A stretch of 64,000 bases of DNA from Eutreptiella sp. 'Long Island Sound 2002' (taxonomy: Eukaryota > Protista > Euglenida), in the NCBI GenBank assembly GCA_964036045.1, contig OZ038379.1, positions 76,818,001 to 76,882,000 of the forward strand, written 5' to 3'. Every line of letters begins with the position of its first letter. The stretch's first letter is position 1. The notes under the pieces are model-generated. The model did not search any database and had not been told where the DNA came from. It worked only from the letters and a program-made list of their open reading frames with translations. This document shows, one piece after another, positions 1 to 64,000 of the stretch. Both the position numbers and the translations under genes were made by a program.

Positions 1-485
1 GTTGTAAACTCCTCCAAAATTCATTGCGAGGGGTATAGACCACTCGAGAAGGGATTTTCAGCCCTCCAATATTCATCACGAGGGCTATAGATCCCTCGAA
101 AGGGGGTATAGGGGCACGCGATGAATAGTGGGGGGGTGTACACCGCTCCAAAATTCATCGCGAGGGGTATAGACCATTGAATAGGGGGTATAGGGGCACG
201 CGATAAATATTGGAAGGGGGCGCACCCCTCCAATATTCATCACGAGGGGTATAGTCCACTCAACAGGGGGTACAGGGGCACGCGATGAATATTGGAAGGG
301 TGTACACCCCTCCAAAATTCTTCGCGAGGGGTATAGGGCACTCGACAAGGGGTATAGGGGCACACGATCAATGTTTGAAGGGTGTACACCCCGCCAACAT
401 TGATCGCGAGGGGTATTGACCCCGCGACAGGGAGTATAGGGGCAAGGGGTGAATATTGGGAAGGTGTACACCCCTCCAATATTCA
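1..485. repeat. ~82-bp tandem repeat (about 6 copies, cut by window start) with an internal palindrome
   Basis: The motif cctccaa(t/a)att recurs at ~63, 144, 226, 307, 389 and 471. Each unit contains GCGATGAATATTGGAAGG-GTGTACAC-CCCTCCAATATTCATC, an imperfect ~40-bp palindrome centred on GTGTACAC. Confidence 0.85.
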
Positions 486-1070
486 GCGGGGGAGGAATTG
501 ATGGGGGGGTTATGAAGTGAATAGGGGCGGGCCTATCAAATTGATAGGGGTGACCTAAAAAAATGAATGCAGGGGGCTACGAAATTAATGGGGGGGGGCT
601 ATGAAATTGATGGGGGGGGGGCTATCAAATTGATAGGGCGGGGGGCTATGAAATTGACAGGGGGGGGGCTATGAAATCGATCAGTGGGGGGCTGTGAAAT
701 TGACAAGGCGGGGGGCTATGAAATTCGCAAGGGGGGGATCTATCAAATTGATGGGGGGGGGCTAAAGAATTGATGGGTTGGGGAACTACGAAATTGATAC
801 GGGGGGCTATGAAATTCGCAAGGGGGGGCCTATCAAATTGATAGGGGGGGGGGCTAAGAATCTGATGGTTGGGGGCTATCAAATTGATACGGGGGGTTTA
901 TGAAATTGATATTAGGTGCCTATGAAATTGATACAGGGGGGGGGGGCTATGAAATTCATGCAGGGGGGTAAGAAGTTCATTTGGGGGGGGGGCATGAAAT
1001 TGATAGGGGTCCTATGAAATTGATGGAGCGTTAATGAAATTGATCACGGGCGCTTCTGAAATTGATCGGA
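486..1070 (+). repeat. G-rich ~20-22-bp minisatellite, consensus about GGGGGGGCTATGAAATTGAT(A)
   Basis: More than 20 imperfect copies of GnCTAT(G/C)AAATTGAT with G-runs of roughly 4-11 nt and strong G skew on the + strand. Confidence 0.9.
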
Positions 1071-1382
1071 GGGGGTTATAGTATTTGAACGAGGACCTGC
1101 GGGGACCTATGGCGACACACCACAACACTGCGCAGCATAGCATCGCACACCTACAAGTTGTGATATGATCATTTTCATTGCTGTCATTGTTATTGCATGA
1201 GAAGCAACAACTATAAGACAAAAAAAGAACACCCTCCCGCACCCCCGAGTGAAACCGCGCCACTCAGGCAATTCCCTCAAGCCCCCCCCCCCGCCTTGAA
1301 AAACGTGTAAAGAAAGGAAAGGCAACCCCCAACCAAGGCTTCAAGCAAGGGCACCCCCACAGTGCCTATGCCTATGTCAAAA

Positions 1383-1435
1383 TGTGTGTGTGTGTGTGTG
1401 TGTGTGTGCTTTCTGTGTGTTTGTGTGTGTGTGTG
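1383..1435. repeat. (TG)n microsatellite, interrupted
   Basis: Pure TG run at 1383-1408, then interrupted TG to ~1435. Confidence 0.95.
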
Positions 1436-1849
1436 GGAGCACATCTGCCTGTACATGCGCCAAATCCGTTGGTTTGCTGTGCAATGGTGTCTGATGGCCC
1501 TACAACGCTAGGGTTGAGGCCAGAGAGCGAAAATGTACACCTGGAACGGTGTAGTGAGTGGGTGCAGTTTCCATACTTACTACAAACAAACGAACAAAAC
1601 CAAGGGGGGGGGGTTTTCGGAATCATTTTCCATACTTCCTCATGCATGAGAGCACTGATGAGTGGGGGGGTGGAAGGGCCGGGGAAGGGCTAGACGTGGG
1701 GGGGCAGCATTCTTGCGGGGGGGATCTTCCGTTTGGGGTGGGGGGGGTACTAAATTACAAGGGGAGGTGGGTGAGGTGGATTTATGGTTTGGCTAATGGT
1801 GGTCCATGAACGTCTGATGTGTTATGCCTGATGGCCAACCAGTCCGCGA

Positions 1850-2657
1850 TACACAATCCTGACATAAGGTGTCCTGGACATTTCATTCCATGTAGCGAGC
1901 AAATGCACCGTGTGTCCTCAGTACTTTACCGCATGTCCGGAGCAAATACACCGCGTGTCTTGGGCATTTTGGTGCATGACCAGACCAGATGCACTGTGTG
2001 TCCTCAGCATTTCATGACATGGCCAAAGCAAATGAACCATGTGTCTTCAGGAATTCACTGCATATCCGGTGCAAATACACCGTGTGTCCTGAGCAATTCC
2101 TTGCATGTCCACAGCAAATACACCGTGTGTCGTGAGCAATTCACTGTACGTCCATAGCATATACACCGTGTATCAGAAGTATTTCCTTGCATGACGAGAG
2201 GAAGAACACCGTATCTTTTGAGCAATTCACTGCTTGTCCAGAGCACACACACGTTGTGTTCTGAGCAATTTAGTGCATGTCCCGAGCAAATACACCGTGT
2301 GTCTTCAGCAATTCACTAAATGTGGAGAGCAAATACGCCACTTATCCTTAGCATTTAACGTCGTCTCCAGAGCAAATACACCATGTGTCCTCAGCAATTC
2401 ATTGGATGTGCAGAGCAAATACACCGCGTGTCGTGACCAACTCACTGCGTGAGTAGAGTAAATACAGCGTGCGTCATGAGCATTTCTCTGCATGTTCAGA
2501 GCAAATACCCCGTGTGTCATAAGTACATCCGTGCATGACCAGAGGAAATACAACGTGTCTTCTTAGCAATTCACTGCATGCCGAGAGCAAATGCACTGTG
2601 TGTCCTGTGCGTCATGAGCAATTCCGTGCACCTCAAGAGCAAAGGGGTGTGTCTCCT
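1850..2657 (+). repeat. Diverged monomeric 43-bp satellite (left flank, part 1)
   Basis: Degenerate copies of AGAGCAAATACACCGTGTGTCCTGAGCAATTCACTGCATGTCC at ~43-bp spacing. Confidence 0.9.
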
Positions 2658-2662
2658 AAATA

Positions 2663-5133
2663 CTTAGGCCACGCTAACTGCCCACCCCCCTACGCACAGG
2701 CTGGGCTCCGCGGGGCCATACTGGCCCCTTGTGAGTACACCCAAAAACAGGGTATGAATTCAGCACCTAGGGGACCCCTTGCACCTGGTAGGAAAAAATG
2801 AGTATCTCTACTTATTTAGAATGCTATTCTCATGTAACCACACCACAGTTGTCAAAACACAATAAGGATGCATGCATACTGGAAAAGCAGAGGAAGAAAG
2901 AAGGTTTCTAGAATACAACAAACCTTTCCGGTGTTACACACAAATGTATTATCCACCGAGGCGATGTAGTGCAAGAACTAGGGTAGCACACACTTGGCAA
3001 AGGTTGATGCACCATGTGTGTGCCCAATAATTGTCAATTGATAGTCACTCCAATTCATGCATCATAATCCAGGTCTCTATTTGCCATTGTTGAGAACTCC
3101 GGCCGGAAATTCTTCCAACTTTACACGGATGTAAAAACCAACCGTGTATTCCGGGAAATTTCTGAACCTGGGCGAAATTTCTTCCTGCTTTAGTAAAACA
3201 CAAAAAAACAGTGCGCAAATCGCCAATAGTATCTGCACAGACATCGCAGAACGACATTGAGACGTGTAAGAGGGAAACCATAGAATACAGCAGTCAAAGC
3301 ACACACCATTGTCAATCTAGCGCCGCTTCCTCGGGCGAGGTGCCTTGGTTTGGCACACTTACCAGTAAACAGCCCACCATTTGCTTGTGGTGCCTGGTCA
3401 CCAGGCATCTCACTGTTAGCACCACCAGTGGCACCACGTCCATTCTGTGTCTGCTGGGACGGTGGGAATGGGCTGCAAACGTGCCCAACGCCTTGTTGGG
3501 TGGAGGCTTTGATCCAGGCTTGGAGCTTTGCTGTGAGGGGCTTGCTCCAGCCTGTGATTTCTTAACCTTGGCGGGTGTGCCGTCCCCCTGCTTGCCAGTT
3601 GACTTCGGGCGGGGGGGGGGTTATGGGACTCACCGTCCTCTTCCTCTGGTTGGGTAGCCTCCTCGTCTTGATCTACATACCTCCTCCCCGTACAATCTAC
3701 TGGAAACCCATCTGCAAGGTATTCACACACTCAGTCCCACTGGATTGGTGCCTCAGTGTCGCAGTTCGACACAGCGGCCCTCAGATCAGTAACACATGAC
3801 TCGGGAATAGACTTCACCTCATACAAGTATGCAACTGCAATGTTCATAGGGAACATGCTTTTGAATGGATAGGGGTGCAGAAGAATTTGGTTGCTCTGTG
3901 CAAACCATTACCCATGTACTATGCGGCTGAAACAAATCTAATGCATACAGCAAATAACAGAACACTTCAACGGGAATGGCACTCGTCAGGGTGCCTTGGC
4001 TTTGGCTTTGGTTTGGCGGCTGGTTTAAGCTGTGGTTCTGGTGCAGGGGCGTCAGCAGCAGCAGTTCCCTCACTTCCACTAACGTGCCCTTCATTGTTCA
4101 CCAGGTTTTCGGGCTGTGTACCAACATTTTAAGAGACTTCCATAGAAGACATCGCTTGAAAAGTAAGAAAACATGAGATGCAGAGTGTAAACATGGGGAT
4201 ATCTAGGTGCTCAGACAGCGATATTAACCAACTTAGTTCAAATTTGGAGAAACCAGGCTCAAAAACAGACAGTGCCGTACAACAGGGATGACACAGTGCT
4301 GAAGGCTATGAAATTGACGTTGATCGGAAAGCTGGGCGAAATTTCGCCCAGGTCTAGCAGTTTCAAATGATACCAGGCTCAAAATCATGAAAGTCTGGCG
4401 CCTGGTGGGCTTGATGGGCCCAAGTGACAGTGAGGCAAAGGGCAACATATCAGGCACAGGACAAGCAAAGAAACAACAGGAGGGGGGTTAGGGGAAGTTT
4501 CACCCAGGATCACTGATTGGTGTTTTTGACCTGTACATTTTGCAGAAGAGGCGGAGCTGGGGGAAATTTCGCCCAGGGTCATCAAGACATCAAAATATGT
4601 ACACCTCTTTTGCTATCCGGGGGGGCTGGGGGAAATTTCTCCCAGGTTTGGGACAATTGGCAAATAGAGACAGTGAATTTGAGTTTCAAAGTGTGTATGC
4701 ATGGGACAGTGAGGCAAATGGCAACATATCGGGCACAATACAAGCAAATAAACAACAGGGGGGGGGGGGCTGGGAGAAATTTCACCAAGGATCACTCATT
4801 GTTGATTTTGACCTATACATTTTGCAGAAAAGGCGGAGCTGGGGAAAATTTCGCCTAGGCTCATCAAGACATCAAAATATGTATACCTTTTTTGCTATCC
4901 GGGGGGGCTGGGGGAAATTTCGCCCAGGTTTGGGAAAATTGGCAAATAGAAAATTTGAATTTGAGTTTCAAAGTGTGTATGCATAGGACACACAATAAAT
5001 GTATAATTATTCTTCACCACCTATCACACTACATGCGACACATGGAAAACATACACACAAAAAAAAGACACATAAAAGGCGACAAACTGCCCATGTTTGG
5101 GTCGTAAGGGGCGGGTAGTTAGCGTGGCCTAAG
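2663..5133. mobile_element. Non-autonomous TIR DNA transposon, 2471 bp, superfamily unassigned, inserted in the 43-bp satellite
   Basis: Left TIR CTTAGGCCACGCTAACTGCCCACCCCCCTACG (2663-2694) matches the reverse complement of 5103-5133 (CTTAGGCCACGCTAACTACCCGCCCCTTACG); the first 17 bp are identical. AAATA flanks both ends (2658-2662 and 5134-5138). Satellite resumes on both sides. No transposase ORF seen. Confidence 0.85.
4427..4990 (+). repeat. ~280-bp tandem duplication in the right subterminal region of the 2.47-kb element
   Basis: gacagtgaggcaaa at ~4427 and ~4705; caaagtgtgtatgcat at ~4687 and ~4969. Each copy carries several CTGGGGGAAATTTCGCCCAGG-like boxes. Confidence 0.9.
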
Positions 5134-5138
5134 AAATA

Positions 5139-6214
5139 GTTCATTGCACGACGAAAGCAAACACACCTTGTGTCGTGAGCAATTCCCTGCATGACGAGGG
5201 CCAATGCATCGGGTGTCCTAGACAATTCATTTGATGTATAGAAGAAATGTACCGTGTGTCCTGAGCTATTAATTGCATGCCCACAGCAAATAGATGCTGT
5301 GTGCCGAGCGTTTCGCTACATGATCAGAGCAAATAACCCGTGTGTCCTGAGCATTTCATTACACGATGAGAGAAAATAAACCTCGTGTCCTCAGCAATTT
5401 ACTACATGACCACAGCCAATACATCGGATGTCCTCATCATTTTACAGCATGTTGAGAGCAAATATTTCCAATGTTCATAGCGATTCAGTCCATTTCCAGA
5501 GCAAATACAACCATTGTCCCGAGCAATTCAATGCATGTCCATAGCCAATACACCGTGTGTCCTAAGCGTTTCAATGCATCTCCACAACCAACACAACGTG
5601 TGTATTGAGCAATTCACCGCATGTCCAAAGCAAATACACCGTGGGTCCTCTGTCTCGTGAGCAATTCACCACATTTCTTGAGCAAATACACGGCGTGTCT
5701 TGAGCAATTCACTGCAGGACCAAAGCAAACGTATTGTGTGTCCTGGGCAATTCAGCGCATGTGCAGAGCAAACAAATCCCGTGTAATGAGCATTTCACTG
5801 CATGTTCAAAGCAAATACACGGTGCATAATGAGGAGTGCAGTACATGTCCAAAGCAAATATGCCGCATGTCCGAAGTGATTCACGACATGTCCAGAGCCA
5901 ATACACCGTGTGTCAGAAGTGTCTCCTTGCATGAGCAGAGGAAAAACACCGCGTGTGCTGAGCAATTCACTGCCCGCCCACAGCAAACACACCTTGTGTC
6001 TTAAGCATTTGCCTGCATGTCAGGAACAAATACACCGTGTGTCTTGAGCAATTCACTGTAGGTGGAGAGAAAATACACCGTGTGTCCTTAGCAGTTCACG
6101 TCATCTCTACGGCAAATACACCATGTGTCCCAAGCAATTCATTGGATGTGCAAAGCAAATACACCGTGTGTCTTGACCACCTCACTGCTAGACTAGAGCG
6201 AATACACCATGCGT
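5139..6214 (+). repeat. Diverged monomeric 43-bp satellite (left flank, part 2)
   Basis: Same 43-bp family, without the 982-bp periodicity. Confidence 0.9.
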
Positions 6215-9200
6215 CATGAGCATTTCACTGCATGTCTTACGCAAATACACCGTGTGTCATGAGCCATTCGCTGCGTACCAAGAGCAATGCACCGTGTGTA
6301 CAGAGTGGTCCGCTGCTTGACCAAGGCAAACACAATGTGTGTCTCGAGGAATTCAGTGCACGACAAGAGCAAATACACCGTCGTCTTGAGGGATTCGCTG
6401 CACAACCACACAAAAATACACCGTGTGTCCCGAGCAAAGAACCGCATGTCTAGAGGAAGATAGCCGTGTGTCATGAGCAATCCACTACCTGACCGGAGCA
6501 ACTCAATGCACCACCAGAGCAAATACATCGTATGCTTTGAGCAATGCACTCCATCTCAAGAGCAAATACATCACGTGTCCAGACCATTTCACTGCATGTC
6601 TAGAGCAAATACACCGTGTGTCCTGACCAATGCACTGCATGTCCAGAGTAAATACAACGTGTCTCCTTAGGAATTAGCCGCATGTCTAGAGGGAATACAC
6701 CCTGTGCCCCTTTGTCTTGAGCCATTCACTGCATCTCCAAAGGGAATACACCATGTGTCCTCAGCATTCCCTTGCATGACCAGAGGGAATACACTCTGTC
6801 TTCTTAGCAATTTCCTGCATGTCTAGACCGAATACACCGTGTTTCTTGTGGCTCGTGAGCAATTCATTTCATGCCTAAACCAAATATGCCGTGTGTCTTG
6901 AGAAACTTATTGCATGACCACACCAAACACACTGTGTGTTTTGAGCAATTCACAGCATGTCGAGAGCACATACACCGTGTGTCTTGACCATTTCCTTGCA
7001 GGTAGAGAGTAAATACACCGCGTGGCCTGAGAGTTTCACAGCATGTCTAGAGCAAATACACGGTGAGTCTTGCGCGGTTCATTGCATGTGGAGCACAAAT
7101 ACACCGCGCGTCTAGAGTGTTTCTCGGCATGTTCACAGCAAACACATCGCGTGTCTTGAGCAACTCGCTGCGTTACAAGAGCAAATGCATGTTCGTCAAG
7201 AGCATTTCACTGCATGTCGAGAGCAAATACACCGTGTGTCATGAGCCATTCGCTGTGTACCAAGAGCAATGCACCGTGTGTACAGAGTGGTCCGCTGCGT
7301 GGCCAAGGCAAACACAATGTTTGTCTCGAGCAATTCAGTGCACGACAAGAGCAAATACACCGTCGTCTTGAGGGATTCACTACACAACCAAACAAAAATA
7401 CACCCTGTGTCCCGAGCAAAGAGCTGCATGTCTAGAGGAAGATAGCCGTGTGTCATGAGCAATCCACTACCTGACCGGAGCAATTCAATGCACCACCAGA
7501 GCAAATACATTGTATGCTTTGAGCAATGCACTCCATCTCAAGAGCAAATACATCACGTGTCCAGACCATTTCACTGCATGTCTAGAGCAAATACACCGTG
7601 TGTCCTGACCAATGCACTGCCTGTCCAGAGTAAATACAACGTGTCTGCTTAGGAATTCGCCGCATGTCTAGAGGGAATACACCCTGTGCCCCTGTGTCTT
7701 GAGCCATTCACTGCATCTCCAAAGCGAATACACCATGTGTCCTCAGCATTCCCTTGCATGACCAGAGGGAATACACTCTGTCTTCTTAGCAATTTCCTGC
7801 ATGTCTAGACGGAATACACCGTGTTTCTTGTGGCTCGTGAGCAATTCAGTTCATGCCTAGACCAAAGATGCCGTGTGTCTTGAGAAACTTATTGCATGAC
7901 CACACCAAACACACTGTGTGTTTTGAGCAATTCACAGCATGTCGAGAGCACATACACCGTGTGTCTTGACCATTTCCTTGCAGGTAGAGAGCAAATACAC
8001 CGCGTGGCCTTAGAGTTTCACAGCATGTCTAGAGCAAATACACGGTGAGTCTTGCGCGGTTCATTGCATGTGGAGCACAAATACACCGCGCGTCTAGAGT
8101 GTTTCTCGGCATGTTCACAGCAAACACATTGCGTGTCTTGAGCAACTCGCTGCGTTACAAGAGCAAATGCACGTTCGTCAAGAGCATTTCACTGCATGTC
8201 GAGAGCAAATACACCGTGTGTCATGAGCCATTCGCTGCGTACCAAGAGCAATGCACCGTGTGTACAGAGTGGTCCGCTGCGTGACCAAGGCAAACACAAT
8301 GTGTGTCTCGAGGAATTCAGTGCACGACAAGAGCAAATACACCGTCGTCTTGAGGGATTCGCTGCACAACCAAATAAAAATACACCGTGTGTCCCGAGCA
8401 AAGAACCGCATGTCTAGAGGAAGATAGCCGTGTGTCATGAGCAATCCACTACCTGACCGGAGCAATTCAATGCACCACCAGAGCAAATACATCGTATGCT
8501 TTGAGCAATGCACTCCATCTCAAGAGCAAATACATCACGTGTCAAGACCATTTCACTGCATGTCTAGAGCAAATACACCGTGTGTCCTGACCAATGCACT
8601 GCCTGTCCAGAGTAAATACAACGTGTCTGCTTAGGAATTCGCCGCATGTCTAGAGGGAATACACCCTGTGCCCCTGTGTCTTGAGCCATTCACTGCATCT
8701 CCAAAGCGAATACACCATGTGTCCTCGGCATTCCCTTGCATGACCAGAGGGAATACACTCTGTCTTCTTAGCAATTTCCTGCATGTCTAGACCGAATACA
8801 CCGTGTTTTTTGTGGCTCCTGAGCAATGCAGTTCATGCCTAGACCAAATATGCCGTGTGTCTTGAGAAACTTATTGCATGACCACAGCAAACACATTGTG
8901 TGTTTTGAGCAATTCACAGCATGTCGAGAGCACATACACCGTGTGTCTTGACCATTTCCTTGCAGGTAGAGAGCAAATACACCGCGTGGCCTGAGAGTTT
9001 CACAGCATGTCTGGAGCAAATACACGGTGAGTCTTGCGCGGTTCATTGCATGTGGACCACAAATACACCGCGCGTCTAGAGTGTTTCTCGGCATGTTCAC
9101 AGCAAACACATCGCGTGTCTTGAGCAACTCGCTGCGTTACAAGAGCAAATGCACGTTCGTCAAGAGCATTTCACTGCATGTCGAGAGCAAATACACCGTG

Positions 9201-12200
9201 TGTCATGAGCCATTCGCTGCGTACCAAGAGCAATGCACCGTGTGTACAGAGTGGTCCACTGCGTGACCAAGGCAAACACACTGTGTGTCTCGAGGAATTC
9301 AGTGCACGACAAGAGCAAATACACCGTCGTCTTGAGGGATTCGCTGCACAACCACATAAAAATACACCGTGTGTCCCGAGCAAAGAACCGCATGTCTAGA
9401 GGAAGATAGCCGTGTGTCATGAGCAATCCACTACCTGACCGGAGCAATCCAATGCACCACCAGAGCAAATACATCGTATGCTTTGAGCAATGCACTCCAT
9501 CTCAAGAGCAAATACATCACGTGTCCAGACCATTTCACTGCATGTCTAGAGCAAATACACCGTGTGTCCTGACCAATGCACTGCCTGTCCAGAGTAAATA
9601 CAACGTGTCTCCTTAGGTATTCGCCGCATGTCTAGAGGGAATACACCCTGTGCCCCTGTGTCTTGAGCCATTCACTGCATCTCCAAAGCGAATACACCAT
9701 GTGTCCTCAGCATTCCCTTGCATGACCAGAGGGAATACACTCTGTCTTCTTAGCAGTTTCCTGCATGTCTAGACCGAATACACCGTGTTTCTTGTGGCTC
9801 GTGAGCAATTCAGTTCATGCCTAGACCAAATATGCCGTGTGTCTTGAGAAACTTATTGCATGACCACAGCAAACACACTGTGTGTTTTGAGCAATTCACA
9901 GCATGTCGAGAGCACATACACCATGTGTCTTGACCATTTCCTTGCAGGTAGAGAGCAAATACACCGCGTGGCCTGAGGGTTTCACAGCATGTCTAGAGCA
10001 AATACACGGTGAGTCTTGCGCGGTTCATTGCATGTGGAGCACAAACACACCGCGCGTCTAGAGTGTTTCTCGGCATGTTCACAGCAAACACATCGCGTGT
10101 CTTGAGCAACTCGCTGCGTTACAAGAGCAAATGCACGTTCGTCAAGAGCATTTCACTGCATGTCTTACGCAAATACACCGTGTGTCATGAGCCATTCGCT
10201 GCGTACCAAGAGCAATGCACCGTGTGTACAGAGTGGTCCGCTGCGTGACCAAGGCAAACACAATGTGTGTCTCGAGGAATTCAGTGCACGACAAGAGCAA
10301 ATACACCGTCGTCTTGAGGGATTCGCTGCATAACCACACAAAAATACACTGTGTGTCCCGAGCAAAGAACCGCACGTCTGGAGGAAGATAGCCGTGTGTC
10401 ATGAGCAATCCACTACCTGACCGGAGCAATCCAATGCACCACCAGAGCAAATACACTGTATGCTTTGAGCAATGCACTCCATCTCAAGAGCAAATACATC
10501 ACGTGTCCAGACCATTTCACTGCATGTCTAGAGCAAATACACCGTGTGTCCTGACCAATGCACTGCCTGTCTAGAGTAAATACAACGTGTCTCCTTAGGA
10601 ATTCGCCGCATGTCTAGAGGGAATACACCCTGTGCCCCTGTGTCTTGAGCCATTCACTGCATCTCCAAAGCGAATACACCATGTGTCCTCAGCATTCCCT
10701 TGCATGACCAGAGGGAATACACTCTGTCTTCTTAGCAATTTCCTGCATGTCTAGACCGAATACACCGTGTTTCTTGTGGCTCCTGAGCAATGCAGTTCAT
10801 GCCTAGACCAAATATGCTGTGTGTCTTGAGAAACTTATTGCATGACCACAGCAAATACACTGTGTGTTTTGAGCAATTCACAGCATGTCGAGAGCACATA
10901 CACCATGTGTCTTGACCATTTCCTTGCAGGTAGAGAGCAAATACACCGCCCGGCCTGAGAGTTTCATAGCATGTCTAGAGCAAATACACGGTGAGTCTTG
11001 CGCGGTTCATTGCATGTGGAGCACAAATACACCGCGCGTCTAGAGTGTTTCTCGGCATGTTCACAGCAAACACATCGCGTGTCTTGAGCAACTCGCTGCG
11101 TTACAAGAGCAAATGCATGTTCGTCAAGAGCATTTCACTGCATGTCGAGAGCAAATACACCGTGTGTCATGAGCCATTCGCTGCGTACCAAGAGCAATGC
11201 ACCGTGTGTACAGAGTGGTCCGCTGCGTGACCAAGGCAAACACAATGTGTGTCTCGAGCAATTCAGTGCACGACAAGAGCAAATACACCGTCGTCTTGAG
11301 GGATTCGCTGCACAACCACATAAAAATACACCGTGTGTCCCGAGCAAAGAACCGCATGTCTAGAGGAAGATAGCCGTGTGTCATGAGCAATCCACTACCT
11401 GACCGGAGCAATTCAATGCACCACCAGAGCAAATACATCGTATGCTTTGAGCAATGCACTCCATCTCAAGAGCAAATACATCACGTGTCCAGACCATTTC
11501 ACTGCATGTCTAGAGCAAATACACCGTGTGTCCTGACCAATGCACTGCCTGTCCAGAGTAAATACAACGTGTCTCCTTAGGAATTCGCCGCATGTCTAGA
11601 GGGAATACACCCTGTGCCCCTGTGTCTTGAGCCATTCACTGCATCTCCAAAGCGAATACACCATGTGTCCTCAGCATTCCCTTGCATGACCAGAGGGAAT
11701 ACACTCTGTCTTCTTAGCAGTTTCCTGCATGTCTAGACCGAATACACCGTGTTTCTTGTGGCTCGTGAGCAATTCAGTTCATGCCTAGACCAAATATGCC
11801 GTGTGTCTTGAGAAACTTATTGCATGACCACAGCAAACACACTGCGTGTTTTGAGCAATTCACAGCATGTCGAGAGCACATACACCATGTGTCTTGACCA
11901 TTTCCTTGCAGGTAGAGAGCAAATACACCGCGTGGCCTGAGGGTTTCACAGCATGTCTAGAGCAAATACACGGTGAGTCTTGCGCGGTTCATTGCATGTG
12001 GAGCACAAATACACCGCGCGTCTAGAGTGTTTCTCGGCATGTTCACAGCAAACACATCGCGTGTCTTGAGCAACTCGCTGCGTTACAAGAGCAAATGCAC
12101 GTTCGTCAAGAGCATTTCACTGCATGTCTTACGCAAATACACCGTGTGTCATGAGCCATTCGCTGCGTACCAAGAGCAATGCACCGTGTGTACAGAGTGG

Positions 12201-15200
12201 TCCGCTGCGTGACCAAGGCAAACACAATGTGTGTCTCGAGGAATTCAGTGCACGACAAGAGCAAATACACCGTCGTCTTGAGGGATTCGCTGCATAACCA
12301 CACAAAAATACACTGTGTGTCCCGAGCAAAGAACCGCACGTCTAGAGGAAGATAGCCGTGTGTCATGAGCAATCCACTACCTGACCGGAGCAATTCAATG
12401 AACCACGAGAGCAAATACACTGTATGCTTTGAGCAATGCACTCCATCTCAAGAGCAAATACATCACGTGTCCAGACCATTTCACTGCATGTCTAGAGCAA
12501 ATACACCGTGTGTCCTGACAAATGCACTGCCTGTCCAGAGTAAATACAACGTGTCTCCTTAGGAATTCGCCGCATGTCTAGAGGGAATACACCCTGTGCC
12601 CCTGTGTCTTGAGCCATTCACTGCATCTCCAAAGCGAATACACCATGTGTCCTCAGCATTCCCTTGCATGACCAGAGGGAATACACTCTGTCTTCTTAGC
12701 AATTTCCTGCATGTCTAGACCGAATACACCGTGTTTCTTGTGGCTCCTGAGCAATGCAGTTCATGCCTAGACCAAATATGCTGTGTGTCTTGAGAAACTT
12801 ATTGCATGACCACAGCAAATACACTGTGTGTTTTGAGCAATTCACAGCATGTCGAGAGCACATACACCATGTGTCTTGACCATTTCCTTGCAGGTAGAGA
12901 GCAAATACACCGCCCGGCCTGAGAGTTTCACAGCATGTCTAGAGCAAATACACGGTGAGTCTTGCGCGGTTCATTGCATGTGGAGCACAAATACACCGCG
13001 CGTCTAGAGTGTTTCTCGGCATGTTCACAGCAAACACATCGCGTGTCTTGAGCAACTCGCTGCGTTACAAGAGCAAATGCATGTTCGTCAAGAGCATTTC
13101 ACTGCATGTCGAGAGCAAATACACCGTGTGTCATGAGCCATTCGCTGCGTACCAAGAGCAATGCACCGTGTGTACAGAGTGGTCCGCTGCGTGACCAAGG
13201 CAAACACAATGTGTGTCTCGAGCAATTCAGTGCACGACAAGAGCAAATACACCGTCGTCTTGAGGGATTCGCTGCACAACCACATAAAAATACACCGTGT
13301 GTCCCGAGCAAAGAACCGCATGTCTAGAGGAAGATAGCCGTGTGTCATGAGCAATCCACTACCTGACCGGAGCAATTCAATGCACCACCAGAGCAAATAC
13401 ATCGTATGCTTTGAGCCATGCACTCCATCTCAAGAGCAAATACATCACGTGTCCAGACCATTTCACTGCATGTCTAGAGCAAATACACCGTGTGTCCTGA
13501 CCAATGCACTGCCTGCCAGAGTAAATACAACGTGTCTCCTTAGGAATTCGCCGCATGTCTAGAGGGAATACACCCTGTGCCCGTGTGTCTTGAGCCATTC
13601 ACTGCATCTCCAAAGCGAATACACCATGTGATCTCAGCATTCCCTTGCATGACCAGAGGGAATACACTCTGTCTTCTTAGCAATTTCCTGCATGTCTAGA
13701 CCGAATACACCGTGTTTCTTGTGGCTCGTGAGCAATTCAGTTCATGCCTAGACCAAAGATGCCGTGTGTCTTGAGAAGCTTATTGCATGACCACAGCAAA
13801 CACACTGTGTGTTTTGAGCAATTCACAGCATGTCGAGAGCACATACACCGTGTGTCTTGACCATTTCCTTGCAGGTAGAGAGCAAATACACCGCCCGGCC
13901 TGAGAGTTTCACAGCATGTCTAGAGCAAATACACGGTGAGTCTTGCGCGGTTCATTGCATGTGGAGCACAAATACACCGCGCGTCTAGAGTGTTTCTCGG
14001 CATGTTCCCAGCAAACACATCGCGTGTCTTGAGCAACTCGCTGCGTTACAAGAGCAAATGCACGTTCGTCAAGAGCATTTCACTGCATGTCGAGAGCAAA
14101 TACACCGTGTGTCATGAGCCATTCGCTGCGTACCAAGAGCAATGCACCGTGTGTACAGAGTGGTCCGCTGCGTGACCAAGGCGAACACAATGTGTGTCTC
14201 GAGCAATTCAGTGCACGACAAGAGCACATACACCGTCGTCTTGAGGGATTCGCTGCACAACCACATAAAAATACACCGTGTGTCCCGAGCAAAGAACCGC
14301 ATGTCTAGAGGAAGATAGCCGTGTGTCATGAGCAATCCACTACCTGACCGGAGCAATTCAATGCACCACCAGAGCAAATACATCGTATGCTTTGAGCAAT
14401 GCACTCCATCTCAAGAGCAAATACATCACGTGTCCAGACCATTTCACTGCATGTCTAGAGCAAATACACCGTGTGTCCTGACCAATGCACTGCCTGCCCA
14501 GAGTAAATACAACGTGTCTCCTTAGGAATTCGCCGCATGTCTAGAGGGAATACACCCTGTGCCCCTGTGTCTTGAGCCATTCACTGCATCTCCAAAGCGA
14601 ATACACCATGTGTCCTCAGCATTCCCTTGCATGACCAGAGGGAATACACTCTGTCTTCTTAGCAATTTCCTGCATGTCTAGACCGAATACACCGTGTTTC
14701 TTGTGGCTCGTGAGCAATTCAGTTCATGCCTAGACCAAACATGCCGTGTGTCTTGAGAAACTTATTGCATGACCACAGCAAACACACTGTGTGTTTTGAG
14801 TAATTCACAGCATGTCGAGAGCACATACACCGTGTGTCTTGACCATTTCCTTGCAGGTAGAGAGCAAATACACCGCGTGGCCTGAGAGTTTCACAGCATG
14901 TCTAGAGCAAATACACGGTGAGTCTTGCGCGGTTCATTGCATGTGGAGCACAAATACACCGCGCGTCTAGAGTGTTTCTCGGCATGTTCACAGCAAACAC
15001 ATCGCGTGTCTTGAGCAACTCGCTGCGTTACAAGAGCAAATGCACATTCGTCAAGAGCATTTCACTGCATGTCGAGAGCAAATACACCGTGTGTCATGAG
15101 CCATTCGTTGCGTACCAAGAGCAATGCACCGTGTGTACAGAGTGGTCCACTGCGTGACCAAGGCAAACACACTGTGTGTCTCGAGCAATTCAGTGCACAA

Positions 15201-18200
15201 CAAGAGCAAATACACCGTCGTCTTGAGGGATTCGCTGCACAACCAGACAAAAATACACCGTGTGTCCCGAGCAAAGAACCGCATGTCTAGAGGAAGATAG
15301 CCGTGTGTCATGAGCAATCCACTACCTGACCGGAGCAATTCAATGCACGACCAGAGCAAATACATCGTATGCTTTGAGCAATGCACTCCATCTCAAGAGC
15401 AAATACATCACGTGTCCAGACCATTTCACTGCATGTCTAGAGCAAATACACCGTATGTCCAGACTAATGCACTGCCTATCCAGAGTAAATACAACGTGTC
15501 TCCTTAGGAATTCGCCGCATGTCTAGAGGGAATACACCCTGTGCCCCTGTGTCTTGAGCCATTCACTGCATCTCCAAAGCGAATACACCATGTGTCCTCA
15601 GCATTCCCTTGCATGACCAGAGGGAATACACTCTGTCTTCTTAGCAATTTCCTGCATGTCTAGACCGAATACACCGTGTTTCTTGTGGCTCCTGAGCAAT
15701 TCAGTTCATGCCTAGACCAAATATGCCGTGTGTCTTGAGAAACTTATTGCATGACCACAGCAAACACACTGTGTGTTTTGAGCAATTCACAGCATGTCAA
15801 GAGCACATACACCATGTGTCTTGACCATTTCCTTGCAGGTAGAGAGCAAATACACCGCCCGGCCTGAGAGTTTCACAGCATGTCTAGAGCAAATACACGG
15901 TGAGTCTTGCGCGGTTCATTGCATGTGGAGCACAAATACACCGCGCGTCTAGAGTGTTTCTCGGCATGTTCACAGCAAACACATCGCGTGTCTTGAGCAA
16001 CTCGCTGCGTTACAAGAGCAAATGCACGTTCGTCAAGAGCATTTCACTGCATGTCGAGAGCAAATACACCGTGTGTCATGAGCCATTCGCTGCGTACCAA
16101 GAGCAATGCACCGTGTGTACAGAGTGGTCCGCTGCGTGACCAGTGCAACCACAATGTGTGTCTCGAGGAATTCAGTGCACGACAAGAGCAAATACACCGT
16201 CGTCTTGAGGGATTCGCTGCACAACCACATAAAAATACACCGTGTGTCCCGAGCAAAGAACCGCATGTCTAGAGGAAGATAGCCGTGTGTCATGAGCAAT
16301 CCACTACCTGTCCGGAGCAATTCAATGCACCACCAGAGCAAATACAATGTATGCTTTGAGCAATGCACTCCATCTCAAGAGCAAATACATCACGTGTCCA
16401 GACCATTTCACTGCATGTCTAGAGCAAATACACCGTGTGTCCTGACCAATGCACTGCCTGTCCAGAGTAAATACAACGTGTCTCCTTAGGAATTCGCCGC
16501 ATGTCTAGAGGGAATACACCCTGTGCCCCTGTGTCTTGAGCCATTCACTGCATCTCCAAAGCGAATACACCATGTGTCCTCAGCATTCCCTTGCATGACC
16601 AGAGGGAATACACTCTGTCTTCTTAGCAATTTCCTGCATGTCTAGACCGAATACACCGTGTTTCTTGTGGCTCGTGAGCAATTCATTTCATGCCTAGACC
16701 AAACATGCCGTGTGTCTTGAGAAACTTATTGCATGACCACACCAAACACACTGTGTGTTTTGAGTAATTCACAGCATGTCGAGAGCACATACACCGTGTG
16801 TCTTGACCATTTCCTTGCAGGTAGAGAGCAAATACACCGCGTGGCCTGAGAGTTTCACAGCATGTCTAGAGCAAATACACGGTGAGTCTTGCGCGGTTCA
16901 TTGCATGTGGAGCACAAATACACCGCGCGTCTAGAGTGTTTCTCGGCATGTTCACAGCAAACACATCGCGTGTCTTGAGCAACTCGCTGCGTTACAAGAG
17001 CAAATGCACGTTCGTCAAGAGCATTTCAATGCATGTCGAGAGCAAATACACCGTGTGTCATGAGCCATTCGCTGCGTACCAAGAGCAATGCACCGTGTGT
17101 ACAGAGTGGTCCGCTGCGTGACCAGTGCAACCACAATGTGTGTCTCGAGGAATTCAGTGCACGACAAGAGCAAATACACCGTCGTCTTGAGGGATTCGCT
17201 GCACAACCACATAAAAATACACCGTGTGTCCCGAGCAAAGAACCGCATGTCTAGAGGAAGATAGCCGTGTGTCATGAGCAATCCACTACCTGACCGGAGC
17301 AATTCAATGCACCACCAGAGCAAATACATCGTATGCTTTGAGCAATGCACTCCATCTCAAGAGCAAATACATCACGTGTCCAGACCATTTCACTGCATGT
17401 CTAGAGCAAATACACCGTGTGTCCTGACCAATGCACTTCCTGTCCAGAGTAAATACAACGTGTCTCCTTAGGAATTCGCCGCATGTCTAGAGGGAATACA
17501 CCCTGTGCCCCTGTGTCTTGAGCCATTCACTGCATCTCCAAAGCGAATACACCATGTGTCCTCAGCATTCCCTTGCATGACCAGAGGGAATACACTCTGT
17601 CTTCTTAGCAATTTCCTGCATGTCTAGACCGAATACACCGTGTTTCTTGTGGCTCGTGAGCAATTCATTTCATGCCTAGACCAAACATGCCGTGTGTCTT
17701 GAGAAACTTATTGCATGACCACACCAAACACACTGTGTGTTTTGAGTAATTCACAGCATGTCGAGAGCACATACACCGTGTGTCTTGACCATTTCCTTGC
17801 AGGTAGAGAGCAAATACACCGCGTGGCCTGAGAGTTTCACAGCATGTCTAGAGCAAATACACGGTGAGTCTTGCGCGGTTCATTGCATGTGGAGCACAAA
17901 TACACCGCGCGTCTAGAGTGTTTCTCGGCATGTTCACAGCAAACACATCGCGTGTCTTGAGCAACTCGCTGCGTTACAAGAGCAAATGCACATTCGTCAA
18001 GAGCATTTCACTGCATGTCGAGAGCAAATACACCGTGTGTCATGAGCCATTCGCTGCGTACCAAGAGCAATGCACCGTGTGTACAGAGTGGTCCACTGCG
18101 TGACCAAGGCAAACACAATGTGTGTCTCGAGGAATTCAGTGCACGACAAGAGCACATACACCGTCGTCTTGAGGGATTCGCTGCACAACCACATAAAAAT

Positions 18201-21200
18201 ACACCGTGTGTCCCGAGCAAAGAACCGCATGTCTAGAGGAAGATAGCCGTGTGTCATGAGCAATCCACTACCTGACCGGAGCAATTCAATGCACCACCAG
18301 AGCAAATACATCGTATGCTTTGAGCAATGCACTCCATCTCAAGAGCAAATACGTGTCCAGACCATTTCACTGCATGTCTAGAGCAAATACACCGTATGTC
18401 CTGACCAATGCACTGCCTATCCAGAGTAAATACAACGTGTCTCCTTAGGAATTCGCCGCATGTCTAGAGGGAATACACCCTGTGCCCCTTTGTCTTGAGC
18501 CATTCACTGCATCTCCAAAGCGAATACACCATGTGTCCTCAGCATTCCCTTGCATGACCAGAGGGAATACACTCTGTCTTCTTAGCAATTTCCTGCATGT
18601 CTAGACCGAATACACCGTGTTTCTTGTGGCTCGTGAGCAATTCAGTTCATGCCTAGACCAAATATGCCGTGTGTCTTGAGAAACTTATTGCATGAGCACA
18701 GCAAACACACTGTGTGTTTTGAGCAATTCACAGCATGTCGAGAGCACATACACCATGTGTCTTGACCATTTCCTTGCAGGTAGAGAGCAAATACACCGCC
18801 CGGCCTGAGAGTTTCACAGCATGTCTAGAGCAAATAGACAGTGAGTCTTGCGCGGTTCATTGCATGTGGAGCACAAATACACCGCGCGTCTAGAGTGTTT
18901 CTCGGCATGTTCACAGCAAACACATCGCGTGTCTTGAGCAACTCGCTGCGTTACAAGAGCAAATGCACGTTCGTCAAGAGCATTTCACTGCATGTCGAGA
19001 GCAAATACACCGTGTGTCATGAGCCATTCGCTGCGTACCAAGAGCAATGCACCGTGTGTACAGAGTGGTCCGCTGCGTGACCAGTGCAACCACAATGTGT
19101 GTCTCGAGGAATTCAGTGCACGACAAGAGCAAATACACCGTCGTCTTGAGGGATTCGCTGCACAACCACATAAAAATACACCGTGTGTCCCGAGCAAAGA
19201 ACCGCATGTCTAGAGGAAGATAGCCGTGTGTCATGAGCAATCCACTACCTGACCGGAGCAATTCAATGCACCACCAGAGCAAATACATCGTATGCTTTGA
19301 GCAATGCACTCCATCTCAAGAGCAAATACATCACGTGTCCAGACCATTTCACTGCATGTCTAGAGCAAATACACCGTGTGTCCTGACCAATGCACTTCCT
19401 GTCCAGAGTAAATACAACGTGTCTCCTTAGGAATTCGCCGCATGTCTAGAGGGAATACACCCTGTGCCCCTGTGTCTTGAGCCATTCACTGCATCTCCAA
19501 AGCGAATACACCATGTGTCCTCAGCATTCCCTTGCATGACCAGAGGGAATACACTCTGTCTTCTTAGCAATTTCCTGCATGTCTAGACCGAATACACCGT
19601 GTTTCTTGTGGCTCGTGAGCAATTCATTTCATGCCTAGACCAAAAATGCCGTGTGTCTTGAGAAACTTATTGCATGACCACACCAAACACACTGTGTGTT
19701 TTGAGTAATTCACAGCATGTCGAGAGCACATACACCGTGTGTCTTGACCATTTCCTTGCAGGTAGAGAGCAAATACACCGCGTGGCCTGAGAGTTTCACA
19801 GCATGTCTAGAGCAAATACACGGTGAGTCTTGCGCGGTTCATTGCATGTGGAGCACAAATACACCGCGCGTCTAGAGTGTTTCTCGGCATGTTCACAGCA
19901 AACACATCGCGTGTCTTGAGCAACTCGCTGCGTTACAAGAGCAAATGCACGTTCGTCAAGAGCATTTCACTGCATGTCGAGAGCAAATACACCGTGTGTC
20001 ATGAGCCATTCGCTGCGTACCAAGAGCAATGCACCGTGTGTACAGAGTGGTCCACTGCGTGACCAAGGCAAACACAATGTGTGTCTCGAGGAATTCAGTG
20101 CACGACAAGAGCACATACACCGTCGTCTTGAGGGATTCGCTGCACAACCACATAAAAATACACCGTGTGTCCCGAGCAAAGAACCGCATGTCTAGAGGAA
20201 GATAGCCGTGTGTCATGAGCAATCCACTACCTGACCGGAGCAATTCAATGCACCACCAGAGCAAATACATCGTATGCTTTGAGCAATGCACTCCATCTCA
20301 AGAGCAAATACGTGTCCAGACCATTTCACTGCATGTCTAGAGCAAATACACCGTATGTCCTGACCAATGCACTGCCTGTCCAGAGTAAATACAACGTGTC
20401 TCCTTAGGAATTCGCCGCATGTCTAGAGGGAATACACCCTGTGCCCCTTTGTCTTGAGCCATTCACTGCATCTCCAAAGCGAATACACCATGTGTCCTCA
20501 GCATTCCCTTGCATGACCAGAGGGAATACACTCTGTCTTCTTAGCAATTTCCTGCATGTCTAGACCGAATACACCGTGTTTCTTGTGGCTCGTGAGCAAT
20601 TCAGTTCATGCCTAGACCAAATATGCCGTGTGTCTTGAGAAACTTATTGCATGACCACAGCAAACAAACTGTGTGTTTTGAGCAATTCACAGCATGTCGA
20701 GAGCACATACACCATGTGTCTTGACCATTTCCTTGCAGGTAGAGAGCAAATACACCGCCCGGCCTGAGAGTTTCACAGCATGTCTAGAGCAAATACACGG
20801 TGAGTCTTGCGCGGTTCATTGCATGTGGAGCACAAATACACCGCGCGTCTAGAGTGTTTCTCGGCATGTTCACAGCAAACACATCGCGTGTCTTGAGCAA
20901 CTCGCTGCGTTACAAGAGCAAATGCACGTTCGTCAAGAGCATTTCACTGCATGTCGAGAGCAAATACACCGTGTGTCATGAGCCATTCGCTGCGTACCAA
21001 GAGCAATGCACCGCGTGTACAGAGTGGTCCGCTGCGTGACCAAGGCAAACACAATGTGTGTCTCGAGCAATTCAGTGCACAACAAGAGCAAATACACCGT
21101 CGTCTTGAGGGATTCGCTGCACAACCACATAAAAATACACCGTGTGTCCCGAGCAAAGAACCGCATGTCTAGAGGAAGATAGCCGTGTGTCATGAGCAAT

Positions 21201-24200
21201 CCACTACCTGACCGGAGCAATTCAATGCACCACCAGAGCAAATACATCGTATGCTTTGAGCAATGCACTCCATCTCAAGAGCAAATACATCACGTGTCCA
21301 GACCATTTCACTGCATGTCTAGAGCAAATACACCGTGTGTCCTGACCAATGCACTTCCTGTCCAGAGTAAATACAACGTGTCTCCTTAGGAATTCGCCGC
21401 ATGTCTAGAGGGAATACACCCTGTGCCCCTGTGTCTTGAGCCATTCACTGCATCTCCAAAGCGAATACACCATGTGTCCTCAGCATTCCCTTGCATGACC
21501 AGAGGGAATACACTCTGTCTTCTTAGCAATTTCCTGCATGTCTAGACCGAATACACCGTGTTTCTTGTGGCTCGTGAGCAATTCATTTCATGCCTAGACC
21601 AAACATGCCGTGTGTCTTGAGAAACTTATTGCATGACCACACCAAACACACTGTGTGTTTTGAGTAATTCACAGCATGTCGAGAGCACATACACCGTGTG
21701 TCTTGACCATTTCCTTGCAGGTAGAGAGCAAATACACCGCGTGGCCTGAGAGTTTCACAGCATGTCTAGAGCAAATACACGGTGAGTCTTGCGCGGTTCA
21801 TTGCATGTGGAGCACAAATACACCGCGCGTCTAGAGTGTTTCTCGGCATGTTCACAGCAAACACATCGCGTGTCTTGAGCAACTCGCTGCGTTACAAGAG
21901 CAAATGCACGTTCGTCAAGAGCATTTCACTGCATGTCGAGAGCAAATACACCGTGTGTCATGAGCCATTCGCTGCGTACCAAGAGCAATGCACCGTGTGT
22001 ACAGAGTGGTCCACTGCGTGACCAAGGCAAACACAATGTGTGTCTCGAGGAATTCAGTGCACGACAAGAGCACATACACCGTCGTCTTGAGGGATTCGCT
22101 GCACAACCACATAAAAATACACCGTGTGTCCCGAGCAAAGAACCGCATGTCTAGAGGAAGATAGCCGTGTGTCATGAGCAATCCACTACCTGACCGGAGC
22201 AATTCAATGCACCACCAGAGCAAATACATCGTATGCTTTGAGCAATGCACTCCATCTCAAGAGCAAATACGTGTCCAGACCATTTCACTGCATGTCTAGA
22301 GCAAATACACCGTATGTCCTGACCAATGCACTGCCTATCCAGAGTAAATACAACGTGTCTCCTTAGGAATTCGCCGCATGTCTAGAGGGAATACACCCTG
22401 TGCCCCTTTGTCTTGAGCCATTCACTGCATCTCCAAAGCGAATACACCATGTGTCCTCAGCATTCCCTTGCATGACCAGAGGGAATACACTCTGTCTTCT
22501 TAGCAATTTCCTGCATGTCTAGACCGAATACACCGTGTTTCTTGTGGCTCGTGAGCAATTCAGTTCATGCCTAGACCAAATATGCCGTGTGTCTTGAGAA
22601 ACTTATTGCATGACCACAGCAAACAAACTGTGTGTTTTGAGCAATTCACAGCATGTCGAGAGCACATACACCATGTGTCTTGACCATTTCCTTGCAGGTA
22701 GAGAGCAAATACACCGCCCGGCCTGAGAGTTTCACAGCATGTCTAGAGCAAATAGACAGTGAGTCTTGCGCGGTTCATTGCATGTGGAGCACAAATACAC
22801 CGCGCGTCTAGAGTGTTTCTCGGCATGTTCACGGCAAACACATCGCGTGTCTTGAGCAACTCGCTGCGTTACAAGAGCAAATGCACGTTCGTCAAGAGCA
22901 TTTCACTGCATGTCGAGAGCAAATACACCGTGTGTCATGAGCCATTCGCTGCGTACCAAGAGCAATGCACCGCGTGTACAGAGTGGTCCGCTGCGTGACC
23001 AAGGCAAACACAATGTGTGTCTCGAGCAATTCAGTGCACAACAAGAGCAAATACACCGTCGTCTTGAGGGATTCGCTGCACAACCACATAAAAATACACC
23101 GTGTGTCCCGAGCAAAGAACCGCATGTCTAGAGGAAGATAGCCGTGTGTCATGAGCAATCCACTACCTGACCGGAGCAATTCAATGCACCACCAGAGCAA
23201 ATACATCGTATGCTTTGAGCAATGCACTCCATCTCAAGAGCAAATACATCACGTGTCCAGACCATTTCACTGCATGTCTAGAGCAAATACACCGTGTGTC
23301 TTGACCAATGCACTGCCTGTCCAGAGTAAATACGACGTGTCTCCTTAGGAATTCGCCGCATGTCTAGAGGGAATACACCCTGTGCCCCTGTGTCTTGACC
23401 CATTCACTGCATCTCCAAAGCGAATACACCATGTGTCCTCAACATTCCCTTGCATGACCAGAGGGAATACACTCTGTCTTCTTAGCAATTTCCTGCATGT
23501 CTAGACCGAATACACCGTGTTTCTTGTGGCTCGTGAGCAATTCATTTCATGCCTAGACCAAACATGCCGTGTGTCTTGAGAAACTTATTGCATGACCACA
23601 GCAAACACACTATGTGTTTTGAGCAATTCACAGCATGTCGAGAGCACATACACCGTGTGTCTTGACCATTTCCTTGCAGGTAGAGAGCAAATACACCGCG
23701 TGGCCTGAGAGTTTCACAGCATGTCTAGAGCAAATACACGGTGAGTCTTGCGCGGTTCATTGCATGTGGAGCACAAATACACCGCGCGTCTAGAGTGTTT
23801 CTCGGCATGTTCACAGCAAACACATCGCGTGTCTTGAGCAACTCGCTGCGTTACAAGAGCAAATGCACGTTCGTCAAGAGCATTTCACTGCATGTCGAGA
23901 GCAAATACACCGTGTGTCATGAGCCATTCGCTGCGTACCAAGAGCAATGCACCGTGTGTACAGAGTGGTCCGCTGCGTGACCAAGGCAAACAGAATGTGT
24001 ACTCGAGCAATTCAATGCACGACAAGAGCAAATACACCGTCGTCTTGAGGGATTCGCTGCAGAACCACACAAAAATACACCGTGTGTCCCGAGCAAAGAA
24101 CCGCATGTCTAGAGGAAGATAGCCGTGTGTCATGAGCAATCCACTACCTAACCGGAGCAATTCAATGCACCACCAGAGCAAATACATCGTATGCTTTGAG

Positions 24201-27200
24201 CAATGCACTCCATCTCAAGAGCAAATACATCACGTGTCCAGACCATTTCACTGCATGTCTAGAGCAAATACACCGTGTGTCCTGACCAATGCACTGCCTG
24301 TCCAGGGTAAATACAACGTGTCTCCTTAGGAATTCGCCGCATGTCTAGAGGGAATACACCCTGTGCCCCTGTGTCTTGAGCCATTCACTGCATCTCCAAA
24401 GCGAATACACCATGTGTCCTCAGCATTCCCTTGCATGACCAGAGGGAATACACTCTGTCTTCTTAGCAATTTCCTGCATGTCTAGACCGAATACACCGTG
24501 TTTCTTGTGGCTCGTGAGCAATTCAGTTCATGCCTAGACCAAATATGCCGTGTGTCTTGAGAAACTTATTGCATGACCACAGCAAACACACTGTGTGTTT
24601 TGAGCAATTCACAGCATGTCGAGAGCACATACACCGTGTGTCTTGACCATTTCCTTGCAGGTAGAGAGCAAATACACCGCCCGGCCTGAGAGTTTCACAG
24701 CATGTCTAGAGCAAATACACGGTGAGTCTTGCGCGGTTCATTGCATGTGGAGCACAAATACACCGCGCGTCTAGAGTGTTTCTCGGCATGTTCACAGCAA
24801 ACACATCGCGTGTCTTGAGCAACTCGCTGCGTTACAAGAGCAAATGCACGTTCGTGAAGAGCATTTCACTGCATGTCGAGAGCAAATACACCGTGTGTCA
24901 TGAGCCATTCGCTGCGTACCAAGAGCAATGCACCGTGTGTACAGAGTGGTCCGCTGCGTGACCAAGGCAAACACAATGTGTGTCTCGAGCAATTCAGTGC
25001 ACGACAAGAGCAAATACACCGTCGTCTTGAGGATTCGCTGCACAACCACACAAAAATACACCGTGTGTCCCGAGCAAAGAACCGCACGTCTAGAGGAAGA
25101 TAGCCGTGTGTCATGAGCAATCCACTACCTGACCGGAGCAATTCAATGCACCACCAGAGCAAATACATCGTATGCTTTGAGCAATGCACTCCATCTCAAG
25201 AGCAAATACATCACGTGTCCAGACCGTTTCACTGCATGTCTAGAGCAAATACACCGTGTGTGCTGACCAATGCACTGCCCGTCCAGAGTAAATACAACGT
25301 GTCTCCTTAGGAATTCGCCGCATGTCTAGAGGGAATACACCCTGTGCCCCTGTGTCTTGAGCCATTCACTGCATCTCCAAAGCGAATACACCATGTGTCC
25401 TCAGCATTCCCTTGCATGACCAGAGGGAATACACTCTGTCTTCTTAGCAATTTCCTGCATGTCTAGACCGAATACACCGTGTTTCTTGTGGCTCGTGAGC
25501 AATTCAGTTCATGCCTAGACCAAATATGCCGTGTGTCTTGAGAAACTTATTGCATGAGCACAGCAAACACACTGTGTGTTTTGAGCAATTCACAGCATGT
25601 CGAGAGCACATACACCATGTGTCTTGACCATTTCCTTGCAGGTAGAGAGCAAATACACCGCCCGGCCTGAGAGTTTCACAGCATGTCTAGAGCAAATACA
25701 CGGTGAGTCTTGCGCGGTTCATTGCATGTGGAGCACAAATACACCGCGCGTCTAGAGTGTTTCTCGGCATGTTCACAGCAAACACATCGCGTGTCTTGAG
25801 CAACTCGCTGCGTTACAAGAGCAAATGCACGTTCGTCAAGAGCATTTCACTGCATGTGGAGAGCAAATACACCGTGTGTCATGAGCCATTCGCTGCGTAC
25901 CAAGAGCAATGCACCGTGTGTACAGAGTGGTCCGCTGCGTGACCAAGGCAAACACAATGTGTGTCTCGAGCAATTCAGTGCACGACAAGAGCAAATACAC
26001 CGTCGTCTTGAGGATTCGCTGCACAACCACATAAAAATACACCGTGTGTCCCGAGCAAAGAACCGCATGTCTAGAGGAAGATAGCCGTGTGTCATGAGCA
26101 ATCCACTACCTGACCGGAGCAATTCAATGCACCACCAGAGCAAATACATCGTATGCTTTGAGCAATGCACTCCATCTCAAGAGCAAATACATCACGTGTC
26201 CAGACCATTTCACTGCATGTCTAGAGCAAATACACCGTGTGTCCTGACCAATGCACGGCCCGTCCAGAGTAAATACAACGTGTCTCCTTCGGAATTCACC
26301 GCATGTCTAGAGGGAATACACCCTGTGCCCCTGTGTCTTGAGCCATTCACTGCATCTCCAAAGCGAATACACCATGTGCCCTCAGCATTCCCTTGCATGA
26401 CCAGAGGGAATACACTCTGTCTTCTTAGCAATTTCCTGCATGTCTAGACCGAATACACCGTGTTTCTTGTGGCTCGTGAGCAATTCAGTTCATGCCTAGA
26501 CCAAATATGCCGTGTGTCTTGAGAAACTTATTGCATGAGCACAGCAAACACACTGTGTGTTTTGAGCAATTCACAGCATGTCGAGAGCACATACACCGTG
26601 TGTCTTGACCATTTCCTTGCAGGTAGAGAGCAAATACACCGCCCGGCCTGAGAGTTTCACAGCATGTCTAGAGCAAATACACGGTGAGTCTTGCGCGGTT
26701 CATTGCATGTGGAGCACAAATACACCGCGCGTCTAGAGTGTTTCTCGGCATGTTCACAGCAAACACATCGCGTGTCTTGAGCAACTCGCTGCGTTACAAG
26801 AGCAAATGCACGTTCGTCAAGAGCATTTCACTGCATGTCGAGAGCAAATACACCGTGTGTCATGAGCCATTCGCTGCGTACCAAGAGCAATGCACCGTGT
26901 GTACAGAGTGGTCCACTGCGTGACCAAGGCAAACACAATGTGTGTCTCGAGCAATTCAGTGCACGACAAGAGCAAATACACCGTCGTCTTGAGGGATTCG
27001 CTGCACAACCACATAAAAATACACCGTGTGTCCCGAGCAAAGAACCGCATGTCTAGAGGAAGATAGCCGTGTGTCATGAGCAATCCACTACCTGACAAGG
27101 GCAATTCAATGCACCACCAGAGCAAATACATCGTATGCTTTGAGCAATGCACTCCATCTCAAGAGCAAATACATCACGTGTCCAGACCATTTCACTGCAT

Positions 27201-30200
27201 GTCTAGAGCAAATACACCGTGTGTCCTGACCAATGCACTGCCTGTCCAGAGTAAATACAACGTGTCTCCTCAGGAATTCGCCGCATGTCTAGAGGGAATA
27301 CACCCTGTGCCCCTCCGTCTTGAGCCATTCACTGCATCTCCAAAGCGAATACACCATGTGTCCTCAGCATTCCCTTGCATGACCAGAGGGAATACGCTCT
27401 GTCTTCTTAGCAATTTCCTGCATGTCTAGACCGAATACACCGTGTTTCTTGTGGCTCGTGAGCAATTCATTTCATGCCTAGACCAAACATGCCGTGTGTC
27501 TTGAGAAACTTATTGCATGACCACAGCAAACACACTGTGTGTTTTGAGCAATTCACAGCATGTCAAGAGCACATACACCGTGTGTCTTGACCATTTCCTT
27601 GCAGGTAGAGAGCAAATACACCGCGTGGCCTGAGAGTTTCACAGCATGTCTAGAGCAAATACACGGTGAGTCTTGCGCGGTTCATTGCATGTGGAGCACA
27701 AATACACGGCGCGTCTAGAGTGTTTCTCGGCATGTTCACAGCAAACACATCGCGTGTCTTGAGCAACTCGCTGCGTTACAAGAGCAAATGCACGTTCGTC
27801 AAGAGCATTTCACTGCATGTCGAGAGCAAATACACCGTGTGTCATGAGCCATTCGCTGCGTACCAAGAGCAATGCACCGTGTGTACAGAGTGGTCCACTG
27901 CGTGACCAAGGCAAACACAATGTGTGTCTCGAGCAATTCACTGCACGACAAGAGCAAATACACCGTCGTCTTGAGGGATTCGCTGCACAACCACATAAAA
28001 ATACACCGTGTGTCCCGAGCAAAGAACCGCATGTCTAGAGGAAGATAGCCGTGTGTCATGAGCAATCCACTACCTGACCGGAGCAATTCAATGCACCACC
28101 AGAGCAAATACATCGTATGCTTTGAGCAATGCACTCCATCTCAAGAGCAAATACATCACGTGTCCAGACCATTTCACTGCATGTCTAGAGCAAATACACC
28201 GTGTGTCCTGACCAATGCACTGCCTGTCCAGAGTAAATACAACGTGTTTCCTTAGGAATTCGCCGCATGTCTAGAGGGAATACACCCTGTGCCCCTGTGT
28301 CTTGAGCCATTCACTGCATCTCCAAAGCGAATACACCATGTGTCCTCAGCATTCCCTTGCATGACCAGAGGGAATACACTCTGTCTTCTTAGCAATTTCC
28401 TGCATGTCTAGACCGAATACACCGTGTTTCTTGTGGCTCGTGAGCAATTCAGTTCATGCCTAGACCAAATATGCCGTGTGTCTTGAGAAACTTATTGCAT
28501 GACCACAGCAAACACACTGTGTGTTTTGAGCAATTCACAGCATGTCGAGAGCACATACACCGTGTGTCTTGACCATTTCCTTGCAGGTAGAGAGCAAATA
28601 CACCGCGTGGCCTGAGAGTTTCACGGCATGTCTAGAGCAAATACACGGTGAGTCTTGCGCGGTTCATTGCATGTGGAGCACAAATACACTGTGCGTCTAG
28701 AGTGTTTCTCGGCATGTTCACAGCAAACACATCGCGTGTCTTGAGCAACTCGCTGCGTTACAAGAGCAAATGCACGTTCGTCAAGAGCATTTCACTGCAT
28801 GTGGAGAACAAATACACCGTGTGTCATGAGCCATTCGCTGCGTACCAAGAGCAATGCACCGTGTGTACAGAGTGGTCCGCTGCGTGACCAAGGCAAACAC
28901 AATGTGTGTCTCGAGGAATTCAGTGCACGACAAGAGCAAATACACCGCCGTCTTGAGGGATTCGCTGCACAACCACATAAAAATACACCGTGTGTCCCGA
29001 GCAAAGAACCGCATGTCTAGAGGAAGATAGCCGTGTGTCATGAGCAATCCACTACCTGACCGGAGCAATTCAATGCACCACCAGAGCAAATACATCGTAT
29101 GCTTTGAGCAATGCACTCCATCTCAAGAGCAAATACATCACGTGTCCAGACCATTTCACTGCATGTCTAGAGCAAATACACCGTGTGTCCTGACCAATGC
29201 ACTGCCCGTCCAGAGTAAATACAACGTGTCTCCTTAGGAATTCGCCGCATGTCTAGAGGGAATACACCCTGTGCCCCTGTGTCTTGAGCCATTCACTGCA
29301 TCTCCAAAGCGAATACACCATGTGTCCTCAGCATTCCCTTGCATGACCAGAGGGAATACACTCTGTCTTCTTAGCAATTTCCTGCATGTCTAGACCGAAA
29401 ACACCGTGTTTCTTGTGGCTCCTGAGCAATTCAGTTCATGCCTAGACCAAAGATGCCGTGTGTCTTGAGAAACTTATTGCATGACCACAGCAAACAAACT
29501 GTGTGTTTTGAGCAATTCACAGCATGTCGAGAGCACATACACCATGTGTCTTGACCATTTCCTTGCAGGTAGACAGCAAATACACTGCGTGGCCTGAGAG
29601 TTTCATAGCATGTCTAGAGCAAATACACGGTGAGTCTTGCGCGGTTCATTGCATGTGGAGCACAAATACACCGCGTGTCTAGAGTGTTTCTCGGCATGTT
29701 CACAGCAAACACATCGCGTGTCTTGAGCAACTCGCTGCGTTACAAGAGCAAATGCACGTTCGTCAAGAGCATTTCACTGCATGTGGAGAGCAAATACACC
29801 GTGTGTCATGAGCCATTCGCTGCGTACCAAGAGCAATGCACCGTGTGTACAGAGTGGTCCACTGCGTGACCAAGGCAAACACAATGTGTGTATCGAGCAA
29901 TTCAGTGCACGACAAGAGCAAATACACCGTCATCTTGAGGGATTGGCTGCACAACCACATAAAAATACACCGTGTGTCCCGAGCAAAGTACCGCATGTCT
30001 ACAGGAAGATAGCCGTGTGTCATGAGCAATCCACCACCTGACCGGAGCAATTCAATGCACCACCAGAGCAAATACATCGTATGCTTTGAGCAATGCACTC
30101 CATCTCAAGAGCAAATACATCACGTGTCGAGACCATTTCACTGCATGTCTAGAGCAAATACACCGTGTGTCCTGACCAATGCACTACCTGTCCAGAGTAA

Positions 30201-30785
30201 ATACAACGTGTCTCCTTAGGAATTCGCCGCATGTCTAGAGGGAATACACCGTGTGCCCCTGTGTCTTGAGCCATTCACTGCATCTCCAAAGCGAATACAC
30301 CATGTGTCCTCAGCATTCCCTTGCATGACCAGAGGGAATACACTCTGTCTTCTTAGCAATTTCCTGCATGTCTAGACCGAATACACCGTGTTTCTTGTGG
30401 CTCGTGAGCAATTCAGTTCATGCCTAGACCAAATATGCCGTGTGTCTTGAGAAACTTATTGCATGACCACAACAAACACACTGTGTGTTTTGAGCAATTC
30501 ACAGCATGTCGAGAGCACATACACCGTGTGTCTTGACCATTTCCTTGCAGGTAGAGAGCAAATACACTGCCCGGCCTGAGAGTTTCATAGCATGTCTAGC
30601 GCAAATACACGGTGAGTCTTGCGCGGTTCATTGCATGTGGAGCACAAATACACCGCGCGTCTAGAGTGTTTCTCGGCATGTTCACAGCAAACACATCGCG
30701 TGTCTTGAGCAACTCGCTACGTTACAAGAGCAAATGCACGTTCGTCAAGAGCATTTCACTGTATGTCGAGAGCAAATACACCATG
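6215..30785 (+). repeat. Higher-order satellite array: 25 copies of a 982-bp HOR (22 monomers of ~43 bp plus one 21-bp half monomer)
   Basis: Marker ORF starts at 7063, 8045, 9027 ... 30612 are spaced 982 bp apart (some 981 or 977). In unit 8035-9016 the monomer spacings are 43 x18, 42 x2, 21, 51 and 52, which sum to 982. HOR copies differ by only scattered substitutions, while monomers within a unit are strongly diverged. Confidence 0.97.
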
Positions 30786-31487
30786 TGTGTTGAGCGATTC
30801 ACTGCGTGGCAAGAACAATACACCATGTTTCCTCTGCCATCGATGTGGTGATTTGCTGAGGACAGACCGTGTATTTCTTGTTAACATGCAGAGACTTGCT
30901 TGGGCCATATAGTGTATCTGCTCTCATCGTGCAATGGGCCCCTCAAGATCGAGGTGTATTTGCTCTAGGCGTGCACTCAAGTGCTGAATACACAAAGCAT
31001 GTTTGCCTTGGTCACGCAATGAACCGCTCAACACACGCGGCGTATTTGCTCTGGTCATGCAGCCGATTCAAATATACCCTGTGTGTTCAGCGATTTGGTG
31101 CATGTCAAGAGAAAGTACACCGTGTGTCCAGAGCAATTCACTTCATGACCTCATCAAATACTCCGTGTGTCTTGAGGGATTCACTCCATGAGCACGGCAA
31201 ATACACCGTGTGTCCTCAGCAATTCACTGCAGAACTAGAGCAAATACACAATGTGCCTTGACCATTTCATTGCATGACCCGAGTAAATACACCGTGTGAC
31301 CTGAGCTCCTCACTGCACGTCCACGACAAATGCACCGTGTGTTGTGATCATTTCACTGCATGACCAAAGTAAATACACCGTGTGTCCTAAGCATTTCACG
31401 GCATCTCCAAAGCAAATACACCGTGTGTTCTAAGCGATGCAGTGCATGACCAGAGCAAATATACCGTGTGTCATGAGCGTTTCACCG
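30786..31487. repeat. Diverged monomeric 43-bp satellite (right flank) with an inverted block at ~30840-31062
   Basis: gtgtatttgctct (reverse complement of agagcaaatacac) occurs within 30840-31062; forward monomers resume at ~31069. Confidence 0.85.
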
Positions 31488-33134
31488 CCTCACCAGCGAC
31501 CGGGCCAATAATGTAACACCATATTAAACGAGAAACCAGTGCACTTGCAAAATGCAGCTTAGAAAGCATTGCGTTGACAAGCAAGGCTGCTCCATCCAAT
31601 CGCGGTGTCCAGCTACGTGACAACATGTAGCAATCATCAGTATCTACACGCAATGATGCCGCAAACATCATTAAAATCAATGACACGATGTACCCACAAA
31701 AGACATTATCGTTGGATGTCTGCATGGATTGGCCACAAGCCCCCAAACTACCCTGGGATGATCTCGGTCCCCAAGAAAACACCGATACCCGCACTCTTGT
31801 GGAGATGTGAGTGCGAGACCCCCAAAAAGGGGCCATGATGCCCCGGACACCAACAGCCTTAGGGACTTCCGCTCCACTGGCCAAAAGTGTGAACCCTGGT
31901 GGACTGTACCGACGGGCCAAAATGCCGCAAACAACCTCCGGAAGATCTCTGTCACCAACACACAACTAAAATACTGCGAAGACGAGCCATGATGCCCTAG
32001 TGGCTGCTCGAGGCCCCACTGGGCGCTAGTAGGCAGAAACGACTCTTGGCACTTGATAAACCACCAATGACAATACTCAACTTCGCCATTGATCATGGCT
32101 TGCAGTACCACCACTACACATCAAGTGCGAGAAAACAAACTATAGGACGCGAGCAAGCATGACACCCCAATCTACCACAATTGACCATTAATCACCCTCG
32201 ATCGTTGAACTACACATGACGAACATGTCATGCCGAACCTTAACTCAAATTGGCTCCCCCTGAATGCATATTGTACACCACACGACTATTTTGGCTTGCT
32301 TGGGCATCCTTGGGGGGGCGCATTTCACACTTGGTCTGGCAGTTGTGCGTTTGCCTCGTCTGGATCCCACCGTTCCCGGGAGGAGAACCCGACTATCGCG
32401 TGTCCCGGTGCTACGGGCCAACTTAGGCCCATCCGAGGTGATACTTGTGGTGGGGGAGGGGGGGGGAATTGCATAAGCCTCCACAATATGCCCGTCCCCA
32501 TGAGGTGCCGCCAGGAGTTGTTTCTACCGCATACGTGTGCCACGACTCTTGCATTTCGAACTTCTTCTTAACTGATCCGTCAAGTGTGGCATCGTAGTAT
32601 GCTGGGCCACTATTACAATGGGATGACGGTGTGCAGAAAGGTGGCTCTATGATCTGCATTAGATAACCATAGGGGCTTAGGTTGAAAGCACAATTCCCCA
32701 GGGGCCCGTATAACAGGCCTGTTAAAAACACCGCCCACGGACCCTTGTGGGCAGGTGGGCAGCAGTTTGATAAAAGGGTGTTTTTTTCCCGTTTTTCGGC
32801 TTTTTTTTGTGGTTTTTCTGAGGAAAATATTGTTTTTGTCCTTCACTATGACCTCAAATGCATTTTCCAAGACATTTAAAAGGTTTTTTAAATGTTCATA
32901 GCATGGTGTCACTCAACAGCTCAACCAATCAACAACACAAACCAGAAAAAAACCACTGTGTTGCAGCTCGGTTGCTTCGGCCTTGTGACCTGAAGTGGCG
33001 TTTTCCCACCATTTTCAATTGTTAGTTTGTTGTGTGCTGCTACTTTGGCATTGAAATATTCATGTATCACGGAAGTCAGGGTGTTTTTTAGGTGGGTTTG
33101 CCCAAGGAGTGCCGGCTGAACGTTATCATGTAGC

Positions 33135-36100
33135 TCACTGTTATTTCCGTCTGCGTTATTATTTCCTGTTGTGCTCTCGATGGTCACTATTATTTCCTGG
33201 TGTGCTCTCGATGGTCACTGTTATTTCCTGGGGTGCTCTGGATGGTGACTGTTATTTCCTAGTGTGCCCTGGATGGTCACTGTTATTTCCTCGTGTGCCC
33301 TGGATGGTCACTGTTATTTCCTAGTGTGCTCTTGATGGTCACTGTTATTTCCTGGTGTGCTGTGGATGGTCACTGTTATTTCCTGGTGTGCCCTGGATGG
33401 TCACTGTTGTTTCCTGGTGTGCTCTGGATGGTCACTGTTATTTCCTGGTGTGCCCTGGATGGTCACTGTTATTTCCTGGTGTGCCTTGGATGGTCAATGA
33501 TATTTCCTGGTGTGCTCTGGATGGTCACTGTTATTTCTTGGTGTGCCCTGGATGGTCACTGTTATTTCCTGGTGTGCCCTGGATGGTCACTGTTATTTCA
33601 TGGTGTGCCCTGAATGGTCACTGTTATTTCCTTGTGTGCCCTGGATGGTCACTGTTATTTCCTGGTGTGCCCTGGATGGTCATTGTTATTTCCAGGTGTG
33701 CCCTGGATGGTCACTGTTATTTCCTCGTGTGCCCTGGATGGTCACTGTTATTTCCTGGTGTGCTGTGGACGGTCACTGTTATTTCCTGGTGTGCCCTGGA
33801 TGATCACTGTTATTTCCTGGTGTGCTGTGGATGGTCGCTGTTATTTCTTGGTGTGCTGTGGATGGTCACTGTTATTTCCTGGTGTGCTGTGGATGGTCAC
33901 TGTTATTTCCTGGTGTGCTGTGGATGGTCACTGTTATTTCCTGGTGTGCTGTTGATGGTGACTGTTATTTCCTGGGGTGCCCTGGATGGTCACTGTTATT
34001 TCCTGGTGTGCCCTGAATGGTCACTGTTATTTCCTGGTGGACCCTGAATGGTCACTGTTAGTTCCTAGTGTGCCCTAGATGGTCACTGTTATTTCGTGGT
34101 GTGCCCTGGATGGTCACTTTGATTTCCTGTTTGCCCTGGATGGTCAATGTTATTTCCTGGTGTGCCCTGGATGGTCACTGTTATTTCCTGGTGTGCCCTG
34201 GATGGTCATTGTTATTTCCTGGTGTGCCCTGGATGGTCACTGTTATTTCCTTGTGTGCCCTGAATGGTCACTGTTATTTCCTGGTGTGCCCTGAATGGTC
34301 ACTGTTATTTCGTGGTGTGCCCTGAATGGTCACTGTTATTTCGTGGTGTGCCCTGAATGGTCACTGTTATTTCATGGTGTGCCCTGGATGGTCACTGTTA
34401 TTTCCTGGTGTGCCCTGGATGGTCGCTGTTATTTCCTGGTGTGCCCTGGATGGTCACTGTTATTTCCTGGTGTGCTCTAGATGGTCACTGTTATTTCTTG
34501 GTGTGCTGTGGATGGTCACTGTTACTTCCTGGTGTGCTGTGGATGGTCACTGTTATTTCCTGGTGTGCCTTGGATGGTCACTGTTATTTCCTTGTGTGCC
34601 CTGGATGGTCACTGTTATTTCCTGGTGTGCCCTGGAGGGTCACTGTTATTTCCTGGTGTGCCCTGGATGGTCACTGTTATTTCCTGGTGTGCCCTGGATG
34701 GTCACTGTTATTTCCTGGTGTGCCCTGGATGGTCACTGTTATTTCCTGGTGTGCCCTGGATGGTCACTGTTATTTCCTGGTGTGCCCTGGATGGTCACTG
34801 TTATTTCTTGGTGTGCTGTGGATGGTCACTGTTACTTCCTGGTGTGCTGTGGATGGTCACTGTTATTTCCTGGTGTGCCCTGGATGGTCACTGTTATTTC
34901 CTGGTGTGCTGTGGATGGTCACTGTTATTTCCTGGTGTGCTCTGGATGGTCACTGTTATTTCTTGGTGTGCCCTGGATGGTCACTGTTATTTCCTTGTGT
35001 GCCCTGGATGGTCACTGTTATTTCCTGGTGTGCCTTGGATGGTCACTGTTATTTCCTTGTGTGCCCTGGATGGTCACTGTTATTTCCTGGTGTGCCCTGG
35101 AGGGTCACTGTTATTTCCTGGTGTGCCCTGGATGGTCACTGTTATTTCCTGGTGTGCCCTGGATGGTCACTGTTATTTCCTGGTGTGCCCTGGATGGTCA
35201 CTGTTATTTCTTGGTGTGCCCTGGATGGTCACTGTTACTTCCTGGTGTGCCCTGGATGGTCACTGTTTTTTCTTGGTGTGCTCTGGATGTTCACTGTTAT
35301 TTCCTGGTGTGCCCTGGATGGTCACTGTTATTTCCTGGTGTGCCCTGGATGGTCACTGTTATTTCCTGGTGTGCTGTGGATGGTCACTGTTATTTCCTGT
35401 GGTGCCCTGGATGGTCACTGTTATTTCCTGGTGTGCCCTGAATGGTCACTGTTATTTCCTGGTGTGCCCTGGATGGTCACTGTTATTTCCTGGTGTGCCC
35501 TGAATGGTCACTGTTATTTCCTGGTGTGCCCTGATTGGTCACTGTTATTTCTTGGTGTGCCCTGAATGGTCACTGTTATTTCCTGGTGTGCCCTGAATGG
35601 TCACTGTTATTTCCTGGTGTGCCCTGATTGGTCACTGTTATTTCTTGGTGTGCCCTGGATGGTCACTGTTATTTCCTGGTGTGCTTTGGATGGTCACTGT
35701 TATTTCCTGGTGTGCCCTGGATGGTCACTGTTATTTCCTGGTGTGCTTTGGATGGTCACTGTTATTTCCTGGTGTGCTCTGGATGGTCACTGTTATTTCC
35801 TGGTGTGCCTTGATTGGTCGCTGTTATTTCCTGGTGTGCCGTGAATGGTCACTGTTATTTCATGGTGTGCCCTGGATGGTCACTGTTACTTCCTGGGGTG
35901 CTCTGGATGGTTACTGTTATTTCCTAGTGTGCCCTGAATGGTCGCTGTTATTTCCTGGTGTGCCGTGAATGGTCACTATTATTTCCTGGTGTGCTCTCGA
36001 TGGTCACTGTTGTTTCCTGGGGTGCTCTGGATGGTGACTGTTATTTCCTAGTGTGCCCTGCATGGTCACTGTTATTTCCTGGTGTGCCCTGGATGGTCAC

Positions 36101-39100
36101 TGTTATTTCCTGGTGTGCTGTGGATGGTCACTGTTATTTCCTGGTGTGCCCTGGATGGTCACTGTTGTTTTCTGGTGTGCTCTGGATGGTCACTGTTATT
36201 TCCTGCTGTGCCCTGGATGGTCACTGTTATTTCCTGGTGTGCCCTGGATGGTCAATGTTATTTCCTGGTGTGCTTTGGATGGTCAGTGTTATTTCCTGGT
36301 GTGCCCTGGATGGTCACTGTTATTTCCTGCTGTGCCCTGGATGGTCACTGTTATTTCCTGGTGTGCCCTGGATGGTCACTGTTATTTCCTGGTGTGCTCT
36401 GGATGGTCACTGTTATTTCCGTGTGTGCCCTGGATGGTCACTGTTATTTCGTGGTGTGCCCTGGATGGTCATTGTTATTTCCTGGTGTGCCCTGGATGGT
36501 CACTGTTATTTCGTGGTGTGCCCTGGATGGTCACTGTTATTTCCTGGTGTGCCCTGGATGGTCACTGTTATTTCCTGGTTCGCCCTGGATGATCACTGTT
36601 ATTTCCTGGTGTGCCCTGGATGGTCTATGTTATTTCTTGGTGTGCTGTGGATGGTCACTGTTATTTCCTGGTGTGCTGTGGATGGTCACTGTTATTTCCT
36701 GCTGTGCCCTGAATGGTCACTGTTATTTCCTGGTGTGCTGTTGATGGTCACTGTTATTTCCTCGGGTGCCCTGGATGGTCACTGTTATTTCCTGGTGGAC
36801 CCTGAATGGTCACTGTTATTTCCTAGTGTGCCCTAGATGGTCACTGTTATTTCCTGGTGTGCCCTGGATGGTCACTGTTATTTCCTGTGTGCCCTGGATG
36901 GTCACTGTTATTTCCTGGTGTGCTCTGGATGGTCAATGTTATTTCCTGGTGTGCTGTGGATGATCACTGTTATTTCCTGCTGTGCCCTGAATGGTCACTG
37001 TTATTTCCTGGTGTGCTGTTGATGGTCACTGTTATTTCCTCGGGTGCCCTGGATGGTCACTGTTATTTCCTGGTGGACCCTGAATGGTCACTGTTATTTC
37101 CTAGTGTGCCCTAGATGGTCACTGTTATTTCCTGGTGTGCCCTGGATGGTCACTGTTATTTCCTGTGTGCCCTGGATGGTCACTGTTATTTCCTGGTGTG
37201 CCTTGGATGGTCACTGTTATTTCGTGGTGTGCCCTGGATGGTCACTGTTATTTCCTGGTGTGCTCTGGATGGTCAATGTTATTTCCTCGTGTGCCCTGGA
37301 GGGTCACTGTTATTTCGTGGTGTGCCCTGGATGGTCACTGTTATTTCCTTGTGTGCCCTCAATGGTCCCTGTTATTTCCTGGTGTGCCCTGAATGGTCAC
37401 TGTTATTTCCTGGTGGCCCTGATTGGTCACTGTTATTTCTTGGTGTGCCCTGGATGGTCACTGTTATTTCCTGGTGTGCCCTGGATGGTCACTGTTATTT
37501 CCTGGTGTGCCTTGGATGGTCACTGTTATTTCCTGGTGTGCCCTGGATGGTCACTGTTGTTTCCTGGTGTGCTCTGGATGGTCACTGTTATTTCCTGGTG
37601 TGCCCTGGATGGTCACTGTTATTTCGTGGTGTGCCCTGAATGGTCACTGTTATTTCATGGTGTGCCCTGGATGGTCACTGTTATTTCCTAGTGTGCCCTG
37701 GATGGTCACTGTTATTTCCTGGTGTGCCCTGGATGGTCACTGTTATTTCCTGGTGTGCCCTGGATGGTCACTGTTATTTCTTGGTGTGCTGTGGATGGTC
37801 ACTGTTATTTCCTGGTGTGCCCTGGATGGTCACTGTTATTTCCTGGTGTGCCCTGGATGGTCACTGTTATTTCCTGGTGTGCCCTGGATGATCATTGTTA
37901 TTTCCTGGTGTGCCCTGGATGGTCACTGTTATTTCTTGGTGTGCTGTGGATGGTCACTGTTATTTCCTGGTGTGCTGTGGATGGTCACTGTTATTTCCTT
38001 GTGTGCCCCGGATGGTCACTGTTATTTCGTGGTGTGCTGTGGATGGTCACTGTTATTTCCTGGGGTGCCCTGGATGGTCACTGTTATTTCCTGATGTGCT
38101 GTGGATGGTCGCTGTTATTTCCTAGTGTGCCCTGAATGGTCACTGTTATTTCCTGGTGTGCCCTGGATGGTCACTGTTATTTCCTGGTGTGCCCTGATTG
38201 GTCACTGTTATTTCTTGGTGTGCCCTGGATGGTCACTGTTATTTCCTGGTGTGGTTTGGATGGTCACTGTTATTTCCTGTGTGCCCTGGATGGTCACTGT
38301 TATTTCCTGGTGTGCTCTAGATGGTCAATGTTATTTCCTGGTGTGCCCTGGATGGTCACTGTTATTTCCTGGTGTGCTGTGGATGGTCACTGTTATTTCC
38401 TGGTGTGCCATGGATGGTCGCTATTATTTCCTGGTGTGCCCTGAATGGTCACTGTTTTTTCCTGGTGTGCCCTGAATGGTCACTGTTGTTTCCTGGTGTG
38501 CCCTGATTGGTCACTGTTATTTCTTGGTGTGCCCTGGATGGTCACTGTTATTTCCTGGTGTGCCCTGGATGGTCACTGTTATTTTCTGGTGTGCCCTGGA
38601 TGGTCACTGTTATTTCCTGGTGTGCCTTGGATGGTCACTGTTATTTCCTGGTGTGCTCTGGATGGTCACTCTCATTTCCTGGTGTGCCCTGGATGGTCAC
38701 TATTATTTCCTGGTGTGCCCTGAATGGTCACTGTTATTTCCTGGTGTGCCCTGGATGGTCACTGCTATTTCCTAGTGTGCCGTGGATGGTCACTGTTATT
38801 TCCTGGTGTGCCATGGATGGTCATTGTTATTTCCTGGTGTGCCCTGGATGGTCACTGTTGTTTCCTGGTGTGCTCTAGATGGTCACTGTTATTTCTTGGT
38901 GTGCCCTGAATGGTCACTGTTATTTCCTGGGGTGCCCTGGATGATCACTGTTATTTCCTGGTGTGCCCTGGATGGTCACCGTTATTTCTTGGTGTGCTGT
39001 GGATGGTCACTGTTATTTCCTGGTGTGCTGTGGATGGTCACTGTTATTTCCTGGTGTGCCCTGAATGGTCACTGTTATTTCCTGGTGTGCTGTGGATGGT

Positions 39101-42100
39101 CACTGTTATTTCGTGGTGTGCCCTGGATGGTCACTGTTATTTCTTGGTGTGCCATGGATGGTCATTGTTATTTCCTTGTCTGCCCTGGATGGTCACTGTT
39201 ATTTCGTGGTGTGCCCTGGATGGTCACTGTTATTTCCTGGTGTGCCCTGGATGGTCACTGTTATTTCCTGGTGTGCCCTGGATGATCACTGTTATTTCCT
39301 GGTGTGCCCTGGATGATCACTGTTATTTCCTGGTGTGCCCTGGATGGTCACTGTTATTTCTTGGTGTGCTCTGGATGGTCACTGTTATTTCCTGGTGTGC
39401 TGTGGATGGTCACTGTTATTTCCTGGTGTGCCCTGGATGGTCACTGTTATTTCCTGGTGTGCTGTGGATGGTCACTGTTATTTCCTGGGGTGCCCTGGAT
39501 GGTCACTGTTATTTCCTGGTGTGCCCCGAATGGTCACTGTTATTTCCTAGTGTGCCCTGGATGGTCACTGTTATTTACTGGTGTGCCCTGGATGGTCACG
39601 GTTATTTCATGTGTGCCCTGGATGGTCGCTGTTATTTCCTGGTGTGCTCTGGATGGTCACTTTTATTTCCTGTGTGCCCTGGATGGTCAATGTTATTTCC
39701 TGGTGTGCTCTGGATGGTCACTTTTATTTCCTCGTGTGCCCTGGATGGTCACTGTTATTTCCTGGTGTGCCCTGGATGGTCACTGTTATTTCATGGTGTG
39801 CCCTGATTGGTCACTGTTATTTCTTGGTGTGCCCTGGATGGTCACTGTTATTTCCTGGTGTGTCCTGGATGGTCACTGTTATTTCCTGGTGTGCCCTGGA
39901 TGGTCACTGTTATTTCCTAGTGTGCCCTGGATGGTCACTGTTATTTCCTGGTGTGTCCTGGATGGTAACTGTTATTTCCTGGTGTGCTATGGATGGTCAC
40001 TGTTATTTCATGGTGTGCCCTGGATGGTCACTGTTGTTTGCTGGTGTGCCCTGAATGGTCACTGTTATTTCATGGTGTGCTCTGGATGGTCACTGTTATT
40101 TCATGGTGTGCCCTGGATGGTCACTGTTATTTCCTGGTGTGCCCTGGATGGTCACTATTATTTCCTGGTGTGCCCTGGATGGTCACTGTTATTTCCTGGT
40201 GTGCCCTGGATGGTAACTGTTATTTCCTGGTGTGCTCTGGATGGTCACTGTTATTTCCTGGTGTGCCCTGAATGGTCACTGTTATTTCCTGGTGTGCCCT
40301 GAATGGTCACTGTTATTTCATGGTTTGCCCTGGATGGTCACTGTTATTTCCTAGTGTGCCCTGGATGGTCATTGTTATTTCCTGGTGTGCTTTGGATGGT
40401 CACTGTTATTTCCTGGTGTGCCGTGAATGGTCACTGTTATTTCCTGGTGTGCCGTGAATGGTCACTGTTATTTCATGGTGTGCCCTGGATGGTCACTGTT
40501 ATTTCCTAGTGTGCCCTGGATGGTCACTTTTATTTCCTGGTGTGCTCTGGATGGTCACTGTTATTTCCTGGTATGCCCTAGATGGTCACTGTTATTTCCT
40601 GGTGTGCTCTGGATGGTCACTGTTATTTCTTGGTGTGCCCTGGATGGTCACTGTTATTTCCTGGTGTGCCCTGGATGGTCACTGTTATTTCCTTGTGTGC
40701 TGTGGATGGTCACTGTTATTTCCTGGTGTGCTTTGGATGGTCACTGTTATTTCCTGGTGTGCCCTAGATGGTCACTGTTATTTCCTGGTGTGCCCTGGAT
40801 GGTCACTGTTATTTCGTGGTGTGCCCTGAATGGTCACTGTTATTTCCTGGTGTGTCCTGGATGGTCACTGTTATTTCCTGGTGTGCCCTGGATGGTCACT
40901 GTTCTTTCCTGGTGTGCCCTGGATGGTCACTGTTATTTCCTTGTGTGCCCTGGATGGTCACTGTTATTTCCTGGTGTGCTGTGGATGGTCACTGTTATTT
41001 CCTGGTGTGCCCTGAATGGTCACTGTTATTTCATGGTGTGCCCTGGATGGTCACTGTTATTTCCTAGTGTGCCTTCGATGGTCACTGTTATTTCCTGGTG
41101 TGCTTTGGATGGTCACTGTTATTTCCTGGTGTGCCCTGAATGGTCACTGTTATTTCCTGGTGTGCCGTGAATGGTCACTGTTATTTCATGGTGTGCCCTG
41201 GATGGTCACTGTTATTTCCTGGTGTGCCCTGGATGGTCACTGTTATTTCCTGGTATGCCCTAGATGGTCACTGTGATTTCCTGGTGTGCTCTGGATGGTC
41301 ACTGTTATTTCTTGGTGTGCCCTGGATGGTCACTGTTATTTCCTGGTGTGCCCTGGATGGTCACTATTATTTCCTGGTGTGCCCTGGATGGTCACTGTTA
41401 TTTCCTAGTGTGCTTTGGATGGTCACTGTTATTTCCTGGTGTGCCCTGGATGGTCACTGTTATTTCCTGGTTTGCCCTGGATGGTCACTGTTATTTCGTG
41501 GTGTGCCTTGAATGGTCACTGTTATTTCCTGGTGTGTCCTGGATGGTCACTGTTATTTCCTGGTGTGCCCTGGATGGTCACTGTTCTTTCCTGGTGTGCC
41601 CTGGATGGTCACTGTTATTTCCTGGTGTGCTCTGGATGGTCACTGTTATTTCCTTGTGTGCCATGGATGGTCACTGTTATTTCCTGGTGTGCTGTGGATG
41701 GTCACTGTTTTTTCTTGGTGTGCGCTGGATGGTCACTGTTATTTCCTGGTGTGCTGTGGATGATCATTGTTATTTCCTGGTGTGCTCTGGATGGTCACTG
41801 TTATTTCTTGGTGTGCCCTGGATGGTCACTGTTATTTCCTTGTGTGCCCTGGATGGTCACTGTTATTTCCTGGTGTGCCCTGGATGGTCACTGTTATTTC
41901 CTTGTGTGCCCTGGATGGTCAGTGTTATTTCCTGGTGTGCCCTGGATGGTCACTGTTATTTCCTGGTGTGCCCCGGATGGTCACTGTTATTTCCTGGTGT
42001 GCCCTGGATGGTCACTGTTATTTCCTGGTGTGCCCCGGATGGTCAGTGTTATTTCTTGGTGTGCTGTGGATGGTCACTGTTATTTCCTGGTGTGCTGTGG

Positions 42101-44410
42101 ATGGTCACTGTTATTTCCTGGTGTGCCCTGGATGGTCACTGTTATTTCCTGGTGTGCTGTGGATGGTCACTGTTATTTCCTGGGGTGCCCTGGATGGTCA
42201 CTGTTATTTCCTGGTGTGCCCTGAATGGTCACTGTTATTTCCTGGTGGGCCCTGAATGGTCACTGTTATTTCCTAGTGTGCCCTAGATGGTCACTGTTAT
42301 TTCCTGGTGTGCTGTGGATGGTCACTGTTATTTCATGGTGTGCCCTGGATGGTCGCTGTTATTTCCTGGTGTGCTCTGGATGGTCAATGTTATTTCCTGG
42401 TGTGGTCTGGATGGTCACTTTTATTTCCTCGTGTGCCCTGGATGGTCACTGTTATTTCCTGGTGTGCCCTGGATGGTCACTGTTATTTCCTGGTGTGACC
42501 TGAATGGTCACTGTTATTTCCTAGTGTGCCCTGGATGGTCACTGTTATTTCCTGGTGTGCCCTGATTGGTCACTGTTATTTCTTGGTGTGCCCTGGATGG
42601 TCACTGTTATTTCCTGGTGTGCCCTGGATGGTCACTGTTATTTCCTGGTGTGCCCTGGATGGTCACTGTTATTTCCTGGTGTGCCCTGGATGGTCAATGT
42701 TATTTCCTGGTGTGCTCTGGATGGTCACTGTTATTTCCTGGTGTGCCCTGGATGGTCACTGTTATTTCCTGGTGTGCTCTGGATGGTCACTGTTATTTCC
42801 TAGTGTGCCCTGGATGGTCACTGTTATTTCCTGGGGTGCCCTGGATGGTCACTGTTATTTCCTTGTGTGCCCTGGATGGTCACTGTTATTTCCTGGTGTG
42901 CCCTGGATGGTCACTGTTATTTCCTGGTGTGCTGTTGATGGTCACTGTTATTTCCTGGTGTGCCCTGAATGGTCACTGTTATTTCCTGGTGTGCCCTGAA
43001 TGGTCACTGTTATTTCCTGGTGTGCCCTGAATGGTCACTGTTATTTCCTAGTGTGCCCTGGATGGTCACTGTTATTTCCTGGTGTGCTTTGGATGGTCAC
43101 TGTTATTTCCTGGTGTGCCCTGAATGGTCACTGTTATTTCCAGGTGTGCCGTGAATGGTCACTGTTATTTCATGGTGTGCCCTGGATGGTCACTGTTATT
43201 TCCTAGTGTGCCCTGGATGGTCACTGTTATTTCCTGGTGTGCTTTGGATGGTCACTGTTATTTCCTGGTGTGCCCTGGATGGTCACTGTTATTTCCAGGT
43301 GTGCCGTGAATGGTCACTGTTATTTCATGGTGTGCCCTGGATGGTCACTGTTATTTCCTAGTGTGCCCTGGATGGTCACTGTTATTTCCTGGTGTGCCGT
43401 GAATGGTCGCTGTTATTTCATGGTGTGCCCTGGATGGTCACTGTTATTTCCTGGTGTGCCCTGGATGGTCAATGTTATTTCCTGGTGTGCCCTGGATGGT
43501 CACTGTTATTTCCTGGTGTGCCCTAGATGGTCCCTGTTATTTCCTGGTGTGCTCTGGATGGTCACTGTTCTTTCTTGGTGTGCCCTGGATGGTCAGTGTT
43601 ATTTCCTGGTGTGCCCTAAATGGTCACTGTTATTTCCTGGTGTCCGTGGATGGTCACTGTTTTTTCCTGGTGTGCTTTGGATGGTCACTGTTATTTCCTG
43701 GTGTGCCCTGGATGGTCGCTGTTATTTCCTGGTGTGCCCTGGATGGTCACTGTTATTTCGTGGTGTGCCCTGAATGGTCACTGTTATTTCCTGGTGTGTC
43801 TTGGATGGTCACTGTTATTTCCTGGTGTGCCCTGGATGGTCACTGTTCTTTCCTGGTGTGCCCTGGATGGTCACTGTTATTTCCTGGTGTGCTCTGGATG
43901 GTCACCGTTATTTCTTGGTGTGCCCTGGATGGTCACTGTTATTTCCTGGTGTGCCCTGGATGGTCACTGTTATTTCCTGGTGTGCCCTGGATGGTCACTG
44001 TTATTTCCTCGTGTGCTGTGGATGGTCACTGTTATTTCCTGGTGTGCCCTCGATGGTCACTGTTATTTCCTGGTGCACCCTGGATGGTCACTGTTATTTC
44101 CTGGTGTGCTCTGGATGGTCATTGTTATTTCGTGGTGTGCCCTGGATGGTCACTGTTATTTCCTGGTGTGCCCTGGATGGTCACTGTTATTTCCTGGTGT
44201 GCCCTGAATGGTCACTGTTATTTCATGGTGTGCCCTGGATGGTCACTGTTATTTCCTGGTGTGCTCTGGATGGTCACTGTTATTTCCTGGTGTGCTCTGG
44301 ATGGTCACTGTTATTTCCTGGTGTGCTCTGGATGGCCACTGTTATTTCCTGGTGTGCCCTGGATGGTCGCTGTTATTTATTGGTGTGCTCCCGATGGTCA
44401 CCGTTGTTCC
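33135..44410 (+). repeat. 31-bp satellite, consensus GGATGGTCACTGTTATTTCCTGGTGTGCCCT, ~364 copies
   Basis: Continuous 31-bp periodicity over ~11.3 kb. The consensus has no stop codon on the + strand, which explains the repeated 31-aa ORF MVTVISWCALDGHCYFLVCPGWSLLFPGVPW. Confidence 0.98.
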
Positions 44411-44743
44411 CTGCTTCGTGCACAAGCAAAACAAGTCACGCCATACAAACACAAAGCAAAGCATGGAAATTGAAGAAGTGACGGCCCCGTATGGGCTGTA
44501 CATACCACCGGAACTCATCATGTGACCTCAGTATGCCGAACATTGCTGCATATGCGTAAAAGGACATGCATGTGTGGAGCGCTGCTTGCCCTGTGTGCGC
44601 CCCCCCCCCGTCTCACTATTGCTAAGCATTCGCCTGCATCCACCACCAATGCACCTGCAGTCCACCTTCGTTCCACGTCCACCCCCGCCGCCATCTCAGC
44701 ACGTGATGCAGTCCATGTACGGTGCAATCATTAGGTGTCCAAC

Positions 44744-45090
44744 AGCAACTGTGGGGTTCTAGCGTTACCCCTTTCGCATCCAACACAAATGACAAAGCAT
44801 CCTAGCCCCTTTATGGGCGTGGGGCAGACACAGGAATTGTGGGGTTCTAGCGTTGCCCCCTTCACATCCGACACAAACAACAAAGCATCCTAGCCCCTTT
44901 ATGGGCGTGGGGCAGACACAGGAATTGTGGGGTTCTAGCGTTGCCCCCTTCGCATCCAACACAAACAACAAAGCATCCTAGCCCCTTTATGGGCGTGGGG
45001 CAGAGACAGCAACTGTGGGGTTCTAGCGTTGCCCCCTTCGCATCCAACGCAAACCACAAAGCATCCTAGCCCCTTTATGGGCGTGGGGCA
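44744..45090 (+). repeat. 88-bp tandem repeat (~4 copies) in the right arm of the hAT-like element
   Basis: gtggggttctagcg at 44751, 44839, 44927 and 45015. Confidence 0.95.
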
Positions 45091-46894
45091 TGCACACGTG
45101 ATATGCAATGCCATGTAAACACACGATGAATACACATGTTACATGGAACCTGCAACAGAAGAAAGAAAGACGTGGGGTGGGACGGACACTAAGCAAGACC
45201 ATGAAGACAGCGCAGGTAAGCTGATGAACCTTTTCAAACCGGTGCCAAATGCGAACGAAAAACAACAATTTTGTCAAATTGTGAAAACTCTAGTTTTCAA
45301 CAAATGCCGGAAAAGATGGCACATGCGCAAAAACAGTCAAAAAACACTAAAAAACACCGAAAAACGCGGGAACCGGGGGAAAAACGGGGGGGGGGGGGGA
45401 ACCAAAAAAACAGCGTTTTTTTTCATTTGACTACGTGGCGGGGCACCAATTAGCACAGGCCTGCCGTATAATGTCACTCTTCAAATTTGTCTGCGTATCT
45501 TCCTCATCAATCTTCAAATTGATCGTTCATAATGTCAGCATCTACCAATGCCTGGATGAGGGGTAGCTTGGGGGAGGCATTTTGATGTGCCATGTCGCCG
45601 TGAAAAAATCCTTGACAATACACACAGAAAAAAAAAGATGTGTTTATGTCTGTACGCATGCGACAAGACAAACCTAGGGGCGACGGACATATGTCCGTGG
45701 TAACCGTGGACAGCCTCCTCCGTTTGGCATTGCCCTTGCTGTAGGGCAAGGGGCGGCAGGACGATATGGGTGATGCCATGGCCTGGGTGAGGCAGCTCAC
45801 TTGGGTTTTGGTTTCGGCTGTTGGTTACCACGAACCATCTGAGATAGGGTGTGTGTGTGTCTGGGCTCAGCCGAAGGCGCCGCGTCAAAGGTGGATGGAC
45901 AGGTGGGGGTAGTCGTGCGGGGCAGGGGTGCCCTGGCAGCAGCCAGGTCCGTTGGCGGGTGGAGAGACGTACTGGTAGTAAAGAGCATCGCCGGTGTGCC
46001 ATGAGCGCACACTATCCAGCAACCCTGGAAGGGCACTTTGATATTGGGTGGACGAGCCATTAGTTTGCGAAGCAACGGCATGGGCAAGCAGCCTTGTGGT
46101 AGGGAGGAAAGGTGTTAGCTAGGTGCCACTTCTTGCATAGTAGCCTAGAAATGGCGCGGCTCATCATGGCGGCCGTTGTACCCCGTCAACGGCGCCTCAC
46201 TATTTTCCACTAGCCTGTACACAGGCACACCTGCCTGTCCGGTGAGACAGCATAGGAAGAGCCAGCGACTGCTAAATCCTTGGGGAGATAGGATCGGTGG
46301 TCTTTGGAAGGAGGGGTGTTTCAACATTGGCTGCGACGATCTTCGGCCGGGGGCTGTGCGCGGGGGGTGGATGAGTGCGAGCAGACCGTAGGATGGTGAT
46401 GCGGGGGTTGGAGGCGTGGGCGGGGGTGTCACAATGGGCTCCCAAGGCGAGGGCTGGGCAAGCCAAAACGGCTGCAGCTCTGGTACCTCCCACTCGTACC
46501 CGTAGTCACAAAGGGCACTATCGAATATCGATGACATGATAGGGCTCAACAAAGGGGGTATTTCAGAGTTGTTTGCACATGCTTGAACCAACCAAAGCCT
46601 TCAACTATGGACAAATCAGTCGACAAAACCATGCAGCATGGTTCCATCATTTCTACAGCATGTGGTGTAACAGCACAAGGACGGTGCCACCTTCAACTAT
46701 TTGTAGCTGCCGAAGGCGGCACATTGACACGTGTAAGCGGCTTTGAGCGCTTACAGGGACGAAATGGCCTACTCCCATGTCGCCCCGTGGATGGCGATTG
46801 CTGTTTAGGGGGTTTGCAAGGGCCCGGTACCATACATTCAAAGTGAGGCTGACGTGCCCATCTAGACTTGGTATTTCCGACATTGAAGCGCGCG

Positions 46895-47625
46895 CTTCAA
46901 ACAACCCGAGGAAATGAGGGGAGGCCGTCAAAGTGACACATTGCCAGACTAATTTGTGTAAGCGGAGACAATAGCGGCTGAAAGGAATGGTGGGGAAAAA
47001 AACCGCTGCTATCCGGCATTTGGGCTTTCTTGTTAGTGTGAAAAAATGTGGCCGCAGGGTCTACACAGTGCCCCACTACGCGCACCTAACCCCGACTTGG
47101 GGGGGAAACCCCCGTTGTGACTAATGTACACCCGGGCCGGTGTATGGCTCTCCTACGACCTTCCCAACATGGCGTACAAACATTTCGCTGTGGTCGGATT
47201 TGGTATGCGGATCTAATGGGACATGCGCCGCACGCACCACGCCACGAGTTACTGCACAAGCATAGAAACACAACCGGACAAAGGAAGAAGCCAAGCTGCA
47301 AACTGAATGTACGATACAATTTCATGTTCCTAATACATCAATTCTCGAGCGCTCATCACGGCAAAGCTCATCCTCACCTTGAGCATCCCTTGGCATTGGC
47401 ATAAGAGTGCAAGGCTCGGAAAGCTGGGGGGGAAAGTCATCACGACAACACACCTGTTCTGTCGGTATAAACTCACTGGCACTCAACGGAGGACCGCCTT
47501 GCTAGACTGCAGACAACCCGAGGAAACGAGGGGAGCCCATCACAAGGACAGATTTTCAGGCTAATTTGTTGAAGCGGAGATGATAGCGGCTGAAAACAAT
47601 AGTGGGCGGAAAAAATGTTTGAAAA
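46895..47625 (+). repeat. Dispersed ~120-bp direct repeat pair (~46900-47020 and ~47512-47625)
   Basis: Both copies read acaacccgaggaaa..gagggg..ctaatttgt..aagcggaga..atagcggctgaaa. Confidence 0.75.
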
Positions 47626-48044
47626 CACACAAGTGACCGTTGTCCATGCCCCGGACATGCCATCTGAATCCGTGCATCGATCATCCCCTCTTGCGTCCGA
47701 GGGGTTAGTCACGCTACTGAGACTCCGGATTCGATTTTCAGGGGGGCGGGGTGGGGCAGTAGCATGCCAAAACAAAGAAAAAATAGGAGCCTAGTTTAAA
47801 CGCCAACAACTGTAGGGGTTGAGGGGTTGAGAGTTCGGGCAGGGAAAAGTCGGCATTTGTGTGTCAGTGAATAGTTTTGAGCCAAGGCAAGAGATGGAAA
47901 TAGCCATCCGTGAGGAGTGGTGGTGCAATTTGGTTTCGAAAATTTGGTATGCTGGTCGGCAAAAAAGGAAGCAATGTGGTTGGTGTAGGTAGTGGGATGA
48001 AAATTATCTTAGAAAAACCTATGGAATCTACACAAAGTGTGGGT

Positions 48045-49295
48045 AAAATTACGGGCCCTAATGACGGGTCCTCTGGAAGGCAACACCTACACGAACCGCG
48101 GGTAGAACTACCGCCGGCACATGGGTGACAACCCTCTTCCAATCGATGGTATCCGCACAATTGGATGTAGTGGGCCCAAGAATGCGGCGGCCAAGAGTTG
48201 CCACTGGAAGGGGGCGATGTATCGAACATGGGAGGCCCTAGCTCAAGGGCTGGGTCTACTGCTTCGAAATGTCGGTAAAGTGGTCCCGCGAGGCTATGGG
48301 CCTGGGGAACGGGAAACCGTGCCGGTGGTGTAGGCGGGCCCCACGGTAGGTCATGAACTCGGACACATGCCACAAGCCATCCTTGGGGACATTAAGGTCC
48401 ATAATTAGCCCGATCAACTCGGGCTCCATGAAGAGGGAGGAGGCATATTGCTTGACCGCCTCAACTTGCTTGTGGTGGATGAGGTGTAGTTGGGCAGCCT
48501 TAGTGGCCTCAACCCATTGGGCCTTGGTCAAAGGGGATGAGGCTAGCCATTCACCAAGGAGTTGTGAGACCAAGGGGTCACGCAAAATCTTGGCCCCATT
48601 CAAACGCGTAAGCGTCATCGTTAGCTTTAGAAGGATGTCGCGAGAAAAAGGCAAAACAAATCTACGCAAGGGAAAAGGGTGGTGGGGAGTGGGGTGAGTG
48701 GAGGGACCAGTGAGGGGTGTGTGGGCTTGGCAAAGAGTGTGGAACCCCTGTACCATGAAATTGCGCACCATTCTACCAAATGAAAACCCCTAGTGGGCAC
48801 GACATGCACATGACTGAATTGGTGCAAATGATCCGAAATGGGGTAAGCGTGTTAATCTTTGGCACGCCAATAAGAAACCATGTTCAAATATCAAAAATCA
48901 CCTACAAGAGAGGTTGTTAGATTAAGCATAGACACATGTCACCGTAGTGCTCGCCCCACATAGATTTTGTAACATGTATTCTTGCCTCCGTAGCTTTGAA
49001 ATTAACTTGTAGACCCCACCTTTATCGGCACGCCCATAAAACCCGGAAATATGCATGGTCCCGGACATGGACCTGCACCTGTAGTTTTGGGCTCCCCCCC
49101 CTAGCCCAATAGCCTATAATTTTACCCGCAGTTGGTGTGCGTGTTGCCTTCAAGATGCCTCATCATAAGGGCCCATAATTTCACCCGCAATTCGGGTAGG
49201 TGTTGCCTTCCAGACGACCTGTCAGAAGTATGTGTAACTATACCCGCGGTTTGGGTAGGTGTTGCCATCAAAATGACCCGTCATAAGTGCCTGTA
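48045..49295. repeat. ~59-bp motif: three tandem copies at 49115-49295 and an inverted copy at ~48045-48112
   Basis: taatttYacccgc.gtt.gggtaggtgttgccttc repeats three times on the + strand. gggtaaaattacgggccctaatgacgggtcctctggaaggcaacacctacacgaaccgcgggtagaa is its reverse complement. Confidence 0.75.
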
Positions 49296-51153
49296 CAACC
49301 GGACTATGAATTGGACTGCTCACCCACAGCCCCCAGGCTTGGGGTAGTCGTTGCTGCGGGGGCTCCGGGATTGCGAGTAGGGTAGGGTTGGTTTGAAGGT
49401 CTGGGAGTAAAGGTTAGGTGAATGGGTGATCGTGGCGGAGGTCGGGTTTACAAATGGGGAGGATGGGGAGTCCTGGGCAAGGATGGTGCGGCGGGCTAGT
49501 GATGGGGAAGGGGGGCTTGAGGGAGAGGACGCCCCCCCCCCCAAACCGAAAGCAAACCCCCACACCCCACCACCAAGCCCCGGGCTAGCAAACTTGGTGA
49601 CAACACGTACGGCTGAGAGTTTGACTCAAGGTCCTACCCCCCCCCCCTTGTCCAAGCAGCCGTAAATGACTAGAAATTGACGGGGCTACGCCTAGTGTTG
49701 CTTGGAGAAGGGTGTTGCTTACGCGTCGCAACTTGCATGATACAAGTGTAAACCGTCCTCACGGCGTTTGAAGCGGAGATGGTGGTACGCACGCAAAAGG
49801 CTGACATATGCAACAAAACACTCATGAGCAGCAATCATTGGTGACTCAAAACTGGCACATACAGGTGGAAAACATTGAACGCTAAGGGTCCACAGGCGCC
49901 GAAATGAAGCCCTTCTTGGTCAAGCTATAATGCATCGTGAACTGTTGGACGTGCTTCTTCTTGCCATGTGCATCACCCTTTGCTGCAGGTCTGGGTGCAA
50001 GTTTTGGGGCTGGTTTTGGGAAGAAATTTGGGCATAAATTGCAGCCCCCATGTTTGCAAACTCCTGATGCTCTGGGCAAAAGATGGGACTCTTGTCGGAC
50101 AATTTCCGCTCATCAACTTTGTCACTAATCCATTCACAACACTGTTGCAACATCAACCTGTCGGAGGTACCACTTATTCTCAACCTGGTCACATGCGGCA
50201 GCCCTCTTGGCCAACAGAGCTGCCTTGGCACAAAATATGAACAACGTGCATCTCAAAACCAAGGTATCGGGAAGCACACGTGGCACACAGTGGCACACAG
50301 TAGAACGAATTGAAAACGCACCACCAAAATCAACGGTTCAACAATTGACGGAACCGACGCGTAGTGTACATGGACATAGGCGTTGCTTGGACAAAGGGGG
50401 GGGTAGGGGGTAGGATCAAGCACTCCTCCACCCACCAAATCAGAAATGACCCCCCCCCAAAAAAAGGCCACCCCCGCCACGCCATCCACACCCTGAAGAG
50501 CACCCCTGCCCCCAAGGGGAAAGGGGGGGGAAGAGCCCGAGGATCCCATCGTTGGGACAGGCCCTCATCCCCTACCCGGGAGGGGGGGGGGGGGGGGCGC
50601 ACTGGTGGTGGAGATGGGCACCGTCCGCCGTGTCCACGGTAGCAAGGTGGGGGCTGTCTTGGGTGAAAAGCCTGGCAGCACCACCCTCTACTACAAGGCC
50701 TGCGGCCTCCTCTTCCCGACCTCTCGGGCGGCCAAGAAACATCTCGAGGATACTCGAAAGGGCAAGAGACCGAAAGCCAAACCCCAAGGCAAGATGGACC
50801 CACAGACTAACCCCCCAACTGACCCCAAGATTGACCCCCGGACTGACCCCTAGACAGCCAACCCCAACCCTACCAACCCATCCCCTAACCCTGCACTACA
50901 AAGTGCCCCAGTGTTGAACCCCAAGACGGGGCCCCAAGAGGTATGGGGGGTATGGGTATGGGGGGCCTATGGCAAAGACAAAAACTGCCCATGGTGGCCA
51001 TGGAAGACAAACTTGATGGTTGATACATGTATTTTATATGTTCTTGTGTTTGTGTAGGGAGGGTTAAAGTCTGCAGGCCGCATTCAATATTTAGAAAGTT
51101 AATATTAACGTCGGCGGGTGATTAATCATTTGAAATTCGATTCAACTTTAACA

Positions 51154-51174
51154 TGTGTGTGTGTGTGTGTGTGT
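51154..51174. repeat. (TG)n microsatellite
   Basis: TG run within an AT-rich stretch. Confidence 0.9.
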
Positions 51175-52077
51175 AGAATTTAATTTAGTTTAATAACAAC
51201 TTTTAACATCTAAAAAAATAATTCAAAAATTAGAGCCGAAATTAAAGCCGATGACCATTTTAAGAAAATTTTGTATTCATGCTGGTTAACGCCCCCCCCC
51301 CCAACTGCCCGGTGAAAATGACACCCAAACACGTATACCACCCCATGGGGGAGAAGAGTTCCCTAATGACCCCCTAAACCCCATAAAAAAAGTCAACTTT
51401 GGGTTGACATTTGAATTTTTGGACAAAAATGAAACCAGATTGGTTTTAACATAGGTTTCTAGGGTTGGCAGGACTGCATGGCCCACTCTTGCCCTTCCAA
51501 ACTGGCACATGGTGGTGTAGTAGGTCGGGGGACACTTTTTGGCTGAGGTGGTCGCATTGCTGGGACCCAGGCACGCAGCCACCAAACAGCACCTGTTTAA
51601 GAAAAAACAGAGACGGCCAAAAATGAAAAAATGAAATTTCCAAGTGGTGCTGTCAGCAGCCCCCTGTGTTTAATTGATTTTTGTTCGTTTCCTTGACTGG
51701 GGCTAAGTGTTTAACGGAGGTTCTGGGAAACGGTCGAGAGTAGTGGGGAGGGGGTTATGTTAGGCTGTGACTGACTGATAGGGTCCCCCCCCTGGAGGCG
51801 CGTAGTAAAGAGTGTAACCCCACTCCCCCATCAACAGAGCGATCATGCATGTTGTGCGTAGCTGGAGCAATTGATCGGACACAGAGCATGGTACATCCAT
51901 CAATCATATGGTCCTCTGCTGCAAAAATTCGTCAGTCTTGAGTGCTTACAGAGAAAACAGTGTGAGTTGACACCGTGTCTCATCTCTATGGTGCGATTCA
52001 CACTGCATGCAGCAGACAATGTTCATTACACAGGCAATTTTTCCTAAAGAAAAACTGTACATCCTCAGTTGTGCATT

Positions 52078-52182
52078 GGGATACAGTGGGATACACCGGG
52101 GAAAAAATGGGATACACTGGGATACACAGGAAAAATGAGTGGGATGCACAGGATACACGGATTATTTTTTGGGATGCACACT
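52078..52182 (+). repeat. Cluster of GGGAT(A/G)CAC motifs
   Basis: About seven gggat(a/g)cac-like motifs within ~105 bp. Confidence 0.7.
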
Positions 52183-53039
52183 GGCTGAAAGTCTGGGTGT
52201 AGAGGAGTGCAACAAGTGCCAGACACAACTGTGAGCATGGCGCAAATGGAACAACCACCAATCCATTGGTGTTAGGGGTAGGGCAAAGAGAACGGGACCT
52301 CAAAAGGTACACAATGCTGCTGCCCCTTCCCCCATTCCCCAACAGTTGGTTTGCTGGATCAGTTTGCGCTTCTCAGTCTGAGCAGTGGTTCATTGTGCTG
52401 GCCGCTCCAGACTGCCAAATACTTGTGGCACTGGCTGCCAGAGGTGAACAGCTGTGAAGTGTATGTCATTTGCAGAAACATCACGAGGCGAGACCATCAT
52501 TGTATCAGCAGAGAGAGATATGCAGATGGCAAGGGGGAAAGACCTGCAAGGGCTCCAGAAGGTACGCCCGGAACGATGCCTGGAAGAAGCCCAGCAACCA
52601 CTGCGGCGTCACTTGGGTATACCGCAGCCACCAGACCGCACGGTACATGAGCCAGCATGCAGCCGTGATGTGCGCCCAATGCCGCGTATTAGACGGTCGC
52701 AACTGGTCCATAATCGTGAGGGCCTCTTTGCGGTAGTCGACGGTCTGTTTCACGACTTTGATCAGGAGTTTAAGGTCGTTCGCGGGGTCGACTCTATCGA
52801 AGCCCTGCGAGCCCACCTGCATCTCATCAAGCACGGGCTCCCTTCTGGGATCTGCAGATGGCATGGAAGAGGGCGTGGCAGGAGGCACGGAAGGTGCCGT
52901 GGCAGATGGGATAGCAGAGAGTAGTGGGTAGAGCAGTAGGTACGGCAGAGGGTATGGCAGAGGGTATGGCAGAAGGTATGGCGGTGGGTATGGCTTTGTC
53001 GTTGCCTTTGGCTTTCGGGGTGATTCTGCCCATGTGCAT

Positions 53040-53547
53040 CGCAACACAGGGCAGAGTGGAGATGTGTCTGCCCCTTTGCATGTCAGCAAATGGCAAAGGG
53101 GATGCTTCTGCCCCTACGCTTGTTAGCACAGGGCAGAAGGGAGGTGTTTTTACTCCTGTGCACGTCAGCACAGGGCAGAGGGGGGGTGCTTTTGCCCCTG
53201 TGCACGTCAGCAAAGGGCAGAGGGGGGGGGGTGGTTTCTGCTCTTGTACACGGCTGCACAGGCAGAGGGGAGGTGTGTTTGCCCCGTGCATGCCCGCAAA
53301 CAGCACAGGGGGGGGGGTATTTTCTGCCCATGTGCAGGCCAGCATGGGGCAGAGGGGGAGGTATTTCTGCCCCTGTGTACGTTAGCACAGGGCAAAGGGG
53401 AGATGTTTCTGCCCTTGTGCATATGAACACAGGGCAAGGGAGGAGGTATTTCTATGCCTATACACCTCAGCACAGGGCAGAGGGGAGGTGTTTCGGCCCC
53501 TATGCACGTGAGCATGAGGCAGAGGGGAGGTGTTTCTGCCCCTGTGC

Positions 53548-53548
<1 letters not shown>
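53040..53548. repeat. ~42-bp hairpin tandem repeat (~12 copies)
   Basis: Unit about AGCACAGGGCAGAGGGGAGGTGTTTCTGCCCCTGTGCACGTC; agca(c/a)agggcag at 53125, 53167 and 53209. GCACAGGGCAGA pairs with TCTGCCCCTGTGC. Confidence 0.9.
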
Positions 53549-53578
<30 letters not shown>

Positions 53579-53593
53579 TGTATGTATGTATGT
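53549..53593. repeat. (TATG)n microsatellite
   Basis: About 11 TATG copies directly after the hairpin array. Confidence 0.95.
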
Positions 53594-53859
53594 CTATGTA
53601 TATCTATTTTTTTTCGATCTCTTGCAGGCACTTTTGATGGATCCCCCTCGGCGACCAGGCGCCGCAGGGGGTACAGTGAAACCCTGGCCGGGGGGCAGCC
53701 AGGACCCAGGGCCGCGCCCCCCGCGACATTTGGACTGGCCAACCGCGGCAGCAGCTCCTGCGGGGGCTGTGGGAGCGGTGGGCGGCCGCAGCGTGCTGCC
53801 CACAGAGGGTGGCGACACAAGCAGTACTAGGAGCGGCCCCAACGTAACAACGACGGTAG

Positions 53860-54240
53860 AGAACGTGAGTGTCCTGCTGCTTGCTTCGCTCATTGTCGTG
53901 CTTCGTGCTCTGCTTAGTGCGTCTACAAACAGAGAGGGCAGGGGCAGGACAACCAGAAGGAAGGAAAGGACCAGGGCACCAGGGAGGCCCAAGGAACGAG
54001 CACAGGCAGGGAGAGGGAGGAGTGAGAACGAGTTAGCACGGGGGATGTTGTGCAGATTACTTCGCTCGGTGTCGTGCTACGTTCCTACGACTACTTGACC
54101 CCAATACCTACAGACGCCAGCGCAAGACTGAGGTGCTGCACGGTGTCCTGCCCCTGTCCCCTCTGTGTTCTCGCGCTAAGCAGTACGCTAAGCACGACAA
54201 TCAGCGAAGCAATCTGCATGACACTCACCTGTACGTGCAC
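53860..54240. repeat. Imperfect ~95-bp inverted repeat (53860-53955 vs ~54135-54240)
   Basis: gtgagtgtcctgctgcttgcttcgctcattgtcgtgcttcgtgctctgcttagtgcg matches the reverse strand gtgagtgtcatgcagattgcttcgctgattgtcgtgcttagcgtactgcttagcgcg. Confidence 0.8.
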
Positions 54241-54855
54241 CATCCTTGAACCACACACCCCTGCTGGTGCCATAGTCGCTAGTAGTGTCCTTCTGCAGCA
54301 GCCTAGGGGCCTAGCACTCGAGAGTACCACCCAATATAGCCCAATGACAACCAGGGCACAGGGCAAACAGAGGGAGTGCAGAATGGGCAATTGCCTCGCA
54401 TATTGCTTTGCTCCGTGCGCGGTAGGACGGCGAGATGGGGCCAGGGCACCAGCGGGGCAAAGCCCAACACAGCAAAGCACAGAGGCAGAACAGGGAAGGG
54501 TGGGGTAGGGCAGGAGAAGAACAGCACCCTAGGCATAGGCGAGCCAGAGGGGGCAGCCAGAGAGAGTGGGAGGCGGAAGCAGGGAGAGGGACGCAAAGCA
54601 GGCAGAGAGAGTGGGGGGCAGGGGTGCTGGTGACCCAGGGGAGAGACGGGGAGCAGGGCATGATAGGCTCGCTTGCCGCGCTCGGTGTCGTGCTACTTGC
54701 GTGCCCTGACATACATGCGCGTGCTATGCATGTACCCTGGGGGTCTGCTGGTTGTCACAGCGGATGCCATCGGGGTCGTGGTGGCCACGAGGAGGGCGGG
54801 CACCCGCGGCGCCACCCGCCGGGCCTCCCGTGCAGCAAGCTGAGTTTGGGCTAGA

Positions 54856-56695
54856 ATGGCGCGCAGAGGGGACGGGCACCAGTGGCGCCATCCACTGGAA
54901 CCCCTGCACTCGCCGAATGATGACAAAGATTGTCATGATGTAGCTCGCCTATGGGGATGGAAGTGGGTATGCCAAGACAACCAAGACATGAAGGCCAAGG
55001 CGGTCATGCGTTGGACTTGTGCATCTTGTGGAGCATCCAAGGATGTACGGTTCGATAACATGAAGAAGTTGGGTCCGGGAAAGCACAAGTGTTCAAAACA
55101 ATCTCAACCACAAGAGAAAGAGGCAAATGCGAAAGGAAAAGATGGTCGCCCATCCGTCACCACGTGCGGCGGAATGTGGATGTGATTGGTTGGGGGTGCT
55201 TGTGGACAATGCCGTGCATGTAGATGACTCCCTCATTTCCTCAATTTGTGTGATGCGATGACCATGTTGGGGTTGTACTACCAACTTTGATCGTACATAC
55301 AAAAAAATGAAGAGTTGGGGCTTTGTTTGCTCCACTTGCAACGCATCACAACTTAAGGAGGACAAAAAGCGCGCAGGGCAAGCAGGTGTTGTGGTGGCAT
55401 CTAAGGAGGACAAAAAGCGTGCAGGGCAAGCGTGTGGTGTGGTGGCATCTCGAGAGGACAAGCAGCGGGCACGGCAAGCGGGCTCCAAGGAGAACAAGCA
55501 GCGGGCAGGGCAAGCGGGCTCCAAGGAGGACAAGCAGCGGGCAGGTAAAGCGGGCTCCAAGGAGGACAAGCAGCGGGCGGGACAGGCTAGCCCTAGGGAG
55601 GGCAAGCAGCGAGCGGGGCAAGAGGGGGGCAGGCGCTAAGGAGGATAAGCAAAGGGCAGGGCAAGCTGGGGCCGTTAGACATGCTTTGAATTATGCACGT
55701 GAAACCTTGCCAAGCCAGTCAACACAGGCCATTCAGAACATGTGGGAGAGAGGCGATGAGATGAAACTGTCCGGTTCTGTTGTGGATGAAGACGAGGAAG
55801 TCATGCCGCAATCGGTTGCAGGCCCATCACCCAATGAGTTTACGGGATCAAAGGTCGGCACATCCCTTGCTTCCACTGTGAGAGGGTTTTTTCGGTGCAA
55901 ACCGGGATGGACAGATTTCCAGTCCAACCAGTAGCCAATTAGGAGAGTTGTGAGTCTTTGGACGCCTTGGTGCGAGCTATCCTGGATGAGAAGGTGAAGA
56001 CCGCCGATATGGTGGCGTTGGCCAAAGAGTGGCACAAAAAAGTGGGAGTATGCGAGGACATTCATTCTTGCGGGTGCTGCGGAGTGAGGGACTTCCAACA
56101 AGTGAAGGAAGTCGAGCTATCCAAGTTGGATCTTTTAAAGTTGGACGCAGAACAAGTTTCATGGTACCGTGGGATTCCCATTGAGTATCGTAAGTATGCT
56201 GCGGTCTTTGAACAGGACACAGGGCTATATTGGTTGCACCATGATCTTGTATCTAATGGTGTAGTGCAATTGTGTAATTCATGCCATCGGAGTTTGCTCC
56301 ATCCAAAGAAAGGTCAAGTGCCACCAAATGCCATTGCTAGTGGCAAGCATTTTGGTAAGCGATGCGACTTACCGGAGTTAACGGATTTGGAGGAGCGTAT
56401 GTTATGACGAGTGCGGACGACACTAAACACAATGAAGCTTGTTAGTGCAAGAATGGCGTAACATCGCAGTGGGGTGTTCGGGGACATGCCGTTTCTGTAC
56501 CGCATGATGACCCGAAAGTGTTGGCAGCAAGTCTACCAGATGTAGAGGCTCTTGTGGGTACAAAGATCATCTTTGTGGGACCAATCCGCGATGCGGAGGC
56601 AATGCGTCGTGATCAACGTGGCAAAGAACGAGGAGAGCGAATATTCACACCGCAATGGGATCAACTCATTCAATGGTTGCGAGTTTTAAAAGTGA
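54856..56695 (+). pseudogene. Disrupted N-terminal part of a Helitron2/Helentron-type RepHel ORF (DUF6570-like domain)
   Basis: The joined translation reads CNSCHRSLLHPKKGQVPPNAIASGKHFGKRCDLPELTDLEERML*RVR..MKL..GHAVSVPHD..LAASLP..IIFVGP..QLIQWLRVLKV. This follows the motif order I recall for DUF6570 upstream of the Helitron Rep domain (CxxC..P..AxANG..G..L..LT..EE..GH..P..FxGP..V..WL..LK..NP.Y). Stops at 56405 and 56459 and a frameshift near 56480. Upstream fragments carry CxxC motifs. The ORF is cut at 56695 by the ~605-bp element. The upstream boundary is uncertain. Confidence 0.75.
55354..55670 (+). repeat. 36-bp (variant 48-bp) frame-preserving tandem repeat encoding KEDKQRAGQAGS
   Basis: About 8 copies of aaggaggacaagcagcgggcagggcaagc; main unit lengths are multiples of 3 (one frame slip late in the array). 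Confidence 0.85.
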
Positions 56696-59600
56696 TTACC
56701 GAGCTGGGTTTACCCTGTCAAGGCTTTACACCACCTTTTAGGGTCCAAGGGTGAGCAACACGTTTTAGCAAGCAACAGCAGCAGCAAGCAGCAGCAAGCA
56801 GCAGCAGCAGCAAGCAGCAGGCAGGCGTGTGACCACACCGCGGCTCAAAACCGGCATCCAAGTGGCTCAAAACGACCGGGGTGCAGACACGCATAACCAC
56901 CAACAGGGTTCGTGCCGTTTTGAGCCGTCTAGCCCGTTCTACGGCGCATTTAGTGTCCAAAAAATGGCCGTTTTTGGGCTGTTTTAAGGACCATCGTCTT
57001 GAAAGTTCAGCACGATCGACGGTGTGTCAAGTGGGCATTTGCAATCAGGGCGGTTGTTCTTCCATGGCGATTTGGGTATCAAAGGAATGCAAATCAGTGT
57101 TCAATAAGGCACGTACCATGCCGTGGTGGCACACCGTCGTCCATTTTGAGGTGAAAATGAGCCGTTTTTGAGCCGCGATCCAGGAAAATCGTCCTCATTG
57201 TGGCAGCACATCTGCAAAGCAAGCTGCCTTTCCTCCGCAGCAATTTCCTATGTGGTACGCAAGACTAGGACCCAGCTCGGTCCTCGTTCGAGTTTTGATT
57301 ACGGAGCTGGGTTTACCCTGTCGAGGTTTTACACCACCTTTTAGGGTCCAAGGGAGAGGAACATATCTTAACAAGCAGCAAGCAGCAGCAGCGGCAGCAA
57401 GAACGGGCGGTTAAAAAGTCCTTGCGACCACACCGCGGCTCAAAATGGGCATCCAAGTAGCTCAAAACGACCGGGGAGGAGAGGCACATCACCGCAAATA
57501 GGTTTTGTGCCGTTTCGAGGCGTCCAGCTCGTTCTATGGCCGATTTAGTGTCCAAAAATGGCCATTTTTGGGCTGTTTTCAGGAAGATCGTCCTGAGTTT
57601 TCTTGGGTTTGTCCAATAGGCGATTCCAGTCAACGTTGCTTTTCTTGCACAACGATTAGACAATCAAATGATTGCAAATGGGTGATGAAGAAGGCATCCT
57701 CAGCACCGCAGTGTCTTCCCGTGGTCCTTTCGGGTAAAAAACATGGGCGTTTTTGAGTTGGTTTTCAAGAGCACGCACCAGCAAGCAACAGGCGGTCAAA
57801 AAGTCCATGGAACGACACCGTGGGTCAACACCGGCTTCCAAGTAGCTCAAAACGACCGGGGAGCAAATGCGCATCACAACAAACAAAGTTCGTGCCGTTT
57901 TGAGGCGTCTAGCGCGCGGTATGGCAAATTTAGTGCCCAACAATGGCCGTTTTGGGGCTGTTTGCAAGACAATCATTGGTGACCGTGGAGGAAAATCAAT
58001 AAGGCACGTGCCATGCCGTGGTGGCACACCGTCGTCCATTTTGAGGTGAAAATGAGCCGTTTTTGAGCAGCGATTCAGCAAAATCGTCCTCACTGTGGAG
58101 GAACAATTGCAAAGCAAGCGGGCTTTGCTCCACGGTGATTTCCAATGCGTTAACCAAGACTAGGACCCAGCTTGGTCCTCGTGGTGAGTCTTGATTGCCG
58201 AGCTGGGTTTACCCTGTCGAGGTGTTACACCACCTTTTTGGGGGTCCAAAAATGAGCTACACATTGTAGCTATAAGCAGCAGCAGCAAGCAGCAGCAGCA
58301 AGCAGGGGGTTAAAAAGTCCTTGCGAGGACACCGTGGCTCAAAACCGGCATCCAAGTAGCTCAAAACGACCGGGGAGCAAAGGTGTATTACACAAACAAG
58401 TTTTGTGCCGTTTCGAGCCCTCTAGCTCGTTCAATGGCCGCTTTGCTGTCCAAAAATGACCGTTTTGGGGCTGTTTTGAGGGAGATTGTCGTGAAAACTC
58501 AGGACGATCGTTGGTGTGCCCAGTAGGTGTTTCGAAATAGGGCCTCTATTTTTCCATGGCAAATGCGCCATCAAAGCAATGCAACAGGGAGGGGAATAAG
58601 GCGAGTGCCATGCCGTGGTGGCACGGGGTGGGCGATTTCGAGGTGCAAACAAGCTTTTTTTGAGACATGTTTGAGGACGATCGTCGTGACTGTGGAGGAA
58701 CATCTGCAAAGCAAGCCAGTTGTGCTCCACGGTGATTTCAACTACGTTAATCAAGACTCGAACTAGGACCGAGCTGGGTCCTAGTCTTGCGTAACGCATG
58801 GGAAATCACCGTTGAAGAAAGACCGCTTGCTTTAGAGATGTACCTCCATGCTTACGGCGATTGTCCTCAAACACGGCTCAAAACGGCTCATTTTCACCTC
58901 AAAATGGACCACCGCGTGGCACCACGGCGTGGTACACGCCTTATTGAACACCCATTTGCCATCCTTTGATGGCCCAATCGCCATGAAAGAACAACGGCCG
59001 TGAGAGGGAACACCTGCTTGGCGTAGCGGCGATCGTCCTCAACTTTCGAGACGATCGTCCTGAAAACGGCCAAAAACAGCCCAAAAACGGCCTTTTTGGG
59101 ACACTAAATCGGCCGTAGAACGGGCTATGCGGCTCGAAATGCAATGAAACTTGTTTGTGGTGATGCGCGTTTGCTCCCCGCTCGTTTTGAGCTACTTGGA
59201 TGCCGGTTTTGAGCCACGGTATGGTCACAAGAACTTTTGGACCTTCTGTTGCTGCTTGCTGCTGCCTGCTGCTTGCTAAAACGTGTAGCTCATCCTTGGC
59301 CCCTAAAAGGTGGTGTAAAACCTCGACAGGGTAACCCCAGCTCGGTAACCAAGATCAAGACTCGAACTAGGACCGAGGTGGGTCCTAGTCTTGCGTAACG
59401 CATGGGAAATCACCGTTGAAGAAAGACCGCTTGCTTTAGAGATGTGCCTCCATGGTTACGACGATTGTCCTGAAACACGGCTCAAAACGGCTCATTTTCA
59501 CCTCAAAATGGACCACCACGTGGAACCACGGAGTGGTACACGCCTTATTGAACACCCATTTGCCATCCTTTGATAGCCCAATCGCCATGAAAGAACAACG

Positions 59601-62600
59601 GCCCTCATCGGAAACACCGGCTTGGCGTAGCGGCGATCGTCCTGAACTTTCAGGACGATCGTCCTGAAAACGGCCGAAAACAGCCCAAAAACGGCCATTT
59701 TTGGACACTAAATGGGCCGTAGAACCGGCTAGACGGCTCGAACCGCAACGAAACTTGTTTGTGGAGATGCGCCTAAGCTCCCCGGTCGTTTTGAGCTACT
59801 TGGATGCCGGTTTTGAGCCGCGGTGTGGTCGCAAGGACTTTTGGGGCGCCTACTGCTGCTTGCTGCTGCTTGCTGCTGCTGCTAAAACGTGTTGCTCACC
59901 CTTGGCCCCTAAAAGGTGGTGTAAAACCTCGACACGGTAAACCCAGCTCGGTAATCAAGACTCCAACTAGGACCGAGCTGGGTCCTAGTCTTGCGTAACG
60001 CATGGGAAATCACCGTTGAAGAAAGACCGCTTGCTTTAGAGATGTGCCTCCATGGTTACGACGATTGTCCTGAAACACGGGTCAAAACGGCTCATTTTCA
60101 CCTCAAAATGGACCACCGTGTGGCACCACGGCATGGTACATGCCACATTGCACACCCATTTGCCATCATTTGACAGGCCAATCGCCACGGAAGAACAACG
60201 GCCCTCATTGCAAACGCCCACTTGACACACCGGCGATCGTCCTGGGTTTTCAGGACGATCGTCCTGAAAACAGCCAAAAACAGCCCAAAAACGGCCTTTT
60301 TTGGGCACTAAATGGGCCGTAGAGCGGGCTAGACGGGCTCAAAATGCATCGAAACTTGTTTGTGGTGATGCGCCTTGGCTCCCTGGTCGTTTTGAGCTAC
60401 TTGAATGCCGGTTTTGAGCCACGGTGTGGTCGCAAAGCCTTTTTAAGCGCCTGCTGCTGTTGCTTGCTGCTGCTGCTTGCTGCTCGCTGCTTGCTGCTGC
60501 TAAAGCGTGTTGCTCAGCCTTGGCCCCTAAAAGGTGGTGTAAAACCTCGACAGGGTAAACCCAGCTCGGTAATCAAGACTCGAACTAGGACCGAGCTGGT
60601 TCCTAGTCTTGCGTAACGCATGGGAAATCACCGTTGAGGAAAGACTGCTTGCTTTAGAGATGTGCCTCCATGGTTACGACGATTGTCCTGAAACACGGCT
60701 CAAAAACGGCTTGTTTTCACCTCAAAATGGACCATCACGTGGCACCACGGAGTGGTACACGCCTTATTAAACACCCATTTGCCATCCTTTGATAGCCCAA
60801 TCGCCATGAAAGAACAACGGCCCTCATCGGAAACACCTGCTTGGCGTAGCGGCGATCGTCCTGAACTTTCAGGACAATCTTCCTGAAAAAAGCCAAAAAC
60901 AGCCTAAAAACGGCCATTTTTGGACACTAAATCGGCCGTAGAACGGCTTCGACGGCTCGAAAAGCAACGAAACTTGTTTGTGGTGATGCGCCTTGGCTCC
61001 CCGGCCGTTTCGAGCTACTTGGATGCCGGTTTTGAGCCGCGGCATGGTCGCAAGGACTTTTCAAGCGCCCGCTTGCTTGCTTGCTTGCTGCTGCTGCTGC
61101 TGCTGCTGTTGCTGCTAAAACGTGTTGCCCACCCTTGGCCCCTAAAAGGTGGTGTAAAACCTCGACAGGGTAACCCCAGCTCGGTAATCAAGACTCAAAC
61201 TAGGACCGGGCTGGGTCCTAGTGTTGCGTAACGCATTGGAGATCACCGTTGAAGAAAGCCGGCTTCCTTTCGAGATGTGCCTCCATGGTTACGGCGATGG
61301 TCCAGAAACGCGGCTGGAAAAATGCTCATTTTCACCTCAAAATGGACCACCGCGTGGCACCACGGAGTGGTACACGCCTTATTGAACACCCATTTGCCAT
61401 CATTTCATAGCCCAATCGCCATGGAAGTACAACGGCCCTCATCTCAAACAGCTGCTTGGTGTAGCGGCGATCGTCCTGAACTTTTAGGACCATTGTCCTG
61501 AAAACGGCCGAAAAGAGCCCAAAAACGGCCATTTTTGGACACTAAATCGGCCGTAGAACCGGCTAGACGGCTCGAACCGCAACGAAACTTGGTTGTGGTG
61601 ATGCGCCTTGGCTCCCCGGTCGTTTTGAGCTACTTGAATGCCGGTTTTGAGCCGCGGCGTGGTCGCAAGGACTTTTCAAGCGCCTGCTTGCTTGCTTGCT
61701 GCTACTGCTGCTGCTGCTGCTGTTGGTGCTAAAACGTGTAGCTCATCCTTGGCCCCTAAAAGGTGGTGTAAAACCTCGACAGGGTAAACCCAGCTCGGTA
61801 ACCAGGACCTAGCTCCGTCCTAGTCGTGAGTCTTGATTACCGAGCTGGGTTTACCCTATCCAGGTTTTACACCACCTTTTAGGGTCCAAGGATGAGCTAC
61901 ACGTTTTAGCAAGCATCAAGCAGCAGCAGCAGCACGCAGGCCGTTAAAAAGTCCTTGCAACGGCACCGTGGCTCCGAACCGGCATCCAAGTAGCTCAAAA
62001 CGACTGGGGAGCAAAGGCGCATCACCGGAAACAGGTTTCGTGCCGTTTCAAGCCGTCTAGCCCGTTCTACAGCCGATTTAGTGTCCAAAAATGACTGTTT
62101 TTGGGCTGTTTTCAGGACGATTGTCCCGAAAACTCGGGACGATCGCCGGTGTGTCAAGTGGGAGTTTGCAATGAGGGCCATGGTTCTTCCATGGCGATTG
62201 AGCTATCAAATGATGGCAAAAGGGTGTTCAATACGGCATGTACCATGCCGTGGTGCCACATGGTGGTACATTTTGAGGTGAGAATTAGCCGTTTTTGAGA
62301 CGTTTTTCAGGACGGTAATCCTGACGGTGGAGGGATATCTCTGAAGCAAGCGGTCTTTGTTCAACGGTGATCTCCGATGCGTTACGCAAGATTAGGACCC
62401 ACCTCAGTCCTAGTTCGAGTCTTGATTACCGAGCCGCGTTTACCCTGTCGAGGTTTTACGCCACCTTTTAGGGTCCAAGGATGAGCGACACGTTTTAGCA
62501 GCAAGCAAGCAGCAACAGCAAGTAGGCGGTTAATCAAGACTCGAACTAGGACCGAGCGGGGTCCTAGTTTTGCGTATCGCATGGGAAATCACGGTTGAAG

Positions 62601-64000
62601 AAAGACCGCTTGCTTTAGAGATGTGCCTCCATGGTTACGGCGATTGTCCTCAAATGAGGACGGAAAACGGCTCATTTTCACCTCAAAATGGACCATCACG
62701 TGGCACCACGGCGTGGTACACGCCTTATTGAACACCCATTTGCCATCCTTTGATAGCCCGATCGCCATGAAAGAGCAACGGCCCTCATCGAAAACACCTG
62801 CTTGGCGTAGCGGCGATCGTCCTGAACTTTCAGGACGATCGTCCTGAAAACGGCCGAAAACGGCCCAAAAACGGCCTTTTTTGGACACTAAATCGGCCGT
62901 AGAACGGGCTAGACGGCTCGAAAAGCAACGAAACTTGTTTGTGGTGATGCGCCTTGGCTCCCCGGTCGTTTTGAGCTACTTGGATGCCGGTTTTGAGCCA
63001 CGTTGTGGTCGCAAGGACGTTTGGACCGCCTGCTTGCTGCTGCTTGCTGCTGCTTGCTGCTTGTTGCTGCTGAAACGTGTAGCTCAGCCTTGGCCCCTAA
63101 AAGGTGGTGTAAAACCTCGACAGGGTAAACCCAGCTCGGTAATCAAGACTCGAACTAGGACCGAGCTGGGTCCCAATCTTGCGTAACGCATGGGAAATCA
63201 CCGTTGAAGAAAGAGCGCTTGCTTTAGAGATGTGCCTCCATGCTTACGGCGATTGTCCTGAAACACAACTGGAAAACAGCTCATCTTCACCTCAAAATGG
63301 ACCACCGCGTGGCACCATGGAGTGGTACACGCCTTATTGAACACCCATTTGCCATACTTTGATAGCCCAATCGCCATGAAAGAACAACGGCCCTCATTGG
63401 AAACACCTGCTTGGCGTAGCGGCGATCGTCCTGAACTTTCAGGACGATCGTCCTGAAAACGGCCAAAAAAAGCCCAAAAAAGGCCATTTTTGGACGCTAA
63501 ATCGGCCGTAGAACCGGCTAGACGGCTCGAAACGCAACGAAACTTGATTGTGGTGATGTGCCTTAGCTCCCCGGTCGTTTTGAGCTACTTGGATGCCGGT
63601 TTTGAGCCACGGTGTGGTCCCAAAGACTTTTTAACCGCCTGCTTGCTGCTACTGCTTGCTGCTGCTGCTTGCTGCTGCTGCTTGCTGCTGCTAAAACGTG
63701 TTACTCGGCCTTGGACCCTAAAAGGTGGTGTAAAACCTCGAAAGGGTAAACCCAGCTCGGTAATCAAGACTCGAACTAGGACCGAGCTGGGTCCTAGTCT
63801 TGCGTAACGCATTGGAAATCACCGTTGAAGAAAGACCGCTTGCTTTGCAGATGTACCTCAAGGGTCAGGACGATTGTGCTGAAACACGGCTCAGAAACGG
63901 CTCATTTTCACCTCAAAATGGACCACCGCGTGGCACCACGGCGTGGTACACGCCTTTTTGAACACCCATTTGCCATCCTTTGATAGCCCCATCGCCATGA
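56696..64000. mobile_element. Nested tandem array of a ~590-620-bp non-autonomous Helitron2/Helentron-like element (about 14 full or partial copies, both orientations, runs off the window)
   Basis: Copies read TTACCGAGCTGGGT...ACTAGGACCCAGCTCGGTCCTAGT TCGAGTCTTGA. They have a 12-bp asymmetric inverted repeat (ACCGAGCTGGGT / ACCCAGCTCGGT), a 9-bp-stem hairpin ~11 nt from one end, an internal GCT/GCTT microsatellite and no TSD. Forward copies start at 56696, 57299, ~57770 (partial), 58195, 61837 and 62426; reverse copies at 58751, 59355, 59955, 60573, 61188, 62534, 63143 and 63764. Confidence 0.75.

What the first reader, a model, noticed from the sequence alone, without database searches (positions are those of the whole stretch)
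1850..31487. Alpha-satellite-like architecture: homogeneous HOR core with monomeric flanks, a candidate centromere or pericentromere
Seen: 25 near-identical 982-bp HORs made of strongly diverged 43-bp monomers, bounded on both sides by diverged non-HOR monomers. The array starts (~6215) and ends (~30785) at nearly the same register, as expected from tandem amplification of one segment. Established: primate alpha-satellite centromeres have this layered layout. Inference: a recently amplified array that may be centromeric, built on an unusually short monomer.
Basis: partly seen in the sequence, partly recalled or inferred. Interest (0 to 1): 0.75.

Follow-up and report, generated by a model that had tools for sequence, protein, structure and literature searches.

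The report
Retroposon-born satellite with one-locus higher-order repeat
The 25-copy, 982-base higher-order repeat is real, but it is a one-off local blow-up of a short tandem repeat carried inside a jumping gene of a Euglena-type alga, so it is most likely an ordinary transposon-derived satellite and not a centromere.

Summary
Observation confirmed. Window 6215-30785 holds 25.0 head-to-tail copies of a 982-bp unit. The 24 full units differ pairwise by 2.0% on average. Each unit is 22 monomers of about 43 bp that are only 67% alike. The array starts and ends in the same register. It is flanked by equally diverged non-HOR monomers.

The centromere reading is not supported by sequence:
- A HOR-specific 29-mer occurs 24 times in the 2.28-Gb assembly, all of them here.
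- The 43-bp family exists elsewhere only as one 4.2-kb monomeric array on contig C1 and a few tracts of 3-14 monomers.
- The array is not AT-rich, has no dyad symmetry and has no nucleosome-length period.

The 43-bp tract is an internal part of a retroposon. Copies on C8 and C4 carry 3-4 monomers between a 100-bp 3' end with a (CAAAC)n tail and target-site duplications of 16 and 10 bp. The window's array runs straight into the same element's 5' part (31488-32467).

Best reading: a retroposon minisatellite expanded to about 630 monomers and aged. One 982-bp segment was then amplified by unequal exchange, which is still active as 2-unit duplications 0.1-0.3% apart.

The neighbouring arrays are also transposon-borne. 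The host is a euglenid, not human. cenH3 mapping would settle the residual centromere possibility.

The parts
1093..1861 (+). End of a very high-copy dispersed element. It abuts the left edge of the 43-bp array and travels with 72/82-bp satellites.
   Evidence: more than 1000 first-look candidates; about 40 scored copies at 77-83% identity ending at window 1855-1861; the 72-bp satellite lies next to copies of it elsewhere.
1869..2662 (.). Left monomeric flank, part 1: about 18 diverged 43-bp monomers with no HOR.
2663..5133 (.). TIR DNA transposon inserted into one monomer. TIRs are 26 bp and 92% complementary; the target-site duplication is 5 bp, AAATA.
   Evidence: Removing the element and one TSD copy restores a 42-bp monomer.
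5134..6214 (.). Left monomeric flank, part 2: about 25 monomers, 63-84% identical in phase to the HOR consensus.
6215..30785 (.). HOR core: 25.0 units of 982 bp (22 monomers each), 97-99.9% alike. A three-fold 1,959-bp two-unit super-repeat lies at 17317-23193.
30786..30833 (.). Transition monomer, about 80% identical to HOR monomer 17. It is the likely partner of the first out-of-register exchange.
30848..31062 (.). Block of 5 monomers in inverted orientation.
31069..31487 (.). Right monomeric flank: about 10 forward monomers.
31488..32467 (-). 5' part of the retroposon that carries the 43-bp tract (sense strand is minus). 31517-32301 is shared with the C6, C8 and C4 copies. 32312-32466 is the 5' terminal segment shared with a family of about 9 kb.

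Best explanation
The array is a transposon-derived satellite with no demonstrated cellular role.

Shown:
- A non-LTR-type retroposon of this euglenid carries a short run of 43-bp tandem repeats near its 3' end.
- The 43-mer is itself two related halves of about 21 bp.
- The window's array is contiguous with that element's 5' part.

Inferred:
1. In the copy at this locus the run expanded, by replication slippage or unequal sister-chromatid exchange, to about 630 monomers.
2. These then diverged to about 67% identity.
3. The array picked up a DNA-transposon insertion and a 5-monomer inversion.
4. Later, one out-of-register exchange between two monomers 982 bp apart duplicated a 22-monomer segment.
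5. Repeated unequal exchange among the resulting long, near-identical units amplified and homogenised it to 25 copies.
6. The process continues. Two-unit blocks in the core differ by only 0.1-0.3%, and the outermost units are the most diverged.
7. The inversion next to the right edge probably limits spread on that side.
For: HOR anatomy.

Single-locus distribution:
- The HOR 29-mer gives 24 hits, all in the window.
- The monomer core 20-mer gives 114 hits at up to 1 mismatch, nearly all in the window and at C1:194.033-194.037 Mb.

Retroposon context:
- The C8 copy is a (GTTTG)n tail, a 100-bp end, 3 monomers and a homologue of window 31645-31752, bounded by a 16-bp TSD.
- The C4 copy is 5'-truncated inside the monomers and has a 10-bp TSD.
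- The same end-to-monomer junction is seen at C1, C4 and C8.
- The same monomer-to-5'-part junction is seen at C6, C8 and the window.
- The 100-bp 3' end is shared with longer elements and with 5'-truncated copies, one with an 11-bp TSD.
- The 3' end and the 5' segment co-occur in the same order and orientation, 2-15 kb apart, at 8 or more loci.
- One 9.4-kb copy has a 13-bp TSD.

Age order: flank monomers are as diverged as intra-HOR monomers, and the transposon insertion lies only in the flank.

The route from TE-internal repeats to satellites is documented elsewhere (PMC4079207, PMC5932611, PMC10048060).
Against: - The window copy lacks the retroposon's 3' end and tail. The array stops at the terminus of another element at 1861, so no TSD pair brackets this copy.
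- No reverse-transcriptase domain was found in the roughly 1.5-1.7 kb available at each end of the long relatives.
- The window's monomers (67% alike) are more diverged than those in the dispersed copies and in the C1 array (81%). The satellite could therefore be the older party.
- Absence of function cannot be shown from sequence.
Confidence: 0.75

Rival explanations
1. The array, or the satellite patchwork around it, is the centromere or pericentromere of contig C2. It would be chromosome-specific, as in Trypanosoma brucei, where small chromosome-specific repeat arrays flanked by retroelements act as centromeres (my own knowledge, not checked here).
For: - Layered HOR-plus-monomeric-flank layout.
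- Interstitial position at 39.7% of a 193.5-Mb contig.
- At least 84 kb that is mostly tandem repeats and transposons.
- Euglenids have putative cenH3, Ndc80 and Nuf2, so regional centromeres are expected (PMC7052976).
- I found no paper describing euglenid centromere DNA.
Against: - Only 24.6 kb, on a 193-Mb contig.
- The HOR is absent elsewhere and the family is nearly absent.
- GC is 48.6%, like the surroundings.
- No dyad symmetry: z = +0.57 and +0.41.
- No 172-bp periodicity.
- The neighbouring 72-bp satellite is scattered at many sites per chromosome.
- The 31-bp and 605-bp neighbouring arrays were read by earlier agents as transposon-borne.
- Unchecked scan notes list many 10-55 kb arrays in this genome, including another layered one.
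Confidence: 0.07
2. The direction is reversed. An old 43-bp satellite at this locus came first, and a retroposon copy sitting in or beside it picked up a few monomers, by read-through or template switching, and spread them.
For: The window's monomers are the most diverged set: 0.63-0.70 pairwise, against 0.81 in C1. The window lacks the retroposon 3' end.
Against: - The monomers lie inside the retroposed unit, between its 5' part and its 3' end, not downstream of the tail.
- The same two junctions recur at independent loci.
- The window's array joins the element's 5' part at the same junction as the dispersed copies.
Confidence: 0.12
3. Assembly artefact: a shorter or different array mis-expanded or mis-polished by the assembler.
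For: Long near-identical repeats are error-prone in assemblies. The reads are not available here.
Against: - Units carry structured variation: 138 variable columns, 60 of them shared among units.
- A 5-bp deletion recurs in every second unit of one block.
- The outermost units are the most diverged from the unit consensus.
- There are no Ns.
Confidence: 0.03

Closest known systems
Primate alpha-satellite HOR arrays
   Same: Hierarchy of diverged monomers (here 67% alike) inside near-identical higher-order units (98%). Homogeneous core with diverged monomeric flanks, and transposon insertions only in the flank.
   Different: - The monomer is 43 bp, not 171 bp, with no nucleosome-length period.
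- The array is 25 kb, not megabases.
- It occupies one locus in the genome instead of every centromere.
- It lies inside a retroposon.
- There is no kinetochore evidence.
Satellites born from tandem repeats inside transposons (Tetris in Drosophila virilis, PMC4079207; reviews PMC10048060 and PMC5932611). SVA VNTR expansion in hominids is a further parallel, from my own knowledge.
   Same: A short internal tandem repeat is present in dispersed copies at a few units. At one or two loci it has expanded into long arrays flanked by element sequence.
   Different: - The carrier here is a TSD-flanked retroposon with a (CAAAC)n tail, in a euglenid.
- The expansion then acquired a 22-monomer HOR.
- The element's 3' end is missing at the expanded locus.
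ingi/RIME pair of trypanosomes: a non-autonomous element made of the two ends of a LINE (my own knowledge, not checked here)
   Same: The monomer-bearing element shares only about 155-260 bp of its 5' end and about 100 bp of its 3' end with a family of about 9 kb.
   Different: - The interior is not a simple deletion; it holds its own sequence plus the 43-bp repeat.
- Reverse transcriptase in the long partner was not shown.
- No sequence homology to ingi was tested.
Euchromatic low-copy satellites with HORs (Tribolium castaneum, PMC4675708, PMC10218199)
   Same: Satellite-like arrays outside centromeres, few loci, TE association.
   Different: Different organism and monomer length. Here a single locus holds nearly all of the copies.

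Membership tests
Centromeric HOR satellite (alpha-satellite type) | Near-identical higher-order units built of diverged monomers, with monomeric flanks | tested here: met
Centromeric HOR satellite (alpha-satellite type) | The family marks the centromere of many or all chromosomes, or is the dominant array of its chromosome | tested here: not met
   the HOR 29-mer occurs only here; 114 core hits genome-wide, at two main loci. The array is 24.6 kb on a 193.5-Mb contig.
Centromeric HOR satellite (alpha-satellite type) | Monomer or sub-period near nucleosome length; AT-rich or dyad-rich sequence | tested here: not met
   no peak at 172 bp. GC 48.6%; fold z-scores +0.57 and +0.41.
Centromeric HOR satellite (alpha-satellite type) | cenH3/CENP-A occupancy and kinetochore assembly | not testable with these tools
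   Needs ChIP or CUT&Tag. Putative euglenid cenH3 is reported in PMC7052976.
Transposon-derived satellite (expanded internal repeat of a retroposon) | The same repeat occurs as short tracts inside dispersed element copies, with shared junctions on both sides | tested here: met
Transposon-derived satellite (expanded internal repeat of a retroposon) | Copies that contain the repeat show hallmarks of retroposition: tail, TSD, 5' truncation | tested here: met
   16-bp TSD on C8; 10-bp TSD on C4, truncated inside the monomers; 11-bp TSD on a 78-bp copy.
Transposon-derived satellite (expanded internal repeat of a retroposon) | The expanded array is bracketed by the element's own sequence on both sides | tested here: inconclusive
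   The 5' part is present at 31488-32467. The 3' end and tail are absent; another element ends at 1861.
Transposon-derived satellite (expanded internal repeat of a retroposon) | An autonomous partner encoding reverse transcriptase | tested here: inconclusive
   no Pfam hit in ORFs of the terminal 1.5-1.7 kb. The interior could not be fetched.
Tandem box C/D snoRNA gene array (common in this genome according to earlier notes) | Box C (RUGAUGA) and box D in each unit; Rfam or guide matches | tested here: not met
   no TGATGA on either strand of the unit; no Rfam family at gathering score.

The most novel reading that the evidence does not exclude
The 43-bp HOR, or the satellite/transposon patchwork of at least 84 kb in which it sits, is the chromosome-specific centromere of this 193-Mb euglenid chromosome. 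It would be built from a retroposon minisatellite and would be the first euglenid centromere sequence.
Probability: 0.06. Interest if true: 0.75.

Novelty: new member of a known kind. Interest (0 to 1): 0.3.

Why it matters
It is a clean case showing that the alpha-satellite-like layered layout arises from local unequal exchange alone. It occurs at a single non-recurrent locus, on a 43-bp monomer that came from a retroposon. HOR architecture should therefore not be used by itself to call centromeres in newly assembled protist genomes.

It also adds a euglenid example of transposon-to-satellite conversion. It defines a retroposon pair (a long element and a short derivative sharing both ends) that was not found described in the papers searched.

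If cenH3 mapped here against expectation, it would give the first centromere DNA for euglenids.

Tried and rejected
- snoRNA gene array. Suggested by earlier notes on this genome. Rejected: no box C, no Rfam hit.
- Coding repeat. Rejected: the longest stop-free stretch is 122 aa, and neither 43 nor 982 is a multiple of 3.
- Hairpin or non-B DNA satellite. Rejected: folding is no better than shuffles.
- HDV-like ribozyme at the retroposon 5' end. No Rfam match at E up to 5.
- Pfam domains in ORFs of the window's unique part and of the retroposon relatives. None found.
- Shared unique flanks between the window array and the C1 array. None beyond the monomers. No TSD found for the C1 copy.
- A centre-to-edge divergence gradient. 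Only the outermost units stand out; Spearman -0.13, p = 0.56.
- Fetching full-length elements and more of C2.
- A wider place look-up of earlier notes.
Full report
**Organism and place**

The window is C2:76,818,001-76,882,000 of a 2.28-Gb assembly with 2,317 contigs. C2 is 193.5 Mb, so the array lies at 39.7% of its length.

The 24-nt core of the Euglena gracilis spliced leader occurs 5,458 times at up to 1 mismatch, against 0 for the reversed control. The leader is quoted in PMC6242988. The host is therefore a euglenid, as earlier notes also said. It is not human, and nothing here falls under the human-contig rule.

The published E. gracilis assembly has 46 chromosomes of at most 121 Mb and 9.85% tandem repeats (PMC11252322). 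This is therefore a different assembly or a relative.

**The observation**

- Self-identity at lag 982 is 0.76 across 6200-30800.
- One unit finds 24 full-length copies at 97.1-99.1% identity, plus partial end units.
- Against the unit consensus, identity rises above 90% at about 6211-6240 and falls at about 30783-30800. These are consensus positions about 680-705 and about 718-735.
- Full units differ pairwise by 2.03% on average, range 0.1-3.8%.
- A unit is 22 monomers. Twenty are 42-44 bp, two carry 8-9 bp inserts, and the last is 64 bp (one and a half monomers). They are 67% alike on average, range 48-81%.
- TRF also sees a 21-22 bp sub-period, so the 43-mer is itself two related halves.
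- XhoI cuts once in each of 24 units.

**Finer anatomy**

Forward monomers run 1869-2662, 5134-30833 and 31069-31485. Five monomers at 30848-31062 are inverted, directly after the HOR's right edge.

The gap at 2663-5133 is a DNA transposon. It has 26-bp terminal inverted repeats (92% complementary) and a 5-bp AAATA duplication. Removing it restores one monomer.

Flank monomers are as diverged from one another (0.63-0.70) as monomers within a unit (0.66). The base array is therefore old and the 982-bp amplification is young.

Inside the core there are very recent two-unit duplications:
- u04/u06 differ by 0.7%.
- u05/u07 differ by 0.3%.
- u12/u14/u16 differ by 0.1-0.2%.
- u13/u15/u17 share a 5-bp deletion, giving a three-fold 1,959-bp super-repeat.

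The outermost units are the most diverged from consensus (1.9%, 1.8% and 2.8%). There is no smooth gradient.

**Distribution in the genome**

A 29-mer specific to one HOR monomer occurs 24 times at up to 2 mismatches, all in this window.

The 20-mer monomer core occurs 114 times at up to 1 mismatch. Nearly all hits are in the window or at C1:194.033-194.037 Mb.

The C1 array is 98 monomers, 81% alike, with no HOR. It lies near the end of a 201-Mb contig.

Elsewhere there are only tracts of about 3-14 monomers, on C4, C6, C8 and C15.

**What the 43-bp tract belongs to**

The short tracts sit in a fixed context.
- On one side is a roughly 100-bp segment preceded by (GTTTG)n. The junction with the monomers is identical at C1, C4 and C8.
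- On the other side is sequence homologous to window 31517-32301. This is seen at C8, C6 and C4:32.48 Mb.
- The C8 copy (tail, 100 bp, 3 monomers, then the homologue of window 31645-31752) is bounded by a 16-bp target-site duplication.
- The C4 copy stops inside the monomers and has a 10-bp duplication.

The 100-bp segment with its tail is also the end of longer elements, and of short 5'-truncated copies; one 78-bp copy has an 11-bp duplication.

That 3' end and the segment matching window 32312-32466 co-occur in the same order and orientation, 2-15 kb apart, at 8 or more loci. One pair, 9.4 kb apart, is bracketed by a 13-bp duplication.

A tail, duplications of variable length and 5' truncation are the marks of target-primed reverse transcription (established knowledge). 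I conclude the following:
- The 43-bp repeat is an internal minisatellite of a retroposon whose sense strand is the window's minus strand.
- This retroposon shares only its two ends with a long family of about 9 kb.

Reverse transcriptase itself was not shown. The terminal ORFs have no Pfam match, and the interior could not be fetched.

The window's array is continuous with the element's 5' part (31488-32467). On the left it lacks the 3' end. There it meets the terminus of another very abundant element (1093-1861) that travels with the 72/82-bp satellites.

**Surroundings**

- The 10 kb upstream are a 72-bp satellite with a 216-bp higher order. That family is scattered at many places on every large contig: 521 hits, for example 11 separate places on C2 among those listed.
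- Downstream lie an 11.3-kb 31-bp array and 605-bp arrays. Earlier agents read these as the expanded internal repeat of a hAT-like transposon and as Helitron-derived arrays. I confirmed only the 31-bp array's existence.
- The neighbourhood is therefore a patchwork of transposon-borne repeats.

**Tests bearing on a centromere role**

- The array is not AT-rich: GC 48.6%, CpG o/e 0.76, like its surroundings.
- It shows no excess single-strand folding (z = +0.57 and +0.41).
- It has no 172-bp period.
- It holds no Rfam family, no box C and no long ORF.

Euglenids have putative cenH3, Ndc80 and Nuf2 (PMC7052976), so regional centromeres should exist. I found no paper describing their DNA.

Nothing positive points to this array. 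Its uniqueness and small size argue against a conventional satellite centromere. A chromosome-specific centromere cannot be excluded without chromatin data.

**Mechanism proposed**

Shown:
- The HOR structure, and the identical register at both ends.
- The old flanks.
- The single-locus distribution.
- The retroposon context.

Inferred:
1. The minisatellite expanded and then aged.
2. One exchange between monomers 982 bp apart created the unit. The 30786-30833 monomer, about 80% identical to HOR monomer 17, is the likely partner.
3. Repeated unequal sister-chromatid exchange between long identical units amplified and homogenised it.
4. The adjacent inversion acts as a barrier on the right.

**Novelty**

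Transposon-internal repeats growing into satellites are well documented (PMC4079207, PMC5932611, PMC10048060). So are HORs outside centromeres (PMC4675708, PMC10218199). This is a new, clear member of that kind, in a euglenid, and a caution against reading HOR layout as centromere evidence.

Noticed in passing
window 2663-5133: A 2.47-kb TIR transposon with 26-bp TIRs and a 5-bp AAATA duplication. It carries at least six copies of a private palindrome of the form CTGGGCGAAATTTCGCCCAG and an internal 282-bp x2 tandem repeat (4426-4990). This resembles the 'private recognition motif' transposons noted elsewhere in this genome.
   Followed up: partly
window 30848-31062: Five 43-bp monomers in inverted orientation, within about 60 bp of the HOR's right boundary. 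They may be a barrier to unequal exchange, or a trace of the event that started amplification.
   Followed up: partly
L011 (C2:76,808,001-76,818,000) and window 62-1009: At least 10 kb of a 72-bp satellite with a 216-bp (3-mer) higher order, followed by related 82-bp and G-rich 22-bp repeats. The 72-bp family is scattered at many sites per chromosome (521 pattern hits). It lies next to copies of the 770-bp element that ends at window 1861, so all of these may be one composite transposon.
   Followed up: partly
L052 and L035 (C4:144,617,500-144,626,900): A retrotransposon copy of about 9.4 kb bracketed by a 13-bp duplication (CCCGCCCTCGCCC), with a (CAAAC)n tail. There are no Pfam hits in its first 1.7 kb or last 1.5 kb. 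It shares about 155-260 bp of 5' end and about 100 bp of 3' end with the short monomer-bearing element, an ingi/RIME-like pairing.
   Followed up: partly
L014 774-4982 (C1:194,032,774-194,036,982): The only other sizeable 43-bp array: 98 monomers, 81% alike, no HOR. It starts at the retroposon 3' end with a very short tail, has no recognisable TSD, and lies about 7 Mb from the end of a 201-Mb contig.
   Followed up: partly
whole genome G000: The 24-nt spliced-leader core occurs 5,458 times, spread along the chromosomes on both strands. This suggests many dispersed SL-RNA genes or retroposed SL-bearing copies.
   Followed up: no
window 32706-45471: The 31-bp array has CpG o/e of 0.16, against 0.68-0.76 in the neighbouring stretches from 1862 on (0.56 in 1-1861). 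This is probably just because the repeat unit has no CpG.
   Followed up: no
L012 (C2:76,882,001-76,892,000): More small arrays just downstream of the window, with periods of 78/157/201, 105/210, 215 and 284 bp. One of them is 99% identical over 3 copies.
   Followed up: no

Follow-up and report, generated by a model that had tools for sequence, protein, structure and literature searches.

The DNA between 32714 and 45463 of the 64-kb window (the whole stretch of DNA that was analysed) is very probably a complete, internally deleted, non-autonomous copy of a moderately repeated family of cut-and-paste transposons, most likely of the hAT superfamily. The family has a common plan of left arm, 31-bp minisatellite, internal region, 88-bp minisatellite and right arm; its members insert with 8-bp target-site duplications, and all of their internal arrays differ in length between copies. 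We propose that the native 31-bp array, which typically holds 10-17 units, grew to about 364 units in the window copy.

The element measures 12,750 bp and is bracketed by an exact 8-bp duplication, CCGTATAA, and by 9-bp inverted ends, CAGGCCTGT, at 32714-32722 (forward strand) and 45455-45463 (reverse strand). An earlier note on this DNA had described these boundaries, and we reproduced them. In the window, CCGTATAA is confined to these two sites (32706-32713 and 45464-45471), against a chance expectation of 0.40 occurrences. Because the octamer CAGGCCTG is palindromic, inversion of the ends is shown only by the ninth base, a T, together with partial matches further inward (15 of the first 23 bases match between the two ends of the element, counted by eye). 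The parts of the element are as follows.

32706 to 32713, no strand: left target-site duplication CCGTATAA, an exact 8-bp match to 45464-45471.
32714 to 33158, forward strand: left arm of 445 bp, with the terminal inverted repeat CAGGCCTGT (32714-32722) and five subterminal GTTTTT motifs.
33159 to 44413, forward strand: 31-bp tandem array, consensus TTATTTCCTGGTGTGCCCTGGATGGTCACTG, about 363 units by TRF.
44414 to 44472, forward strand: conserved junction segment to the right of the 31-bp array, 59 bp, 95% identical to its equivalent in copies L002 and L003.
44473 to 44740, forward strand: copy-specific filler of 268 bp, which replaces the 1.2-2.2 kb internal region of the family.
44742 to 45090, forward strand: 88-bp tandem array, 4.0 units by TRF with 94% matches.
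45091 to 45463, forward strand: right terminal region, recognised by similarity to the right ends of the family, with seven inverted GTTTTT motifs and the terminal inverted repeat (45455-45463).
45464 to 45471, no strand: right target-site duplication CCGTATAA, an exact match to the left duplication.

Near both ends, GTTTTT recurs in inverted orientation, five times on the left and seven times on the right (read inward), each group within 220 bp; the background is 1.3 per kb counted on both strands. Subterminal GTTTTT clusters are also kept in other copies of the family, and these motifs are presumed to be putative transposase-binding sites. A search of the right arm against Rfam returned nothing above chance, and no further copies of the arms were present within the 64-kb window. 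When the flanks were joined across the insertion site, they contained just a 99-codon open frame with no family match, so that a disrupted gene is not evident; the flank ORF had no matches by exact look-up or in a representative-library search. To the left, a 43-bp satellite with a repeat of about 982 bp fills the window from about 5.1 to 31.5 kb (26 kb), which places the element at the edge of a satellite block.

Further copies were found by comparing a translated satellite ORF with a protein collection and then examining the DNA around the matches. This is an incomplete sample and no census, since the hit list lacks the window's own array ORFs even though they are in the collection. All matches fell in one ENA assembly, ERZ25074135, which includes the window's own locus and therefore represents the same genome. 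The copies and relatives are given below with their length, target-site duplication, 31-bp unit number and other arrays where recorded.

Window copy: 12,750 bp; CCGTATAA, exact; 363 units; 88-bp array of 4 units.
L002: 3,624 bp; CACTGCAC, exact; 14.3 units; 161-bp array of 5.6 units.
L003: 3,381 bp; ATCGCGAA and ATCGCTAA; 17.5 units; 88-bp array of 8 units.
L004: 2,256 bp; TACTCCCG and GACTCCCG; 10.3 units.
L009: 5,304 bp; TCAATGTG, exact; about 104 units.
L010: left end lost; about 92 units of 31 bp.
L005: about 2.5 kb; duplication matching at 5 of 8 positions, in register; 11.5 units; older subfamily with arms 78% identical.
L011: 2,897 bp; CGAGCTCA, exact; 0 units; related family with 14-bp ends, CAGGGGTCTTACAA.
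L012: diverged relative; 0 units of 31 bp.
L006: 47 units of a variant 31-bp repeat; no recognisable arms.

The earlier note had proposed looking for the two arms together elsewhere and for arrays of different length between them, and both were found. The arms recur together at other loci, and the duplications of the complete copies (the window copy and four others) are exact or match at seven of eight positions, each with its own 8-bp sequence. Over its full 445 bp, the left arm of the window copy is 90-97% identical to those of L002, L003, L004 and L009, and its right terminal region is 87-94% identical to the right ends of L002, L003, L004, L009 and L010 (88-93% over the terminal ~260 bp). 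Compared among all copies, the left arms are 90-97% identical and the terminal parts of the right arms 88-97%. L003 carries the identical G-to-C change in both ends. The 31-bp repeat lies at the same position between the arms in L002, L003, L004, L005, L009, L010 and the window copy, and the junctions between arm and array are identical to the base in the window copy and L002/L003. Because the same arms and the same junctions occur at independent insertions, the 31-bp repeat is native to the family and was not captured. Its length runs through 10, 14, 17.5, 104 and 363 units in family copies, a range of more than 30-fold, with typical short arrays of 10-17 units. The 88-bp array also varies (8.0 units in L003, about 1 in L002, about 4 in L010 and 4.0 in the window copy), as does the 161-bp array. 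Among the arrays sampled, the satellite is not mostly found apart from the arms: six of the seven examined sit within family elements. The one array outside recognisable arms among those sampled is that of L006, with its 47 variant units. L005 is itself inserted in a 49-bp satellite.

These copies also settle whether the boundaries could be fortuitous, with a coincidental 8-bp match and either unrelated arms or two elements flanking a pre-existing satellite. The palindromic CAGGCCTG makes an 8-bp inverted repeat trivial, and the region is rich in satellites, with the 26-kb block of 43-bp repeats abutting the element. However, both arms with the array between them recur at no fewer than four other loci, each with its own 8-bp duplication, and the junctions between arm and array are conserved to the base. 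We therefore regard a chance duplication or two-element composite as refuted, leaving it only a vanishingly small probability. The capture of a foreign satellite is likewise refuted, as the 31-bp repeat is native, with conserved junctions, in the family copies examined. In a payload test for cargo capture, the array proved native and only the 268-bp filler (44473-44740) was specific to the window copy.

Public reads, in the form of assembled contigs (31-mer graphs) from two runs of organism A, were aligned over 44414-47400 to compare depth inside and outside the element. The flank from 45514 onward has a depth of about 35-48, corresponding to a single copy, and the last 250 bp of the element have a depth of about 2,200-2,700 (about 60 times single copy). 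Depth rises to about 10,000-12,000 (about 280 times single copy) over 44714-45213, which covers the 88-bp array, and the junction segment 44414-44472 stands at about six times single copy. The starts of the single-copy contigs lie 18-30 bases in from the end, as expected of 31-mer graphs, and so place the boundary of the repeat at 45463/45464. Under a second organism label, one contig runs from the terminal 60 bases of the element into another flank.

The filler (44473-44740) had no match in any other copy or in the 251 kb of DNA examined. Part of it (44614-44713) has single-copy depth, and a 50-bp piece within it (44534-44583) has thousands of occurrences in the reads, flanked by variable sequence. 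Past 44472, the reads of other copies run on as CACCGAT(A)n, like L002 and L003. The window copy thus derives from a longer form by internal deletion, having 268 bp of filler where other copies have an internal region of 1.2-2.2 kb; it is nearest to the L002 type (left arm 96.9% identical).

By TRF, the 31-bp array of the window copy spans 33159-44413 (about 11.3 kb) with 363.3 copies and 91% matches, and it makes up 88% of the element. A unit-by-unit walk counted 364 units, which include 140 distinct variants and eight one-base deletions. The size of the satellite given in the earlier note (about 11.3 kb and about 364 copies, plus an 88-bp array) was thus confirmed by TRF (363.3 and 4.0 copies) and by the walk. 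The units are 94.7% identical to their consensus (5.3% off) and have a mean pairwise divergence of 9.1%. We detected no higher-order period and no gradient from edge to centre, and a single local duplication of nine units. A GCCCTGG variant that is in the minority in short arrays prevails in the array of the window copy, and the edge units retain the common GCTCTGG form. The same locus in ENA contig ctg10974_50x_l contains the element with the same duplication at a length of 12,629 bp. That version agrees exactly with the window in 7 kb of left flank and in the first 7.5 kb and the final 983 bp of the element; the differences, about 25 altered units and a net four units, are confined to 40215-44480. 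They represent either two haplotypes or two versions of assembly and polishing. Because the long array is found in two assembly versions, a one-off artefact can be discounted.

The three long arrays (363, 104 and 92 units) have few unit variants in common, and they share no more runs of consecutive identical units than shuffled arrays do. L009 and L010 each have their own recent duplications of 16 to 29 units. The lack of a shared unit order, together with these private segmental duplications, indicates that the long arrays expanded independently in different copies. Arrays may change length through unequal exchange, replication slippage, or template slippage during gap repair after excision. 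As to when the array of the window copy grew, the arms of this copy are 4.0-5.1% from the family consensus (a small-sample consensus), which places it among the older copies. The divergence of its units from the array consensus (5.3%) is similar to that of the arms from the family consensus (4-5%) and suggests that growth and copy are of similar age. By this comparison, the bulk of the amplification seems to date from about the time of the copy, and the array may then have decayed without homogenisation.

The same similarity in divergence leaves room for a different order of events, in which the array had already reached about 11 kb in a donor and the whole 12.7-kb element then moved to this site. 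The amplification is not clearly younger than the insertion, as the units (5.3%) and arms (4.0-5.1%) have diverged to a comparable degree; the duplication and ends of the window copy are intact, and a 5.3-kb copy with 104 units (L009) also has a perfect duplication. However, this incomplete sample of copies contained the array of the window copy at no other locus, and the remaining long arrays are unrelated to it in unit order and have variants of their own. Units are already heterogeneous by 5-7% within short arrays; some of the 9% pairwise divergence was therefore inherited and is not a sign of age. We therefore rank growth in place, or early growth, ahead of the transposition of an already long array, which we consider somewhat unlikely. 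The earlier note had left open whether the satellite was cargo or had expanded in an element acting as its nursery. The native repeat, the conserved junctions and the independent growth of the long arrays favour the nursery, and the captured cargo did not hold.

The window copy has no coding capacity, and its movement would need transposase supplied in trans. On the opposite strand, L004, L009 and L010 contain an ORF that lies between the 88-bp and 31-bp arrays. This ORF encodes 286-422 aa across the family and is multi-copy, with one 90% cluster of 30 members; MMETSP holds transcripts of an ORF subfamily that is 55% identical. The predicted protein consists of a 60-residue N-terminal domain, a Cys-rich PHD-finger-like segment, a zinc finger and a tail, SDSSTD..NKQELVY. 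AlphaFold gave a mean pLDDT of 52.5, with only residues 1-60 confident, and a profile search against the PDB returned only weak PHD-finger matches (Jade-1). In several members the zinc finger matched Pfam zf-C17orf113 with E-values of 3.6e-6 to 9e-4, at scores (19.5-27.2 bits) that all lie below the curated cut-off of 29.5 bits. For residues 175-360 of P0070, the nearest Atlas cluster was ZMYM1/FAM200/DUF4371 with zf-C17orf113 (score 0.92, 170 shared features), and 10 of the 10 best Atlas matches belonged to one clan. Families of the ZMYM1/FAM200/DUF4371/ZBED5 type derive from hAT transposases. The tail had no match in Pfam; it may resemble the first catalytic block of hAT transposases. Judged by these similarities, the internal region of the sister copies appears to be the 5' third of a transposase gene, encoding the N-terminal third of a hAT-type protein. 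Values of dN/dS were 0.14-0.19 between subfamilies and 0.4-0.6 within them, and purifying selection has acted on the fragment between subfamilies. A full transposase was not found in or near any copy, and neither a DDE/RNase-H-like core nor a hAT C-terminal dimerisation domain was present in about 250 kb of DNA around the copies.

Transposons of the hAT superfamily have 8-bp duplications, short terminal inverted repeats starting with YARNG (CAGNG or TAGNG), and a target preference of nTnnnnAn. The CAGGC end of this family fits YARNG at four of five bases, the L011 end CAGGGGTCTTACAA fits fully, and L005 starts with CAAGG. In the small sample of six duplications, position 2 is a T in one and position 7 is an A in three, and the nTnnnnAn preference is not evident. 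Taken together, 8-bp duplications and CAGG ends, GTTTTT motifs near both ends and the transposase fragment of the sister copies probably make hAT the best superfamily assignment. An origin in another superfamily with 8-bp duplications (P, Mutator-like or Zisupton) is conceivable, as such duplications and short ends are not exclusive to hAT, and the catalytic and dimerisation domains of hAT were missing from the DNA examined. However, the sole coding remnant resembles a ZMYM1/FAM200/ZBED5-type zinc finger with the first RNase-H-like segment, and the ends of the related family L011 begin CAGGG in the manner of classical hAT elements. The THAP domain is a hallmark of P elements, and the coding remnant of the sister copies had no THAP match. 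Another superfamily is accordingly quite improbable. The hAT-like character claimed in the earlier note is thus supported indirectly, by the duplications, the CAGG ends, the GTTTTT motifs and a sub-threshold zinc finger.

MITE-type and other non-autonomous DNA transposons with internal tandem repeats are known to seed satellites, as described for miDNA4 in Xenopus tropicalis, Xmix/Xstir in Xenopus laevis, Tetris in Drosophila virilis and pearl/CvA in bivalves (PMC9659126). The family described here resembles these systems in having a native tandem repeat inside a non-autonomous element bounded by terminal inverted repeats, and in a unit number that varies among insertions, with occasional strong, satellite-like expansion. 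It differs from them in its marine/estuarine protist host, its hAT-like character and its three internal arrays (31, 88 and 161 bp). In addition, the expanded array still lies within intact ends and a duplication, and L006 is the sole orphan array among those sampled.

Maize Ds elements are internal-deletion derivatives of Ac, a hAT transposon. The window copy is similar to Ac-derived Ds in its 8-bp duplications, short CAG ends and inverted subterminal motifs, and in its internal deletion with filler DNA and predicted dependence on transposase in trans. Unlike in Ac/Ds, sister copies retain an N-terminal transposase fragment of 286-422 aa, and the autonomous partner was not found. The large non-transposase payload between functional-looking ends also recalls Pack-type or macrotransposon capture; in contrast to such capture, the payload is not host DNA, and every family copy examined has the 31-bp repeat.

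The family provides a fully bounded example of transposon-born satellite DNA, with 10 to 363 units of the same repeat in its copies and no units in a related family. For the annotation of this repeat-rich genome, it suggests treating apparent satellite "cargo" in a hAT element as an unstable component native to the transposon. Animals and plants already provide established cases of the principle, and what is newly added is this marine/estuarine protist family. That the 12.7-kb element moved as a unit with the 11-kb array aboard is unlikely. If it did, the hAT-like family would also spread kilobase-scale satellite blocks to new sites, and the conserved N-terminal fragment would be a putative selected DNA-binding protein that acts on these elements. 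A metagenome scan with a degenerate pattern for both termini gave one chance match, in a bacterial-looking contig. The terminal sequences of the element are found in estuary metagenomes as well.

Sister copies of the hAT-like element elsewhere in the genome carry a multi-copy open reading frame encoding proteins of 286-422 aa (P0039-P0075). It was located in three loci of the same genome:

L004, 10772-11629, minus strand: sister-copy ORF
L009, 10001-11065: sister-copy ORF
L010, 10001-10876: sister-copy ORF

The N-terminal 60 residues are predicted with confidence to fold into a domain, and the protein also contains a zinc finger of the C17orf113 type as well as cysteines resembling those of a PHD finger. 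The reading frame stops at or just past an SDSSTD motif. Its dN/dS between subfamilies is 0.14-0.19, and MMETSP contains transcripts of a 55%-identical subfamily. The ORF looks like the truncated N-terminus of an hAT transposase, maintained by selection.

A related ORF, 55% identical to that of the sister copies, was found in an element of a related family at locus L011, and an older subfamily copy and a variant array were found at two further loci:

L011, about 9470-12370: element of a related family, 2,897 bp, no array
L005, 9823-12278: element, older subfamily copy
L006, 8924-10360: array of 47 units, variant 31-bp unit

The L011 element has 14-bp ends (CAGGGGTCTTACAA), and the 8-bp duplication that brackets it (CGAGCTCA) is perfect; a search of this locus for the 31-bp unit, tolerating up to 11 mismatches, detected nothing. 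The L005 element, with ends reading CAAGG.../...CTTG, has arms that are 78% identical and an array of 11.5 degraded units. Its host site is the interior of a long 49-bp satellite, the unit of which restarts in register beyond an 8-bp duplication. The L006 array has a 152-bp higher-order period, and family arms are not recognisable around it; the array has perhaps been freed or orphaned.

The window and the ENA contig version of the same locus (L008) are identical outside 40215-44480. Inside this interval, one third of the array, about 25 units are changed, with a net difference of 4 units, which could mean that the two sequences switch haplotype here or were polished differently.

Three further repeats were observed in or beside family copies:

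Window, about 5100-31500: 43-bp satellite, higher-order repeat of ~982 bp
Window, 44534-44583: 50-bp piece inside the copy-specific filler
L002, 10854-11745: 161-bp array, 5.6 units

The 43-bp satellite is ~26 kb long and ends ~1.2 kb from the left end of the element. The 50-bp piece gave no match in an Rfam search and has no copy among the 251 kb of fetched loci; in reads under both organism labels it reaches ~2,000-6,000 times single-copy depth, and it is also contained in an estuary metagenome. Its copies have variable flanks, and at positions 44559-44560 most of them carry CC instead of the window's AA. The 161-bp array is the family's third internal array, with about one unit in L003 and none in the window copy; every unit in L002 includes a (GTGACACA)n microsatellite.

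Follow-up and report, generated by a model that had tools for sequence, protein, structure and literature searches.

A probable Helitron2-type mini-element arrayed as satellite DNA next to a decayed RepHel gene fragment

Results

Organisation of the unit array

In the window, the 64,000 nucleotides of DNA that were analysed, positions 56696-64000 hold 13 copies of a unit of ~600 bp, five in forward (F1-F5) and eight in reverse orientation (R1-R8) (Table 1). Every tandem join is one and the same junction, at which the 3' end of a unit meets the 5' end of the next. With 13 units in 7.3 kb the region is composed of long head-to-tail arrays of one monomer, and in this sense it is satellite DNA, a label that describes the organisation of the units and not their origin. 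The extra sequence within F2 consists of a partial unit repeat and a piece of ~85 bp whose homologue, L001:8660-8730, lies inside an autonomous element (see below). As R8 is cut by the window end, the block R6-R8 comprises at least three units. No Rfam family was detected in the whole window, and the unit is therefore not an RNA-gene array. Scans of JGI metagenomes gave 0 matches for a conserved 24-mer and 0 for a 22-mer spanning the junction.

Table 1. Features of the array and of the related RepHel elements. Positions refer to the window, except for the last three lines, which refer to the respective loci of ENA ERZ25074135.
Feature	Position	Strand	Remarks
RepHel gene fragment, decayed	54922-56696	+	N-terminal region and most of DUF6570; sharp cut at both ends
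F1	56696-57298	+	full unit, 603 bp; first base is the end of RepHel homology
F2	57299-58194	+	896 bp, with ~290-bp internal extra
F3 part a	58195-58750	+	unit positions 1 to ~556; two insertions nested in F3
R1	58751-59348	-	lone full unit within F3; no TSD
F3 part b	59349-59354	+	six host bases, CCAAGA, between two insertions; aligned with CCAAGA of F2
R2-R5	59355-61801	-	four head-to-tail units in F3, separated from R1 by six bases; no TSD
R2	59355-59954	-	first unit of block R2-R5
R3	59955-60572	-	block R2-R5
R3, 3' hairpin	59966-59989	-	9-bp stem, 6-nt loop; ends 11 nt from 3' end
R3, 3' inverted repeat	59972-59983	-	17 nt from 3' end, inside hairpin
R3, CAG/CAA microsatellite	60451-60501	.	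internal; TRF; one in every full copy
R3, 5' inverted repeat	60559-60570	-	12 bp, 2 nt from 5' end; conserved in 12 copies
R4	60573-61187	-	block R2-R5
R5	61188-61801	-	last unit of block R2-R5
F3 part c	61802-61836	+	rest of host hairpin and 3' terminus
F4	61837-62425	+	full unit
F5	62426-62533	+	first 108 bp of a unit, broken by block R6-R8
R6-R8	62534-64000	-	head-to-tail units inserted in F5
R6	62534-63142	-	block R6-R8
R7	63143-63763	-	block R6-R8
R8	63764-64000	-	block R6-R8; cut by window edge
L001+L003 element	8088-25509		unit positions 1-577 at 5' end, ~470-610 at 3' end
L004 elements	7065|7066 (join)		two RepHel copies, 3' end of one abutting 5' end of the other
L005 element	8699-19783		one frame, 2389 codons, two internal stops

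Termini of the unit

The ends of the unit read TTACC...CTTGA, or alternatively TACC...CTTGAT. The perfect 12-bp inverted repeat, ACCGAGCTGGGT, is asymmetric in its placement, 2 nt from the 5' end and 17 nt from the 3' end. For the 3' end of R4 (60573-60632) a fold of -9.1 kcal/mol was predicted (z -2.0); the hairpin predicted for the 5' inverted repeat, with a stem of 3+1+3 bp, was no better than those of shuffled sequences (z -0.36). When the ends are joined, both inverted repeats are predicted to pair in a 10-bp stem with a 19-nt loop holding the ends (z -3.4 and -3.5). A sequence-only reading of this DNA had described the repeats, the hairpin and the internal microsatellite, all of which were recovered here. 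In searches of the window, 12 occurrences of the 28-nt 5' terminus and 13 sites with the hairpin core were detected, all inside 56696-64000, and the expected count in shuffled sequences is 0 for either. The nearly palindromic nature of the core explains why the 13 sites gave 21 strand matches. No unit termini were found in the rest of the window.

Nested insertions and target sites

At three points, forward copies contain reverse copies, and the reverse blocks begin or finish exactly at unit termini. The old forward array F1-F5 has been invaded three times by a younger reverse subfamily, as R1, R2-R5 and R6-R8, in agreement with the earlier proposal that copies had inserted into their own older copies. 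The three pieces of F3 rejoin without a base lost or gained and align to F2 without gaps. Therefore, neither insertion in F3 made a target duplication, and the precise ends and lack of a TSD that had been claimed for the element hold base for base. R1 is the only single-unit insertion; a solo copy in unique DNA was not seen. With the ambiguous T counted as host sequence, the insertion sites are T|T, T|C, T|T and T|C, so that all four fit T|T or T|C, a rule drawn from four events in two of which one flank was inferred. These sites agree with the published Helitron2 rule (PMC3627910, PMC13085455). The tandem junction of the unit is itself a T|T site.

Autonomous RepHel elements

Three RepHel elements of 11-17 kb with the domains DUF6570, Rep, PIF1, and DnaJ are present in the public assembly ENA ERZ25074135, which is not the window's own assembly. 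Since look-ups of exact matches for the window ORFs returned none, its relation to the window genome was judged from the units, and the mixing of units of both sources in one clade (see below) suggests that the two are related. The 5' end of the RepHel elements corresponds to the first 430-577 bp of the unit and their 3' end to its hairpin terminus, and they are arranged head-to-tail with unit arrays or with one another, always by the one end-to-end junction. Autonomous elements with the ends of the unit, which the sequence-only reading had suggested looking for, are thus represented by L001+L003, L004 and L005. Unit arrays in the same orientation flank L001+L003 and L005, and upstream of the L005 element units account, in broken runs, for the greater part of 6-7 kb. 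At another locus, L002, the RepHel copy is too decayed, and with ~7 kb in between too distant from its array, to show where the boundary lies.

With Pfam, only DUF6570, Helitron_like_N, PIF1, AAA_30, AAA_19, and DnaJ were detected in the L004 and L005 proteins; an endonuclease domain (AP-endonuclease, Exo_endo_phos) was absent from both. A sequence search of the PDB with the RepHel protein yielded only PIF1 helicases and no Helitron transposase. DUF6570 has been reported as a marker specific to the HLE2 (Helitron2/Helentron) clade (PMC11417382), and on the basis of this domain, rather than of a tree, RepHel probably belongs there. As both termini are common to the unit and the RepHel elements, the unit would be their non-autonomous derivative. 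From these data it appears highly likely that the ~600-bp unit, which is non-coding, arose by deletion from a Helitron2-type (HLE2) rolling-circle transposon, and there is equally good reason to regard elements of 11-17 kb, with one long DUF6570-Rep-PIF1 helicase-DnaJ protein, as the autonomous form.

Relative age of the copies

Pairwise divergence is 8.9% among reverse copies, 21.7% among forward copies, and 19.0% between the two groups, and the reverse copies have a 10-bp indel in common. In the tree, R1, R2 and R4-R7 form a clade with 11 units of the other assembly (support 100/99) on short terminal branches. Terminal branches measure 0.03-0.06 for reverse and 0.08-0.23 for forward copies. 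The reverse copies are younger than the forward copies. Both their greater uniformity and their shorter branches had been anticipated in the sequence-only reading, which also called the family recently amplified; this does not fit young copies that are still 8.9% apart and hosts that differ by 21.7%.

It could be argued that the units form an ordinary satellite, in which the orientation switches stem from inversions or assembly errors and not from transposition. Units do occur almost only in arrays, and in the ENA loci the arrays finish at their outer ends in truncated units instead of termini. However, both joins cannot come from a single inversion: its breakpoints would have to fall at unit positions ~566 and 610 for the left join but at 1 and ~573 for the right one, and the inversion model was rejected on this ground. 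Moreover, the reverse copies make up a separate subfamily that is much younger and carries its own indel, the host copy rejoins to the base, and the RepHel elements have both unit termini. An ordinary satellite is therefore considered highly improbable.

A closer contender is that the reverse blocks are not concatemer insertions, but that a single unit landed and later ones were added singly at the T|T site offered by the tandem junction; the chances of this are put at somewhat below even. Divergence is 7.7-9.2% within and 8.4% between reverse blocks, so that block mates are no more alike than units across blocks, and R1 pairs with R6, and R5 and R7 each with a different unit of L005, instead of grouping by block (support 81-93). 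These support values are modest, though, and gene conversion could mix variants, while read-through of internal 3' ends, moving several units at once out of an array that was mixed before, would explain the heterogeneity equally well.

The RepHel fragment and its junction with the array

The decayed RepHel gene fragment preceding F1 shows 83-88% nucleotide identity to L001:9514-11360, L004:8468-10299 and L005:9445-11361. Homology to all three paralogues begins and stops at identical window bases, and its end at 56696 is the first base of F1; the reading frame is cut there, as had been noticed before, at a point ~10 codons short of the end of DUF6570. By tblastn, the frame was seen to change near 55890 and again near 56450, with stop codons at 56405 and 56458. 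The description of the ORF as DUF6570-like stands by way of its homologues and an Atlas feature match of 0.98, but not by Pfam, which scored nothing at E<=1 on the window's own ORF pieces.

The array F1-F5 begins precisely at a unit 5' end inside this dead gene of the same family, and the corresponding empty site, GTGAT|CAATCC, is present in all three paralogues, which is likewise consistent with the lack of a TSD. A matching unit 5' end was not found upstream of the fragment within the window. Instead of an insertion into the gene, the junction at 56696 could mark the loss of the 3' part of an upstream RepHel element, which is thought rather unlikely; the same low expectation applies to the causes envisaged, a stop or nick of the transposase at a cryptic end or a deletion reaching the 5' end of the next unit. 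In favour of such a truncation, the L001+L003 and L005 elements are directly followed by unit arrays in the same orientation, the window ORF and F1 likewise have one orientation, gene and array have 4 bp (TGAT) in common at the join, and the 5' side of the fragment is also cut, at 54922, so that the locus is rearranged anyway. A cryptic end is conceivable, given the likeness of GTGA|T to TTGA|T, the true end. On the other hand, GTGAT|C conforms to the T|C rule of the other insertions, and a plain deletion would meet an exact unit start only about once in 600 cases. Insertion into the gene is the preferred reading. That it disabled a potential helper, as had been proposed, claims too much: the fragment is 1.8 kb of an element of 11-17 kb, cut at both ends and carrying frameshifts and stops, and the junction could also be a 3' truncation.

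Discussion

Growth of the arrays

In the proposed mechanism, the RepHel protein would nick the 5' end, peel off one strand and stop at the 3' hairpin terminus. Read-through of an internal 3' end, or replication of a circle with joined ends, would move several units together. An existing copy would offer a valid target in its own T|T junction, and so arrays would grow by self-targeting and become satellite DNA.

Target choice might go beyond T|Y, if the transposase or the paired repeats recognised mimics of the joined-end junction, making arrays self-renewing landing pads. This extension is speculative and improbable. The host site of R1 matches the joined-end junction at 11 of 18 bases, which places it in the top 0.16% of host positions, but the match results incidentally from reading the hairpin on the other strand, and mimicry holds at only one of the four targets. 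The predicted junction stem, with the joined ends in its 19-nt loop, resembles a rolling-circle origin. Under junction mimicry, read-through of internal ends would carry along blocks of several, internally heterogeneous units, and if the idea were true, satellite birth would have a site-directed mechanism.

The route from transposon to satellite is already known, and this family is a clean example of it. The locus can be read as a record, dated and precise to the base, of how a rolling-circle transposon turns into satellite DNA. It comprises old arrays, younger nested copies, embedded autonomous copies, and a dead transposase gene at the array edge, and the nested insertions by themselves define termini and target rule, with no need for an experiment. 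A literature search found no Helitron report for euglenids. Should the host be a euglenid, the present family would be the first of the Helitron2 type found described there, and it would help to explain a very repeat-rich genome. The nearly intact RepHel-DnaJ reading frame of L005, with 2,386 residues, is a candidate for a transposition assay.

Comparison with known systems

Several other classes were considered. The unit ends differ from those of canonical Helitrons (HLE1; 5' TC, 3' CTRR, A|T insertion), and only one of the four sites is readable as A|T. An IS200/IS605-like model was ruled out, as the partner encodes RepHel. Of the label Helitron2/Helentron and DINE-1 given before, the Helitron2 type is retained; a Helentron in the strict sense, or a DINE-1/HINE, was rejected for lack of the AP-endonuclease (Exo_endo_phos) domain in the partner proteins.

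Non-autonomous Helitron2 elements such as Helitron-1N1_CRe, 657 bp (Bao & Jurka 2013, PMC3627910), resemble the unit in their asymmetric inverted repeats of 8-15 bp, the 5' one 0-2 nt from the end, in the 3' hairpin, the 5' T, the lack of a TSD, a size near 600 bp, and insertion after T and before T or C. In the Helitron2 type, however, the 3' repeat lies upstream of the hairpin and 20-30 nt from the end, whereas in the unit it is inside the hairpin at 17 nt; the 5' hairpin of the unit is weak, its target is not a TTTT run, and nearly all copies are in head-to-tail arrays. In FoHeli, a Helitron2-type element of Fusarium oxysporum, the 3' inverted repeat likewise forms part of the hairpin, and joined-end (circular) forms, self-insertions and occasional tandem copies have been reported, but FoHeli copies are mostly dispersed and autonomous with other terminal sequences, and long arrays of mini-derivatives were not described (PMC5148889).

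DINE-1/HINE elements, the non-autonomous partners of Helentrons, are similar in that a microsatellite lies in their interior, the 3' part forms a stem-loop, the target is rich in T and the inverted repeats are subterminal, at 2-4 nt from the 5' end (PMC4067079). Their partners possess the AP-endonuclease domain, unlike the L004 and L005 proteins. Where HINEs look like satellites, the repetition is usually internal to the element (oyster, PMC7492417); in the present arrays it is the entire element that recurs. Entire elements linked head to tail, with 3' ends meeting 5' ends, are also seen with Helitron-1_DPe on the Y of Drosophila pseudoobscura, where such tandem arrays were attributed to rolling-circle transposition (bioRxiv 10.1101/2021.06.02.446622), and further tandem cases are known from bat, rice, maize, and Drosophila (cited in PMC5148889). 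In contrast to these other tandem Helitron arrays, those described here lie on both sides of autonomous copies, and dated, reverse-oriented nested insertions fix their termini.

Organization of the array

Copies of the ~600-bp non-coding unit were mapped by motif scans and MAFFT alignment (see the table below), and a BLAST search with one unit against the window found them only between 56715 and 63997. Forward copies have the ends 5'-TTACCGAG...GAGTCTTGA-3' on the + strand. The 28-nt 5' end of the unit occurs 12 times in the window and the hairpin core at 13 sites, while shuffled sequences predict none of either; the core gives 21 strand matches because it is nearly palindromic. The anatomy described in the sequence-only reading was recovered: a perfect 12-bp inverted repeat lies 2 nt from the 5' end and 17 nt from the 3' end, the 3' repeat is part of a hairpin (9-bp stem, 6-nt loop) ending 11 nt from the 3' end, and each copy contains a CAG/CAA microsatellite. 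Tandem joins in the window and in related loci show one end-to-end junction throughout, except for point mutations and a short 5' deletion in two copies. The unit boundary is ambiguous by one base (TTACC...CTTGA or TACC...CTTGAT), since the element and every 3' flank both begin with T.

Positions of units, autonomous elements and other repeats
Feature	Position	Strand	Remarks
F1	56696-57298	+	start of F array; target in RepHel T|C, 3' flank inferred from paralogues
F2	57299-58194	+	
F3 (three pieces)	58195-58750, 59349-59354, 61802-61836	+	
F4	61837-62425	+	
F5	62426-62533	+	
R1	58751-59348	-	between GTTAA and CCAAGA of F3; target T|T, both flanks observed
R2-R5	59355-61801	-	in F3, six bases beyond R1 site; target T|C, both flanks observed
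R6-R8	62534-64000	-	starts after GGTTAA in F5; target T|T, 5' flank inferred from other F copies
L001+L003 (offset 9516), element	8088-25509		5' end: unit 1-577, then unique sequence just before hairpin; 3' end: unit ~470-610, hairpin and CTTGA at L003:15960-15993; upstream two full and one degenerate unit; downstream further units, directly adjoining
L004, second RepHel copy	starts 7066		unit 1-576 at 7066-7641; 3' end beyond locus
L005, element	8699-19783		5' end: unit 1-430; 3' end: unit 328-610; unit arrays both sides
~110-bp repeat, L004	2813-6185, 16249-22148		
~110-bp repeat, L001+L003 (merged)	17302-18579		
982-bp-period satellite	5927-30828	+	~25 head-to-tail copies, up to 99% identical
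~31-bp-period satellite	~33150-44500		~360 copies, AT skew -0.58
42-bp-period repeat, then (TATG)11	53019-53593		12.5 copies, 70% matches

The pieces of F3 rejoin to a 597-bp copy, which aligns without gaps to F2 across the break (...GTTAA CCAAGA CTAGG...). All reverse blocks begin precisely at the unit 3' terminus, and both blocks with their far end inside the window stop precisely at the 5' terminus. Host bases around the blocks are neither lost nor duplicated, in agreement with the proposed lack of a TSD. A single inversion as the source of the forward/reverse joins was ruled out, because the left and right junctions require different breakpoints.

Relative age of the copies

In the alignment, the reverse copies form a separate subfamily with a common 10-bp indel and diagnostic substitutions. 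Pairwise divergence is 8.9% among reverse copies, 21.7% among forward copies and 19.0% between the two. In the ML tree, R1, R2, R4-R7 and 11 units from another assembly constitute one clade (support 100/99), with terminal branches of 0.03-0.06 for these window copies versus 0.08-0.23 for F1-F4. The younger age of the reverse copies, judged by eye before, is upheld by the phylogeny, and since divergence and tree agree, the nesting order with F old and R young is confirmed independently. The term "recently amplified" has to be withdrawn, as even the young reverse copies, at 8.9% divergence, are not recent. R3 (59955-60572) is not part of the young clade; it is a mosaic that combines the R-type indel with an F/autonomous-type segment near unit positions 330-400.

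Pairwise divergence is no lower between units of the same block than between units of different blocks, and several units pair with units elsewhere in the ML tree. Mixed multi-unit pieces may have been moved as a whole, or units may have joined singly at the T|T junction.

The RepHel fragment and its autonomous relatives

Window ORF pieces remained unscored in Pfam, but an exhaustive phmmer search detected 77 relatives, the long ones with DUF6570, Helitron_like_N and PIF1. In tblastn, these match the window at about 55350-56706, revealing a changed frame near 55890 and again near 56450, with stop codons at 56405 and 56458; homology ends ~10 residues short of the DUF6570 end, and no Rep or helicase part is present elsewhere in the window. 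Long contigs of ENA assembly ERZ25074135 encode two of the relatives, and five loci were taken from this assembly; the window ORFs are not on record in this source of autonomous partners. The RepHel (Rep plus helicase transposase gene) fragment is 83-88% identical to all three autonomous copies, with homology starting at 54922 and stopping at 56696 in every comparison. The array thus begins exactly where the DUF6570-like ORF stops, as noted earlier, at the first base of F1, and its neighbor is a dead gene of the same family. In 3/3 paralogues the site ...AAAGTGAT|CAATCC... is uninterrupted. Because same-orientation unit arrays directly follow the RepHel elements in L001+L003 and L005, and gene and F1 have TGAT in common, a cryptic end or a deletion is conceivable at this join, though less likely than an insertion of the array into the gene.

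The match to the autonomous copies sets in where their coding region starts. Further upstream the window sequence differs from theirs, with an alternative ATG at 54856, so that the 5' side of the fragment was likewise cut or replaced. The N-terminal part of the fragment contains 36/48-bp tandem repeats (55354-55626) coding KEDKQRAGQAGS-like repeats; their number varies between copies, as paralogues align at several offsets. The GC-rich stretch upstream harbors the 42-bp repeat and (TATG)11. Of the other satellites, the 982-bp one is unrelated in sequence to the unit; the ~31-bp one, with extreme AT skew, produces long spurious ORFs in three frames and was placed inside a hAT-like shell by the sequence-only reading.

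The ends proved to be shared: autonomous RepHel elements carry unit sequence at both termini. Because both termini are common, the 600-bp unit is, by sequence comparison, an internally deleted element, the left and right ends of the autonomous one with the middle removed. This is the textbook relation of non-autonomous to autonomous Helitrons. At L004:7065|7066, the 3' hairpin end of the upstream RepHel copy is joined head-to-tail to the 5' end of the next. The least damaged RepHel copy seen, in L005 (10001-17167), is one 2389-codon frame with two internal stops only (codons 613 and 1837), specifying DUF6570, Helitron_like_N (Rep), PIF1/AAA helicase and a C-terminal DnaJ domain; no endonuclease domain was found in this coding region. 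An internal tandem repeat of ~110 bp forms long arrays in the 3' part of these elements and is strongly expanded in L004. F2 contains ~290 bp extra within 57597-57996. About 85 bp of this extra sequence are homologous to L001:8660-8730, where the autonomous element continues beyond unit position 577; F2 may have arisen by recombination or as a longer deletion derivative. Arrays in the ENA loci have truncated units at their outer ends, so that array edges are not always clean termini. Units of the window and of ERZ25074135 are intermixed in one clade, which points to a single species, or two very close ones, as the source of both.

Target sites and predicted folding

Target sites of the four events were read with the ambiguous T assigned to the host. 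All agree with the Helitron2 rule, by which the insertion point is preceded by T and followed by T or C (PMC3627910; summaries in PMC13085455 and PMC5148889). The family does not show the 5' TC, 3' CTRR and A|T target of canonical Helitrons. The R1 target matches the element's own junction at 11/18 bases, in the top 0.16% of host positions, and the other three match at 7-8/18, a post hoc hint that targets could mimic the junction.

The 3' hairpin folds better than shuffles (z -2.0), the proposed 5' hairpin no better (z -0.36). The head-to-tail junction scored z -3.4 and -3.5; its two inverted repeats are predicted to form a 10-bp stem whose 19-nt loop holds the joined ends. Such a fold would fit the idea of Bao and Jurka that pairing of repeats marks the replication end point.

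Classification and comparison with known systems

Terminal structure, the lack of a TSD, T|T and T|C targets and RepHel elements with the same termini fit Helitron2/HLE2, and the designation "Helitron2-like" is retained. DUF6570 is specific to the HLE2 clade according to the HELIANO survey (PMC11417382), and this marker domain supports a tentative placement of the RepHel protein there. Since the endonuclease domain is absent, the family differs from Helentrons in the strict sense, and the unit is HINE-like, not a HINE (the non-autonomous Helentron partner). Literature searches gave no Helitron report for Euglena. Tandem Helitrons and self-insertions are known from bat, Drosophila, rice and maize, as cited in PMC5148889, and from Fusarium (PMC5148889); tandem copies are present on the D. 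pseudoobscura Y (bioRxiv 10.1101/2021.06.02.446622), and oyster Helentrons bear satellite-like repeats (PMC7492417). The kind is therefore already known, and the window array is a new, unusually clear example of it.
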